Below, in pieces: positions 1 to 64,000 of a stretch of 64,000 nucleotides of DNA; position 1 is the stretch's first letter; each line of letters begins with the position of its first letter. The notes under the pieces were generated by a model. The model saw only the letters and a list, made by a program, of their open reading frames with translations. It was not told where the DNA came from and searched no databases. The position numbers and the translations under genes are program-made. Source of the stretch: Antedon mediterranea (taxonomy: Eukaryota; Animalia; Echinodermata); contig NC_092670.1 in the NCBI RefSeq assembly GCF_964355755.1, positions 8,670,201 to 8,734,200 on the forward strand. The letters run 5' to 3'.

Positions 1-412
1 ACCATAGAATGTGACCCGAGGCATGACTAACTACGACTTTTAGATGATAGAAAGTTGAGAAAAATTGTTACGAGTAGTTGTACGACATGAAGATGTTTAT
101 GAAATTATGTTAAAGATGTAAAAACATATACATTAGGCATATAAACAGTAATGTGTGTTAGTAAAAATAATAATATTATGTAAAAAAGATATAAGGAAGA
201 AAAGCAAAGAGATTATGGAGCGGCTGTACCTGAATATACAATATAAATATTGTAAGGTTAAAAACTAGAAATTTAGGCGATCTTGTCAAAGGTCAAGCGC
301 CTTCAGCCTGCCACGTTTCGATATTCAATATTGAACTTAAACGTTTCCTATGACTAAAACTTAACGAACCAATTATACAAATTATACATTCTAAACCACT
401 GTCTACACTATC

Positions 413-507
413 AAACTTTATGTGAAAAAATTTGATATGCCCAAATATGGTAGTGATATCATCGTGTCCATATTTGGGCACATCACATTTTTTTGTCACA
501 TAAAGTT
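413..507. repeat. Short hairpin/MITE-like palindrome, right side overwritten by a LINE fragment
   Basis: Inverted arms aaactttatgtg..tgcccaaatatgg and ccatatttgggca..cacataaagttt. Also present at ~54421-54515. Confidence 0.6.
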
Positions 508-880
508 TTTTGATCTTGTTTTTTTGTATAAATGTATTAATTCTTTATTTGACTGTAACTTAGTTAGTAATTTTTATCTTAGAGTCCCTAGTCATCGTCT
601 TAGAAGAAATTCTACTTTTCATATTCCTTTTAGTAGAGTAAATGTTTTAAAAAATGGTTTTATTAGTAGATTAAGTCAAACTTATAATTCTTTTACTTTA
701 AGAAACCCTGAGTTAGATATCTTTAGTAATAATTTCGTAAGTTTCGTAACATTGTTAGTAGTTTAGTTTAATGTTTTTTTTTTGTATGTGTTCGTGTTGT
801 CTGTGTTCCCTCCTGTAAGTGGTGAACCATGAGCTCACTGTTGGTTGGGAAATGAATAAATAAAAAATAAAATAAAAATA
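505..880 (+). mobile_element. 3' fragment of a non-LTR retrotransposon (CR1/L2 group) with A-rich tail
   Basis: Peptide DLVFLYKCINSL..RLRRNSTFHIPFSRVNVLKNGFISRLSQTYN resembles LINE ORF2 C-termini. It ends in an aataaataaaaaataaaataaaaat tail and is duplicated at ~54515-54890. Confidence 0.7.
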
Positions 881-1212
881 GTCTAGACAGAGCTTAAGGA
901 AACGCCTTGTCACTGTAAAAAAAAATCCAATAGCCCTTTCTAAGTATTTGTCATTTAATAAAAGACCAACTTATCCCAAGTTTCACAATTTTATTTAAAG
1001 GTATAGTGTCTTTTACCTCTTAATTAAATAAAAATAATGCAATTCCGTTTTTCAACAATTTTTTTTTGTTTAAAGCCATTATTTTGACTAACTCTGGCGC
1101 TCCTAAAATGTAGTTTACCGCTTTATCATATCCCCTCTTTGTAATAATAGTAATACGATTTTGCATTTGTGATTATTTCTGAAAACTGATCCCACTTTAT
1201 CTAAATTACCCT

Positions 1213-1424
1213 TGAGCGTAGTTCCCACTAGCGATGCAACGTAACGCAAACGACGCAACCTAAGAAAATGCCCTTCCAATAATTTTGTTTGCCCCCGCCT
1301 GCGTGAAATCAAACCTGTGATTTTTGCAGCACTGTTGCATCGTTGGTTCCCACTTGTGATTACGCAATACAGCACTTTGCGTCAATACTTCGTTGCGTTG
1401 CGTTCTAGTGAGAACCACGCTTTA
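1213..1424. mobile_element. MITE with imperfect TIRs (Harbinger/Tourist-like)
   Basis: Left end agcgtagttcccactagcgatgcaacgtaacg versus right end cgttgcgttgcgttctagtgagaaccacgct. Duplicated at ~55224-55435. Confidence 0.55.
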
Positions 1425-1437
1425 GGGCAAATGTTAA

Positions 1438-1850
1438 TACAATGCAATTATTATGCACTAATTATTGCTATATATGCACACATTATTGTGGTAGTATCAT
1501 CTTATGGGGTCATAGTAAGCATTTATGTCACAAAACTAAGCGGTCCAAATTTTGATATTTTTAGAAAAATGTTCAAATTTCCGATTTTCAATTATTATGC
1601 ACTAATATTGCCATATATGTACATATATTTGTTAGTATCATCTTATAAGCTCATAGTAATCATTTATTTCACAAAATAAAAGTTTAGAAATTTGTACTAG
1701 GCCTATAGTACAAGCATTTTTTCAAAAAAGGGGCAAAATTCCGACTTTTTAAAATGCAATTATTATGCACTAATTATTGTGATATACGCATCTGTATTGT
1801 GTTAGTATCATTTTATGTAATCACAGTAAGCATTTATGTTAAATAATAAA
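1438..1850. repeat. Degenerate ~155-bp tandem repeat, about 3 units
   Basis: caattattatgcactaat...gtatcat recurs at ~1445, ~1589 and ~1757. Confidence 0.6.
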
Positions 1851-2552
1851 ATGGTAGAAATTCGTACATCAATTCCTGTACTAAGTACAGGGTTTTTTTT
1901 TAAATGGGCAAAATTGCGGAGTTTTAACAAATATAACAATGATATACTTTTATTCAAAATATTTGGCTTGTATTTAGACAATATTGTACATTTATATTCG
2001 GGAAATATGGACACGGTCACAAGATGAGGTAGTAATACACGATTTAGTGTAACAAAGTGAGTTGCTAACTGAAGTAACACCTACATTGCAAACGTATAAA
2101 TAATAATTGCCCTGTCTAACGACGACTTTTATATAACGAGTTCAGAAGGAGAAGAATGTTCACGACTTTAATTTATTTCAACAAAAATCAAAATTGTGTA
2201 TAATATAATATTAAATAGGCATACAATATATAAAATAAAAGTATATACACAAATAAGAAAGAAGTTTAATCTTCAATTGAATGACCATTAAGTGAAGGAC
2301 AGTCAGATAAGTTTAAATATTTAAAAGTTTTCCAATAAATATAAACATATCAAATAATACTAAAAAAAAAACAATTTTAAAAACGTTTTTTTTTTCTAAA
2401 TAAACATTCAAGTAGGCGTATTGCTATTTTAATTATCTAATCTAGATGATACATGTTTCTTATAATTAACTTCAAGTGTACATTGAATATGCAGTTAATG
2501 TTATCGTCAATAGAAGTTAGTAACTTAGCTCCATAGTAGCTTCACATACTAC

Positions 2553-2764
2553 TTAAATGGTACCATTGCATACCATTTTCATAACCTGCATTAGACCTAA
2601 TAAACTTTCAATAATGGTTTTCAACATGTACACATCACTGTGTATTAGTTGAATTAAATTCATACCATTTACGAAATGAGAAGCGGCGTATGTATTGCCA
2701 TTTGTAAGTGCCACTCTTGCCATTATATAGAACAAAATTACTTCTAACGTAAACGTAACGTTAA
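2553..2764 (-). pseudogene. Orphaned original C-terminal ~70 codons of cGLR copy 1, cut off by the SINE
   Basis: Encodes VTFTLEVILFYIMARVALTNGNTY...MVCNGTI*, which matches the contiguous C-terminus of copy 2 (ORF 56538-57263). Confidence 0.9.
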
Positions 2765-2770
2765 CGTTAT

Positions 2771-3144
2771 TTTTATTTATTTTATTTTATTTTATTTTAT
2801 TTTATGTCTTTAGGCAATGTGGCCAAGGATTACCAATAGTGAATTAATCACTGTCCTATCAGATAGGTGGTAATCCCCCTGATACAGGGGCTATTGTGTG
2901 AACCAGTTCACCGGGGTAACCCCCTACTCTTTTTCGAATAATGAACTGGGTTCTTTAAAGTACACACAGGTTATAACTGTGTACACTGGACCTACGGTTT
3001 ATAGTCCTTATCCGAGAAGACTTGTTCCACCACCAGAACTAGGAGCGAGTCGGCCTCGAACCCTTGCCGATGTTGTTATTGGCTCTTTAGGTACGGTAAA
3101 CGGCGCCCCTGCCTTAACCGCTCGGCCATATGACTCGCTATAAC
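2771..3144 (-). mobile_element. tRNA-derived SINE inserted in the cGLR coding exon
   Basis: Minus-strand A box TGGCCGAGCGG (3118-3128), B box GGTTCGAGGCC (3052-3062) and (AAAAT)n tail at 2771-2804. Flanked by cgttat direct repeats (2765-2770, 3145-3150). Absent at the homologous site in copy 2 (~56745). Confidence 0.92.
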
Positions 3145-5023
3145 CGTTATGACCTTTAGTAACGTATTGAAATAAACCATCAATTTCCCATGACCTATAA
3201 ATCAAATCTCTACGATCGGCTATTTCTATTTCCATGAGAGAAATGTTTGGATGTCTGTGTACCTGCAAAGTAGTACGAACATCTTCAATAGCCTCTTTTA
3301 AATCGATATCATTACCCATTAAGTAGTGGAATTTTACCAAGAGAGCACGCATTCCTAAGAAATTGTCACCTTTTCTGTTGGGGTAGACCATTTCACCTCC
3401 TGTACTGTAGTAATTCAAGGCCTTCTTTTGATACTTCCTCAGTTCTTTCAGTGGACATTTATTTCGTAAGCACGCTAGTACAGACGTGATTAAGTCCCCT
3501 AAAAGCTGATACAATGTTGTTCTAAACACTTTATCATATCCCTTCACTACAATGGATTTAATATCCCTAATAATTGGTAACAAGATGGATTCTGTATTTC
3601 TGATAATTTCTGTAATGGAAACATTGTTGTTCAGCCAGCAAAGGACTTTGCAAGAGATTAGCCCCATATCAAAGAAAAAACATTTTAATGTACTGATATC
3701 TTGTTTCAACTTCAAACGATTTCGGAACTCTGTAAGACATGTTGAAGCCATTGGATGATTCAAAAGATCAGCCTTAAACTTGAAGTAGTCACCACTTTCA
3801 TGTACGTCTACAATATTTAGTTTAACACATATCTCACGGCTGATGTCACCTGTTAAAGATACTTCGCCACCTGCAATACCTGACATCACCATCACCCAAA
3901 GATCGTGTTTAGTTGCTGTCAATGTTTTACTCACGTCGTCACAAAGTTCATCCGATAAATGACCAATTAAATTTTGCTGTGGAATAAAGTAGTGTGGCAA
4001 ATATCTCTTCTGATAGCAATTAATCAGCCAATCTAGGACTTGTCTGATTAAATCCATGGTGTTGTCAGATGAAATAGTTTCACACATCCATAGGCAAGCA
4101 GTCTTGATGAAATACGAACAGAATGGTGTAGGTTCTTGAGACTCAAACAGTTTGCGTCTTTTCTTGATAGCTTTCAAAGCAAACATGCAGCCAGAAAATG
4201 GTTCCGGCATTTCTTGAATGAGCTTTCTCTCTGCAACAGAAAATGACAATCGCCATTCACTGTCTTTTGTGTCACTATCATGACGTCCAACGGGAACTAC
4301 AAGACATTCTAGATTTGAGATATTGTTCAATAACTCCTGTGATGGCCATTTACTTGCCCTCTGCCTTGTAAAAAAGTTGTCAGTAATAGGTGGCCATGAC
4401 TGGCATGATAAGCAATGCACTAAATCACTTGATAGGTCAGATGCTGTAGACGGCTGTTGTAGTGATGGTCCGTGTATTTCAGCTCCAGAATAATGTACAT
4501 CCTCATAAACACAGTTACTCTCCAAAAAATCTTTATAGCTAGTGTTCCAGTAACCATCAGATGAAGGTAAATCCATTGTTCTTATAGCATATTCCTTCAA
4601 AGTACTATTCTTCAAAAAGCCATTTTCATCAATGAAACTGCCGCTTTCATCGTCAAACACTTTAAAACTTTCTTGAATGTTCTTTTCATCCAATACTTTA
4701 AGTTTCAAATATGCTGGTTCATTTTTATACAGTTCCGCTATAACACTCACTTCTGTGCTGATTGGTTCTTTTTCCTTTGGATGTTGCCAACACACTGTCG
4801 CAGAAGATAACACAGCCATCATGTCTACATCACCCAAAATGTATTTAGGCATTCCTTCGCAGAAACTCCCACTGGTATACATTCGTTTAATTATTTGGTT
4901 TTTCTCTGTATTGTTATATATCTCTTCAAAAATCATTGAATAAGATATTTGAGCCAATCTTTCAAATGTTGTACATGCAATTACCTCATTTGCAAACTCA
5001 TCCATCACTAGTCTCGTGTTCAT
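3008..5023 (-). CDS. Mab-21 domain / cGAS-like receptor (cGLR) nucleotidyltransferase, copy 1; last ~46 aa are SINE-derived
   Basis: Motifs YTSGSFCEG...GDVDMM (GS plus DxD), SDLVHCLSCQSWP (third Asp), CLVVPVG, EWRLSFSVAERKL, SYFIKTACLW and LPHYFIPQQNLI. First in-frame ATG at 5023; splice acceptor ttttgcag upstream, with AG at 5080-5079. Confidence 0.92.
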   Translation of the reverse strand: MNTRLVMDEFANEVIACTTFERLAQISYSMIFEEIYNNTEKNQIIKRMYTSGSFCEGMPKYILGDVDMMAVLSSATVCWQHPKEKEPISTEVSVIAELYKNEPAYLKLKVLDEKNIQESFKVFDDESGSFIDENGFLKNSTLKEYAIRTMDLPSSDGYWNTSYKDFLESNCVYEDVHYSGAEIHGPSLQQPSTASDLSSDLVHCLSCQSWPPITDNFFTRQRASKWPSQELLNNISNLECLVVPVGRHDSDTKDSEWRLSFSVAERKLIQEMPEPFSGCMFALKAIKKRRKLFESQEPTPFCSYFIKTACLWMCETISSDNTMDLIRQVLDWLINCYQKRYLPHYFIPQQNLIGHLSDELCDDVSKTLTATKHDLWVMVMSGIAGGEVSLTGDISREICVKLNIVDVHESGDYFKFKADLLNHPMASTCLTEFRNRLKLKQDISTLKCFFFDMGLISCKVLCWLNNNVSITEIIRNTESILLPIIRDIKSIVVKGYDKVFRTTLYQLLGDLITSVLACLRNKCPLKELRKYQKKALNYYSTGGEMVYPNRKGDNFLGMRALLVKFHYLMGNDIDLKEAIEDVRTTLQVHRHPNISLMEIEIADRRDLIYRSWEIDGLFQYVTKGHNGYSESYGRAVKAGAPFTVPKEPITTSARVRGRLAPSSGGGTSLLG

Positions 5024-6596
5024 ATTTCCCGCTGTCACAGTATAATTTTGTTCACAATTGTTTTACTTAAACATGCACCTGCAAAATAAACAGTAAACAA
5101 ATGTATAATGTACAATGTAGGCACGTTTGATATAGCACAATAGAACAAAGTTTCAATATATGCCATATTCATGTATGATGACCTGGATTTGTTTAATGGA
5201 CCGTTACAAAAATAGCTTTTTATCTGCTTTTAACAACACAAACTCGGTGTGTTAAAAATGAAACTGGGTATTGTGTATTTGATACTATTGTTCAGGTTCA
5301 CATTGATAGGAATTTGTTTCTGGTTTATTATTAAAACGTATACTGTAGTTATGAATTACTAACGACCAAATTGTTAGCAAGATTGTTGATCGGCTATTAG
5401 TGTGGCCTAGGAACTCAAGTTCCCATTGTCCATTGTTGTCGATTTTCAGGTTCTGTAAAATCGGAGCTAATAATAAGATTTAAACAGCAAACTTTTGATT
5501 GACCAATTTATTTAATGTTTTTATTTCGAGAAAGGTATAATGTTATACAATATAAAAAAAAAGTGTTTCAGGTTATGGTTATTGTCACATTGAAAAATCA
5601 GATGTTATAGGCCTATATTATATCTCCCTACTATGTGATTGAAAAGAAACACAGACTGTTGCTATGTATTCTAACATTCAGTAATTCTAATCAATAGGAT
5701 CGTTTGTACTATCTTGAAGATGACTACTAACATATACGATATAACAAACTATTGTGGGATACATATGTGTTATCTGTTTAGGTTAGATAAAGAAAACAGA
5801 ACAGTTTTTAAAAACTAAATAATTTGTTACTTACGTCAGATTTTGTAATTTAAAAACAAATTATAAAACAGCACATATTGAGAGATAAATAAATGGCGGC
5901 AATGGGTTTTTCCAAACGAATCAATAATATGGTAATGAGAGTAGAATTACAATAATGATGTTTTGCTATATACCTGGGCGTTGATCAGAGAAGCACGTGA
6001 TAACAATCTCTAATTGTTGATTGGCCGATTTTTAAATCAATATAAAGCAATACAATAATACAGGATACAACATACTGTATAAAATAATGTAGAATAACGA
6101 ATAAACAGTCGGTGACGTGTATCCCTTCAGTAAATATGGTGAATTCAGTATACAATACAAGGATATAATATGTCTAGACGAATGCCAAATACAATAGATA
6201 GTTATTAGGCCTTTTTATTGTATCCCACAACAAATAGTGAATTGTTCAGTAGACTTGGTAATAAGGGATATTATCTGCCAATAATTGAAATATTCAATTT
6301 TTGTATTAGCATAAATGACTCCCTAGACTGGCTTACATATTGTACTATACAATACTTTTTAATGTAGTGATGAAGTTAAATTAAACTTAAACATTCTTTA
6401 ACATTTTTGTCTTTTCTTTGCTTTATTGCATCCAATCCCCCACTCTCTATACTGTATCTTAATTCAGTATTATAATATATTATTCCTATAAAAGTTATAC
6501 ATAATAATATAATAGTTACAACTTGAGAGTGACTAATAAAAATATATTATTATTATTCAAAATAACCAATATAGTAATAAGTCTGTACTTACTCTG

Positions 6597-6902
6597 TACA
6601 ATGGATTTGATATTCCCTAATGATTGGTAATAACATGGATTCTGGATTTCTGATGATTTCCGAAATGTTAACATAGCTCTTGATCAAAGGAAAGATCTTG
6701 GTAGAGATTGGCCAAATATCCTTTTGACATCCAATTGAGAAATAGCAATTTTAAGGTTACTGGTTTCAATTTATTTTTTCAGCTTTTTAATGAAGTCTTC
6801 AATGCAGCTTGTTGTCATTGGGTGCTGCTTTAAAAGATCATCTCAAATCTTGAATAGCCAATCACTTATATTTACATCTGGAACATTTAATTGATCACAT
6901 AT
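6597..6902 (-). pseudogene. Degenerate older cGLR paralog fragment (post-Mab-21 helical region)
   Basis: acaatggatttgatattccctaatgattggtaataacatggattctggatttctgatgatttc aligns to 3549-3610, and similarity continues to ..aaaagatca..cacatat (cf. 3772-3832). It contains indels and ends at the transposon junction. Confidence 0.8.
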
Positions 6903-9900
6903 GGGTGCGTCACCACGAAAGGAGCCTTGTGTCGCAAAAGCTCTATTGCTATAATTTAGCTTGGAAAGTTCGAATAGTCAATTTTGACTTTAAATAAAAT
7001 TTTATTTTTTTTTACATATTCGACATGTTCAAATATTATTACTTTACTTGTCCTTAATATTAAAACTTAATTTTGTTCCAAAATACGTAAATTTTGACGT
7101 TTTTATAGACAATGTTGTAAGATTTTGTGTGAATTCTTACGATTTCTGTCGTAAACGGCCAAAATCTACCCTATTTTTCAATCGAATTTCTCGCCTTTCC
7201 AACATAGGAAACCCGTCACAACTGTATGGTTTTAAAGCTTGAAATGTCATCTTTCAGAATATCATGAATAAACATTTATATTTTCAATCATAGTCCAATC
7301 ACAATCATTTTTTATAAAGGCTTCGGCCTTAGATACGGCCAAACAAAAGAGACTAATCGCGTCCTCTGATTGGTCAATCACATGTGAGCATGCGTAGACG
7401 TATTGTTTACTTCCTTGGTAAGCTGTTCGCACGAGGTTTACAGTGTGCTACATTATTGTCCTACTTTAATCTTATAATTTACAATCTTTTAATAAACTAT
7501 ACTATAATGCTTTAGCATCATTTGAAATTAATAGTTCGATATAAGTAATAGAAATGTCTAATTCTGATAATGAACGATCGGAAAAAGACATAGCTGACGC
7601 TTTTAAATGCTGGCCTTCTTCTTGCTAATGCCGACGATGCGGCCCTGTTCAGCGACTACATTCAGGATTTTTTTACTCATCGAGACAACGATGAGGCTGA
7701 AGAAAGTGGGGTAAGTGAAGATGAGGATGAGGATACTGAAGACTATTGGATGGAGGTAGACGAAGATTCTGACGGCGAGGATAAAGTTATTGAAAACGAA
7801 GAAGTCGTCAATGTAGACGAGATGAACCCGAGGTAATTTTCTTGATAATGACGGTGATCTTGTAAGAAAAGAGTAAGTAGGCCTAGGCTACTATTAATAC
7901 TATTATGGGAAACCTATTATTCAAAAATAGATAGGCCTCCTAAGATCTCGTCTAAATTAGAATTAACCCAAATAATAATTATTTTACTCAATATTAAACA
8001 GATTATTGTTTTATTTTATTATTATGTAGAGTTTTTGATGATTGGTCAGGCCCACTGAATAGAGACGAGGCTAGCAAAATTGAAAACTTTCAACACTGTA
8101 AATGTAGAGGAAATCCATGCATCAAAATATTTCCAACCGAGTTCATCCTAAATCACCGTGCACAAATAATGGAGATGGAAACAATCGAACGAAAAATGCT
8201 TGTAATTGGTCGAATAAGCGTCAAATATGCGCAGAGGCACAAAGACTGATTGTAGCAAGAGAAAAAATCAATTAGATCGAAAAGAAGAGCCGTATTACTT
8301 ACAAAATTGACAATATTAAATTATGTAAGCAAGGATTTCTTTTATGCATTGGTAAGTTGAGTTTATAAGGGTTTTTTTTAATTAATAATCAACAATGTTT
8401 ATTAATATTCACATAAATTGATTGATTATCATAAAAATTTGTTTTGTTAAATTTCAGTATATCGAACAAGCAACTCACTGGGATCATTAAGCATTATAAA
8501 ACTAATGGTGTTTGCCCACCAAAGAAAAAAAGTGGAGGCCGAAAGAATAACAAAAATGCTCTCAGTGAAGGTGATGTGAACCGTATTGTTCAATTTCTGC
8601 GATCAATAGGAGACACAAGATGGAATGGTGATACCAGGAAGGGTTGCAGGAAGACGAGAAGATGATCCACGTGTTCGGATTCTACCCTCAAGCATGACAA
8701 AGAAGTCTGTCCATTACAAATATGATGCGATGTTAGCCGAGGTAACAGGCGCCGTGAAGTTGCAGGTACCGTAATGTGATGATTTTTCAATTTAAAATGC
8801 TCTATAAATTTGGAATGGTAAATAAAAAGTATTTTTTTAAATGTTTTACAGATCATACAGGCTGTCGGATTGCGAAACGTACATCATTCCTAAAAATATG
8901 GAAACAGTTCATCCCGCATATCCTCATCACAAAACCAAATCAGATTTATGCTGGATCTGTCAGGCTGCTGGGAGCAAAGTATACCAATCGGCAAATGCAA
9001 ACCGAAGAAGAGAAACGCTTCAGCTGCAGCAATATATTGACCATCGCGGCATGTTGATGAGGAAAGACAACACTACCGAGACCTAGTAGCAGAAGCCAAG
9101 CAGTCCCTAACAACCAAGTCATTTCTTGGTGGTGAAAATACATATGACTTGACTGGTAGGATGCACTACAGTTTTGATTTTGCACAACAAGTGCATTACC
9201 ATTGCGATCCTCATCAGCCAGGTCCTGTGTATTTTCTTTCTACCAGAAAATGTGGACTGTTCGGAATTGCTTGCGAAGCTGTTGGTCAGCAAGTCAACTA
9301 CCTTGTTGACGAGAGTCACTGCGTCTCCAAGGGATCAAACTCTGTCATTTCGTACTTGGATGATTTTTTCAAAACACAAAGCCTACACGAAAGAGATGTA
9401 TCATTGAACTGCGACAACTGTTCAGGGCAAAATAAGAACAAATACATGCTGTGGTATCTTGCGTGGAGATGTCTTACAGGTCGGCAACGACTCTATTAGC
9501 CTACACTTTTTAGTTGCGGGTCACACAAGTTCTCTCCGGATGCTAATTTTGGTGTTTTCAAACAAAAGGTACCGAAGAAGCTTGGTGAGCAGTCTCAATG
9601 ATATCGTTAATGTAATGGAAAACAACTCCAAACAAGGCACCAACCTTGCAAGAGTAGTCGGATGGGAGGATGGTACAGTGAATGTACCAACACTTGGACT
9701 GGCAAGCATTTCTGTCAAGGTATTTCCGGCCATTGCCAGGGATCAAGTCACTGCACCACATGAGGTAATTGTGAAATTAATAAAACTATGTTTCTTCTTT
9801 TACTCAGTTTGTTTAAATACAAAATTACACCTTCCAGTTTATTAACAAACAAAATCAAATGATAATTTCAGATTCAGTAAGGATGAACCAGGCGTCATCT

Positions 9901-10836
9901 TCACTAAAGAGTTTATCGACCAAGAAGAGAAACGTTTTCAGCTTTTAAAGAACGCCAATCAGCTTCCATTGGAGAATGCGGAATAATTCCATCACCAGGT
10001 ATGACACCAGCAAGACAGTGGTACCTCTACGAAAAAAATAAGGGAGTTTTGCACTGTGGCAACTCGAGATATTGTTGCGCCTCTTCCCACTGTTCGACGA
10101 CCAAACAATCATGGTGAGGATGAATTGATACCGCAAGCGTCAAACTTCAAAATGTTGCAGAACAGTCAAATGTACCAAAAAAAGGAGAAAAGTATCAAAA
10201 AAATGAATTCTGTTACAGTTATACAGTACCATTGTAAATTTGCGAAAGAAAAATTAAATTAATATCAATTATGATATTAATATAAATTATGATATTAATA
10301 TCAATTATGATAATTAATTACTAAAAATTATGTCAATCACCTGTCAACATTGCCCTGTAAGAATTTGTATAATCATGATCTAGAAGTGAGTTATTTTAAC
10401 CGATTGTATGCTAAAAAAAATTCATAAATCAACATAATTATGTATTTTTTAATTTTTGATTTTAAATATGAAGATGACAATAAAATTGAAAGAAATTTAA
10501 AGTATAATCTTTATTCGTATTCATTCTTTAAGTGTGTTAAAATTTCATGTAAATCCATTAATATTAACTAATGGTATCCAAGGGAGAAATGTGTTTGTGG
10601 ATATTGAATAGAACCAATGTTATGGTTCCACTGAACTTCAAAGGCTGTTTTCTAATTGTTGATAATCTATGAATTCGGAAGTGCTTTGTTGAAATCGGGT
10701 CATATCTTAATTGCCTTGGAAGAAATAAAAGCAAGTTACATATTTTTGGAAAGCTTAAAGAATGGAGATTAATATTATAATAATAATTAAAAATGTTTAA
10801 TTTCAACACAAGGCTCCTTTTGTGGTGACACGACCC
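6903..10836 (+). mobile_element. Sola-superfamily DNA transposon (complete ends, decayed intron-containing transposase)
   Basis: ~30-bp TIRs gggtgcgtcaccacgaaaggagccttgtgt and acacaaggctccttttgtggtgacacgaccc. 4-bp TSD ATAT (6899-6902, 10837-10840). Confidence 0.85.
7554..10200 (+). pseudogene. Frameshifted multi-exon DDD transposase (Sola-like)
   Basis: Acidic N-terminus from ATG 7554. Motifs KSDLCWIC, YSFDFAQQVHY, PGPVYFLSTRKCGLFGI, KGSNSVISYL, CDNCSGQNKN, FLVAGHT and PDANFG are spread over several frames with gt..ag introns. Confidence 0.8.
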
Positions 10837-11700
10837 ATATGTCATTTTGGTGATGGTTCTGACACCGCTGTTCTGCTGTGACGAATCTTGTAAAGCATAG
10901 GCCTATAAAACTAACGAACGATATAGGCAAATAGGTAAGTTAGGGATGATTAGCTAAACGTTGTTCCTTATTTGACTATGAAAAGTTTCATAGCCGTACC
11001 ATAGGCTACTAGAAGTAGGACCTAGTGGCAGTGGTTTTTCAGTTCCTAAATCTGAATATACTGCTTTTAACTTTTTTTATACAGGCATAAAGGCTTGGAA
11101 TAACCTATCCATTCAGCAAATTGAAAACAAGAGTAATTTTAATAAAAATGTGCTCGACAGGTCGACGATCAAGAATGAGGCCCTATACGATACGCCTAAT
11201 AGCCATATAATAAGTTACTCGTAAACCGTAGAGTCTATGCACACTGTATTTATGAACGGCGCCCCGTACTACTAAAATCAATTAGTAAATGCAATAAATG
11301 CGCTTATTAATATTATGTAGTTGTTTGTTACGCTTGGTTAGCCTCATTGTTTATCATTTCCAAAGCATTGTTGTTACTCTTTCGTAAAAAAACAGTATGA
11401 TGATCCTGATGTAGGCTATACACGATTTTTGGTAGCTGTTATTAGCTATTCCTAGGCCAGTTTATACCTACATTTTTGTGATTATTAAACGAACGCAGAT
11501 ATCTTGAAAATCATAAAGAACTAATATACTACACGTACGGTGAGTTTTTACATTACGAACTGTGCTTTTTTATTCGGATAATAAGGAGTGGAGATTAGGC
11601 CTGTTAAGTGTTATTACAGTATAACTAGGCCTGTACACAAATTTTGTTCTGCAGAAGCCATCTTGCAGATTGTATCGTATCGTTTTATCATACAATAATA

Positions 11701-11854
11701 TGATACAACGGCTTGCCATTAATTTAGTTATATCATGGAGGTAACCTCAATGGTTATGATATAACGGAGGTTGCCTCCATGATGATACAACGGCTTGCCA
11801 TTAATTTAGTTATATCATGGAGGTTACTGTACCTCCATGATATAACTAAATTAA
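11701..11854. repeat. Duplicated small hairpin element
   Basis: Arms ttaatttagttatatcatggaggt and acctccatgatataactaaattaa (11801-11854). ~42-bp direct repeat at 11701 and 11783. Confidence 0.75.
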
Positions 11855-12659
11855 AATTCGAATATATTCACTGAAGTGCAATTATATTCAGTGCAATACT
11901 GTTCGACTTAATTGCAATACATTTTATTTCCATTTCAGTTAACTGCAATTGAATTACACTTAAATCTAATTGTATCCTAGTTAAGTACAAGTTAATCGAC
12001 ATAAAAGGTGATACCAGCAGATACAATTTAACAACAAAACAAACCAATAAGGTTCACTTAATGGAATTGTATTATTTTTGTATACATTTGTTCATTCATT
12101 ATTCTGACTACTTTAGAAGAGATTGTGTTCTTAAAGTTCGATTTTTTTCAAAATAGACAAAAGTTTACCATATTCTGTGCATGCGCTTTGCATTCAACAT
12201 ACCGTTACGCTAACTTGGACAATTTACAACTGAATAACTGATACTTGAGGTATAACAATATTATGTACAGTATGTTGATATATAGTGTCTCAACGCTTCG
12301 ATCAATATATACTTCGATTGTCCTCTGAGAATGCAGTCGTCAACAATAATGTAATTTTATTAACAAAGCAAACAGTAATGCATTCGTAACAACAACAATG
12401 CCAGCCGTATTTACCCAGACAGCAGGCGGTACACGACAAACAGCCTTACTGGCGTGACAACATTTGTATTTTTCCATCAAGAAAAAAAGAATGAGTTATT
12501 ATAGAAAATTATGGATAAGCCCATAGGCACATGAAAAGTAAAGTTAAAAGTGGTTCATTAAAAAAAATCTAGGAAGCCTGAAAACTGCAGTAGGAAAACA
12601 CTTTCATTGGGTAAGACTGCCCTCCATCTTTGGGCATTATTATGAGCAATCTTGGTATA

Positions 12660-14211
12660 CTTCATTCAGCAGTCACTTGTCTCGCACATATATAAAGTCC
12701 TGGTCCAGACAACATCCATCCATGTCTACTTAACAAGTGTGCTGAGGAGTTATCAGAACCCTTGTATCTTTTATTCAAGAAGTCTACAGAGGAAGGTAAA
12801 CTACCAAAAATATGGAAACGAGCTGATGTCTCTCCGATCTTTAAGAAAGGCAGCAAATCACAAGCGTCCAATTATCGACCGATAAGCCTAACATGTATTA
12901 TTTGCAAGATCTTTGAACATATTATTCGTAACAACATACTACGACATGTTAAGAACAATGCAATACTAACAACAGAGCAACATGGTTTTGTTGAGAAGAA
13001 ATCATGTCTGACAAATCTTTTAGAATTTATGGAAGATGTTACTAAGGCTTTGGATGACAACAATAATGTTGATGTCATATTTTTGGACTATAGTAAAGCT
13101 TTCGACAGCGTTCCTCATAGGAGATTACTCATGAAATTGGAGAGCTATGGAATCAAAGGTCAATTGTTATTATGGATTAAAGATTTTCTTGATAACAGAC
13201 AACAAAGAGTCAAAGTGCGTCATGCTTCTTCCAGTTGGGCTGATGTAATTAGTGGAGTTCCACAAGGCTCGGTGTTGGGCCCTACATTGTTTGCATTATA
13301 TATAAATGACCTACCAAAGTATGTGTCTAGTCATATAAAGCTATTTGCTGATGATACAAAGATCTACTCAGTAGTTAACAATAGAAATGATGGGCAATTA
13401 TTACAAGAATCTTTAAACAATGCACTGCAGTGGAGTAAAGAATGGATGTTGGCTTTTAATAAAAGCAAATGCATGGTGATGCACTTTGGGCATTCAAATG
13501 TTCATTTTAAATACCAAATAGATGAAGTTGAACTGGAAACAGTTGAGAAAATAAAGGACCTAGGAGTACTAATTACTAATGACTGTAAACCAAGCCAACA
13601 CTGCGCCAAAGTATCTCAGCGGGCCATGAACTGTTTAAGAAGCATCAGAAGGACTTTCGTATATATGGATAAGGATTGTTTTAACGTCATCTACAAGCAT
13701 TATGTACGCCCACATCTCGAATTTTGTGTTCAAGTATGGAATCCGTATCTTCAAAAGGACATAAATGTAATTGAAAGAGTACAACGTCGTGCGACTAAAT
13801 TAGTTCCATGTATCCGTTCATATTCATATGAAGATCGTTTAAAGTTTCTTGGCCTAACAACCTTGTATGACAGAAGAATTCGAGGTGACCTGATTGAAGC
13901 ATATAAAATTGTTAAAGGTTTCGAGGGTGTAGCCAAGGATGACTTTTTCCAAATGAGAAGTAACATTAGCAGAATTACTCGAGGGCATCACCTGAGATTT
14001 TTCAAGCCTACTTTCCATAAAGGATTGAACTGTAGAAGACATACCTTCTCGCAACGAGTAATAAACCATTGGAACAGTTTACCAGCCGACGTTGTCAATT
14101 CTGAGACCGCTAATACCTTCAAGAATCGCATTGACACAATGTAGTTGATATGGGGTTTAAAAAGGCACATCGCCTAAACTTTCCCATTATAACTAAACTA
14201 AACTAAACTAA
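12660..14211 (+). mobile_element. 5'-truncated CR1-type LINE with (CTAAA)n tail
   Basis: SPGPDNIHP motif upstream of the ORF, an RT domain, and a 3' microsatellite tail aactaaactaaactaaactaa at ~14191-14211. Confidence 0.9.
12762..14144 (+). CDS. Reverse transcriptase (ORF2 C-terminal half) of the truncated CR1-type LINE
   Basis: Motifs NYRPISLT, QHGF, FLDYSKAFDSV, SGVPQGSVLGP, LFADDTK, KDLGV and ERVQRRATK. Confidence 0.93.
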   Translation: MYLLFKKSTEEGKLPKIWKRADVSPIFKKGSKSQASNYRPISLTCIICKIFEHIIRNNILRHVKNNAILTTEQHGFVEKKSCLTNLLEFMEDVTKALDDNNNVDVIFLDYSKAFDSVPHRRLLMKLESYGIKGQLLLWIKDFLDNRQQRVKVRHASSSWADVISGVPQGSVLGPTLFALYINDLPKYVSSHIKLFADDTKIYSVVNNRNDGQLLQESLNNALQWSKEWMLAFNKSKCMVMHFGHSNVHFKYQIDEVELETVEKIKDLGVLITNDCKPSQHCAKVSQRAMNCLRSIRRTFVYMDKDCFNVIYKHYVRPHLEFCVQVWNPYLQKDINVIERVQRRATKLVPCIRSYSYEDRLKFLGLTTLYDRRIRGDLIEAYKIVKGFEGVAKDDFFQMRSNISRITRGHHLRFFKPTFHKGLNCRRHTFSQRVINHWNSLPADVVNSETANTFKNRIDTM

Positions 14212-15275
14212 TATTCGTTTAAAGTGACCGGGTATGCTGCGAGTTGGTCGTCTGGGCTCTGACACTGACGATGTAATATCGACGTCATGAAGGTCAGATA
14301 TCATCAGTAGTGGGAGCAGGTGTCAGAGTCGGCACTGGTAGGGTACAGTAGGCAATCATTAGGCATTTCTCTCCCTTAGTAGAATCAGTCCATTTCACCC
14401 GGGTTTTTGAAAAAATCCGGGTAATAAATCTTGGTCTGTTTTAAACAATTTACCAGTTCTGATTGTTTATCTTGACACACATGAGAGGCCAGCTGGAGTG
14501 CGACAGACACTTCACTACAGAAATTGCTGAAAACCATGTAGGAATTTTCATGAGCTGTCCAGGTGACCTTGTTGTAAATGACCTAATAGTACCCTTGGGT
14601 TATATTTGATGGGTAGTTAATATAATCAAATTACAATTGTGTGTTTTATGGGCTGACACTCTTGACAGGCCTGTGGACCATTTCTGCTAAGGGAGAGTTT
14701 TGCCTCATGATGGATCAACCTTGCACGAATAATCGGCTGGGATTGTCAGCTTAATTATTATTTTAGTGAGCCTTTTCTCTGTAAGATGGTAATCATCTTT
14801 GCTGTTTGAGTCCTCTTTGGAACACAATTCCTCAATGCGATTGAAGAAATGTCGAAGAGAATACCTTGTACTGTAGGATTCAGTATGTTTGACTCTGTAC
14901 GCTGTACTGACTGAAGTGCCATCAATTTACGAGATAAAGTTGATGGGCCTTTGACTTACGATCGGCTAAGACGTACACGTACACAAGATCACCAACTTTA
15001 ATATCAGAGCTTATTGAAAAATGATGATTGATTCATGATTGGCTAAATGGCGTTGTGTGCTGTGATAGAGCGAGGCATGGTATTTGTGAGCATAGTTGGG
15101 GTAGTTCGTCTTCAACATCACCGACAGCTTTCTCAGCGATTGGGTTCTTATTTGGGTTTTGGTCTAGGAGCAAGGTTGGCGTATGAGCCATAAAGAGGCT
15201 GTCCCGATTACACCGTATACTGTAGTAGACTGCCATACATGACATTCGCTGTCAATAATGTACACGGCTGTAAAA

Positions 15276-16026
15276 TATGGAACGCCGTTTAGGCGATGAT
15301 AAAATTGCATCGATGTAATGAAAATTGCGTCGATGTGATGAAAATTGCGTCGATGTGATGATAATTGCTTCGATGAAAACTGCATCGATGAAAACTGGAT
15401 CGATAAAAATTGCGATCTCCCTGCTGTTTTAGTGCGCACTCACTGGGCGCTTGTCTTTAACGCGCTATCGCAAGCGGTAAACATGCTTATCCTATCAAAA
15501 TATTCAGAAACCGTCAACTTTTAGCAACATAATAACATTATTAACATCATTATTAACATCATCATTTACTTTACTAGTAGGCCAAGTAGTAATTTTCATC
15601 ATTGATTGAATTAGAACCATTAATGGAATTTTCATAATCAATTCATCACATCGATGCAATTTTCATCTATGCAGTTTTCATCGATGCAATTTTCATCTAT
15701 ACAGTTTTCATCGATGCAATTTTCATCGACGCAATTTTCATCGACGCAATTTTCATCGACGTAGTTTTCATTGATGCAGTTTTCATCGATGCAATTTTCA
15801 TCGACGCAATTTTCATTACATCGACGCAATTTTCATTACATCGACGCAATTTTCATTACATCGATGCAATTTTCATCGACGCAATTTTCATTACATCAAC
15901 GCAATTTTCATCGACGCAATTTTCATTGCATCGACGCGATTTTCATTGCATCGATGCAATTTTCATCGACGTAATTTTCATCATCGATGCAATTTCATCA
16001 TCGCTAAAAACTTGCGGCATTCCATA
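15276..16026. mobile_element. Foldback MITE with tatggaa(c/t)gcc termini and inverted 15/20-bp subterminal arrays (tttcatcgatgcaat)
   Basis: Left end tatggaacgcc..gcgatgataaaattgcatcgatg versus right end catcgatgcaatttcatcatcgc..ggcattccata. Explains the (DENCI)n ORFs. Confidence 0.8.
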
Positions 16027-16472
16027 GTTAAGTGATGTTATACATTCTTGCAATTGATCAAATCAATGTGTCGTAAAGTCATTGTACCAATGTTGTATCT
16101 CAATTGTTCGATATAGTAACAGACCATGTCATTTTCAGCCAAATTACCCACTGATCCAACAATCAACCACTAACATTGAAGTAACAATGTAACCACTAAT
16201 GTGTGACAAACTTTATTGATAACAAAATCAATTTAACTATGGTTTAATATTCTTAAACATTTTTTGACAGTTGGAAATATTTGACTTTGTTAAATTTCAG
16301 TTTTCATAATTAATCGTTTATATTTTCATTATTTTTTTATTGCCTCTTAATCTTAATTGAATAATCACGCTGAAAGAATAACTTATGAATTGATACTAGA
16401 AGAATGGTTGTCGTAACAACAACTATGGTTTAATATTCTTAAACATTTTTTGAAAGTTGGAAATGTCTGACT

Positions 16473-16812
16473 TTGGGTTTTGGTCTAGGAGCAAGGTTGG
16501 CGTATGAGCCATAAAGAAGCTGTTCCAATTACCCCGTATACTGTAGTAGTCTGCCATACATGACATTCGCTGTCAATAATATACACGGCTGTAAAATATG
16601 GAACGCTGTTTACGCAAGTTTAGGCGATGATAAAATTACATCGATGTAATGAAAATCGCGTCGTTGCAATGAAAATTGCATCGATGTGATGAAAATTGCG
16701 TCGATGAAAATAGTATCGATGAAAACTGCATCGATGAAAATTGCATCGATGAAAATTTCAGTCGATGTGATGAACATTGCGTCGATGAAAAACTGCGTCG
16801 ATGTGATGAAAA
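16473..16812. repeat. Local duplicate of 15152-15410 (flank plus left arm of the MITE), within a duplicated 16236-16422 / 16423-16962 block
   Basis: tttgggttttggtctaggagcaaggttggcgtatgagccataaaga occurs at both ~15151 and ~16472. Confidence 0.8.
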
Positions 16813-17246
16813 TTCTTAAACATTTTTTGAAAGTTGGAAATAATTGACATAATTAATCGTTTTTACTTTCATTATTTTGTTATTGCCTCTTAATCTTAAT
16901 TATATAATCACGCTGAAAGAATAACTTATGAATTGATACTAGAAGAATGGTTGTCGTAACAACTAGGCAATGATTTCGGTTTGCTCCATTTTCCATTTAA
17001 AAAATTGTTTCTCCCAGTTTTATAAAGTGTTGTACCCAACTATACCGAAACAGTGCAAAGGTGAAATACTGTCACATTTGAAACTTGAAAGCAACTTCCC
17101 AGTATTTGGTATGGAGTATCACTTTGATTTTCTAGTTTTTTACTCACCACAAAAAAAAATTAATACTGTAGTTTGGTAAAGTTATATGTACTATTTTTAT
17201 TGATAATCAAACACCACTATTAACTAATGTTGTATCTTCACAGAAA

Positions 17247-18048
17247 ATGGAGTCAAGAATACGTCATTATATGCTAAGAGAAGGAGTTAGACAAGAAATT
17301 ATAGATGCCCTTCAAGACAAAAAAGTTAGTGAATAAACATTTAAATTTAATGTGTACATTTACTATTTCCCCAGTAGTTTGTAATATATATGCCGGGTAC
17401 ATTGCCAGGTACTTTGCCTCCAATCTTTTCACTGTGTGTCCGGTTTAATATGCTGATGCTATGGTTATTTTGAATACCACATGTAGGCCTAGATGATTAC
17501 TATAATAAACTAATGACACCAAAGCCTAATCAAACTGCGCCCCTGGCAGTCTCACCTAACAATCCCTTTGAGAGTAGACATTTCAACATATGGCGCAAAC
17601 TAAATCCTATGTTCAGAAATTGTACTACCAAACATTGATTTATTCCTTCAGTCTATTCTGAGAACGGCATTGGTCAAAAAGTGAAAACGCATCTAAAATC
17701 TTGTTCACATCCATGTCCTGTCAAAAATTAAATGTGCGCTAATACTGGAAAATTCCTAAATATAATCTTCTGTGGACTAAGTTCTATCTATGTGATCAAC
17801 ATTTGTCAAAATCTGTTCTGTATTTTTGTAAGTAAATAACAGACAGACAAACAAACAGACAAATAAACCAGGGTGATGCAGTAACTTCCATTGTAAACAT
17901 GGTTATTCTTTTACAGTTGAATTCTGTTGCTCAAATCAACAAGACATCTGATGAGACTCTGTTGAAGACTTATGGACTGAAATCAATTGAAATTGAGAAA
18001 ATACGGCGTGGAGTTGAAATGTTTGAATTGCATCACAAAGAAGAAACG
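17247..18048 (+). CDS. Coding exons 1-2 (17247-17324, 17917-18048): SAM-like domain
   Basis: Spliced peptide MESRIRHYMLREGVRQEIIDALQDKK|LNSVAQINKTSDETLLKTYGLKSIEIEKIRRGVEMF has SAM-like helix spacing, including the L..YGL....KI pattern. Confidence 0.62.
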
Positions 18049-21000
18049 GTAAATTGTTCAGATTTCTAGAAATTTCTTTATATTAGGCAGTACTACTACA
18101 CTGTAGCCTATACTTCTCATATTTTGTTTGTTTTGTCCAGTTACATATTTTCTATACTGTTTTCTTTTGCTTAGTAAATATTGACATTCATTTTTTAAAT
18201 ATAAAATATAACATTTAATGAATTATTTATTAATTAGTCTAGTATGTATCCATTTGATTCCATATTTATCTTTGACATTTTTTAAACTACTGTTTTTCTA
18301 AAAAATTATTAAAATATGTTTTGAAATGATTATGTTTTTAACCACAGGAAGATATAAAACTCGAGTCAATTAAGACTGTTGTGTCGAATCCGACTTGGGA
18401 TCCGACTTTTCAACAGGCTTCCAGCTCTAGAGAAACAGAGGTAATGGTTCTTAAGAATGTTTAAATGATCATAAAGTAACAAAGCTACCATTAATAAATA
18501 AAATTCAATCTCAGAAATAATGTGATATTGCCATTGGAATGTGGTGCAGATGATTCAATGGTAAATTTTCCTGCTATCCATTCATGCAAATTGTACCATG
18601 TACATTTTTAGTCGCGTGGACGCGACTCTATAGTTCACTATGTCGGTCGGTCGGTCGGTCTGTCGGTCTGTCTTTCGGTCCGGTATCACTATGCATTTTA
18701 GCACGCGACTTATGGCTGTGGGCCTTGTTCTACTACAGCCAGATAGATTGAAACTTTATCAAAATTGTAATAATTTACATTTGTTTATCAGTTGATCTCG
18801 AGTTAAGGTTCTAAAAAATTCTTACAAAGATAAAAACAGTGAGAAGTTTGCAAAGCTACAGTAAATCTGCTATAAAAACATGCCGTAAGAGTCATCATTT
18901 ATTCAAGGCCAAATTTGTGATTACTTTGCATACCATACAGAATTTAGCAAATATACTGTAAAAATATTAAACTTCTTTTTTCTAGTAGTTTAATAGTTCA
19001 ATCTAAATTTGGATGATGTGTTGAATGGTGGTTATGGTGGTCGCACAATTAAAGAAGTTCGCAACAAATTCGAAAGCTCCTCGCACAATTAAAGAAGTCC
19101 GCAACAAATTCCTCGCACAATAGTACAGCTAGTCAGTATGGAACGCCATCGCTGCCTCCGGCAGCAAACTTTAATTCTATTCGGCTCTTTTACCATTACA
19201 TTCGGCTCTTTTAGCATTCGGCGAATTTCTATTCGGCCCATTTACCATTACGTACGGTTCTTTCAGCATTCGGTGCATTTCTATTTGGCCCATTTACCAT
19301 TATACGTTCGGCTCTTTCAGCATTCGGCTCTTTTTTATTCGGCCCATTTACCATTACGTTCGGCTCTTTCAGCATTCGGCTCTTTTTTATTCGGCACATA
19401 TTTACCAATACGCTCGGCTCTTTCAGCATTCGGCTCTTTTTTATTCGGCCCATTCACCATTACGTTCGGCTCTTTTTGATTCGGCCCTTTTTTGTTCGGC
19501 TCTTCTGCATTATTACGTTGGAATCTTTTTAAATCGGCATTTTTTTATATGGCGCAATTAAAATCTAACCTTTGACATGTGGTCAAATGGAAGAAAATCA
19601 ACGACTGGAAATGAGTCTATGAAAAGTTTACAAACATTTCATCATCATGGCGCCAACCATGAGTAGCCAACCGATTAAAGATGTGTTGAATAACCTAAAA
19701 TTTATTCATCTTTTAACAAATTTTGAGAGAGAAAGGGTAAATTATTATTATTAAATGTTAGGCTGACACTAGGCTAGGCCTAGCTAGCCTAGGCCATAAA
19801 TTAAACCTTTTCTCTCTCAAAATGGTCAATAAGGTAGGACAATTGCAAGTTCTCTAACACATTAATCATGTCAATTAAATGATCAGTCATATTGAAATAG
19901 CCTTCAAATTCATTTAATTCAACCAACCAAACACTCTACATGCTGCATCTATATGTTTTGTAAACTTTTTATAGACTCATTTCCAGTCGTTGATTTTCTT
20001 CCATTTGACCCCATGTAAAAGGTTAGAATTTAATTGCGCCATATAAAAAAATGCCGATTTAAAAAGAGCCCAACGTAATGCAGAAAGAGCCGAATAAAAA
20101 AGGGCCGAATCACAAAGAGCCGAACGTAATGGTAAATGGGCCGAATGCTGAAAGAGCCGAACGTAATAGTAAATGGGCCGAATAAAAAAGAGCCGAATGG
20201 AATGCTGAAAGAGCTGAACGCAATGGTAAATGGGTCAAATAGAAATGCGCCGAATATTGAAAGAGCCGAACGTAATGGTAAAAGAGCCGAATAGAATTAA
20301 AGTTTGCTGCCGGAGGCAGCGATGGCGTTCCATACGGACTACTGTACTTTAATTGTGCGAGGTACTTTCGAATTTGTTGCGGACTTCTTTAATTGTGCGA
20401 GGAGCTTTCGAATTTGTTGCGGACTTATTTAATTGTGCGAGGAGCTTTCGAATTTGTTGCGGACTTCTTTAATTGTGCGAGGAGCTTTCGAATTTGTTGC
20501 AGAATTCTTTAATTGTTCGAGGAGCTTTCGAATTTGTTGCGGACTTCTTTAATTGTGCTTAGCTCTTCTTTAATTGCGCGTTTCTTCTTTATTTGTGCAT
20601 TTCGTTTTATATTTTCATGCTTTCTTTTGTTTATATGCGATTTCTTCTTTAATTGTGCGATTTCTTCTTTAATTGTGTGATTCCTTCTTTAATTGTGTAA
20701 TTCCTTCTTTAATTGTGTGATTCTGTGTTATTGTGCGTGACAGTTGTGGGCCACCGTAGATTCTGACCTAGGAATAAAGATTAAACAATTATGTACCTAA
20801 ATAAATGTAGTTATGAATTTAACTTTAGTTGATATCTAAAGTAATTTTTTAAATGTTGGAAATGTTGTGTTTACTTTTATGATTTTAAGGGAGCACATAG
20901 CAGACATATAACAGATGTCTTAATCACCAGGTGAGTTATTTGATTCTATACAATAAAATTCAAGAAAAATATCCTTTTTAACTTTATTTATTAGAAAATG

Positions 21001-24000
21001 AAAATCATAAGAATTTAATTATTGAATGTCCCTGTTTTTTAGAAATATATTGGAAGATGCTATTTTTGGGAGAAAAGGATTACAAGAAATTGAAAAAATA
21101 TGTATGAATGAACCACACCTTGTGAAAACCATCGATAAGGTATTGGAAATGTATGCATTCACAATTACCAAGAACAAATTGAATTTATTAAAAATGTATG
21201 TTTTTAGCAATTTAAAAAATCCATACATTTTAAAATGTATACCAACATAAACAACATACTTATGGTACACAAAATATATATGTAACTTAATCTGTGAAGT
21301 CCAATGAACAGACAGCATTTTTACATTTTTAAAATAACAACTACTGTACCAAATACTACAATTAGACTGCTTTTAAAAAAACATGCACAGAACCAACTAG
21401 AGAAGAGAACACATTTTTAAACTGTTTTTAGTTACAAATTAGTTACAGACATTTACTTATTGGATTGGTTATTGTGTAAATGAATTTTTACATTAAATAA
21501 TTTTCATTTGGTTCATTCACTTTACTTCAGAAAAGAAAACTAAGTAAATAAATAAAATATTGTATTATAAAAATATTTTTGATTACACGCATTAATTACA
21601 TTTATATTTCGAAAAATAGAAGTTTAGTGGTGAAAATAAAAGAGAATGTAGACCTATCAAAACAGACACTTTTAATTAGTCAACTTGGTATTATCATGTG
21701 AAATCTGTATCCAAGAAAGTGTTTGCAATTCTTTATATCCTTAAACATGTAAAACCTTTATTAATTTTAGGTCAACTTTATCTTTCTCTTGTTCAACAAA
21801 TTTTGAATACCGCAGCAATTATATTGTCAAACTTGCCTACTACTACTAACTTTAAAAAATGTGGGACAAGACTTACTGTGTATGTAATGCCCATTTCTTC
21901 TCACTGTTTAAGTATGTTGATGCCACTTGGTTGGTTAAACCTTAGGTACATAATCTGAAAAGATCATCTTATAAGTGTTTAAATGGAGATTTACCCGAAT
22001 ACTGTACCATTCATATTTGAAATTTGATAATGAAAATCATGAACATTTTACCAGAAATACAGTATTGTTTCATTGTTTCACTTTGCCTCAAAACAATATA
22101 TAAAAATACAATACATGGAAAAGAAATAAGAAAAAAAAAACTAGAGACAGGATTCCTAGAAGAAATATCTTACTCTTTCTAATGATATTTAAAAAAAATT
22201 CCTGTTTGACCTTTGTTACATTTTTAGTCTTTCTTTGTTTATTCACCTTACTTTTATTACTACCATATATATTACATTTCTTTTGGAGACTCAACTTCAA
22301 GGCTCCTTTTGGTTTATTTGAGTCACCAGACATAGAACAAAGTTAAGTAAGTTAAATAAGATATGTTTTTTATGTTTTTTTGATATTTATTTGGAAAAAA
22401 ATTTAAATATTAAATTCATCATGTATTTTAAGTATCTTCTGTGGTAGTTCACACGTAGAGCCCCTTTTTTGAGGTACCAACATGTCAATTTGTTATCTAT
22501 ATTTCTGAAGTCTGAAGTCTTCTTAACAAACAGCGATCACGACATTGAATAATACATGCAATGTAATGCATTATATTGCAAAATACAGAAACAAATGTAA
22601 AGGCCAATTGTATTCATCTAGAAACCAATCTATCCCTTGATTATTATGATTCCTTGCATGATGGAGACACACCACTACATCTATATCTGATGCGTTATAA
22701 AGTTGAATTAGATAACAAACTGTCTCGTAACCAACGGTGCATCTAACTCCAAACAATGTATGTACATATAATTTTACAAATAGTTCATAAACAGTAGGCT
22801 AATATTTCTAATAGCACCCTCTCCAATTGTAAAGCATCTTGAAACCTGTTATAGGCCTAGATAATTATGATTCTTTGCCTTATGGACATACCACTACATC
22901 TATATCTAAGAAAGAGTTCTGAAGTTAAATTAGAGATAGTAAACTGTCTTATAACCAATGGTGCATCAATCACAACTCCAAACAATGTATGTACATTTAA
23001 TTTTATAAATAGTTTATTAACGGTAAGCCAACATTTTTAATTGCAATAATAGGTATTAGAAATTTCATATCAAAAAACACAGCTTGAATTGAAAATTGAT
23101 TAAATTATAAATTACAGTAAATTAATAAAAAAACAAATACATTGATTTAATTAATTAAATTTGGAACACATTAAATGATTGATTGATTGACTGAAATGTC
23201 TGAATTTCTTTATTAACCAGAGTCGCATAATACATACAATATAAAAGCAATTAAATCATGAGAAACAGTTAAATATCTTTATCAGAATGCCCTGTGAATT
23301 ACCAATTTTGTTTTAGTAAGACTTTATAGCTAAACAAATTTTATAAAGATCTGTTCATAATCCAGATGGGGTCAACATTCATGAGATATGACTTGAGTCT
23401 TTGCTTCAAAGTAATTATGTTGGTCAATATTGACAGGATTCCCAAAAAGTAAATCTAATCACTCTAGAGTAACTGGTCTCCTAATTTCACCGATTTAGAA
23501 TATAAAAGTATATATAAAATATATATATTAAAAATGTGTAAAAATACAACTTTATAATATATTATTATATTACATACAGTAAAAATACAATTTGATTTAG
23601 TTGCAAACCATTTTTAATAGAAAAATATAACGCAGAATACTATAAGCATTCATTTAAAAGGAAAGGTGTAAATATTTGTTTAAAGTAAGAAGAGACTAGA
23701 GATACATTAACCACAAACAAAGTAATGTACTATTAATTTATAGTACATCCAATGTAATGATATAACACAGTAATCAGTATTACACTATTATCATTTCTCA
23801 ATGTGAAGATACATTTTGCAAAATAAGGAAAACAAACAACTGTTATTTTAATTGATTTTATATGAATTTATGGTTTAGATGAGTATTAGAGCCTTTTTTA
23901 AATCTTAAAGTAGCAGCAATTTTATATTATATATCATGAATAATACCACCAAACTTACGAGTTAAATAATCAGTACTAGAGCCTTTATCTTAAAGTAGCA

Positions 24001-27000
24001 ACAGTAAATCAGTAGGCCTAATGATTATGATTTATTTCAGGATGGGAACACCCCACTACATCTATATCTTAGCATATTCACTACAAAGTTTGGCTATCGT
24101 CGGATGGGGGGTGGTCAATTTGAATTAGAGATACTGAACAGTCTTGTACATCCAGATGCATTAACCACATCAAACAAAGTAATGTACAATACGTTTTAAC
24201 AAAAATAATGTAAACTTTGAACATGTCTAATTTTTTTTCCTGTAAAGGCAATAAAGCATAGTGCACCAATGTAATGACATAGCATAGTATTGTGTTTCAT
24301 CTTTATTATATTACAAAGCAGGATCCACATTCATGAAATATGGCTTGGGTCTTGCTTCAAAGTAATTATGTAATTTAAAAGAGGAATACTGACAGGATTC
24401 TCAAAAAGTAAATCTAAAATCATTGCAGATGTTTGTAGATCAGTACTAAAGCCTTTTTCAAAATCTTAAAGTAGCAACATGGCAATCTTATAGCATCTAG
24501 TTGTAATCCAGTAGGCCTTAATAATTATGATAGTTCATAAACAGTAGCAAAATATTCATCCTAATAGCATCCTCTCCTCAGGGAGTGAACTATATACTTA
24601 TGTGCACGTAAGGCAACAGACCAATTGTAAAGCATTTGAAACCAGTTATAGGCCTTGATAATTATGATTCTTTGCAGGATGGAGACACACCACTACATCT
24701 ATATCTAAGGAGTTCTGAAGTTAAATTAGAGATAGTAAACTGTCTCGTAACCAGTTCATCAACCACATCGCCAAACAATGTATGTACATTTAATTTAATA
24801 CAAATAGTTCATAAACAATAGAACAATCCCTTGGTATTAGACATTTCTAGTCTAAACAACACAGCCCCCACTGATAAGAAAGTGCTTATTTTCAACAAGC
24901 TGGTGTAACACAAATAAAATCACAAAAATTATGGAACATAGGGGAATCTATAGATCGATAATTATTGGAATGTATGATCAATAGAAATGTTTTTCCTACA
25001 CCAGGCCTTCAAGGCTCTATTAGAGTCACCAGACATAAATGTATCTACATTTCTGAAGTCTGAAGTCTTCTTAAAACAAGGATCACGACATTGAATAGCA
25101 CATGCAATGTAACGCATTATATTGCACATTGTGGAAGATACATTTTCAAAATACAGAAACAAATGTAAATGCCAATTGTATTCATCTAGAAACCAATCTA
25201 TCCCTTGATAATTATGATTCCTTGCAGAATGGATACACACCACTACATCTATATCTAAGTAGGAGATCTGATGTTAAATTAGAGATAATAAACTGTCTCG
25301 TAACCAACGGTGCATCAATCACAACTCCAAACAATGTATGTATTTAATTTTACAAATAGTTTATTAACGGTAAGCCAACATTTTTAATTGCAATAATAGG
25401 TATTAGACATTCATATAAAAAAAATACAGCTTGAATTGAAAATTGATTAAATTATAAATTAAATTAATAAAATAAATTAAAAAATACATTGATTTAATTA
25501 GTTAAAATTGGATGATTGATTGATTGACTGAATTTCTTTATTAACCAGAGTCGCATAATTATCTGATCAGAATGGTCCTGTGAATTACCAATTTTGTTTT
25601 AGTAAGACTTTATAGCTAATCAAATTTGATAAACATCTGTTCATAATCCAGATGGGTCAACATTCATGAGATATGACTTGAGTCTTTGCTTCAAAGTAAT
25701 TGGTCAATAGGATAGGATTCCCAAAAAATAAAAAACTAACCACTCTAGAGTAACTGGTCTCCTAATTTCACTGATTTAGAATATAAAAATATATAGAAAA
25801 TATATATATTAATAAAAATGTGTAAAAATACAACTTTATACTATATTATATTACATATAGAAAAATACAATTTGATTTAGTTGCAAACCATTTTTAATAG
25901 AAAAATGTAACGTAGCATTCATTTAAAAGGAAAGGTGTAAATATTTTTAAAAGTAAGAAGCGACTAGAGATAAATTAACCACAAACAAAGTAATGTGCTA
26001 TTAATTTATAGTTCATCCAATGTAATGATATAACACAGTAATCAGTATTACACAATTATCATTGTACAGTGTGAAAGATACATTTTACAAAATAAAGAAA
26101 ACAAACAAACTGTTATTTTAATTGATTTGATATGAATTTATATGGTTTTTAAATTATTATTATAAGTGCAGATGTTTAGATCAATATTAGAGCCTTTTTA
26201 AAATCTTAAAGTAGCAACAATTTTATATTATCTAGTTTTAAACCAGAAGGTTAAGATAATTATGATATATACTTGAGTATAGTCCATCGTTTAGCTCATC
26301 ATCTGATAAAGTGTGGTATTAAATTTAAGAGAAACTGTCCAGTCTTGTACATCATGATGCATTAATCACATCAAAGTAATGTGCAATAAATGTTAACAAT
26401 TTTGTTTCACCTTAAACTTAATTCTTTTTTCCTATCATGCAATTAAAGTATTGTGTACCCAATGTAATGACATAGCATAGTATTGTGGTTCATCTTTATT
26501 ATATTGCAAAACGGGAAAAATACTGAACCTTTGCAATACAATAAAGAAATAAACATATGACTGATACCTTAAATTAGAGATAGTAAATGTACATTTAATT
26601 TAAAGCTCAGATACAGGCAGGAATTTTAAATATAATATCTGGTTGATTGTACATAAATCAAATATTTGTAATAGAAATCAAGATGAAAAAACATGAATTT
26701 CCCTTAAAATGGTCAAATACAAAATTTGGCAAAATTCTGCTATAAAAACCAGGAAGACTTTTTTTCAGTAGTTAGGTAGTTTTACCTAGTGTAATAACAT
26801 GTCTGATGACTCCCTAGATGGTGAAAAAAGATGGTGGATATACGGTGGATAATTTTTGCTATAGCATGGAAATAAAACTCTGAAGTTGAATAAAAATACT
26901 AGAAATGTAACATTCAAGTTATATTACCTATATTTAGTCATCTGATAACATATTTTACCACACCATTTATTTTTCATAGCTTTTTAAAAAGCCTCTCTAT

Positions 27001-30000
27001 TTACACAATTTGTGTACAAAAGAATAGAGATATTACTGTGTAATTTGAAGTATTCTCCCACTGATAAGAAAGTGCTTATTTTCAACCAGCTCGTGTAACA
27101 CAAAAAAAATCCCAAAAATTGTGAAACATAGGGGAAACTATAGGTCGATGTTTATTGGAATGATCAATAGAAATGTTTTGCCTGCACCTGGCCTTTAATA
27201 CAAATAGTTCATAAACAGTAGGCCAATATTCTAATAGCACCCTCTCATCGGGGATTAAACTTATATCCTGCCGTGCATGTAAAGGCAACAGACCAATTTT
27301 AAAGAATGAAACCAGTTATAGGCCTTGATAGTTATTATTTTTTTTTTTTTTTTTTATTCAGTATATTACACAGAGGCGCCTTACAAGATGGAACCATCTT
27401 AGCTTCAAGGCGCCTCAGATTAACAAATACAACATTTTAAAATAACTAACAGAAACATCAATTAAATCTTCCAGAATTAACAAGAAATTGTTGTACATAA
27501 TAAAATAATAAAGCATTTTCACAATTCGAAAGAAGATCGGAACCAAAAATAAAAATTTCACTTAAAAATGTAAAATTAAATGTTAAAGAAAAATCCTTGG
27601 CTAAGATATCCTCAATAATTGAGTTAGCGCTTACAAGTAGAATATCTCTTTGTGTATTATAATTAGGGCAGTAACATAAGAAATGAAGCGGATTCTCAAC
27701 ATTAAAGCCACAAGTACAATTTGGATTGTCCCGAAGTCCATGTAAGAATAAATGCGAATTGAGACAGCTGAAACCAAGTCGGATTCTAGTGTGAATTTGG
27801 TTAATCTTCTTATCACCTGTATCATAATAAGAACGTTTTTTTGTTTCAAACAAATTGGATTTCAGTAGCAATTTTTTAAACTCAACAAGAAATGAGGAAT
27901 TTTTTATTTCATTATTTAACTCATTCCAATGTGTTATAATAGATGGGACAAAAGATAAACGATATGATGTGGTCTTACAAAATGGAATTATTATATTTCG
28001 GATGTTACGCAAGTTATAAACTTCAATATTGTCAGAAAAATTAAATAAGGAGTAAAGATACACTGGTGTTAACTTATGAATAATTTTAAAAAACAGTATT
28101 AGGTTAAGAAATTGTCTACGTTTTTCCAATGATAACCAGCCTAATTCTTGTCTTAATGCATTATGACTTGTATGTTTCCACGCACCAGTACATATTCTAC
28201 CTGCAGAAATCTGGATATTTTCTAGTTCATCACTTAATTTAACTGGGATATTACACCAAACAGGAGCTGCATATTCCATTAATGGTCTAACGTGTGATAT
28301 GTAAATGTGACAGAGAGCCTGTCGAGGTAGAATATGTTTGACACGACGTAGCATATTTAAAGATAAAGACGCTTTGTTAATTACAGATTGGATATGGGAA
28401 TCCCACTTGAGTTTTGCATTAAGCATTACACCAAGATGCCTATGATCATTTACAAATTGTAGATTTACATTATTGAAATTTAAACTAACATAGTTATCTA
28501 AATGTTTACGTGTAAACAGTATAGCTTTCGTTTTGTTAGCATTGAATGTTACTTTCCATTTTTTTGCCCAATTATAAATGACATTAAGATCACCATTTAA
28601 TTTTTGTTCTGAAATATTACGATCTGTACAAATATCATATAACGAAGTATCATCTGCATATAAACTAATATTAGATTTGATATTATCAACCATATCATTT
28701 ATGAATACAATAAATAAAAATGGACCCAAAACAGATCCTTGGGGTACTCCTGCTGTAATGGTCACCCAAGGACTGGTAGTTCCTTCAATAATAACACGTT
28801 GCTCACGTGAGTTTAAGTAACTTTGGAACCATTTTAGAAGAGTGCCATTAATTCCATATTGATTTAATTTGTATATAATCCCATTATGCCAAACTTTATC
28901 GAAGGCTTTGGAAATATCCAAAAATACCGAGATTACTTCTTTCCTTAAATCTAAAGCTCTATTAAATGTATCTATAAGATAAAGAAGTTGATACGTTGTC
29001 GAGTCACCTGGTGTAAAACCAGATTGGAATTGAGTAAGAAGTTTATTATCCACAAAGTATTTATATACTATATCAAAAACTGCACGCTCAAAAATTTTTG
29101 CAAAGTTGGAAAGTATGGATATAGGGCGGTAGTTCTCAATAAGAGATTTATTGCCTTTTTTATGCAGAGGAATGACATTTGATTTTTTCCATTCCACAGG
29201 AAAATATCCTTGGCTTATGCAGAAGTTATAAAGCTTTGTCAAATGGGGTGCAATAATTTCAGCAGATTCTATTAGTATGATACTGTGAATTTCATCAGGT
29301 CCCATCGCCTTGTTTTTATCCAGCATAGTTAATAATTTCATGATCTCATCAACAGATAATTTGAGAGTTGAGAGTCTCGATGCAGTTCTATATGTGAAGT
29401 CCGAAGGAAAATCATCATGATTAGGAATAAACGATTGAGATTTAAAATAATTGTTAAACGCTTTAACTTTCTCACTATTTAAAGTTAGGACATCATCGTT
29501 TAATTTGATTGGAGGAATCTTATAATATTGTTTGGAATTACAAACTGAATTTATGGTAGACCACCAAGTTTTTGAATCACAGTTTTTATTCATTAATAAA
29601 TCAAATTGTTTATCCAAAAAAGTTTGTTTAGCTTTTCTTATTGCTTTAACAACTTTTGCGCGAATTTTCTTAAAACGTTGCATATGCGAATTTGAGTTAT
29701 TTCGAGTGGAATGGGCGCGATTTCTTTTGCGAATAAGAGTTCTAATATGCGCATTAATCCAAGGCTTGTCATTAGGACGCACAGTTATAATTTTAGATAT
29801 AATATAGTTATCAACACAATTATTAAATAAGTCAATCCAATTATGACAAACATCTTCAACCTTTGAAGATGAATAAACTTCTTCCCAATTTACAGAATTA
29901 AGAGCATTACGATATAAATTAAAATCAGTTTTTTCAAAAAGATATATTTTACGATTGTATGGCTTGTCCCGTGTGATACGAATATCAATATTTGCATATA

Positions 30001-33000
30001 CTGGACTGTGATCACAATTTAAAAGTGGGCACAATGCACCAAAATCATTAATATATACATTTTGACTAGTAACTATATGGTCAATACAAGACCGTTGGTC
30101 TTTTATACAACGTGTTGGCATATTGATGTGTTGAGTTAAACCGTTTTGTTGTAAAAATTCGTAAAATGATTTTCCAAATCTATTTGTGTTTCCATCATTG
30201 TACCAGTTGTTATTTTGAGCATTCATATCGCCCATCATTAAAGTTAAGCTGTGTCGAGACAAAACAAAGTTATTAGTACTGTTTTGAAAATAGTCAAGTA
30301 GATCCTGATCAGATTGAACATCACTTTGTGGTGGCCTATAACATACATAAGTCAAAATCGTCCAGTTTGAAACTTGTATTTCACACCTTATCACATCTGA
30401 CAAGAGATCATTGCAAATATGGGAATTAACTAAGTGTATAGAATTAGATATGTAAAAAGCACATCCGCCGCCATGGCGGTTTCTATCATTTCTAATAGGT
30501 TCTTGATAACCGTCTAGTAAAATGTCATGGTTCAAGATAGTTTGATCTAGCCATGTTTCTGTTAAAGCAATAATATCATAGTTATTTAAATTTGCTAGGT
30601 GTTGAATTTCAGCTAGTTTACCTGGAACGATTAGACTACGTATGTTAATATGGTAAACTGTAAACTGTTCCGGACCAGGATTTGGATGTATATCGCCGCA
30701 CATTAAAAGCATGCAGATTAGAACATTATTACGCCCCAAATTTATGATAAATAAATTATCCATTATCAGTAAAAAAAATAAGTAAAGTACTCACTTTAAA
30801 AACGCTAGCACATATGAGAACACTTAGCCAAACGAACATAGTAAACATTGAAATAAAAACAAGAGAACACGTTTTTGCTATCTAAAATCAACAAATAATG
30901 GTCAAATTCCGTCGGTAAGAAACGTACTGTTAATGACACCGCACAGTCTAAACGTTCTTAATGTTCAGCAATCAGTCGTTCAAAATCATTTTCATTCTTG
31001 ATATGCTTGGGTTTTTCTTCACCTTTACACAGGGCCCATATCTTGCATCTGTTAGTCCAGGCACGTTGAACTCCATCATGGTGTCTTACCTTCCAAAAGA
31101 GATTGAAATTTGCTTTTGTTAGGTCTTCCGAGATATAAACCGGCATACCCTTCAGTTTGGATTTGGCTGCAAACACATTGTTACGGGTCCTGATTGAATT
31201 GAACCGAACAATTATTGGCCTAGGCTTGTCAGTAATAGGACCGATTCGATGAGATACTTCAATATCGTCGGACTTGAAAGTGATACCCATTTTGTCGCGA
31301 ATAACCTCCGCCACCAAATCATCAGTTGACTTTGTCGAGTCCTGTAAACCGTAGAATCTAAGGTTATTACGACGTGAATATTGTTCTAAATAGTCCAATC
31401 TGGTTTCAATATTACTGATTTGCTCCTGCAGTTTATCAAATGCTTTGTTTAATGTCTCAGTAATAGAAGTAGTCAGCTCCTGAAGCAAGTCTTTCTTCAG
31501 CTTATCAACATCTAACTTCGGGGCCATGATTACACTTGCTTTTTTACAGTACCACCACTGTTTTACATATCAGGTCACAATCACAGCTGGTAATTTCGGC
31601 CAAATTTACTAATTTGCATAAGTGACGCAGATGTTTGGAAACCTTATTGAAGGATTTTGATTTGCATATGGCTAGCACAGTAATAGTTAACCTTGCAGCG
31701 CTTTCAACGGCGAGCCAATGGCAATAGATGCGGTATCATGGGGGTAAAATACTCACTGCTTATTTACACCGACAGAGCATTGACCATCATCTTTAAAAGT
31801 TTACATGATAAGTCCTAGATTCTATTTACGATGATAATGATACAATCGGGAAAAAACAAAGATAAATGTCTCTTTGAAAGGTGAAAATCGAGAGCAAAAA
31901 AGTTGTACGTGCTCACTCACCCAATGTCTCTGCTTATAGTTATTATTCTTTTCAGGATGGAGACACACCACTACATCTATATCTAAGTAGGAGATCTGAA
32001 GTTAAATTAGAGATAATAAACTGTCTCGTAACTAACGGTGCATCAATCACAACTCCAAACAATGTATGTACATTTAATTTTACAAATAGTTTAATTACAA
32101 TTGTAATTCTAAACCAATGAGGCTTAATAATTATGATTTATTTCAGGATGGAAACACCCCACTACATCTATATCTTAGCTTATTCCGATTCAGTTATTTT
32201 GGCTATAAATTTGGTTATGATCTGATGGAGGATAACAAATTTGAATTAGAGATACTGAACAGACTTGTACATCCAGATGCATTAACCACATCAAACAAAG
32301 TAATGTACAATACATTTTAACAAATAATGTAAACCTTTAACATGTCTAATTGTTTTTTCTTATCAATTTGTCATAGAATTAAAGTATTATAGTGCACCTG
32401 ATGTATTGACATAGCATAGTATTGTATTTCAACTTTATACAGAATAATACAATTTGATTTAGTTGAAAACCATTTTTAATAGAAAAATGTAATGCAGAAT
32501 ACTATTGGACATTCATTTAAAAGGAATGGCTTAAATATTTTTAAAAAGTAAGAAGATAAGACTAGAGATACATTAACCACAAACAAAATAATTTACTACT
32601 ATGGGGCCTGTGTCTGCTGCAACTGCTCAAAGTATGGTATAACTTATACCGTATTTTTATACGGTATTTTTTATACCGTATTTTTAGTACCCCGTTTCTG
32701 CTAACAATACTTCTTGGGTGGTCGTGTTAAATTTCATCCTTTTTACCCAAATTGCCATTCATTTATTTGGTCGATAATTAAAAGTCGCAATACAGGAGGT
32801 TTTACGTCTCGCTTTCAACAGCCTAGCCCTAGTTATAGGGCCCGTTTCTGCTGCCAACCCAAAATATACCGTATAAACATACCGTATATATACCGTATAT
32901 GAAATTCGTGCACCGTTTCCGCTGCACATACTTCGTGGGTGGGTTGTAAAAAAGTTGGCTTTCATTACCCAAAATGCATTTCGTGAGACGGAAGTATGGA

Positions 33001-36000
33001 TTGACATCGTGTAGTGAGGTTTTTACCTACATGCTGACAAAAACAAAACAATGATGGTTTCTCAAAACGTCGTAGCATTGCTTTCTATTTTAAATCTAAT
33101 GAGCAGAAGTGGCAACGAATTTACACCGCACATACAAGCACAATCTAGAAATGTCACTATAAATATATAAACTCTGTTATTCAAATTGAGTTTATATTAT
33201 GCTATATTATCCTATATTGCCGTTTTAATTTCCATTTTCTATTATAGAGTACAGTATTTTACCATGATTTTACATCACGTTGTTGTCGTCAGGGAGTTGT
33301 TATTAGACTCCCGGTTGTCGTGTAAGAACATTCGATTTATTGTAATTAAAATCTCGGTATCTCTTCTGTTGCCATGCAGTCTCCCCCCAACTTTCGCTTC
33401 CCCCCACAATTGAATTGCAAAAATAGTGATTTGTTCGGTCCACAGTGACATTTTGATCTGTTGCTTGCTTTTACACGTGTTTTTCAACTTTCAATGCAGT
33501 AGAAAAACCAAAACAAACGCGTCGCGCTCTGTTAGTTTTTGACCTCGTGTCATGAGTCGGGTCACATTTACGGTATATTTTGAGTGCAGCAGAAACGGGG
33601 AACGAAATATACGGTATATTTTGGAATATACCGTATAATATCCACAAACGATGGGCCCCGTTTCTGCTGCCAAAAATATACCGTATATATACGGTATATT
33701 TTATATACGGTATATTTTTTGGCAGCAGAAATGGGTCTCATAAAAAATATACCGTATATATTTGCGGTATATATACTGCATAAATATCCCCATCGTTTGT
33801 GGATATTATACGGTATATTCCAAAATATACCGTATATTTCGTTCCCCGTTTCTGCTGCACTCAAAATATACCGTAAATGTGACCCGACTCATGACACGAG
33901 GTAAAAAACTAACAGAGCGCGACGCGTTTGTTTTGGTTTTTCTGCTGCATTGAAAGTTGAAACACACGTGTAAAAGCAAGCAACAGATCAAAATGTCACT
34001 GTGGACCGAACAAATCACTATTTTTGCAATTCAATTGTGGGGGGAAGCGAAGGTTGGGGGAAGACTGCATGGCAACAGAAGCGATACCAAGATTTTAATT
34101 ACAATAAATCGAATGTTCTTACACAACGTGATGTAAAATCATGGTAAAATACTGTATAATAGAAAATGGAAATTAAAACGGCAATATAGGATAATATAGC
34201 ATAATATAAACTCAATTTGAATAACAGAGTTTATTTATAGTGAAATTTCTAGATTGTGCTTGTATGTGCGGTGTAAATTCGTTGCTACTTCTACTCATTA
34301 GATTTAAAATAGAAAGCAATGCTACGACGTTTTGAGAACCATCATTGTTTTGTAAAAACCTCACTCACACGAGGTCAATCCATACTTCCGTCTCACGAAA
34401 TGCATTTTGGGTAATGAAAGCCAACTTTTTTACAACCCACCCACGAAGTATGTGCAGCGGAAACGGTGCACGAATTTCATATACGGTATATATACGGTAT
34501 ATTTATACGGTATATTTATACGGTATATTTTGGGTTGGCAGCAGAAACGGGCCCATGGGGATATTTATGCAGTATATATACCGCAAATATATACGGTATA
34601 TTTTTTATGAGACCCATTTCTGCTGCCAAAAAATATACCGTATATAAAATATACCGTATATATACGGTATATTTTTGGCAGCAGAAACGAGGCCATAGAG
34701 ATGTTGTGAGAGCACAGAAAACATCGTAATGGGGACAAGTAATTCGTTCCCTCCCCCGAGTTATTGTCTTTTGCAATGTTGTACTGCTTTTGTATGCTCT
34801 TCAACTTTGAGTTTACTTGCTTTGGAGACAAGTCTATTCCGTACTCCTGCTTTATTTTTTTAGAAATGTCTTTATAAATGTGGTTGTCCCTTTTATTACC
34901 TTTTAGTTGGCCGGACATTTTAGCTTCCCCACCCATATTTGAAAATTGGTAATAATATTTTATACCACTAAATTACAGTTGAACCACTCTCATTTGTACA
35001 CCCCTGTTTAAGGGACACCCTTATTAAGGAGTCAAGACTTACTGTTAAAACAAAAAGCTACATGCCTAACCTTCCCCACACAGATTTATATAGTAACTAC
35101 TGTGACGCCTTCGCTCCACATTTTCGCCGAATATATCTATGCACGTGTGTAAAACAGGTGACAGCGACAGAAAATAAAAACACGATGTTGACCTCATGTC
35201 GCAGGTTAAAAAAATACGGTATTTTTTATTGGTAGCAGAAAAGGGTACAAAAAATACGGTATAAATTTGTAAATAGTTTATCCACAAATTTTGTGGGGAA
35301 AATACGGTATACAAAATATGGTATTTTTTTTATGAGCGCAGTTTCTGCTGCCAAAAAAATACGGTATAAATACGGTATTCAAAAAATACCGTATAAAGTA
35401 TAGTATTTTCTTGGCAGCAGAAACAGGGCCTATAATAGTGCATCCAATGTATTACATTATTATCATTGCACATTGTGAAAGATAAGCACATTGTGAATGA
35501 AAGATTGTGCAAAATAAGGAAAACAAAGATAAGACTGTTATTTTAATTGATATGTAATGACATAGCGTAGTATTGTATTCATCTTTATTATGTTGCAAAG
35601 TGGGAATGATACATTTTCCAAAAAAAAACAAAACAAGTAACAGTGTTATTTTTATTTTGAATTGTAAGTTCAACATTAAAGATGTATTGGCCCTCTTGAC
35701 TAATTCCCAAAAAAAAAATAAATAAAAATTCCAGTCAAAGTTTTCGATCAAAACATATCTCATAATCCAACGCTCTGTATGCATAATAAAAACTTCCTCG
35801 CGATCTGTGTGAAAACACCTTCTCAACCGTGACAAGTTGTAAACAATACTAATTAGCATCATGCATAATGCATACTCATGTTTTGAAATCTTTGTTTACT
35901 TTCACTCGCGACGATTTTCCAGACGAAATGTAATCAAATTAATTTACCTGTTAATTATGTAAACGTGTTGTTTTTGGCTCGAATTTTCGACTTAAAGTGA

Positions 36001-39000
36001 ATGACTTTAATATTACTTTGATATGGCAAATTTAAATTTAGAATACTTTGACCTTCATTTTTTTGTGTTTCAATGGACATAATACATCTTTAATTGATGG
36101 GTTTTTTAAATAATCAACATCATGGCAGATGTTTGTAATAGTAAAGTAACAACATGCCCACTTTAGAGCATCTGGTTGCAAACAAGTAGGCCTTTATGAT
36201 TATGATTTTTTTCAGGATGGAAACACCCCACTACATCTATATCTGAGCATATTAAATCCAGAGTTTATAATTTATCTGATGAGGGGTGGTACATTTGAAT
36301 TAGAGATTCTGAACAGTCTTGTTCATCCAGATGCATTAACCACAAACAAAGTATGTACAATACATTTAAACAAATAATTTAAACATTGAACATATCTATC
36401 TTTTTTTTCTTGTGATGGATAGTGCACCCAGTGAAATGACATAGCATTGTGTTTCATCTTTATTATACAAAGCGGGAAACATACTGTACATTTGCAAAAT
36501 ACAATAAAGAAATAAACATATGATGACTGATACCTTAATTATAAATTGATTAGTTAATATGAATTGATCATATTATATTGTAAAGAATGAAACCAGTTAG
36601 TGGCCTTGATAATTATGATTCTTTGCAGGATGGAGACACACCACTACATCTATATCTAAGGAGTTCTGAAGTTCAATTAGAGATAGTAAACTGTCTCATA
36701 ACCAATGGTGCATCAACCACATTTCCAAACAATGTATGTACATTTAATTTAATACAAATAGTTCATAAACAGTAGGCTAATATTTCTAATAGCACTGTCT
36801 CATCGGGGATTAAACTTATATCCTTCCGTGCATGTAAAAGCAACAGACAAATTGTAAGGAATGAAACCAGTTATAGGCCTTGATAATTATGATTCTTTGC
36901 AGGATGGAGACACACCACTACATCTATATCTAAGGAGTTCTGAAGTTCAATTAGAGATAGTAAACTGTCTCATAACCAATGGTGCATCAACCACATTTCC
37001 AAACAATGTATGTACATTTAATTTAATACAAATAGTTCATAAACAGTAGGCTAATATTTCTAATAGCACTGTCTCATCGGGGATTAAACTTATATCCTTC
37101 CGTGCATGTAAAAGCAACAGACAAATTGTAAGGAATGAAACCAGTTATAGGCCTTGATGATTATGATTCTTTGCAGGTTGGAAACACACCACTACATCTA
37201 TATCTGAGATGGAGTTCTGAAGTTAAATTAGAGATAGTAAACTGTCTCATAACCATTGGTGCATCAACCACATCTCCAAACAAGGTATGTACATTTAATT
37301 TAATACAAATAGTTTATAAACAGTAGGACAATATTTCTAAGCACCCTCTCCTCAGGGAGTAAACTCATATCCTTCCCCGCACGTAAGGGCAACAAACCAA
37401 TTGTAATTAAGCATCTCCTTCCGCGCACGTAAGGGCAACAGACCAATTGTAAAGCATCTAAAAACTTGATAATTATGATTCTTTGCAGGATGGAGACACA
37501 CCACTACATCTATATCTGATGAGTTCTGAAGTTAAATTAGAGATAGTAAACTATCTTATAACCAATGGTGCATCAATCACATCTCCAAACAATGTATTTA
37601 CATTTAATTTACACCTCTGGCAAACTATGCCAACAATGTTTTTTTGCTTCCTTATATCAATACAAATCAATTTTTTGCTGTTGGCCGAAAAAAAATTGGG
37701 ATGCTTGGTCAGTACAGGGGCCAAAAGGTCAATATGGTCAAAGTTAAGACTTTGCGTAACTTGGTGAATATTTTTTGTGCCAAACTACTTCGAAGATCCC
37801 TATTCCTATTCACTCTAATGGGAAACTTTTGCCAAAAGTGGACGGAAAACCCTTTTCTGACCACTGGTCAAGAAATTGGTCATATGAATATCTCAGCAAC
37901 CACTGGACAGAAAGTGATAATTGTGGTCTCAAATTTCTTGCAAAGTATATGTTTATATTTGTTCTAATGTATTAAAAATAATAAAACTGTCAATAAACCC
38001 TTAATTTTTTACTTTGACATATAGCCGGCACAAAATTGTTTGCTTGCAGCTCACTTTTCATATATCAGACATTGTTGGGCGGATATGGTTGTAGTTGGTG
38101 TCAAAATACTCAGAAGATACATATTTCTATTCACTTTAATGGACAACTTTTGCCAAAAAATGACCATGAAACTTTATATTTGATCATTGGTCAAGAAAAT
38201 AGCCATATCAATATCTCAGCAACCACTATTAGTGGTTGCTTTCTATATAGAAAGTTATAATTTTAGTCTCAAATTACTCGCAATATATAATTATACTTGC
38301 TCTAATACAACAGAAATACACAAAATGTTTAAAAACACCTTATTTTGACATTGAACCTATAGCTGGTACAAACATTTTTGCGTGGAGCTTACATTTTTAA
38401 TAACTAGCGAATGTTGTCTTTGCTTCAAAATACATTGATATCACTCTAATGAACAAGTGCCAAAAGACATATCATGACCACTGATCAAGAAAATGAAATA
38501 TTTAGCAACCTGGTGGTCACAAAGTGATATTTTTCGTTCATAGACATATTGTATTTCATATTTTAATTATAATTTGTAGATTTAATATGAATTAATGGTT
38601 TTAAAATAAATAATCATCATATTCAGTGCTACTGTATTCATTGCAGATGTTTGTAGGCTAGTAATAGAACTTTTTTGTAAATCTTAAAGTTGCAACATGT
38701 CTATTTTATAGCATGTCATTCTAAACCCGTAGGCTTTAATGGTTATGATTTATTTCAGGATGGAAACACCCCACTACATCTATATCTTAGCTTATTCACT
38801 ACAAAATTGGAATTAGAGATACTGAACAGTCTTGTACATCCAGATGCATTAACCACATCAAACAAAGTAATGTAAAATACATTTTAACAAATAATTTAAA
38901 CCTTTCATTTGTCTAATTATATTTTCCTGTCATGGAATTAAAGTATAGTGCACCCAATGTAATGACATACTGTAAGTATTGCATTTCATCTTTATTATAT

Positions 39001-42000
39001 TAAAAAGCGGGAAAAATACTGTACATTTGCAAAATACAATAAAGAAATAAGCATATGACTGATACGTTAATTATAAATTGTAGATTTAATATGAATTGAT
39101 GGTTTTTAAATAGATAATCATCATCATTGCAGATGTAGATCAGTACTAGAGCCTTTTTTAATCTTAAGTAACAACATGGCATTTTTATAGCACCTAATAA
39201 GTATGATTTATTTCAGGATGGAAACAAATTAAACCTAGTTTAAGCAACGTTGGGCTCGGTTGCATCTGGATGGAAGACCGTCTAGAAATAGCGACGGGTG
39301 CTGTATATACACCAGAGAGTGATGGTGTAATGATAATATCGGACTAGCATGTGATAGGCATGGGTTCGGGGTTATCTCTACCATACTAATTGCATCCTTA
39401 GGCAAGATGCTTTACTCTCATTGCCTCATCCTTCGGATGGGATGTAAAGCCGTTGGTCCCGTGTACTTAACAGTGCACTTTAAAGAACGTGGTACACTAT
39501 TCGAAAAGAGTAGGGACCCAGTGTGCTGATCTGGTAGGCGCTGCACTGCTGGCTGCCGTTGGTCCATGGAGGGCCCAGAATAATACATTTTTAGCTATGT
39601 TTACTGGGGCACCACCAATATTCCACACCCAATTTATTAATTAAAAATTTCAAACATTTGTATTCATGTTTCGCATTACTAAAAACTCCCTCGTTTTAAC
39701 TTGTTTTTTAGTCAGTTCTATTCTTATGAAACAAGTCTAAATCAGGAACATTTTAGTCATGAAAGTATTTTTTTTTTAAAGAAGTCTTTCTATTTATCTT
39801 TAACTATTTTTACTGCAATGTATAATGATTTATTAAATATTAAATAAGGTTTTTCAATATTATTACTGCTGTTTGTAGATCAGACATGGAGCCCTTTTTT
39901 ATTTGAAATACCAACATGCCAATCAGGGGCGGTTGCAGGACTATTTTAAAAGGGTTGCCCAAATATTCCAGGGCTGTAGACACTGAGTAATTGACCAAGC
40001 AAATTGTATTCTCTCACTGTAGTGAGCTAGCAAACAGAGGATTATAGCCTATTATTCCTCCGGTAATAAAACATACGCGACTAACAATATAAGATAACAT
40101 TTTTTTTTTCGTTCATTGCGTCACGGGGAAGTCCCCGATGAAGGACTTCTGGTACGGTAAAAATAAATAAATAGATTAGGGAAAAACACCGGCAAAACGC
40201 AATAATTATGGACAAATTGATTATTAGCCTTGGCAATATGCCTAATATTTAAAAGGAATGAATATAGGCTATATTTCGTCTGTCGATGATTTTTTTTTTG
40301 TCGCGAAGTTCATGTTTGAATGCTTGATCCATTAGAGGTAATCTGTGATGACGCTAGTAGCACTGATATGCGTGGGTAATTTATGAATGGCGTAGTAGGC
40401 TACATACACGAGCCTAGATCTGTACTGCCGTTCATCTTCAGAAGTTTATCGACCGACATTTATTTATTTTTTGTGGCAATCAAAGTTGAATATATATACT
40501 GAAATGTTGTAATTAATTAATTTGAAACGATATGAAAAGATGAGGAAATCTGTGAGAATGAGAAAAAGTCGCCCCAACCGAGACTCAAATCATATAAACA
40601 CAGCAGGCAAAGAACATTAATTCTAAACCGCCCGGTGATATACTGAAATTTAATTAATTAATTTGAAACGATAAAGGTGAGGAAATCTGTGAGAATGAGA
40701 AAAAGTCCCCCCAACCGAGACTCAAACTCGGACCATCTGCTTGATATGCAGTTGCCCTAACCATTAGACCACTGGGGCTTTCATGGTATTGTTCAAACTC
40801 AATTGGATAGTGACTCTTTAACATTCTCGGCGTGGTACAGCGGAACAGCACTAGTCCTCAGTTGTACGCACGCGCAACAGAGATCAAATTGATACACCCT
40901 CATCTTTCAGTATTTTTATTCACGAGGCGGGATCTCCGAAGAGATATTTTTATATATATAAACACAGCAGGCAAAGAACATTAATTCTAAACTACCCGGT
41001 GATATACTGAAATTTAATTAATTAATTTGAAACGATAAAGATGAGGAAATCTGTGAGAATGAGAAAAAGTCGCCCCAACCGAGACTCGAACTCGGACCAT
41101 CTGCTTGATATGCAGTTGCCCTAACAATTAGACCACTGGGGCTTTCATGGTATTGTTCAAACTCGATTGGATAGTGACTCTTTAACATTCTCGGCGTGGT
41201 ACGGTGGAACAGCACTAGTCCTCAGTTGTACGCATGCGCAACAGAGATCAAATTGATACACCCTCATCTTTCAGTATTTTTATTCACGAGACGGGATCTC
41301 CGAAGAGATACTTTTATATATATAAACACAGCAGGCAAAGAAAATTAATTCTAAACCGCCCGGTGATATACTGAAATTTAATTAATTAATTAACTATATA
41401 TATTTCTCATGTGTAGTAGAGCGTTTCTTTGATTTGAATAGTTTGTATTATAACACAAGTTCATTTTGGATTTTAAGTAAATTACCAATGGTTTACTCAA
41501 AGTCATGTAGCTAATCCCTCATTATTCAATAAAAATGTTATTACTATACTACATTGTTGAAAAATAGATTGCGTGATATGAAAATGGATTGATAGTAAAA
41601 CGTAACAAACATACGTTTTTGTCTGGTTATTAGGTATTCATGCATTCATGAAGCGGAGGATTATTTTTGTAGCGTTCCATTTAAATTAAATTTTGCTACA
41701 AAGAAATATTTTGCTTTTGAAGGTTGTTAAATTTGTTGGCGCCAGCATTACTTCTTTTACCAATTTTACCAATTAATCTAACATCAAAACATTCAACAAT
41801 GATACTTTATGACTACGCCTATCAAGTTCCGGCTCCGGACCCCCACCTCCCCGAAATGTTAAAGGTTCCCTTTTTTAGAGAACACACTAACTACATTTTT
41901 TTTTTTCGTCAATGCGGTACTTCTGGTACGGTAATAATAAAATACTATCAATTAATGTAAATTAATTATTATTATCAAATAATGATTTAAAAAAGTTACA

Positions 42001-45000
42001 CAAAAAATATGAAGATGCTGCTATAAGTATTGAGGAAAACGTTAAATTGTATTATTTTGAATTAAATGCTAAATTAGTCAGCAGTTAATTAAAACCACAA
42101 TTTTCAAAATTCATTTTCATTTATCCACTATAAACTGTACAATAAATAATAAATATAAAACAAAGAAATTAATTATAGGAAATTTGCAGAAAGAACGGAA
42201 AACAAAACTATATGCAAAATTATGATTTGGCCTTAAATTGGAAAAAACGCAATAATTATGCAGGCCCGTAGCCAGGGGGGTTTTTATGGTTCGGGCGAAC
42301 CCCCCTTAACCAACTGCGAACCCCCATCCCCGAAATGCCCAATACCTCACCCTCATCTCCAAAAATCCTCCAAATACGTGCCCCACAGTACAAAAAGTTG
42401 TTTGTAAATTGAAAAATTCGTAAACTTGTTCGTGAACCTTCTTCTCTGTATGAGCGTCAACTAGTGATACGTGTCTGTAAATTTCTAAAAGCTGCAAATG
42501 AATTGCCGATTTTAACCTGAAAAATAAATGTTTGGTCCCTGCATGTAACATGATATTGACGCGTCTCATAGCGAGCTGGCGCACGAACGATTCGTACAAA
42601 GGACACCGCCAGACAACTGCGTACCTATAATTGTTTAGATCACTGGCAGTCAGGCAGCATGCATAAAGTATATAGCCTTCCGACGTACATCAGTATTTAT
42701 GTGCGACTATGAAGTATAATGTATCATAGAGGATTATATAGTGAATATTAATATTTTACACTATAATATCTATGGTATCAAGTACTGTAGTTCACATTAT
42801 GGCATCCGATTATTTTTTTCTAGACCACCAGCCGATACGTACTAAAATGTATCAATATCACCTTTTACATATTTATATTCCTCAACAAATTGCTGTCAAT
42901 AAATATTATAGATAGAGCTAGCAAATAGCATTTGCCTTCACCCAGTGTGCTTTTTTCGGGGCTGCTCCTAGATATACGTTCGCATTGAACTTGAACGCAA
43001 AACAAAATACGGAGTAAATGATCAAACAATCGGCGGTTCCGCACAGAGCACGCACATCTAACATACGGCAACAAATAGTTATCGTCATTTAAATTATCGA
43101 CGTGTTTGAGGAGGAGGAAAAAGTACGATCTTTTTGCTCATTGGTTATATAGCATGCTGCACGAGAGTGTCTTTTCCGGCCATCTAGGGGTGTCATTTAA
43201 CAAAATTCGCTTCGCATCAGGCTGGGGGGAGGGGGGGGGGGTGTTTGACCCAAATATTTAATGTCCGAACCCCCCCTTGACAGATCCTGGCTATGGCCCT
43301 GATTATGAACAAATTGACGACCCAATATGACAGGTTTTCTCGAGCACTGTGTGTGTTGGCCTCCTTTCGTACCTCTCATCAGGAGAGATATACATCTCCC
43401 TGCTCTCATGACGCGCGTACCACAAGCAACTAGTCAATCAGAAAGTCATTCTGTGCATGCTCAGAAACGTATCTACACTTATCTGTGAGTGGTATAGTAG
43501 GCCTATTGGTGACTGCTGTGCATTTACTAAAATTTCAATATTAATAATAACCAACGGTGCATCAACCACATCTCAAAACAATGTAGCCTATGTATATTCA
43601 ATTTTACAAGTAGTTCATAAACAGTAGGCCAATATTGAAACATAAACAGTAGGCCAATATTGAAACCAATTATATCTCTTGATAATTATGATTCTTTGCA
43701 GGATAAAGACACACCACTACATCTATATCTAAGAAGGAGTTCTGAAGTTAAATTAGAGATAGTAAACTGTCTCGTAACCAACGGTGCATCAACCACATCT
43801 CAAAACAATGTATGTATATTCAATTTTACAAGTAGTTCATAAACAGTAGGCCAATATTGAAACCAATTATATCTCTTGATAATTATGATTCTTTGCAGGA
43901 TAAAGACACACCACTACATCTATATCTAAGAAGGAGTTCTGAAGTTAAATTAGAGATAGTAAACTGTCTCATAACCAGTGCATCAATCACATCTCCAAAC
44001 AAGGTATGTACATTTAATTTTACAAATAGTTCATAAACAGTAGGACAATATTCCTCTGTATGTATATTTAATTTTATAGATGATCTATAAACTGTACGTC
44101 AATACTACTAGCAACAGTAGATATTAGACATTTCAAGTCAAATAACACAGCAGTAATTAGGGAAATTGAGGCCTAGACCTACTCATTTGATTCAGATCAA
44201 AACAGTAACATTTATTTGTTTTATATATTAAATATTATATATATTTGGATTTTATAAACATATCTCCTGTTAGTGTTAATGGCGCTAATGTAGTTTCGTA
44301 CCCACCTCTTAAAATGACTCAAAATTGTTTTAATAATTCATCCAACCTACTCATGGGTTGTCGACAACATTTTGCAAGCATAACATGGTAAAAAATCGAT
44401 AATTTTTTATTTATAATTATTTTTAATGAATTAAAGTATTGTGTACCGAATGTAATGACATAAACATATTGTATTTCATATTTTTAATTATAAATTGTAG
44501 ATAATATGGATTGATGGTTTTAAAATAAATAATCATATGCAGATGTCTCTAGACTAGTAATAGAGCCTTTTTTAAATCTTAAAGTAACAAAATGTCTATT
44601 TTATAGCATGTCATTCTAAACTCGTAGGTTTTAATGATTATGATTTATTTCAGGATGGAAACACCCCACTACATCTATATCTTAGCTTATTCACTACAAA
44701 GTTTGGCTATGATCTGATGGAGGGTGATAGATTGGAATTAGAGATACTGAACAGTCTTGTACATCCAGATGCATTAACCAAATCAAACAAAGTAAGGTAA
44801 AATTTAAATATAATTTAAACCTAAAACCTGTCTTTTTTTCTATCATGAAATAAACATATAATGTATTCAGTGTATTGCATTATTATCATTTTATTGCAAA
44901 TTGTGAAAGATACATTTTATTATATTACGATATTCTTATTATGAATTGTGATTTAATATTTATTGAATTACAGCTTTTTAGTAATAATATAATATTCTAC

Positions 45001-48000
45001 CTATTCAGATTATAAACATTTGGAAAGTATAATATTTCATAAAGAAGTTATTTAATTAAACTGATTAATCATTGTGTATCAACCAGAAATTCATTTTACT
45101 CTACCAGTTTTTATTTTTATTATTGTTATTATTATATCATATTATTATCGTTGTTGATTCATAGACTTTAGAACAGGCGTGACATGTACTGATATATTTT
45201 TTATGATTAGTTTGTTTAGGTTTGTATAACATATCAACTAAATTAATTATTTCTTAACAATTAAATCACATTTGTTTATACTAGATGTTTGTTTATAAAG
45301 GCAACACAATTACTAAAGTTTCAATATTTAATAATTGAGTAAACAATTTTTTTTAAATCTTAAAATCATGCATCATCACATCACATGTAGTATTGGATTA
45401 TTGTCATTATATTACAAGTAAAAGCCAATTATATTTCATCTAGTAGCCCTTGATAATTATGATTCTTTGCAGAATGGAAACACACCACTACATCTATATC
45501 TGAGATGGAGATCTGAAGTTAAATTAGAGATAGTAAACTACCTCATAACCAACGGTGCATCAACCACATCTCAAAACAATGTATGTACATTTAATTTTAC
45601 AAATAGTTCATAAACAGTAGACCAATATTCCTAAGAACCCTCTCCTCAGGTAGTGAACTTAAATCCTTCCACACACATAAGGCAACAGGTCAATTGTAAA
45701 GCATCTTGAAACAAGTTATAGACCTTGAAAATTATGATTCTTTGCAGGATGGAGACACACCACTACATAAATATCTGAGAAAGAGGTCTGGAGTTAAATT
45801 CGAGATAGTAAACTGTCTCTTAACCAACGGTGCATCAACCACATCTCTAAACAATGTATGTATATTCAATTGCTGTACTGTACGTCAATACTACTAGCAA
45901 CAGTAGTTATTAGACATTTCAAGTCTAAATATCACAGCAGTAATTAGGGAAATTGAAGCACTTGATGGATTGAATTTTTTTTGTTAACCAGAGTCATACA
46001 CCTATATGAAAACAATAAAAGCAATTGAAATTATGTAAAATCACAATTTTATACTATATTATATTACATACATACGGTAATAATACAATTTGATTTAGTT
46101 GCAAACCATTTTTAATAGACTAGGGGTCAGTCTTTACCGAAAACAACCACAAACAACCGAAAACAACCGTAAACAACCCGAAAACAAACCGAAAAGAAAA
46201 TAAAAAATCTATACCGAAAACAATTTTGTATAATATTTTTGTTAATGTCGCCCTCTATTGATGGGTGTTTCTAAAGCTAAGACCATACAGAAAGAAAACC
46301 GCGCGCACAAAATCCAAGGAAGACCCTACAAAATAGTAGTGTGCACAAAATACAACTCAAAATCCTACAAATTCAATGATATACACAGTAGACTACATTT
46401 ACTTACAAAATCTATAAACACATTTCGTTTTTAGTCTTTATATTTTCCAAAACAAAGCATGATTTTACCTAACTTTGCGTGATTAAGGATAAAAACGTTA
46501 TTTACTCGACTGCGGTAATTTTACTGAATAGATTTTATTGTGAATCCTTTATCGTGAGCTTGTTTTAAGTATACTTCATAGTCCTTAATATTATCAATAT
46601 TCTTTAAATATTCTTTAAAATATCATTTTGTATTATCTTTGAAAATCTATAATTAAATTGATCATGATTAACCATAGTCAATTTACTTTCTATACTATGG
46701 ATTAACGTATTCACAATTATTGTGAAGAGTAAATGCGTTGGTTTCTGGATCAAAAATCGACAGAATAAAATTAAAATATTTTTATAGATTCTCTAGGTAA
46801 ATGCAATGTTATCATTGATTGATTGATTGTACGATTTTTAGTTGTATTTTGGGCACGTACTACCATTCCGTAGGGTCTTCCTTGGCTTTTACACACGCGG
46901 TCTTCTCTCTGTCATGGTCTTAGCTCTAGAAACACCCATCAGTAAAAGGCGACCTTAAAAAGTCATATACAAATTTGTTTTCGGTATTTAGACTAATTTA
47001 TTTTGTTTTCGGTTTGTTTTCGGTTGTTTTTGGCTGTTTATAGTTGTTTTCGGTTGTTTATGGTTATTTTCTGTTGTTTTTGGTAATTAGACTGACCGGA
47101 TACTAGGGGTGCATTAACCACAAAGTAATGTACTGTAAATAGTGCATCCAATGTTATACAAAAAATGAGTGTAATATGGTACAAATAATGGCATGAGGGG
47201 ACTGATGAAAGGTAATATTTCAATGAGGGGAATCTAAATAGATTCCTGTCATTTGAATCAGATTGAATGAAGGGTAGCTTTATTTGTTTTATATATTAAA
47301 TATGTATTTGGATTTTATAAACATACCTCCTGTTAGTGTTAATGGCGCTAATGTAGTTTCGTACCCACCCCTTAAAATGACTCAAAATTGTTTTAATAAT
47401 TCATCCAACCCACTCATGGGTTGTCCACAACATCCTGCAAGCATACATTTTAATTTTTGTTAAATAATTTTTTATTTATAAATATTTTTAATTAATTAAA
47501 GTAAATGTGTAATAAATTTTGACAAATAATTTTTTCACCTTAAACTTGTCTAATTCTTTTTTTCCTATCAAGTATTGTGTACCCAATGTAATGACATAAA
47601 CATGGGTATTTCATATTTTATTTATAACTTGTAGATTTAATATGGATTGATGGTTTTTAAATAAATAATCATCATCATTGCAGATGTTTGTAGTAATAGA
47701 ACCTTTTTTTAAATCTTAAAGTTGCAACATGTCTATTTTATAGCATGTCATTCTAAACTCGTAGGTTTTAATTATTATGATTTATTTCAGGATGGAAACA
47801 CCCCACTACATCTATATCTTAGCTTATTCACTACAAAGTTTGGCTATGATCGGATGAGGATTGGTAAATTGGAATTAGAGATACTGAACAGACTTGTGCA
47901 TCCAGATGCATTAACCACATCAAACAAAGTAAGGTACAATTTAAAAATAATTTAAACCTAAAACTTGTCTTTTTTTCTATCATGAAATAAACATATAATG

Positions 48001-51000
48001 TATTCATTGTACAGTACTGCATTATTATCATTTTATTGCAAATTGTGAAAGATACATTTTATTATATTACGATATTCTTATTATGAATTGTGATTTAATA
48101 TTTATTGAATTAATACAGCTTTTTAATAATAATAATATAATATTCTACCTTTTCAGATTATAAACATTTGGAAAGTATAATATTTCATAAAGAAATTATT
48201 TAATTAAACTGATTAATCGTTGTGTATCAACCAAAATTCATTTTACTCTACCGGTTTTTATTTTTATCATATTATTATTGTTGTTGATATATATAGATAC
48301 TCATATACTTTAGAACAAACGTGATATATCTTTAATACAATTATTTTGATTTGGGTTGGTATAGCATATCAACTAAATCAATTATGTCTTAACACTGACA
48401 GTTAAAGCACATTTGTTCATAGATGGGGAAGACGCCGGTGTCTATTTTAAAAGATAATGATCAGATTGACCTAGAAGTAAAACACACGATATTGAAGATA
48501 TTTGACAGTAAGTTAATGTTTTAAAATTAATTTAATCCCCTGAATCCAAACCTGTTTTAATTGTTAGCTTTAGTTTTAAATTTAAAACAAGATTCTTTAC
48601 TTGATTTTGTACAAAAACTAAGTTTTTCACTTCTTCAATTCATGGAATTTTAAAAGTTTTGAGAATACATCGATTTCTGCTGTGTTTAAATTCGTGTCTA
48701 AGCCTGTTCAGCTTACTAGAAGGTGCCAGAAGAGACACGTGAAAATCAATCTAAAACAAGAGATAATAACGACCAACATTGATTTCAATGTCTTGAGCGA
48801 CATCAGCCTCACTACTTATTACTGTACTGTATTATTGTAATCAGTCATGTAATTTGTGTGTACACGAAACGATGAGACAGTGATAATAAGTATCTTGCCT
48901 AGTAAGTAATATGGCGCTAACAGGTTTTGAGTACTGTACGATACTTTACTTTTATGCCATAATCATGCTGATGAATTTGAACATCATTTACTGTATTTTT
49001 ATTGCTTTTATTTGATTTCTGTAATCACTGGATTGTATTTTCAATGTATGGAAATTGTAAATTGAACAAAATGCTCTACTTGATTTAATAGGCAGAAACC
49101 TAAATTTTATTTAGGAGTTTTAGAAAATTTATGAAATAAAATAAAGAAAATTATACTTGGCACCTGAATATATTTATTATTGTTACAGTAGCTAAAAAGT
49201 CTTCAGTGGGTCAAGCAGCAGCAGCAAAAGGTACAACTGGAAAAGAATTTGAAAAAGAACCAACATCTGCCACCACCACAACTGCATTACTGTCAACGTC
49301 TAAAAAAATGTTAACATGTAAGCCTTCTTCAAAATGGATGTAAAATATTCTAATTTTGAATAGTACAAACAAAATGCGACCAAAGATTATGATTATACAA
49401 TTTAAAACAACACATACAAATATTATGCAAACAATGAATGTCTTATAAGTTAGTGAGAATATTCCATGGGTTGAAATATTGACTGCCATATTTAACAATG
49501 CAGAACTGAATTAAATAGAACATTTAATCGCTCAACTTATCCTGATTTTTTCACCATTTGTATTCAGTATGTAAGCTTTATGCAATTTGGCCTGTATTAT
49601 ATGTCACTACTTTAAAGCACAATAAAATCTGTCTATAGTCTGTATTGCAGTTAAATCAGTATTATAACAATCATTTCAATGTCTTATTAAGTAGGATATC
49701 TATATAAATACAGTGTAATTGTAATCGTTATCAAGTTTCTATCTCACTTTCTATTGACAGCAAAAACAAATTAATTACATAAAGCAATAATACTCCTTTA
49801 CTTTTCAGTTAATGTCACAGTTCATCTCAAAAGCATTAAAGTTCCACCACATCCACAGTATGTTGTAGACATGTTTGAAGACATTTTTGGTGGAAAAAAT
49901 GTTATACATGCTTTGGGGTCCTGAGAAAAAATCCTCTACAGTACTTGATTAGACAGAAATTGAAATTTTATCTAGGAATTTTTGAAAATTCCTGAAATAC
50001 AAAATAAAGAAAATTACACTGACATTACACATTTGTATATTATTGTTACAGTAGCTCAGAAGTCTGAACTGGATCCAGCAGCAGCAGTAGGTACAACTGG
50101 AAAAGAATCTCAAAAAGAACCAACATCAATGTCTGCAACTACCACAACCGCAGGATTGTCAACGTCTAAAAAAATGTTAACATGTAAGCCTTCTTCAAAG
50201 TGGAAGTAAAATATTCTAATTTTGAATAGTACAAAAAAAATGCGACCAAAGATTATGATTATACAATTTAAAACAGCACATATAAATATTATGCCCTATT
50301 TAACAATGCGGAACTGAATTAAATAGAACTGTATTGCAGTTAAATCATGTCTTATTAAGTAGGAAATCTATACAAACAGTGTGTAATTGTTATCATCAAG
50401 TTTCTTTCTCAATCGATTTCTATTGACAGCGAAAACAAATTACTTACTTAAAAACGATAATTTTTCTTTATTTTTCAGTTAATGTCACAGTTCATCTCAA
50501 AAGCATTAAAGGTCCACCACATCCACAGTATGTTGTAGACATGTTTGAGGACATTTTTGGTGGAAAAAATGTTATACATGCTAAAGATCTGCCAAAACAA
50601 AGTGACAAAGTTAGAGAACTTGTACAATTAATAAGAGACATTGGTTTTACCATTAACGCCCTTGAGCGGAATTGTATGAAACTTCATCTTGATACGTTAC
50701 ATCCAAGGGCTGTATTTCTTCTAAAGTGCTTGTACACTAGTGGAAGGCTTCTAAGGTTTTTAAGTCAAATATTAGTTTCTGAAGAACATCGGTCTAAATT
50801 TGTTGCTCAATGGAATTTGCTAATTGATCAACTGCAATTTGAAGAAGTTTTCAAGGGTGTGAAACTAAAAGGTAAGAAATATTACTTGAAATTTCTTATT
50901 TCCTAGTAAACAATAATTAAAATACCGTTGTAAATGCATACATACACATATCAAGCACAAAATCAACAAAGAGCAGTCAGTGTGAATAAAAGAATTTATT

Positions 51001-52137
51001 TTGAACAAAACTTTTTTTCAGAAAAACTTGCATTACCAACACCAATATTACCAGCAACACCAGGACCAATATCACCAGCAACACCAGGATCAATATCATC
51101 AGCAACACCAGGGCCAATATCACCAGCAACACCAGGACCAATATCACCAGCAACACCAGGACCAATATCACCAGCAACACCAGGACCAATATCACCAGCA
51201 ACACCAGGACCAATATCACCAGCAACACCAGGACCAATATTACCAGCAACACCAGGACCAATATCACCAGCAACACCAGGACCAATATCACCAGCAACAC
51301 CAGGACCAATATTACCAGCAACACCAGGACCAATATCACCAACTCCATTAATAAGTAAGTTTACTTTGCGGTTGCTATAATTTTATCGATTACAAAAGTA
51401 GAATTGTTTATGCATTTAACCTATAAACTGTACAATGAATTTGCTTTAGTTTTACCATATTCATTGTTGCTAGCGAATAAGCAACATCCACTAAGAAAAT
51501 GCGCTATATAGATTAGATAAAAATGAGTTATTATTATGCATAATGTTTATTATGTGATGTTGGTCATGTGTGATACTTATACTTTATGTATAATCAATTT
51601 TATATCTCTAAAGAACATTCTACAAAACAATTGTTTGAGCTGATTGTCGATGTCAATTCTTTCTGGAAAGAGTATGGATATGTTAGCCTACTGAAATTAT
51701 TACTATGCGAGTTTCAAAACAAAACATCTTTAATTGCAATACAGAATGGTAAAGATGCACATGGTCTCTTCAAGCTACTTGTGGGGCCAGGGATTCTCAA
51801 CAATTCCGATGTAACAGTTCTTATTGAAGCTGTCTATCTGAGTTGTTTAGTTGGTTTAGAATCAAAGATAATGGATATGGTACCGTCATTTAAAGGATTT
51901 GAGAATGTTGAGGTTCGTAAATTCTCAAAACGTAGGCAAAATTTAGTTAACTTTGGTTTTATAATAAGCATTGACACAATGAAATGGATTGAGCAATTGT
52001 ACAATGTTAAGTCAGAAGACCAATGGGATTTGATCTTCAAAATTGAAATATTAGGTAAATTGCCATTTTTAGCTGAAAAGCTTAAACAAGAAAACATGAT
52101 GGAGGAGTACGAAATCATAACATCATCTGATAACTAA
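17247..52137 (+). CDS. Multi-exon gene: SAM-like + ankyrin-repeat cassette array + TRADD-N-like + Pro-rich repeat + tandem DED-like protein (putative immune receptor/adaptor)
   Basis: Phase-consistent gt/ag exons: 17247-17324, 17917-18048, 18348-18440, 20890-20930, 21043-21139, 17 ankyrin exons between 24041 and 47928, 48423-48507, 49189-49317 and/or 50052-50183, 50479-50871, 51022-51354 and 51614-52137 (stop). Confidence 0.8.
18348..18440 (+). CDS. Linker exon EDIKLESIK...SSRETE
   Basis: cag acceptor, 93 bp open frame, gtaatg donor, phase 0-0. Confidence 0.65.
18605..18729 (+). mobile_element. Helentron-associated non-autonomous element (HINE/DINE-1-like)
   Basis: T-run then agtcgcgt..acgcgact inverted repeat, (GTCG/GTCT)n microsatellite, a second acgcgact, and a short 3' hairpin ggctgtgggcc followed by ttgtt. 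Confidence 0.65.
19040..20730. mobile_element. Large foldback palindrome (core 19137-20334 with tatggaacgccatcgctgcc termini; flanked by inverted 40-bp arrays)
   Basis: tatggaacgccatcgctgcctccggcagcaaactttaattctattcggctc is mirrored at 20283-20334. Internal arms 19540-19640 and 19955-20065 are also reverse-complementary; centre ~19790. Confidence 0.85.
20890..21139 (+). CDS. Exons 20890-20930 and 21043-21139: ankyrin N-cap-like segment
   Basis: Spliced peptide GAHSRHITDVLITR|NILEDAIFGRKGLQEIEKICMNEPHLVKTIDK, with gtgagt and gtattg donors; ends in phase 0. Confidence 0.7.
21670..22060 (+). mobile_element. Decayed LINE RT 3' remnant in intron
   Basis: KSVSKKVFAILYILKHVKPLL..LYLSLV..LGWLNL resembles the LINE ORF2 post-RT region; it is frameshifted. 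Confidence 0.5.
22660..22986 (+). pseudogene. Two decayed type-A ankyrin cassette exons (22660-22757, ~22881-22986)
   Basis: Acceptor AG lost (ttgcat, ttgcct). The first is 98 bp (frameshift). The ccactacatctatatct core is still recognisable. Confidence 0.75.
24041..24178 (+). CDS. Ankyrin cassette exon, type B
   Basis: tttcag|DGNTPLHLYLSIFTTKFGYRRMGGGQFELEILNSLVHPDALTTSNK|gtaatg, 138 bp. Confidence 0.85.
24678..24779 (+). CDS. Ankyrin cassette exon, type A
   Basis: ttgcag|DGDTPLHLYLRSSEVKLEIVNCLVTSSSTTSPNN|gtatgt, 102 bp. Confidence 0.85.
25228..25335 (+). CDS. Ankyrin cassette exon, type A
   Basis: NGYTPLHLYLSRRSDVKLEIINCLVTNGASITTPNN, 108 bp, ag/gt intact. Confidence 0.85.
27458..30763 (-). 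CDS. LINE ORF2: AP endonuclease + reverse transcriptase + C-terminal Cys/His motif
   Basis: EN motifs NIRSL, ALTETWL, GGGCAFY, CYRPP, MGDMNA, CIDHI, CDH. RT motifs NYRPIS, LDISKAFD, GVPQGSVLGP, YADD. C-terminal CTCG..E..H...C. Confidence 0.96.
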   Translation of the reverse strand: MDNLFIINLGRNNVLICMLLMCGDIHPNPGPEQFTVYHINIRSLIVPGKLAEIQHLANLNNYDIIALTETWLDQTILNHDILLDGYQEPIRNDRNRHGGGCAFYISNSIHLVNSHICNDLLSDVIRCEIQVSNWTILTYVCYRPPQSDVQSDQDLLDYFQNSTNNFVLSRHSLTLMMGDMNAQNNNWYNDGNTNRFGKSFYEFLQQNGLTQHINMPTRCIKDQRSCIDHIVTSQNVYINDFGALCPLLNCDHSPVYANIDIRITRDKPYNRKIYLFEKTDFNLYRNALNSVNWEEVYSSSKVEDVCHNWIDLFNNCVDNYIISKIITVRPNDKPWINAHIRTLIRKRNRAHSTRNNSNSHMQRFKKIRAKVVKAIRKAKQTFLDKQFDLLMNKNCDSKTWWSTINSVCNSKQYYKIPPIKLNDDVLTLNSEKVKAFNNYFKSQSFIPNHDDFPSDFTYRTASRLSTLKLSVDEIMKLLTMLDKNKAMGPDEIHSIILIESAEIIAPHLTKLYNFCISQGYFPVEWKKSNVIPLHKKGNKSLIENYRPISILSNFAKIFERAVFDIVYKYFVDNKLLTQFQSGFTPGDSTTYQLLYLIDTFNRALDLRKEVISVFLDISKAFDKVWHNGIIYKLNQYGINGTLLKWFQSYLNSREQRVIIEGTTSPWVTITAGVPQGSVLGPFLFIVFINDMVDNIKSNISLYADDTSLYDICTDRNISEQKLNGDLNVIYNWAKKWKVTFNANKTKAILFTRKHLDNYVSLNFNNVNLQFVNDHRHLGVMLNAKLKWDSHIQSVINKASLSLNMLRRVKHILPRQALCHIYISHVRPLMEYAAPVWCNIPVKLSDELENIQISAGRICTGAWKHTSHNALRQELGWLSLEKRRQFLNLILFFKIIHKLTPVYLYSLFNFSDNIEVYNLRNIRNIIIPFCKTTSYRLSFVPSIITHWNELNNEIKNSSFLVEFKKLLLKSNLFETKKRSYYDTGDKKINQIHTRIRLGFSCLNSHLFLHGLRDNPNCTCGFNVENPLHFLCYCPNYNTQRDILLVSANSIIEDILAKDFSLTFNFTFLSEIFIFGSDLLSNCENALLFYYVQQFLVNSGRFN
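30958..31527 (-). CDS. LINE ORF1 (coiled coil + L1-like RRM/CTD)
   Basis: Motifs LEQYSRRNNLRFYGL, HRIG, RPIIVRF and ISEDLT. Confidence 0.9.
   Translation of the reverse strand: MAPKLDVDKLKKDLLQELTTSITETLNKAFDKLQEQISNIETRLDYLEQYSRRNNLRFYGLQDSTKSTDDLVAEVIRDKMGITFKSDDIEVSHRIGPITDKPRPIIVRFNSIRTRNNVFAAKSKLKGMPVYISEDLTKANFNLFWKVRHHDGVQRAWTNRCKIWALCKGEEKPKHIKNENDFERLIAEH
31956..32063 (+). CDS. Ankyrin cassette exon, type A
   Basis: DGDTPLHLYLSRRSEVKLEIINCLVTNGASITTPNN, 108 bp. Confidence 0.85.
32147..32299 (+). CDS. Ankyrin cassette exon, type B (longest insert)
   Basis: DGNTPLHLYLSLFRFSYFGYKFGYDLMEDNKFELEILNRLVHPDALTTSNK, 153 bp. Confidence 0.85.
32604..35430. mobile_element. Nested PIF/Harbinger-derived non-autonomous elements with Myb/SANT-like gene fragments and an ~800-bp-arm inverted duplication
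   Basis: Repeated termini ggccc(c/t)gtttctgctgccaa (~32604, ~32839, ~33654; reverse at ~34553, ~34694, 35430) and (ataccgtat) subterminal repeats. ~32839-33655 mirrors ~33790-34554. Confidence 0.8.
34695..34936 (-). pseudogene. Myb/SANT-like (trihelix) DNA-binding protein fragment of the Harbinger element
   Basis: GEAKMSGQLKGNKRDNHIYKDISKKI..QVNSKLKSIQKQY..DNNSG, then a frameshift to RERITCPHYDVF. A related WTEQITIFAIQLWGEAK fragment lies at ~33350-33451 (-) and ~33992-34090 (+). Confidence 0.7.
35680..36089. mobile_element. Kolobok-type MITE
   Basis: ttaa|agatgtatt ... aatacatct|ttaa: TTAA TSD with AG..CT termini. Confidence 0.72.
36216..36350 (+). CDS. Ankyrin cassette exon, type B
   Basis: DGNTPLHLYLSILNPEFIIYLMRGGTFELEILNSLVHPDALTTNK, 135 bp. 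Confidence 0.83.
36629..36733 (+). CDS. Ankyrin cassette exon, type A
   Basis: DGDTPLHLYLRSSEVQLEIVNCLITNGASTTFPNN, 105 bp; unit of a 274-bp exon+intron tandem repeat. Confidence 0.85.
36903..37007 (+). CDS. Ankyrin cassette exon, type A (identical to previous)
   Basis: Exact 274-bp-period duplicate of 36629-36733. Confidence 0.85.
37177..37284 (+). CDS. Ankyrin cassette exon, type A
   Basis: VGNTPLHLYLRWSSEVKLEIVNCLITIGASTTSPNK, 108 bp. Confidence 0.85.
37489..37593 (+). CDS. Ankyrin cassette exon, type A
   Basis: DGDTPLHLYLMSSEVKLEIVNYLITNGASITSPNN, 105 bp. Confidence 0.83.
37612..38540. repeat. Intronic insertion with a degenerate ~320-bp tandem repeat
   Basis: ctattcact(c/t)taatgg..tttgccaaaa..tggtcaagaaa..atatctcagcaaccact recurs at ~37806-37905, ~38127-38228 and partly ~38440-38525. 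Confidence 0.6.
38759..38866 (+). CDS. Ankyrin cassette exon, type B (insert deleted)
   Basis: DGNTPLHLYLSLFTTKLELEILNSLVHPDALTTSNK, 108 bp. Confidence 0.85.
39236..39620 (+). mobile_element. Composite SINE: 5S rRNA-derived 3' half + tRNA-like segment + conserved central domain; abuts a truncated type-B exon (39217-39226)
   Basis: taagcaacgttgggctcggttgcatctggatggaagaccg..gggtgctgta resembles the 5S internal control region. It is followed by tggtgtaatga..gggttcgggg, tccttaggcaagatgctttac and tttaaagaac..tattcgaaaagagtaggg. Confidence 0.72.
40707..40778 (-). tRNA. tRNA-like sequence / pseudogene, nominal anticodon ATC
   Basis: GCCCCAGTGGTCTAATGGTTAGGGCAACTGCATATCAAGCAGATGGTCCGAGTTTGAGTCTCGGTTGGGGGG followed by TTTTT; T-loop mutated. 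Confidence 0.45.
41071..41142 (-). tRNA. tRNA-like sequence / pseudogene, nominal anticodon ATC
   Basis: 72 nt. Acceptor GCCCCAG/TTGGGGC, T-arm CCGAG-TTCGAGT-CTCGG, anticodon stem CTGC/GCAG, downstream TTTTT. Confidence 0.5.
42261..43301. mobile_element. Non-autonomous hAT-like DNA transposon with 6-bp TSD
   Basis: TIRs caggcccgtagccagg and cctggctatggccctg; attatg at 42255-42260 and 43302-43307. An empty-site paralog aaaacgcaataattatggacaaattga is at ~40194-40220. Confidence 0.75.
43702..43809 (+). CDS. Ankyrin cassette exon, type A
   Basis: DKDTPLHLYLRRSSEVKLEIVNCLVTNGASTTSQNN, 108 bp; preceded by a 3' half-exon remnant at 43549-43582. Confidence 0.85.
43899..44003 (+). CDS. Ankyrin cassette exon, type A
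   Basis: DKDTPLHLYLRRSSEVKLEIVNCLITSASITSPNK, 105 bp; 197-bp period from the previous exon. Confidence 0.85.
44654..44791 (+). CDS. Ankyrin cassette exon, type B
   Basis: DGNTPLHLYLSLFTTKFGYDLMEGDRLELEILNSLVHPDALTKSNK, 138 bp. Confidence 0.85.
45473..45580 (+). CDS. Ankyrin cassette exon, type A
   Basis: NGNTPLHLYLRWRSEVKLEIVNYLITNGASTTSQNN, 108 bp. Confidence 0.85.
45748..45855 (+). CDS. Ankyrin cassette exon, type A
   Basis: DGDTPLHKYLRKRSGVKFEIVNCLLTNGASTTSLNN, 108 bp. Confidence 0.85.
46125..47097. mobile_element. MITE with long imperfect TIRs (MULE-like)
   Basis: ggtcagtc..accgaaaacaacc versus ggttgtttt..gactgacc. Arms extend ~250 bp (gatgggtgtttctaaagctaagaccat versus atggtcttagctctagaaacacccatc). 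Confidence 0.78.
47791..47928 (+). CDS. Ankyrin cassette exon, type B
   Basis: DGNTPLHLYLSLFTTKFGYDRMRIGKLELEILNRLVHPDALTTSNK, 138 bp. Lies within block ~47280-48420, which duplicates ~44210-45285. Confidence 0.85.
48423..48507 (+). CDS. Ankyrin C-cap exon
   Basis: atag|MGKTPVSILKDNDQIDLEVKHTILKIFD|gtaagt, phase 0 to 1. Confidence 0.75.
49189..50183 (+). CDS. Duplicated low-complexity linker exons 49189-49317 and 50052-50183 (both phase 1-1), with a truncated copy of the next exon at 49809-49912
   Basis: AKKSSVGQAAAAKGTTGKEFEKEPTSATTT versus AQKSELDPAAAVGTTGKESQKEPTSMSATTT; both have cag/gtaag boundaries. Confidence 0.7.
50479..50871 (+). CDS. Exon encoding a TRADD-N-like domain
   Basis: ..IGFTINALERNCMKLHLDTLHPRAVFLLKCLYTSGRLLRFLSQILVSEE.. 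matches the C-h-x-h...L..LY.SG.L...L...LV pattern I associate with invertebrate TRADD-like N domains; ttcag/gtaaga boundaries. Confidence 0.6.
51022..51354 (+). CDS. Exon with coding 24-bp minisatellite (PISPATPG) x ~12-13
   Basis: accaatatcaccagcaacaccagg tandem at ~51040-51342; ttcag acceptor, gtaagt donor, phase 1-1. Confidence 0.75.
51614..52137 (+). CDS. Terminal exon: tandem death-effector-domain (DED)-like region
   Basis: Two helical units, LFELIVDV..LLKLLL..AHGLFKLL..GILNNSDVTVLIEAV..L and FSKRRQNLVNFGFII..DQWDLIFKIE..LAEKL; stop at 52135-52137. Confidence 0.65.
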
Positions 52138-54008
52138 ATTGGTTATATGCATTAATGTCACTAATATTTTTTAGTATTAGCTTGCTGGTCAGTAGGCCCT
52201 ATTACTGTATATACTGTTTTATTTTTAAATTGTATTATATATCTTTTATACTGCTCGTTTGTAACTGTCATAAATTTCCTAATTTTATTAAACATGCAAA
52301 GACAAATGTTTAAACATTTTTTTAACAAAAATTTGAAAATGTAAAAAAAAAAATGTACTAAAGTGCTGCAAGTTTAAAATACAAAATAAACTGAATCTAA
52401 TCGTGATAAATGAATTCATACAGCAGGTAAACAATTAAAAACAATTCAACTAATTGTAACAAGAACTAATCTATTCAATGTTTATATTTAATTTAAATAT
52501 AATGGCTATATTACAATTTTTGCTTAGGTAATTATTTTTACCATTGTCTACAAAAACTTTTACAATAAAGGTATTCGTTTTTCCATGATGTGTATGAAAG
52601 TTTCTTGACTATTAAATTACATTGTAAATAGTAAAATATATTTTACAATTTGCAATGTAATTTAATATTCAAGAAACTTTCTATAAATTTGTAACAACTT
52701 TTGCTAGACTTAATAATCCTCATCATTCCACTGGAAAAGGACACTTTTATTTAGTAAATATAAATTTTTTAAATTAAATTGAACTTAAAGTAAATATAAA
52801 TATTTTTGTAATTCATTGTGTTACTAACCAGAAATTCTATGTCAACATGAATTTTATTTAGGACAAATAAAATGAAGTATAAATAATTTGAAATTTGTTA
52901 AGTTAATAATAGATTCATTTTATTGTTTTTAACATAATTACAGTATTTTAATTATGTCATAATAAGTAAGTATAATAAGGTAGGTTTTTGTTAATAGCAG
53001 GGAGTTGCTACAGCTCCCTGATAATAGAGAAAACCAAGCAATCACATATACAGTACTATATTAAAGGTTGGTTTCCACTTGGGAAAACAAGGTCGTAAGC
53101 GCAACGTAAGCAAATTGACCAATGATAAACGACTTTTTAGATAATCCATCGCTTGTGATTGGTCAAATTACTTAGGTTATGTTGCGTCCCTGCTTTAGTT
53201 TAATGATCATTCCCCATAATAAAGATATTGCTTAAAATTGAGACCTTAAAATATTTTTAGTGTGTTAAGTGCGGAAGACTGTCAATTGCAAACAAACTTA
53301 CTTGAGTTTTGTTTCTCTTTTGAAGAAAATTCACTTAGGTTTACTCTTTCTTTAAAGTGTTTTATCTATATTCTCTAACATGTTTATTGTTAAATGTCGT
53401 TCCCTAATCAAACCAGGTAATTCTTTTTTTCAAGTTGGTGGATGTGTTCCACATCTGTTCTTTCTCATTTATAATGTTTACCTAGGGCTACTACACAGTG
53501 TAGCACTATTAAACTCTTAATTATATTTGTTCTTACTTTTTTCATTTCTTAAATAAAATTGCAAAAACCTATATGAACATGTCTTGCAGTACACTATGTG
53601 TTTCTTAAAGTTGAGTATATCGACGTTTCAGCTGTTACTATCTGTTTTATGAAGTAATTATATAGGTAGGCCTAACTAAACTCTTAATTATATTTGCTTT
53701 TACATTTTTATTTCTTAAATACAATTTCAAAAAAAGATATGAACATTGCTTGCTATATAGGTAGGCCTAAGCGGAAATGTTGTTTTAATAACTCAATTGG
53801 ATGCAATATGGTTCTACAATACATACAGTTTGAAGAAACTAAGGACAGAAATATTGATAAAATATTTAGTTAAGATTTGAACGTCGTGAAGTGGTTTCCC
53901 GAAAGATCGTAAAATCAAAACGGTACTGGGTATGACCAACTAGCGTTATTGTCACCGGCTAGTCATCCATTCATAGAAGTACTAATGTAGTAGCCTACCT
54001 GTACGGTG

Positions 54009-57000
54009 ACCATAGAATGTGACCCGAGGCATGACTAACTACGACTTTTAGATGATAGAAAGTTGAGAAAAATTGTTACGAGTAGTTGTACGACATGAAG
54101 ATGTTTATGAAATTATGTTAAAGATGTAAAAACATATACATTAGGCATATAAACAGTAATGTGTGTTAGTAAAAATAATAATATTATGTAAAAAAGATAT
54201 AAGGAAGAAAAGCAAAGAGATTATGGAGCGGCTGTACCTGAATATACAATATAAATATTGTAAGGTTAAAAACTAGAAATTTAGGCGATCTTGTCAAAGG
54301 TCAAGCGCCTTCAGCCTGCCACGTTTCGATATTCAATATTGAACTTGAACGTTTCCCATGACTAAAACTTAACGAACCAATTATACAAATTATACATTCT
54401 AAAGCACTGTCTACACTATCAAACTTTATGTGAAAAATGTGATATGCCCAAATATGGTAGTGATATCATCGTGTCCATATTTGGGCACATCACATTTTTT
54501 TGTCACATAAAGTTTTTTTGATCTTGTTTTTTTGTATAAATGTATTAATTCTTTATTTGACTATAACTTAGTTAGTAATTTTTATCTTAGAGTCCCTAGT
54601 CATCGTCTTAGAAGAAATTCTACTTTTCATATTCCTTTTAGTAGACTAAATGTTTTAAAAAATGGTTTTATTAGTAGATTAAGTCAAACTTATAATTCTT
54701 TTACTTTAAGAAACCCTGAGTTAGATATCTTTAGTAATAATTTCCGTAAGTTCCGTAACATTGTTAGTAGTTTAGTTTAATGTTTTTTTCTTTGTATATG
54801 TTCGTGTTTGTCTGTGTTCCCTCCTGTAAGTGGTGTACCATGAGCTCACTGTTGGTTGGGAAATGAATAAATAAAAGATAAAATAAAAATAGTCAGGACA
54901 GAGCTTAAGGAAACGCCTTGTCACTGTAAAAAAAAATCCAATAGCCCTTTCTAAGTATTTGTCATTTAATAAAAGACCAACTTATCCCAAGTTTCACAAT
55001 TTTATTTAAAGGTATAGTGTCTTTTACCTCTTAATTAAATAAAAATAATGCAATTCCGTTTTTCAACAAATTTTTTTTGTTTAAAGCCATTATTTTGACT
55101 AACTCTGGCGCTCCTAAAATGTAGTTTACCGCTTTATCATATCCCCTCTTTGTAATAATAGTAATACGATTTTGCATTTGTGATTATTTCTGAAAACTGA
55201 TCCCACTTTATCTAAATTACCCTTGAGCGTAGTTCCCACTAGCGATGCAACGTAACGCAAACGACGCAACGTAAGAAAATGCCCTTCCAATAATTGTGTT
55301 TGCCCCCGCCTGCGTGAAATCACACCTGTGATTTTTGCAGCACTGTTGCATCGTTGGTTCCCACTTGTGATTACGCAATACAGCACTTTGCGTCAATACT
55401 TCGTTGCGTTGCGTTCTAGTGAGAACCACGCTTTAGGGCAAATGTTAATACAATGCAATTATTATGCACTAATTATTGCTATATATGCACACATTATTGT
55501 GGTAGTATCATCTTATGGGGTATGTCACAAAACTAAGCAGTCCAAAATGTTGATATTTTTAGAAAAATGTTCAAATTTCCGATTTTTTCAATTATTATGC
55601 ACTAATATTTCCATATATGTACATATATTTGTTAGTATCATCTTATGAGCTCATAGTAAGCATTTATTTCACAAAATAAAAGTTTAGAAATTTGTACTAG
55701 GCCTATAGTACAAGCATTTTTTCCAAAAAGGGGCGAAATTCCGACTTTTTAAAATGCAATTATTATGCACTAATTATTGTGATATACGCATCTGTATTGT
55801 GTTAGTATCATTTTATGTAATCACAGTAAGCATTTATGTTAAATAATAAAATGGTAGAAATTCGTACATCAATTCCTGTACTAAGTACAGGAATTTTGTT
55901 TAAATGGGCAAAATTGCGGAGTTTTAACAAATATAACAATGATATACTTTTATTCAAAATATTTGGCTTGTATTTAGACAATATTGTACATTTATATTCG
56001 GGAAATATGGACACGGTCACAAGATGAGGTAGTAATACACGATTTAGTGTAACAAAGTGAGTTGCTAACTGAAGTAACACCTACATTGCAAACGTATAAA
56101 TAATAATTGCCCTGTCTAACGACGACTTTTATATAACGAGTTCAGAAAGAGAAGAATGTTCACGACTTTAATTTATTTCAACAAAAATCAAAATTGTGTA
56201 TAATATAATATTAAATAGGCATACAATATATAAAATAAAAGTATATACACAAATAAAGAAAGAAGTTTAATCTTCAAGTGAAGGACAATCAGATAAGTCA
56301 AAATATTTAAAAGTTTTCCCATAAATATAAACATATCAAATAATACTAAAAAAAAACAATTTTAAAAACGTTTTTTTTTTCTAAATAAACATTCAAGTAG
56401 GCGTATTGCTATTGTAATTATCTAATCTAGATGATACATGTTTCTTATAATTAACTTCAAGTGTACATTGAATATGCAGTTAATGTTATCGTCAATAGAA
56501 GTTGGTAACTTAGCTCCATAGTAGCTTCACATACTACTTAAATGGTACCATTGCATACCATTTTCATAACCTGCATTAGACCTAATAAACTTTCAATAAT
56601 GGTTTTCAACATGTACACATCACCGTGTATTAGTTGAAATAAATTCATACCATTTACGAAATGAGAAGCGGCGTATGTATTGCCATTTGTAAGTGCCACT
56701 CTTGCAATTATATAGAACAAAATTACTTCTAACGTAAACGTAACGTTATGACCTTTAGTAACGTATTGAAATAAACCATCAATTTCCCATGACCTATAAA
56801 TCAAATCTCTACGATCGGCTATTTCTATTTCCATGAGAGAAATGTTTGGATGTCTGTGTACCTGCAAAGTAGTACGAACATCTTCAATAGCCTCTTTTAA
56901 ATCGATGTCATTACCCATTAAGTAGTGGAATTTTACCAAGAGAGCACGCATTCCTAAGAAATTGTCACCTTTTCCGTTGGGGTAGACCATTTCACCTCCT

Positions 57001-58838
57001 GTACTGTAGTAATTCAAGGCCTTCTTTTGATACTTCCTCAGTTCTTTCAGTGGACATTTATTTCGTAAGCACGCTAGCACAGACGTGATTAAGTCTCCTA
57101 AAAGCTGATACAATGTTGTTCTAAACACTTTATCATATCCCTTCACTACAATGGATTTAATATCCCTAATAATTGGTAAGATGGATTCTGTATTTCTGAT
57201 AATTTCTGTAATGGAAACATTGTTGTTCAGCCAGAAAAGGACTTTGCAAGAGATTAGCCCCATATCAAAGAAAGAACACCTTCAAACGATTTCGGAACTC
57301 TGTAAGACATGTTGAAGCCATTGGATGATTCAAAAGATCAGCCTTAAACTTTAAGTAGTCACCACTTTCATGTACGTCTACAATATCTAGTTTAACACAT
57401 ATCTCACGGCTGATGTCACCTGTTAAAGATACTTCGCCACCTGCAATACCTGACATCACCATCACCCAAAGATCGTGTTTAGTTGCTGTCAATATTTTAC
57501 TCACGTCGTCACAAAGTTCATCCGATAAATGACCAATTACATTTTGCTGTGGAATAAAGTAGTGTGGCAAATATCTCTTCTGATAGCAATTAATCAGCCA
57601 ATCTAGGACTTGTCTGATTAAATCCATGGTGTTGTCAGATGAAATAGTTTCACACACCCATAGGCAAGCAGTCTTGATGAAATACGAACAGAATGGTGTA
57701 GGTTCTTGAGACTCAAACAGTTTGCGTCTTTTCTTGATAGCTTTCAAAGCAAACATGCAGCCAGCAAATGGTTCCGGCATTTCTTGAATGAGCTTTCTCT
57801 CTGCAACAGAAAATGACAATCGCCATTCAATGTCTTTTGTCCAACGGGAACTACAAGACATTCTAGATTTGAGATATTGTTCAATAACTCTTGTGATGGC
57901 CATTTACTTGCCCTCTGCCTTGTAAAAAAGTTGTCAGTAATAGGTGGCCATGACTGGCATGGTAAGCAATGCACTAAATCGCTTGATAGGTCAGATGCTG
58001 TAGACGGCTGTTGTAGTGATGGTCCGTGTATTTCAGCTCCAGAATAATGTACATCCTCATAAACACAGTTACTCTCCAAAAATTCTTTATAGCTAGTGTT
58101 CCAGTAACCATCAGATGAAGGTAAATCCATTGTTCTTATAGCATATTCCTTCAAAGTACTATTCTTCAAAAAGCCATTTTCATCAATGAAACTGCCGCTT
58201 TCATCGTCAAACACTTTAAAACTTTCTTGAATGCTCTTTTCATCCAATACTTTAAGTTTCAAATATGCTCGTTCATTTTTATATAGTTCAGCTATAACAC
58301 ACACGCTTTGTTCTTTTTCCTTCGGATGTTGCCAACACACTGTCGCAGAAGATAACATAGCCATCATGTCTACATCACCCAAAATGTATTTAGGCATTCC
58401 TTCACAGAAACTTCCACTGGTATACATTCGTTTAATTATTTGGTTTTTCTCTGTTTTGTTATATATCTCTTCAAAAATCATTGAACAAGATATTTGAGCC
58501 AATCTTTCAAATGTTTTACATGCAATTACCTCATTTGCAAACTCATCCATCACTAGTCTCGTGTTCATATTTTCCGCCATCACAATATAATTTTGTTCAC
58601 AATTGTTTTACTTAAACATGCACCTGCAAAATAAACAGTAAACAAATGTATAATGTAATGTAGGCACGTTTGATATAGCACAATATAACAAAGTTGCAAT
58701 ATATGCAATATTCATGTATGATGACCTGGATTTGTTTAATGGACCGTTACAAAAATAGCTTTTTATCTGCTTTTAACAACACAAACTCGGTGTGTTAAAA
58801 ATGAAACTGGGTATTGTGTATTTGATACTATTGTTCAG
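54009..58838. repeat. Segmental duplication copy B
   Basis: Collinear with 1-5296. Lacks the SINE and carries its own deletions and the Foldback insertion. Confidence 0.97.
56538..58580 (-). pseudogene. Mab-21/cGLR nucleotidyltransferase copy 2, frameshifted
   Basis: Three ORF pieces (57744-58583, 57265-57903, 56538-57263). Relative to copy 1: a 16-bp deletion (gtcactatcatgacgt) at ~57840, a net 26-bp deletion at ~57279 and an in-frame 9-bp deletion at ~58305. Confidence 0.92.
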
Positions 58839-61800
58839 GGGTGTCACGAAAGCTCAGACCACGAAAGCTCAGACCCCCTAAGACCTAAGATCACGAAAGC
58901 TAAGACCCAACACCTAAGATTACAAATACTAAGATATACTACAGATTAAAAACAATACTTGTTAATCCATACATAATTTTAAACACAGTAGGTTTCATTT
59001 ATTACCATAAATATAATTTAATACTACCGCAAAACATAGATAAACTCACATTATTTTCGCCCGTTGAGTAAATGTATATTTTTTCTTTACAACAAACAAA
59101 CTTGACGGGTTGTTTGTTGGTATATATTTACTCCATTGTGTTGGTTCAGAGGATGTTTTTCTTACGCACCTGCCTTTCTTGTATTTTGACTCCAAATTTG
59201 TTGACTAACTTTATCCTGAACACCACACTTTAAAATTAGGACTTATAAGTACTTTCAGAAGGAGAAACACATAATAACAAATAAATAAATCCTTTAAATT
59301 GATGATTTTACATATGTGTTTCTTTGTATACTGTAATGTAACTCCTCGAGCTCCCACCATGCTCAAGGAAGGATCTAAATCTCCCTACTCCAATCCAGGA
59401 GTTCTTCTACGCATGTGTAGATATCTACTACGTCATCATATATATATCGTATTTTACTTGCGGTCCGGCCATATGTAGTATTTACTCGCACTTCGCTATT
59501 TTATACCGTATTACTTATATACTGTATATATATCGCTTTCCCAGACCATCCTCCTCAGCTATATAGGCTAATACACATGAAATTATGAAATTACATGACA
59601 TTTATTATTTGTCATCCTTCAAGGCAGGTATTGTATGATTCCACTGTACATATTCGTATACCTGCCCTGACGTATGACAAATAAGAAATTTATTATTTGT
59701 CATCCTTCAGGGCAGGTATTGTATGATTCCACTGTACATATTCGTATACCTGCCCTGACGTATGACAAATAAGAAATTTATTATTTGTCATCCTTCAGGG
59801 CAGGTATTGTATGATTCCACTGTACATATTCGTATACCTGCCCTGACGTATGACAAATAAGAAATTTATTATTTGTCAGCCGTCAGGGCAGGTATTGTAT
59901 GATTCCACTGTACATAGCCGTATACCTGCCCTGACGTATGACAAATAAGAAATTTATTATTTGTCATCCTCCAGGGCAGGTATTGTATGATTCCACTGTA
60001 CATATTCGTATACCTGCCCTGACGTATGACAAATAAGAAATTTATTATTTGTCAGCCGTCAGGGCAGGTATTGTATGATTCCACTGTACATAGCCGTATA
60101 CCTGCCCTGACGTATGACAAATAAGACATTTATTATTTGTCATCCTTCAGGGCAGGTATTGTATGATTCCACTGTACATATTCGTATACCTGCCCTGACG
60201 TATGACAAATAAGACATTTATTATTTGTCAGCCGTCAGGGCAGGTATTGTATGATTCCACTGTACATAGCCGTATACCTGCCCTGACGTATGACAAATAA
60301 GACATTTATTATTTGTCATCCTTCAGGGCAGGTATTGTATGATTCCACGGTACATAGCCGTATACCTGCCCTGACGTATGACAAATAAGAAATTTATTAT
60401 TTGTCATCCTTCAGGGCAGGTATTGTATGATTCCACTGTACATATTCGTATACCTGCCCTGACGTATGACAAATAAGAAATTTATTATTTGTCATCCTTC
60501 AGGGCAGGTATTGTATGATTCCACTGTACATATTCGTATACCTGCCCTGACGTATGACAAATAAGAAATTTATTATTTGTCATCCTTCAGGGCAGGTATT
60601 GTATGATTCCACTGTACATATTCGTATACCTGCCCTGACGTATGACAAATAAGAAATTTATTATTTGTCATCCTTCAGGGCAGGTATTGTGTGATTCCAC
60701 TGTACATATTCGTATACCTGCCCTGACGTATGACAAATAAGACATTTATTATTTGTCAGCCGTCAGGGCAGGTATTGTATGATTCCACTGTACATAGCCG
60801 TATACCTGCCCTGACGTATGACAAATAAGACATTTATTATTTGTCATCCTTCAGGGCAGGTATTGTATGATTTCACTGTACATATTCGTATACCTGCCCT
60901 GACGTATGACAAATAAGAAATTTATTATTTGTCAGCCGTCAGGGCAGGTATTGTATGATTCCACTGTACATAGTCGTATACCTGCCCTGACGTATGACAA
61001 ATAAGAAATTTATTATTTGTCATCCTTCAGGGCAGGTATTGTATGATTCCACTGTACATATTCGTATACCTGCCCTGACGTATGACAAATAAGACATTTA
61101 TTATTTGTCATCCTTCAGGGCAGGTATTGTATGATTCCACTGTACATATTCGTATACCTGCCCTGACGTATGACAAATAAGAAATTTATTATTTGTCAGC
61201 CGTCAGGGCAGGTATTGTATGATTCCACTGTACATAGCCGTATACCTGCCCTGACGTATGACAAATAAGACATTTATTATTTGTCATCCTTCAGGGCAGG
61301 TATTGTATGATTCCACTGTACATATTCGTATACCTGCCCTGACGTATGACAAATAAGAAATTTATTATTTGTCAGCCGTCAGGGCAGGTATACGGCTATG
61401 TACAGTGGAATCATACAATACCTGCCCTGACGGCTGACAAATAATAAATTTCTTATTTGTCATACGTCAGGGCAGGTATACGAATATGTACAGTGGAATC
61501 ATACAATACCTGCCCTGAAGGATGACAAATAATAAGTCTTATTTGTCATACGTCAGGGCAGGTATATAGGCCTACGGCTATGTACAGTGGAATCATACAA
61601 TACCTGCCCTGAAGGATGACAAATAATAAATGTCTTATTTGTCATACGTCAGGGCAGGTATACGGCTATGTACAGTGGAATCATACAATACCTGCCCTGA
61701 AAGATGACAAATAATAAATTTCTTATTTGTCATACGTCAGGGCAGGTATACGAATATGTACAGTGGAATCATACAATAACTGCCCTGAAGGATGACAAAT

Positions 61801-63398
61801 AATAAATTTCTTATTTGTCATACGTCAGGGCAGGTATACGGCTATGTACAGTGGAATCATACAATACCTGCCCTGAAGGATGACAAATAATAAATGTCTT
61901 ATTTGTCATACGTCAGGGCAGGTATACGGCTATGTACAGTGGAATCATACAATACCTGCCCTGACGGCTGACAAATAATAAATGTCTTATTTGTCATATA
62001 GTCAGGGCAGGTATACGAATATGTACAGTGGAATCATACAATACCTGCCCTGAAGGATGACAAATAATAAATTTCTTATTTGTCATACGTCAGGGCAGGT
62101 ATACGGCTATGTACAGTGGAATCATACAATACCTGCCCTGACGGCTGACAAATAATAAATGTCTTATTTGTCATATAGTCAGGGCAGGTATACGAATATG
62201 TACAGTGGAATCATACAATACCTGCCCTGAAGGATGACAAATAATAAATTTCTTATTTGTCATACGTCAGGGCAGGTATACGAATATGTACAGTGGAATC
62301 ATACAATACCTGCCCTGAAGGATGACAAATAATAAATGTCTTATTTGTCATACGTCAGGGCAGGTATACGGCTATGTACAGTGGAATCATACAATACCTG
62401 CCCTGAAGGATGACAAATAATAAAAGTCTTATTTGTCATACGTCAGGGCAGGTATACGGATATGTACAGTGGAATCATACAATACCTGCCCTGAAGGATG
62501 ACAAATAATAAATTTCTTATTTGTCATACGTCAGGGCAGGTATACGGCTACGGCTATGTACAGTGGAATCATACAATACCTGCCCTGAAGGATGACAAAT
62601 AATAAATGTCATGTAATTTCATAATTTCATGTGTATTAGCCTATATAGCTGAGGAGGATGGTCTGGGAAAGCGATATATATACAGTATATAAGTAATACG
62701 GTATAAAATAGCGAAGTGCGAGTAAATACTACATATGGCCGGACCGCAAGTAAAATACGATATATATATGATGACGTAGTAGATATCTACACATGCGTAG
62801 AAGAACTCCTGGATTGGAGTAGGGAGTTAGATCCTTCCCCATGCTCAATGTTTTTGTTTCCATGGAGCGCCAAAAGAGGAACAATAATAGTACAAGCATA
62901 AAAACAGAAAGAAAACGAAACAAAAAAACTTATCATGATTTTTAAATTAAAATTTATTTGCCAGTATTTATTTCTTCGTACTTGCATGATTATACTATTA
63001 TCATTACAATTTTAATTTTACATTGTTCCATCCACACTGTAGATGAACTCCACAGAGTTTTCAGCCCTCTATATAATTTTTGCTCTTTTGACGTTCCATA
63101 GAAACAAAAACATTGAACATGGGGTAGGCCTACTGTAGTACTGTAGGCTAGTCATTTTGTGTGCGAGAAAAACGTCTGTAAAATCATCAATTTAAAAATG
63201 TATTTGTTACTTTTTATGTGATTCTTTTTCATGAAAGTGCCAATTCTAAGGTGTGGTATTCAGAATAAATGTTGGGAGTTAAAATACAAGGCAGGTGCGA
63301 AAGATAAATATTTGTAATCTTAGGTGTTGGGTCTTACCTTTCGTTATCTTAGGTCTTAGGGGGTCTGAGCTTTCGTGGTCTGAGCTTTCGTGACACCC
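58839..63398. mobile_element. 4.56-kb non-autonomous Mutator/Foldback-type element
   Basis: TIRs gggtgtcacgaaagctcagaccacgaaagctcagacccccta and its reverse complement. Exact 10-bp TSD tattgttcag (58829-58838, 63399-63408). Empty site in copy A at 5286-5295. Confidence 0.93.
59598..62612. repeat. 88-bp tandem array in two inverted blocks (~20 units forward, ~14 reverse, switch at ~61390); each unit is itself a hairpin
   Basis: Unit tttattatttgtcatccttcagggcaggtattgtatgattccactgtacatattcgtatacctgccctgacgtatgacaaataagaaa; period 88 (59701, 59789). Confidence 0.95.
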
Positions 63399-64000
63399 TA
63401 TTGTTCAGGTTCACATTGATAGGACCATGGAACTGGGTATTGTGTATTTGATACTATTGTTCAGGTTCACATTGATAGGACCATGGAACTGGGTATTGTG
63501 TATTTGATACTATTGTTCAGGTTCACATTGATAGGACCATGGAACTGGGTATTGTGTATTTGATACTATTGTTCAGGTTCACATTGATAGGACCATGGAA
63601 CTGGGTATTGTGTATTTGATACTATTGTTCAGGTTCACATTGATAGGACCATGGAACTGGGTATTGTGTATTTGATACTATTGTTCAAGTTCACATTGAT
63701 AGGACCATGGAACTGTGTATTGTGTATTTGATACTATTGTTCAAGTTCACATTGATAGGACCATGAAACTGGGTATTGTGTATTTGATACTATTGTTCAG
63801 GTTCACATTGATAGGACCATGGAACTGTGTATTGTGTATTTGATACTATTGTTCAAGTTCACATTGATAGGACCATGGAACTGTGTATTGTGTATTTGAT
63901 ACTATTGTTCAAGTTCACATTGATAGGACCATGAAACTGGGTATTGTGTATTTGATACTATTGTTCAGGTTCACATTGATAGGACCATGGAACTGTGTAT
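63399..64000. repeat. 56-bp minisatellite, at least 10.7 units, runs off the window
   Basis: Unit tattgttcaggttcacattgataggaccatggaactgggtattgtgtatttgatac (63399, 63455...). Single copy in duplicate A (~5258-5311). Confidence 0.95.

Follow-up and report, generated by a model that had tools for sequence, protein, structure and literature searches.

The locus analysed here raises the question whether a gene built from near-identical ankyrin exons can provide a feather star with a diversified immune sensor, and whether this diversity would arise in the germline, by splicing or in somatic cells. It is still an open question how invertebrate deuterostomes come by varied recognition repertoires in the absence of V(D)J recombination, and this locus is a testable case: a single gene, with defined cassettes and evidence of spliced RNA in two organisms. 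A preliminary description of the window (i.e. the whole stretch of 64,000 nucleotides of Antedon mediterranea that was analysed) had proposed the array as a candidate diversifying immune receptor, by analogy with Dscam splicing and with the exon-shuffled LRR/TPR arrays of Ectocarpus.

The gene spans positions 17247 to 52137 of the window. The array had been described as ending at 48507, but this position is the end of the exon encoding the C-terminal capping repeat (C-cap). The longest predicted form is a protein of 1338 aa, with a single open frame across 28 exons joined in silico. N-terminal exons come first, followed by an N-terminal capping repeat (N-cap), the array and the C-cap; after these lie linkers, then a domain that is likely TRADD-N-like, a spacer rich in proline and, at the end, a predicted tandem death-effector domain (DED). 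The predicted location of the protein is cytosolic. The RefSeq model begins 3' of a LINE, and the five 5' exons and cassettes B1, A1 and A2 are predictions. The start of the window falls within a 54-kb segmental duplicate. The features outside the array, and the LINE, are:

17244..17324, + strand, predicted first coding exon, ATG at 17247, canonical sites, in frame with the model
17917..18048, + strand, predicted helix-hairpin-helix/SAM-like exon, a lead only (Atlas 0.82-0.88 to HhH and RNA-pol alpha-CTD clusters, below 0.9)
18348..18440, + strand, predicted linker exon, phase 0-0
20890..20930, + strand, predicted exon, phase 0-2
21043..21139, + strand, N-cap exon, ending in phase 0, 48% identity to P0212 residues 5-35
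27340..31935, - strand, LINE retrotransposon (RVT_1, Exo_endo_phos), inserted just before the A3 acceptor
48423..48507, + strand, C-cap exon, phase 0-1, 59% identity to P0212 residues 246-272
49189..49317, + strand, Thr/Ala-rich linker exon 1, joint 48507-49189, linker common to P0002
49810..49923, + strand, truncated copy of the first part of the TRADD-N-like exon
50052..50183, + strand, Thr/Ala-rich linker exon 2
50479..50871, + strand, likely TRADD-N-like domain exon (Atlas; PF20694 in homologues; 67% identity to P0002)
51022..51354, + strand, proline-rich exon with 8-residue tandem repeats
51614..52137, + strand, terminal exon, predicted tandem DED (AlphaFold and Foldseek)

A Pfam search with exon 17917..18048 gave no match, and an N-terminal SAM domain, sought with Pfam and Atlas among others, was not confirmed. 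The residues of P0212 that match the N-cap sit before the first repeat of that protein (tblastn E 2.5e-4 within the window). The LINE has an open ORF1 (203 aa), an ORF2 of 1110 aa from stop to stop, a poly(A) and a 12-bp target-site duplication. Many further insertions were observed in the locus, and the adjoining Mab-21 copy is frameshifted.

Within the array we found all 17 intact one-repeat exons that had been reported, 11 of type A and 6 of type B. Each measures 102-153 bp and a multiple of 3, has an AG acceptor and a GT donor, and is phase 0-0, a phase set by the unique exons on either side of the array (21043-21139 and 48423-48507). The cassettes share near-identical flanks. Blast matches to the A and B references in the window were confined to 22635-47945 on the + strand, and no inverted cassettes were found in the window. 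The five dead cassettes of the preliminary description were recovered as well (22660, 22879, about 26289, 39217 and 43547), together with three further scars, i.e. eight dead or empty sites:

22660..22757, + strand, dead type A cassette, acceptor lost, frameshifts
22879..22986, + strand, dead type A cassette, acceptor lost
24041..24178, + strand, cassette B1
24520..24547, + strand, empty site in which the acceptor-side and downstream flanks are fused, without an exon
24678..24779, + strand, cassette A1
25228..25335, + strand, cassette A2
26255..26375, + strand, degraded type B cassette, 77.5% match to the B reference over 26289-26375, flank motif at 26255
26571..26601, + strand, type A remnant fused to donor flank
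27190..27221, + strand, second empty site, downstream flank without exon
31956..32063, + strand, cassette A3
32147..32299, + strand, cassette B2, longest insert
36216..36350, + strand, cassette B3
36629..36733, + strand, cassette A4, Pfam Ank match
36903..37007, + strand, cassette A5, identical to A4
37177..37284, + strand, cassette A6
37489..37593, + strand, cassette A7, weaker donor (GTATTT), omitted by the RefSeq model
38759..38866, + strand, cassette B4, shortest insert
39217..39226, + strand, type B 5' stub of 9 nt, cut off by unrelated sequence
43547..43591, + strand, type A 3' stub
43702..43809, + strand, cassette A8, RNA joints
43899..44003, + strand, cassette A9, RNA joints
44654..44791, + strand, cassette B5, RNA joints
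45473..45580, + strand, cassette A10, RNA joints
45748..45855, + strand, cassette A11, A11-like end joined to the C-cap in RNA run X8
47791..47928, + strand, cassette B6, RNA joints

Cassettes have turned over recently through duplication and loss. Both type A exons tested matched Pfam Ank (E<=5e-4), and the sole type B exon tested gave a weak match (E 0.11). The predicted protein of the window (P0001) matched PF00023 with E 1.3e-44, and its best PDB matches were ankyrins and DARPins. A KH-domain Pfam match on P0001 was discarded, as it lay below the cut-off and fell on ankyrin helices.

Downstream of the array, exon 50479..50871 likely encodes a TRADD-N-like domain. It reached 0.94 in Atlas (219 of 256 features; 15 of 30 Atlas matches), and three of its nine homologues matched PF20694, below the cut-off. 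Against PDB sequences, the exon gave a single unrelated match (E 1.3). The terminal exon is a predicted tandem DED: its AlphaFold model had a pLDDT of 96, and all 24 Foldseek rows listed were DED structures of caspase-8, cFLIP or vFLIP (best E 3.3e-3, TM 0.5-0.7). PF01335 was present in 37 of the 63 homologues scanned, out of 90 matches, and an HMM of the DED alignment found none among PDB sequences. The window protein itself had no Pfam match for TRADD-N or DED. P0001 also gave no match to a NACHT or NB-ARC NTPase, so that it was not classed as an NLR (STAND). Roc/COR had no Pfam match on P0001, and tblastn with P0033 and P0212 found no Roc-COR exon between 48300 and 52200, which places the gene outside the ROCO class.

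These two proteins, P0033 and P0212, are A. mediterranea RefSeq models of crinoid ankyrin-Roc-COR-DED proteins. The ankyrin searches, which scored 7980 candidates each, returned two Antedon paralogues amid generic ankyrins among the candidates scored. P0033 and P0212 agree with the window gene in both caps (N-cap and C-cap), in the repeat consensus and in the variable positions, and P0033 also shares its proline-rich spacer and C-terminal DED. However, their C-cap is followed by Roc(-COR), whereas the window gene has a linker-TRADD-N tail related to P0002, an Ig-transmembrane protein. In the tandem-DED tree, the window gene grouped with P0122 and P0002 (100/100), and P0033, a long branch, fell elsewhere; identity was 53% to P0002 versus 24% to P0033. 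Because caps and repeats match the ankyrin-Roc-COR-DED proteins, Roc-COR is missing and the tail groups with the Ig-transmembrane family, the gene is, as judged from sequence comparison, likely a chimera of an ankyrin module and the tail of another receptor family. The module with both caps would derive from the crinoid ankyrin-Roc-COR-DED family, the fusion point would be the phase-1 intron after the C-cap, and the linker-TRADD-N-DED tail would come from the Ig-transmembrane family. This suggests that a variable sensor module can swap signalling tails via one intron, with a GTPase switch lost and TRADD-N gained. A metagenome scan match (L001) covered only 21 nt and was attributed to chance.

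Two sequencing runs from two organisms, X8 (guessed to be RNA) and X9 (unlabelled), were taken as RNA because their contigs show joints at exon boundaries. The joint evidence comprises 15 of the 26 joints listed for these runs, and contig depth was not used. Among these 15 joints, X8 had GT..AG joins at the predicted sites 45855-48423 and 48507-49189, i.e. at both edges of the C-cap exon, and five joins in X8 and X9 connected a cassette end to a cassette start; three more such joins were tabulated. An X8 contig starts to match at 51614, the acceptor of the terminal exon, and an X9 contig stops at donor 50871; the C-cap exon is not covered in X9. Most joint sides were short (21-44 nt), at 88% likeness. 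Exon gaps listed in the contigs amount to net 3 nt (43731, 43739, 43781, and 43744 with 43747 at equal depth). Some joined variants lie outside the 17 cassettes of the window: a DGN start with the type A Thr codon, YGD and NGD starts, and A-type ends in AAA. They could stem from a paralogue beyond the window, because the window begins inside the segmental duplicate. In a broader contig set (four runs, 20 kb), in which transposon contigs dominate, none of the 15 joints considered out of 518 was a splice joint. Given that X8 and X9 are probably RNA, the array is transcribed and spliced at the predicted sites. The Dscam analogy is not supported, because cassettes join one another in both runs.

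The same joints bear on the idea that diversity comes mainly from combinatorial exon skipping, with a somatic repertoire in each animal from two alleles. Every cassette is phase 0-0, and up to nine ROCO splice forms are given for Ectocarpus in the available passages of Teng et al. 2024 (PMC11378527). Furthermore, in X8 an A11-like end is joined directly to the C-cap (45855 to 48423), bypassing B6, and a new A-type end has two partners there, a B start in one join and a DGD start in another. The bypass, however, equally fits an allele without B6, and the C-cap had a single upstream partner in X8 among the 15 of 26 joints. Moreover, in the window A8 and A10 are identical over their final 30 nt, so that two partners for a single end do not require skipping, and the 5' 30 nt of the cassettes are so similar that short contigs cannot tell paths apart. 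We therefore regard skipping as unlikely to be the main source, and combinatorial splicing as a possible added one.

Variation among cassettes was placed on the ankyrin fold by sequence alignment, as a single-sequence AlphaFold model of P0001 reached a pLDDT of only 37. The claim that variation clusters right after helix 1 holds for type B, where 27 of the 29 nonsynonymous variants lie within the insert that follows helix 1. In type A, only 5 of 29 fall in the three codons after helix 1, and variation spans the whole predicted binding face, beta-turn included. The six face positions, consensus positions 2, 3, 5, 13, 14 and 33, were fixed after the variant positions had been seen, counts are small and p values are uncorrected. 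Type A face codons had 11 nonsynonymous (N) and no synonymous (S) changes, i.e. 0.74 per N site versus 0.26 per S site (p 0.022, count-based), and the N rate of 0.74 compares with 0.27 outside the face (p 0.011). At these six positions, entropy was elevated in type A (p 4e-4), P0033 (p 0.018) and P0212 (p 0.003), and type B showed no excess there (p 0.31). The type B inserts are hypervariable, but their silent sites also change fast (0.55 vs 0.51), and the excess of N over S is not significant (p 0.10). Hence, of the dN/dS signal sought, a modest dN>dS confined to type A face codons was obtained. The variation falls at residues that engineers randomise in DARPins. Tests for recombination among repeats gave suggestive values (p 0.06-0.10): 23 of 55 site pairs were incompatible, a value matched by 42 of 486 clonal simulations.

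Alternatively, selection could be relaxed in a young chimera restricted to this lineage, whose array arose as a side effect of local tandem duplication; the variation would then be mostly neutral, and the protein a scaffold or in decay. The type A framework looks neutral, with N and S rates (0.27 and 0.29) at non-face codons as in relaxed DNA, and the eight dead or empty sites, the LINE adjoining the A3 acceptor with the many other insertions, the broken duplicate exon at 49810 and the frameshifted Mab-21 neighbour fit the same picture. In contrast, purifying selection acts on the type B framework (2 N, 5 S; p 0.012), type A face codons show excess change, the same positions vary in two paralogues, the frame is open over 28 exons, and spliced contigs occur in two organisms. 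We consider neutrality quite improbable, even a little more so than skipping. The germline locus of VLRs is incomplete. Somatic DNA-level rearrangement in immune cells as in VLRs, or one-at-a-time choice as in Dscam, is very improbable: near-identical flanks and clean empty sites would be recombination substrates, and the idea was raised for Ectocarpus by Zambounis et al. 2012 (in the part available, PMC3341825), but cassettes join one another in both runs, contrary to a one-at-a-time choice, the germline frame is already complete, and Teng et al. state that somatic recombinants have not been reported in algae (PMC11378527).

We thus favour, as the fairly probable reading, that a transcribed gene with end-to-end ankyrin exons, a likely TRADD-N and a predicted tandem DED serves inside the cell as an immune sensor whose diversity arises chiefly in the germline. 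The preliminary proposal of a diversifying immune receptor is in part borne out by the transcription and splicing of the array, the enrichment of variation at the binding face, the turnover of cassettes and the predicted immune and death-signalling domains at the end of the protein, and is not borne out in its Dscam analogy. End-to-end cassettes would build a predicted DARPin-like binding surface. Because all cassettes are phase 0-0 within near-identical flanks, repeats can be exchanged without loss of frame; unequal crossing-over or conversion would add, drop and swap repeats, so that alleles may differ in number, order and surface. Putative ligand binding might act via TRADD-N on the tandem DED, which would hypothetically recruit FADD/caspase-8-type partners. 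A bolder and rather doubtful extension is a portable natural DARPin library in feather stars, with the capped array moved between tails (Roc-COR-DED elsewhere, TRADD-N-tandem-DED in the window gene) and many surfaces, in each animal via skipping and in each population via alleles; if true, it would be an intracellular anticipatory receptor system in a deuterostome.

Our literature search, with most subscription papers beyond reach, returned no description of such ankyrin exon arrays in echinoderms. Dscam, which PMC11378527 describes briefly, has tandem duplicated exons with dead copies as well, but the window cassettes are joined together in RNA contigs rather than used one per transcript, and the protein is predicted to be cytosolic. 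A further comparison is with the LRR/TPR receptors of Ectocarpus. In the parts of the sources available (PMC3341825, PMC11378527), each of their exons encodes one repeat in a constant phase, the introns of the repeat domain contain dead exons, and the exons turn over rapidly; change at the binding face is diversifying, and an immune role has been proposed. The window array likewise has one repeat per same-phase exon (17 of 17), inactivated exons confined to the repeat domain and rapid turnover, and its module would derive from a ROCO family. It differs in being an animal gene with ankyrin instead of LRR/TPR repeats, in phase 0 instead of phase 2, without inverted cassettes or Roc-COR, and with a TRADD-N-like and tandem DED end.

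Fungal NLRs, in the passages of Dyrka et al. 2014 consulted (PMC4986451), carry ankyrin repeats that are almost identical, and their selected sites lie on the inner helix and the beta-hairpin. They share such repeats with the window gene, and would also share repeat-number polymorphism and death-type signalling. Unlike them, the window gene has no NACHT/NB-ARC, each repeat is its own exon, and type B repeats bear long variable inserts after helix 1. Finally, lineage-specific TRADD-N proteins of marine invertebrates combine a constant TRADD-N and DED unit with a variable partner region, according to the available passages of Kaur et al. 2021 (PMC8195603). These passages report ankyrin partners in cnidarians, oyster and sponge, and expansions in echinoderms, and they do not mention exon cassettes. 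The Death-like/TRADD-N unit there lies N-terminal to the ankyrins, the reverse of the order in the window gene, and Kaur et al. propose that TRADD-N-linked ankyrins recognise invader molecules.

In total, a motif and blast scan of the window recovered 17 intact cassette exons of 102-153 bp, each with AG/GT sites, and its matches were confined to the plus strand at 22635-47945. These are the 11 type A and 6 type B exons of the preliminary description (type B with an insert after helix 1), whose dead cassettes were likewise confirmed in five copies. Three additional scars were identified: what is left of a type A cassette (26571) and, near 24520 and 27195, two empty sites at which the flanks abut directly, the exon being absent. 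Cassettes A4 and A5 are identical and belong to a 274-bp tandem unit, and hence represent a recent duplication. An apparently young LINE was inserted 8 bases before the end of the A3 acceptor tract. At 15150-16820, 19040-20440, 32600-35430 and 46136-47074 the sequence also contains MITE-like elements; they are palindromic and nested, carry short repeats internally, and in several cases lie within array introns.

Genes and mobile elements around and within the array
3011-5062, minus strand: Mab-21/cGAS-like gene, first copy, open, with Mab-21 Pfam matches
7600-10200, plus strand: broken DNA-transposon-like element (DUF7869)
12696-14141, plus strand: truncated RTE/CR1-type reverse transcriptase (RVT_1)
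27340-31935, minus strand: LINE, both ORF1 and ORF2 open, flanked by a target-site duplication of 12 bp
56541-58607, minus strand: Mab-21/cGAS-like gene, second copy, broken across three frames

The ankyrin gene sits between the two copies of a tandem segmental duplication (1-5296 and 54009-58839; 97.3% and 95.6%), ~54 kb apart. An insertion at 58840-63400, in which a satellite of roughly 80 bp forms two inverted blocks, and the roughly 57-bp tandem repeat that follows it (63400-64000) interrupt the second Mab-21 copy on its 5' side.

When the 17 cassettes were joined to the five exons before and the six exons after them, a single 1338-aa open frame resulted, and its splice sites were canonical. 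Exon 50479 showed a 100% match to P0001, the Antedon mediterranea RefSeq model at this locus (XP_071943401.1), which begins 3' of the LINE, joins 13 cassettes and leaves out A7; the LINE before A3 may explain that start. The exons bordering the array resemble the N-cap (48%) and C-cap (59%) of the ankyrin-Roc paralogue P0212. Because of these matches, we regard the array as a properly capped ankyrin domain and the RefSeq model as probably incomplete on the 5' side. The most upstream exons are predicted, and an HhH/SAM-like fold there serves as a lead only.

Downstream of the array, exon 50479 resembled TRADD-like N-terminal domains (Atlas similarity score 0.94), and PF20694 was matched over this stretch by three of nine homologues, all below its cut-off. 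The terminal exon was folded with a pLDDT of 96 from a 40-sequence alignment. In Foldseek, all 24 rows listed were caspase-8, cFLIP or vFLIP tandem DEDs, none with an E value as low as 0.001, and Pfam DED was found in 37 of the 63 homologues scanned (from 90 matches). A local duplication (49068-49912 and 49928-50582) covers the linker exon and the start of the TRADD-N-like exon; the first linker is in use, as a spliced joint indicates, and the first TRADD-N copy is truncated. The predicted product would be a cytosolic sensor with a variable ankyrin face, in which the TRADD-N-type domain is a putative switch towards the tandem DED, which would recruit FADD/caspase-8-type partners. We consider it fairly probable that this putative sensor is diversified chiefly in the germline, where symmetric exons would be gained, lost and exchanged.

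Part of the locus occurred in ten sequencing runs, with RNA on record for none of them. One contig of X8 (organism A, a sample distinct from that of the best-matching DNA run) begins matching at acceptor 51614, and one of X9 (organism B) stops at donor 50871. We surveyed joints across 43600-49340 in both runs at 88% likeness. Among the 15 of 26 joints listed, X8 contained the GT..AG joins 45855-48423 and 48507-49189, and in five joins (X8, two; X9, three) the end of a cassette was linked to the start of a cassette; a separate link table gave three further cassette-to-cassette links. Transcripts thus contain consecutive cassettes. X8 also includes contigs covering introns, and therefore holds pre-mRNA or DNA. 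Several joined starts and ends, most joint sides being short, match none of the 17 window cassettes, and the exon gaps listed were a net three bases. These sequences suggest that arrays vary between animals, although a paralogue beyond the window could also supply the unmatched variants. Combinatorial skipping of cassettes is a rather improbable main source of diversity; the join 45855-48423 bypasses B6, which fits exon skipping or a shorter allele.

Variation was compared at positions 2, 3, 5, 13, 14 and 33 of a designed-ankyrin library, which we take to be the binding face. Alignment to a DARPin sets the register, and the six positions vary there. In a related library (PMC4308713), the randomised positions are 2, 3, 5, 10, 13 and 33, which belong to the beta-turn and helix 1. 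Across 10 distinct type A cassettes, the six positions averaged 1.20 bits versus 0.31 elsewhere (p = 4e-4), and repeats of P0212 and of P0033, another ankyrin-Roc paralogue, were likewise more variable there (p = 0.003 and 0.018, respectively). In contrast, type B showed no excess variability at these positions (p = 0.31). Clustering of variants in the loop, as proposed earlier, was strong in type B and only partial in type A. In variant counts among cassettes, type A face codons carried 11 nonsynonymous and no synonymous variants (p = 0.022 against the silent rate), and the type B insert evolved rapidly at both kinds of site (27 and 7; nonsynonymous excess p = 0.10). The type B framework was under purifying selection (2 and 5; p = 0.012). 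Four-gamete tests (31 of 78 pairs, p = 0.06-0.10; in a second set 23 of 55 pairs, a value reached in 42 of 486 clonal simulations) suggest exchange between cassettes, but were not significant. Neutral cassette turnover is somewhat less likely still than skipping; purifying selection was not evident at other type A codons (18 and 7), and the type A face excess speaks against mostly neutral variation. Somatic rearrangement or one-of-N splicing is very improbable, and the Dscam-like choice of one exon is opposed by the cassette-to-cassette joins in X8 and X9.

The gene appears to combine two Antedon families. The closest ankyrin arrays found were those of the Antedon models P0033 and P0212 (42% identical), with the order ankyrin-Roc-COR-Pro-rich-DED and an ankyrin-Roc fragment, respectively. 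In both, the C-cap is directly followed by Roc, whereas in the window gene it is followed by a Thr/Ala linker, a TRADD-N-like domain and a tandem DED. This tail is shared with the Antedon Ig-transmembrane protein P0002 (67% identity for the TRADD-N-like domain and 53% for the tandem DED). In a DED tree of 46 of 89 stretches (the window, its best 44 matches and P0033), the window clustered with P0122 and P0002 at 100/100, and P0033 fell elsewhere on a long branch. We infer a chimera; the caps, rather than a rooted test, would indicate the direction of its formation. P0002 (XP_071958835.1) has Ig domains flanking a hydrophobic segment and three linker-Ig repeats before the tail, and may be a fused gene model.

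In its working, the gene would resemble brown-algal exon-shuffled ROCO/NB-ARC receptors and those fungal NLRs whose ankyrin repeats are conserved. It belongs to neither group, as it lacks Roc-COR and NACHT. It fits the TRADD-N/DED expansions described for marine invertebrates, but with the domain order reversed.
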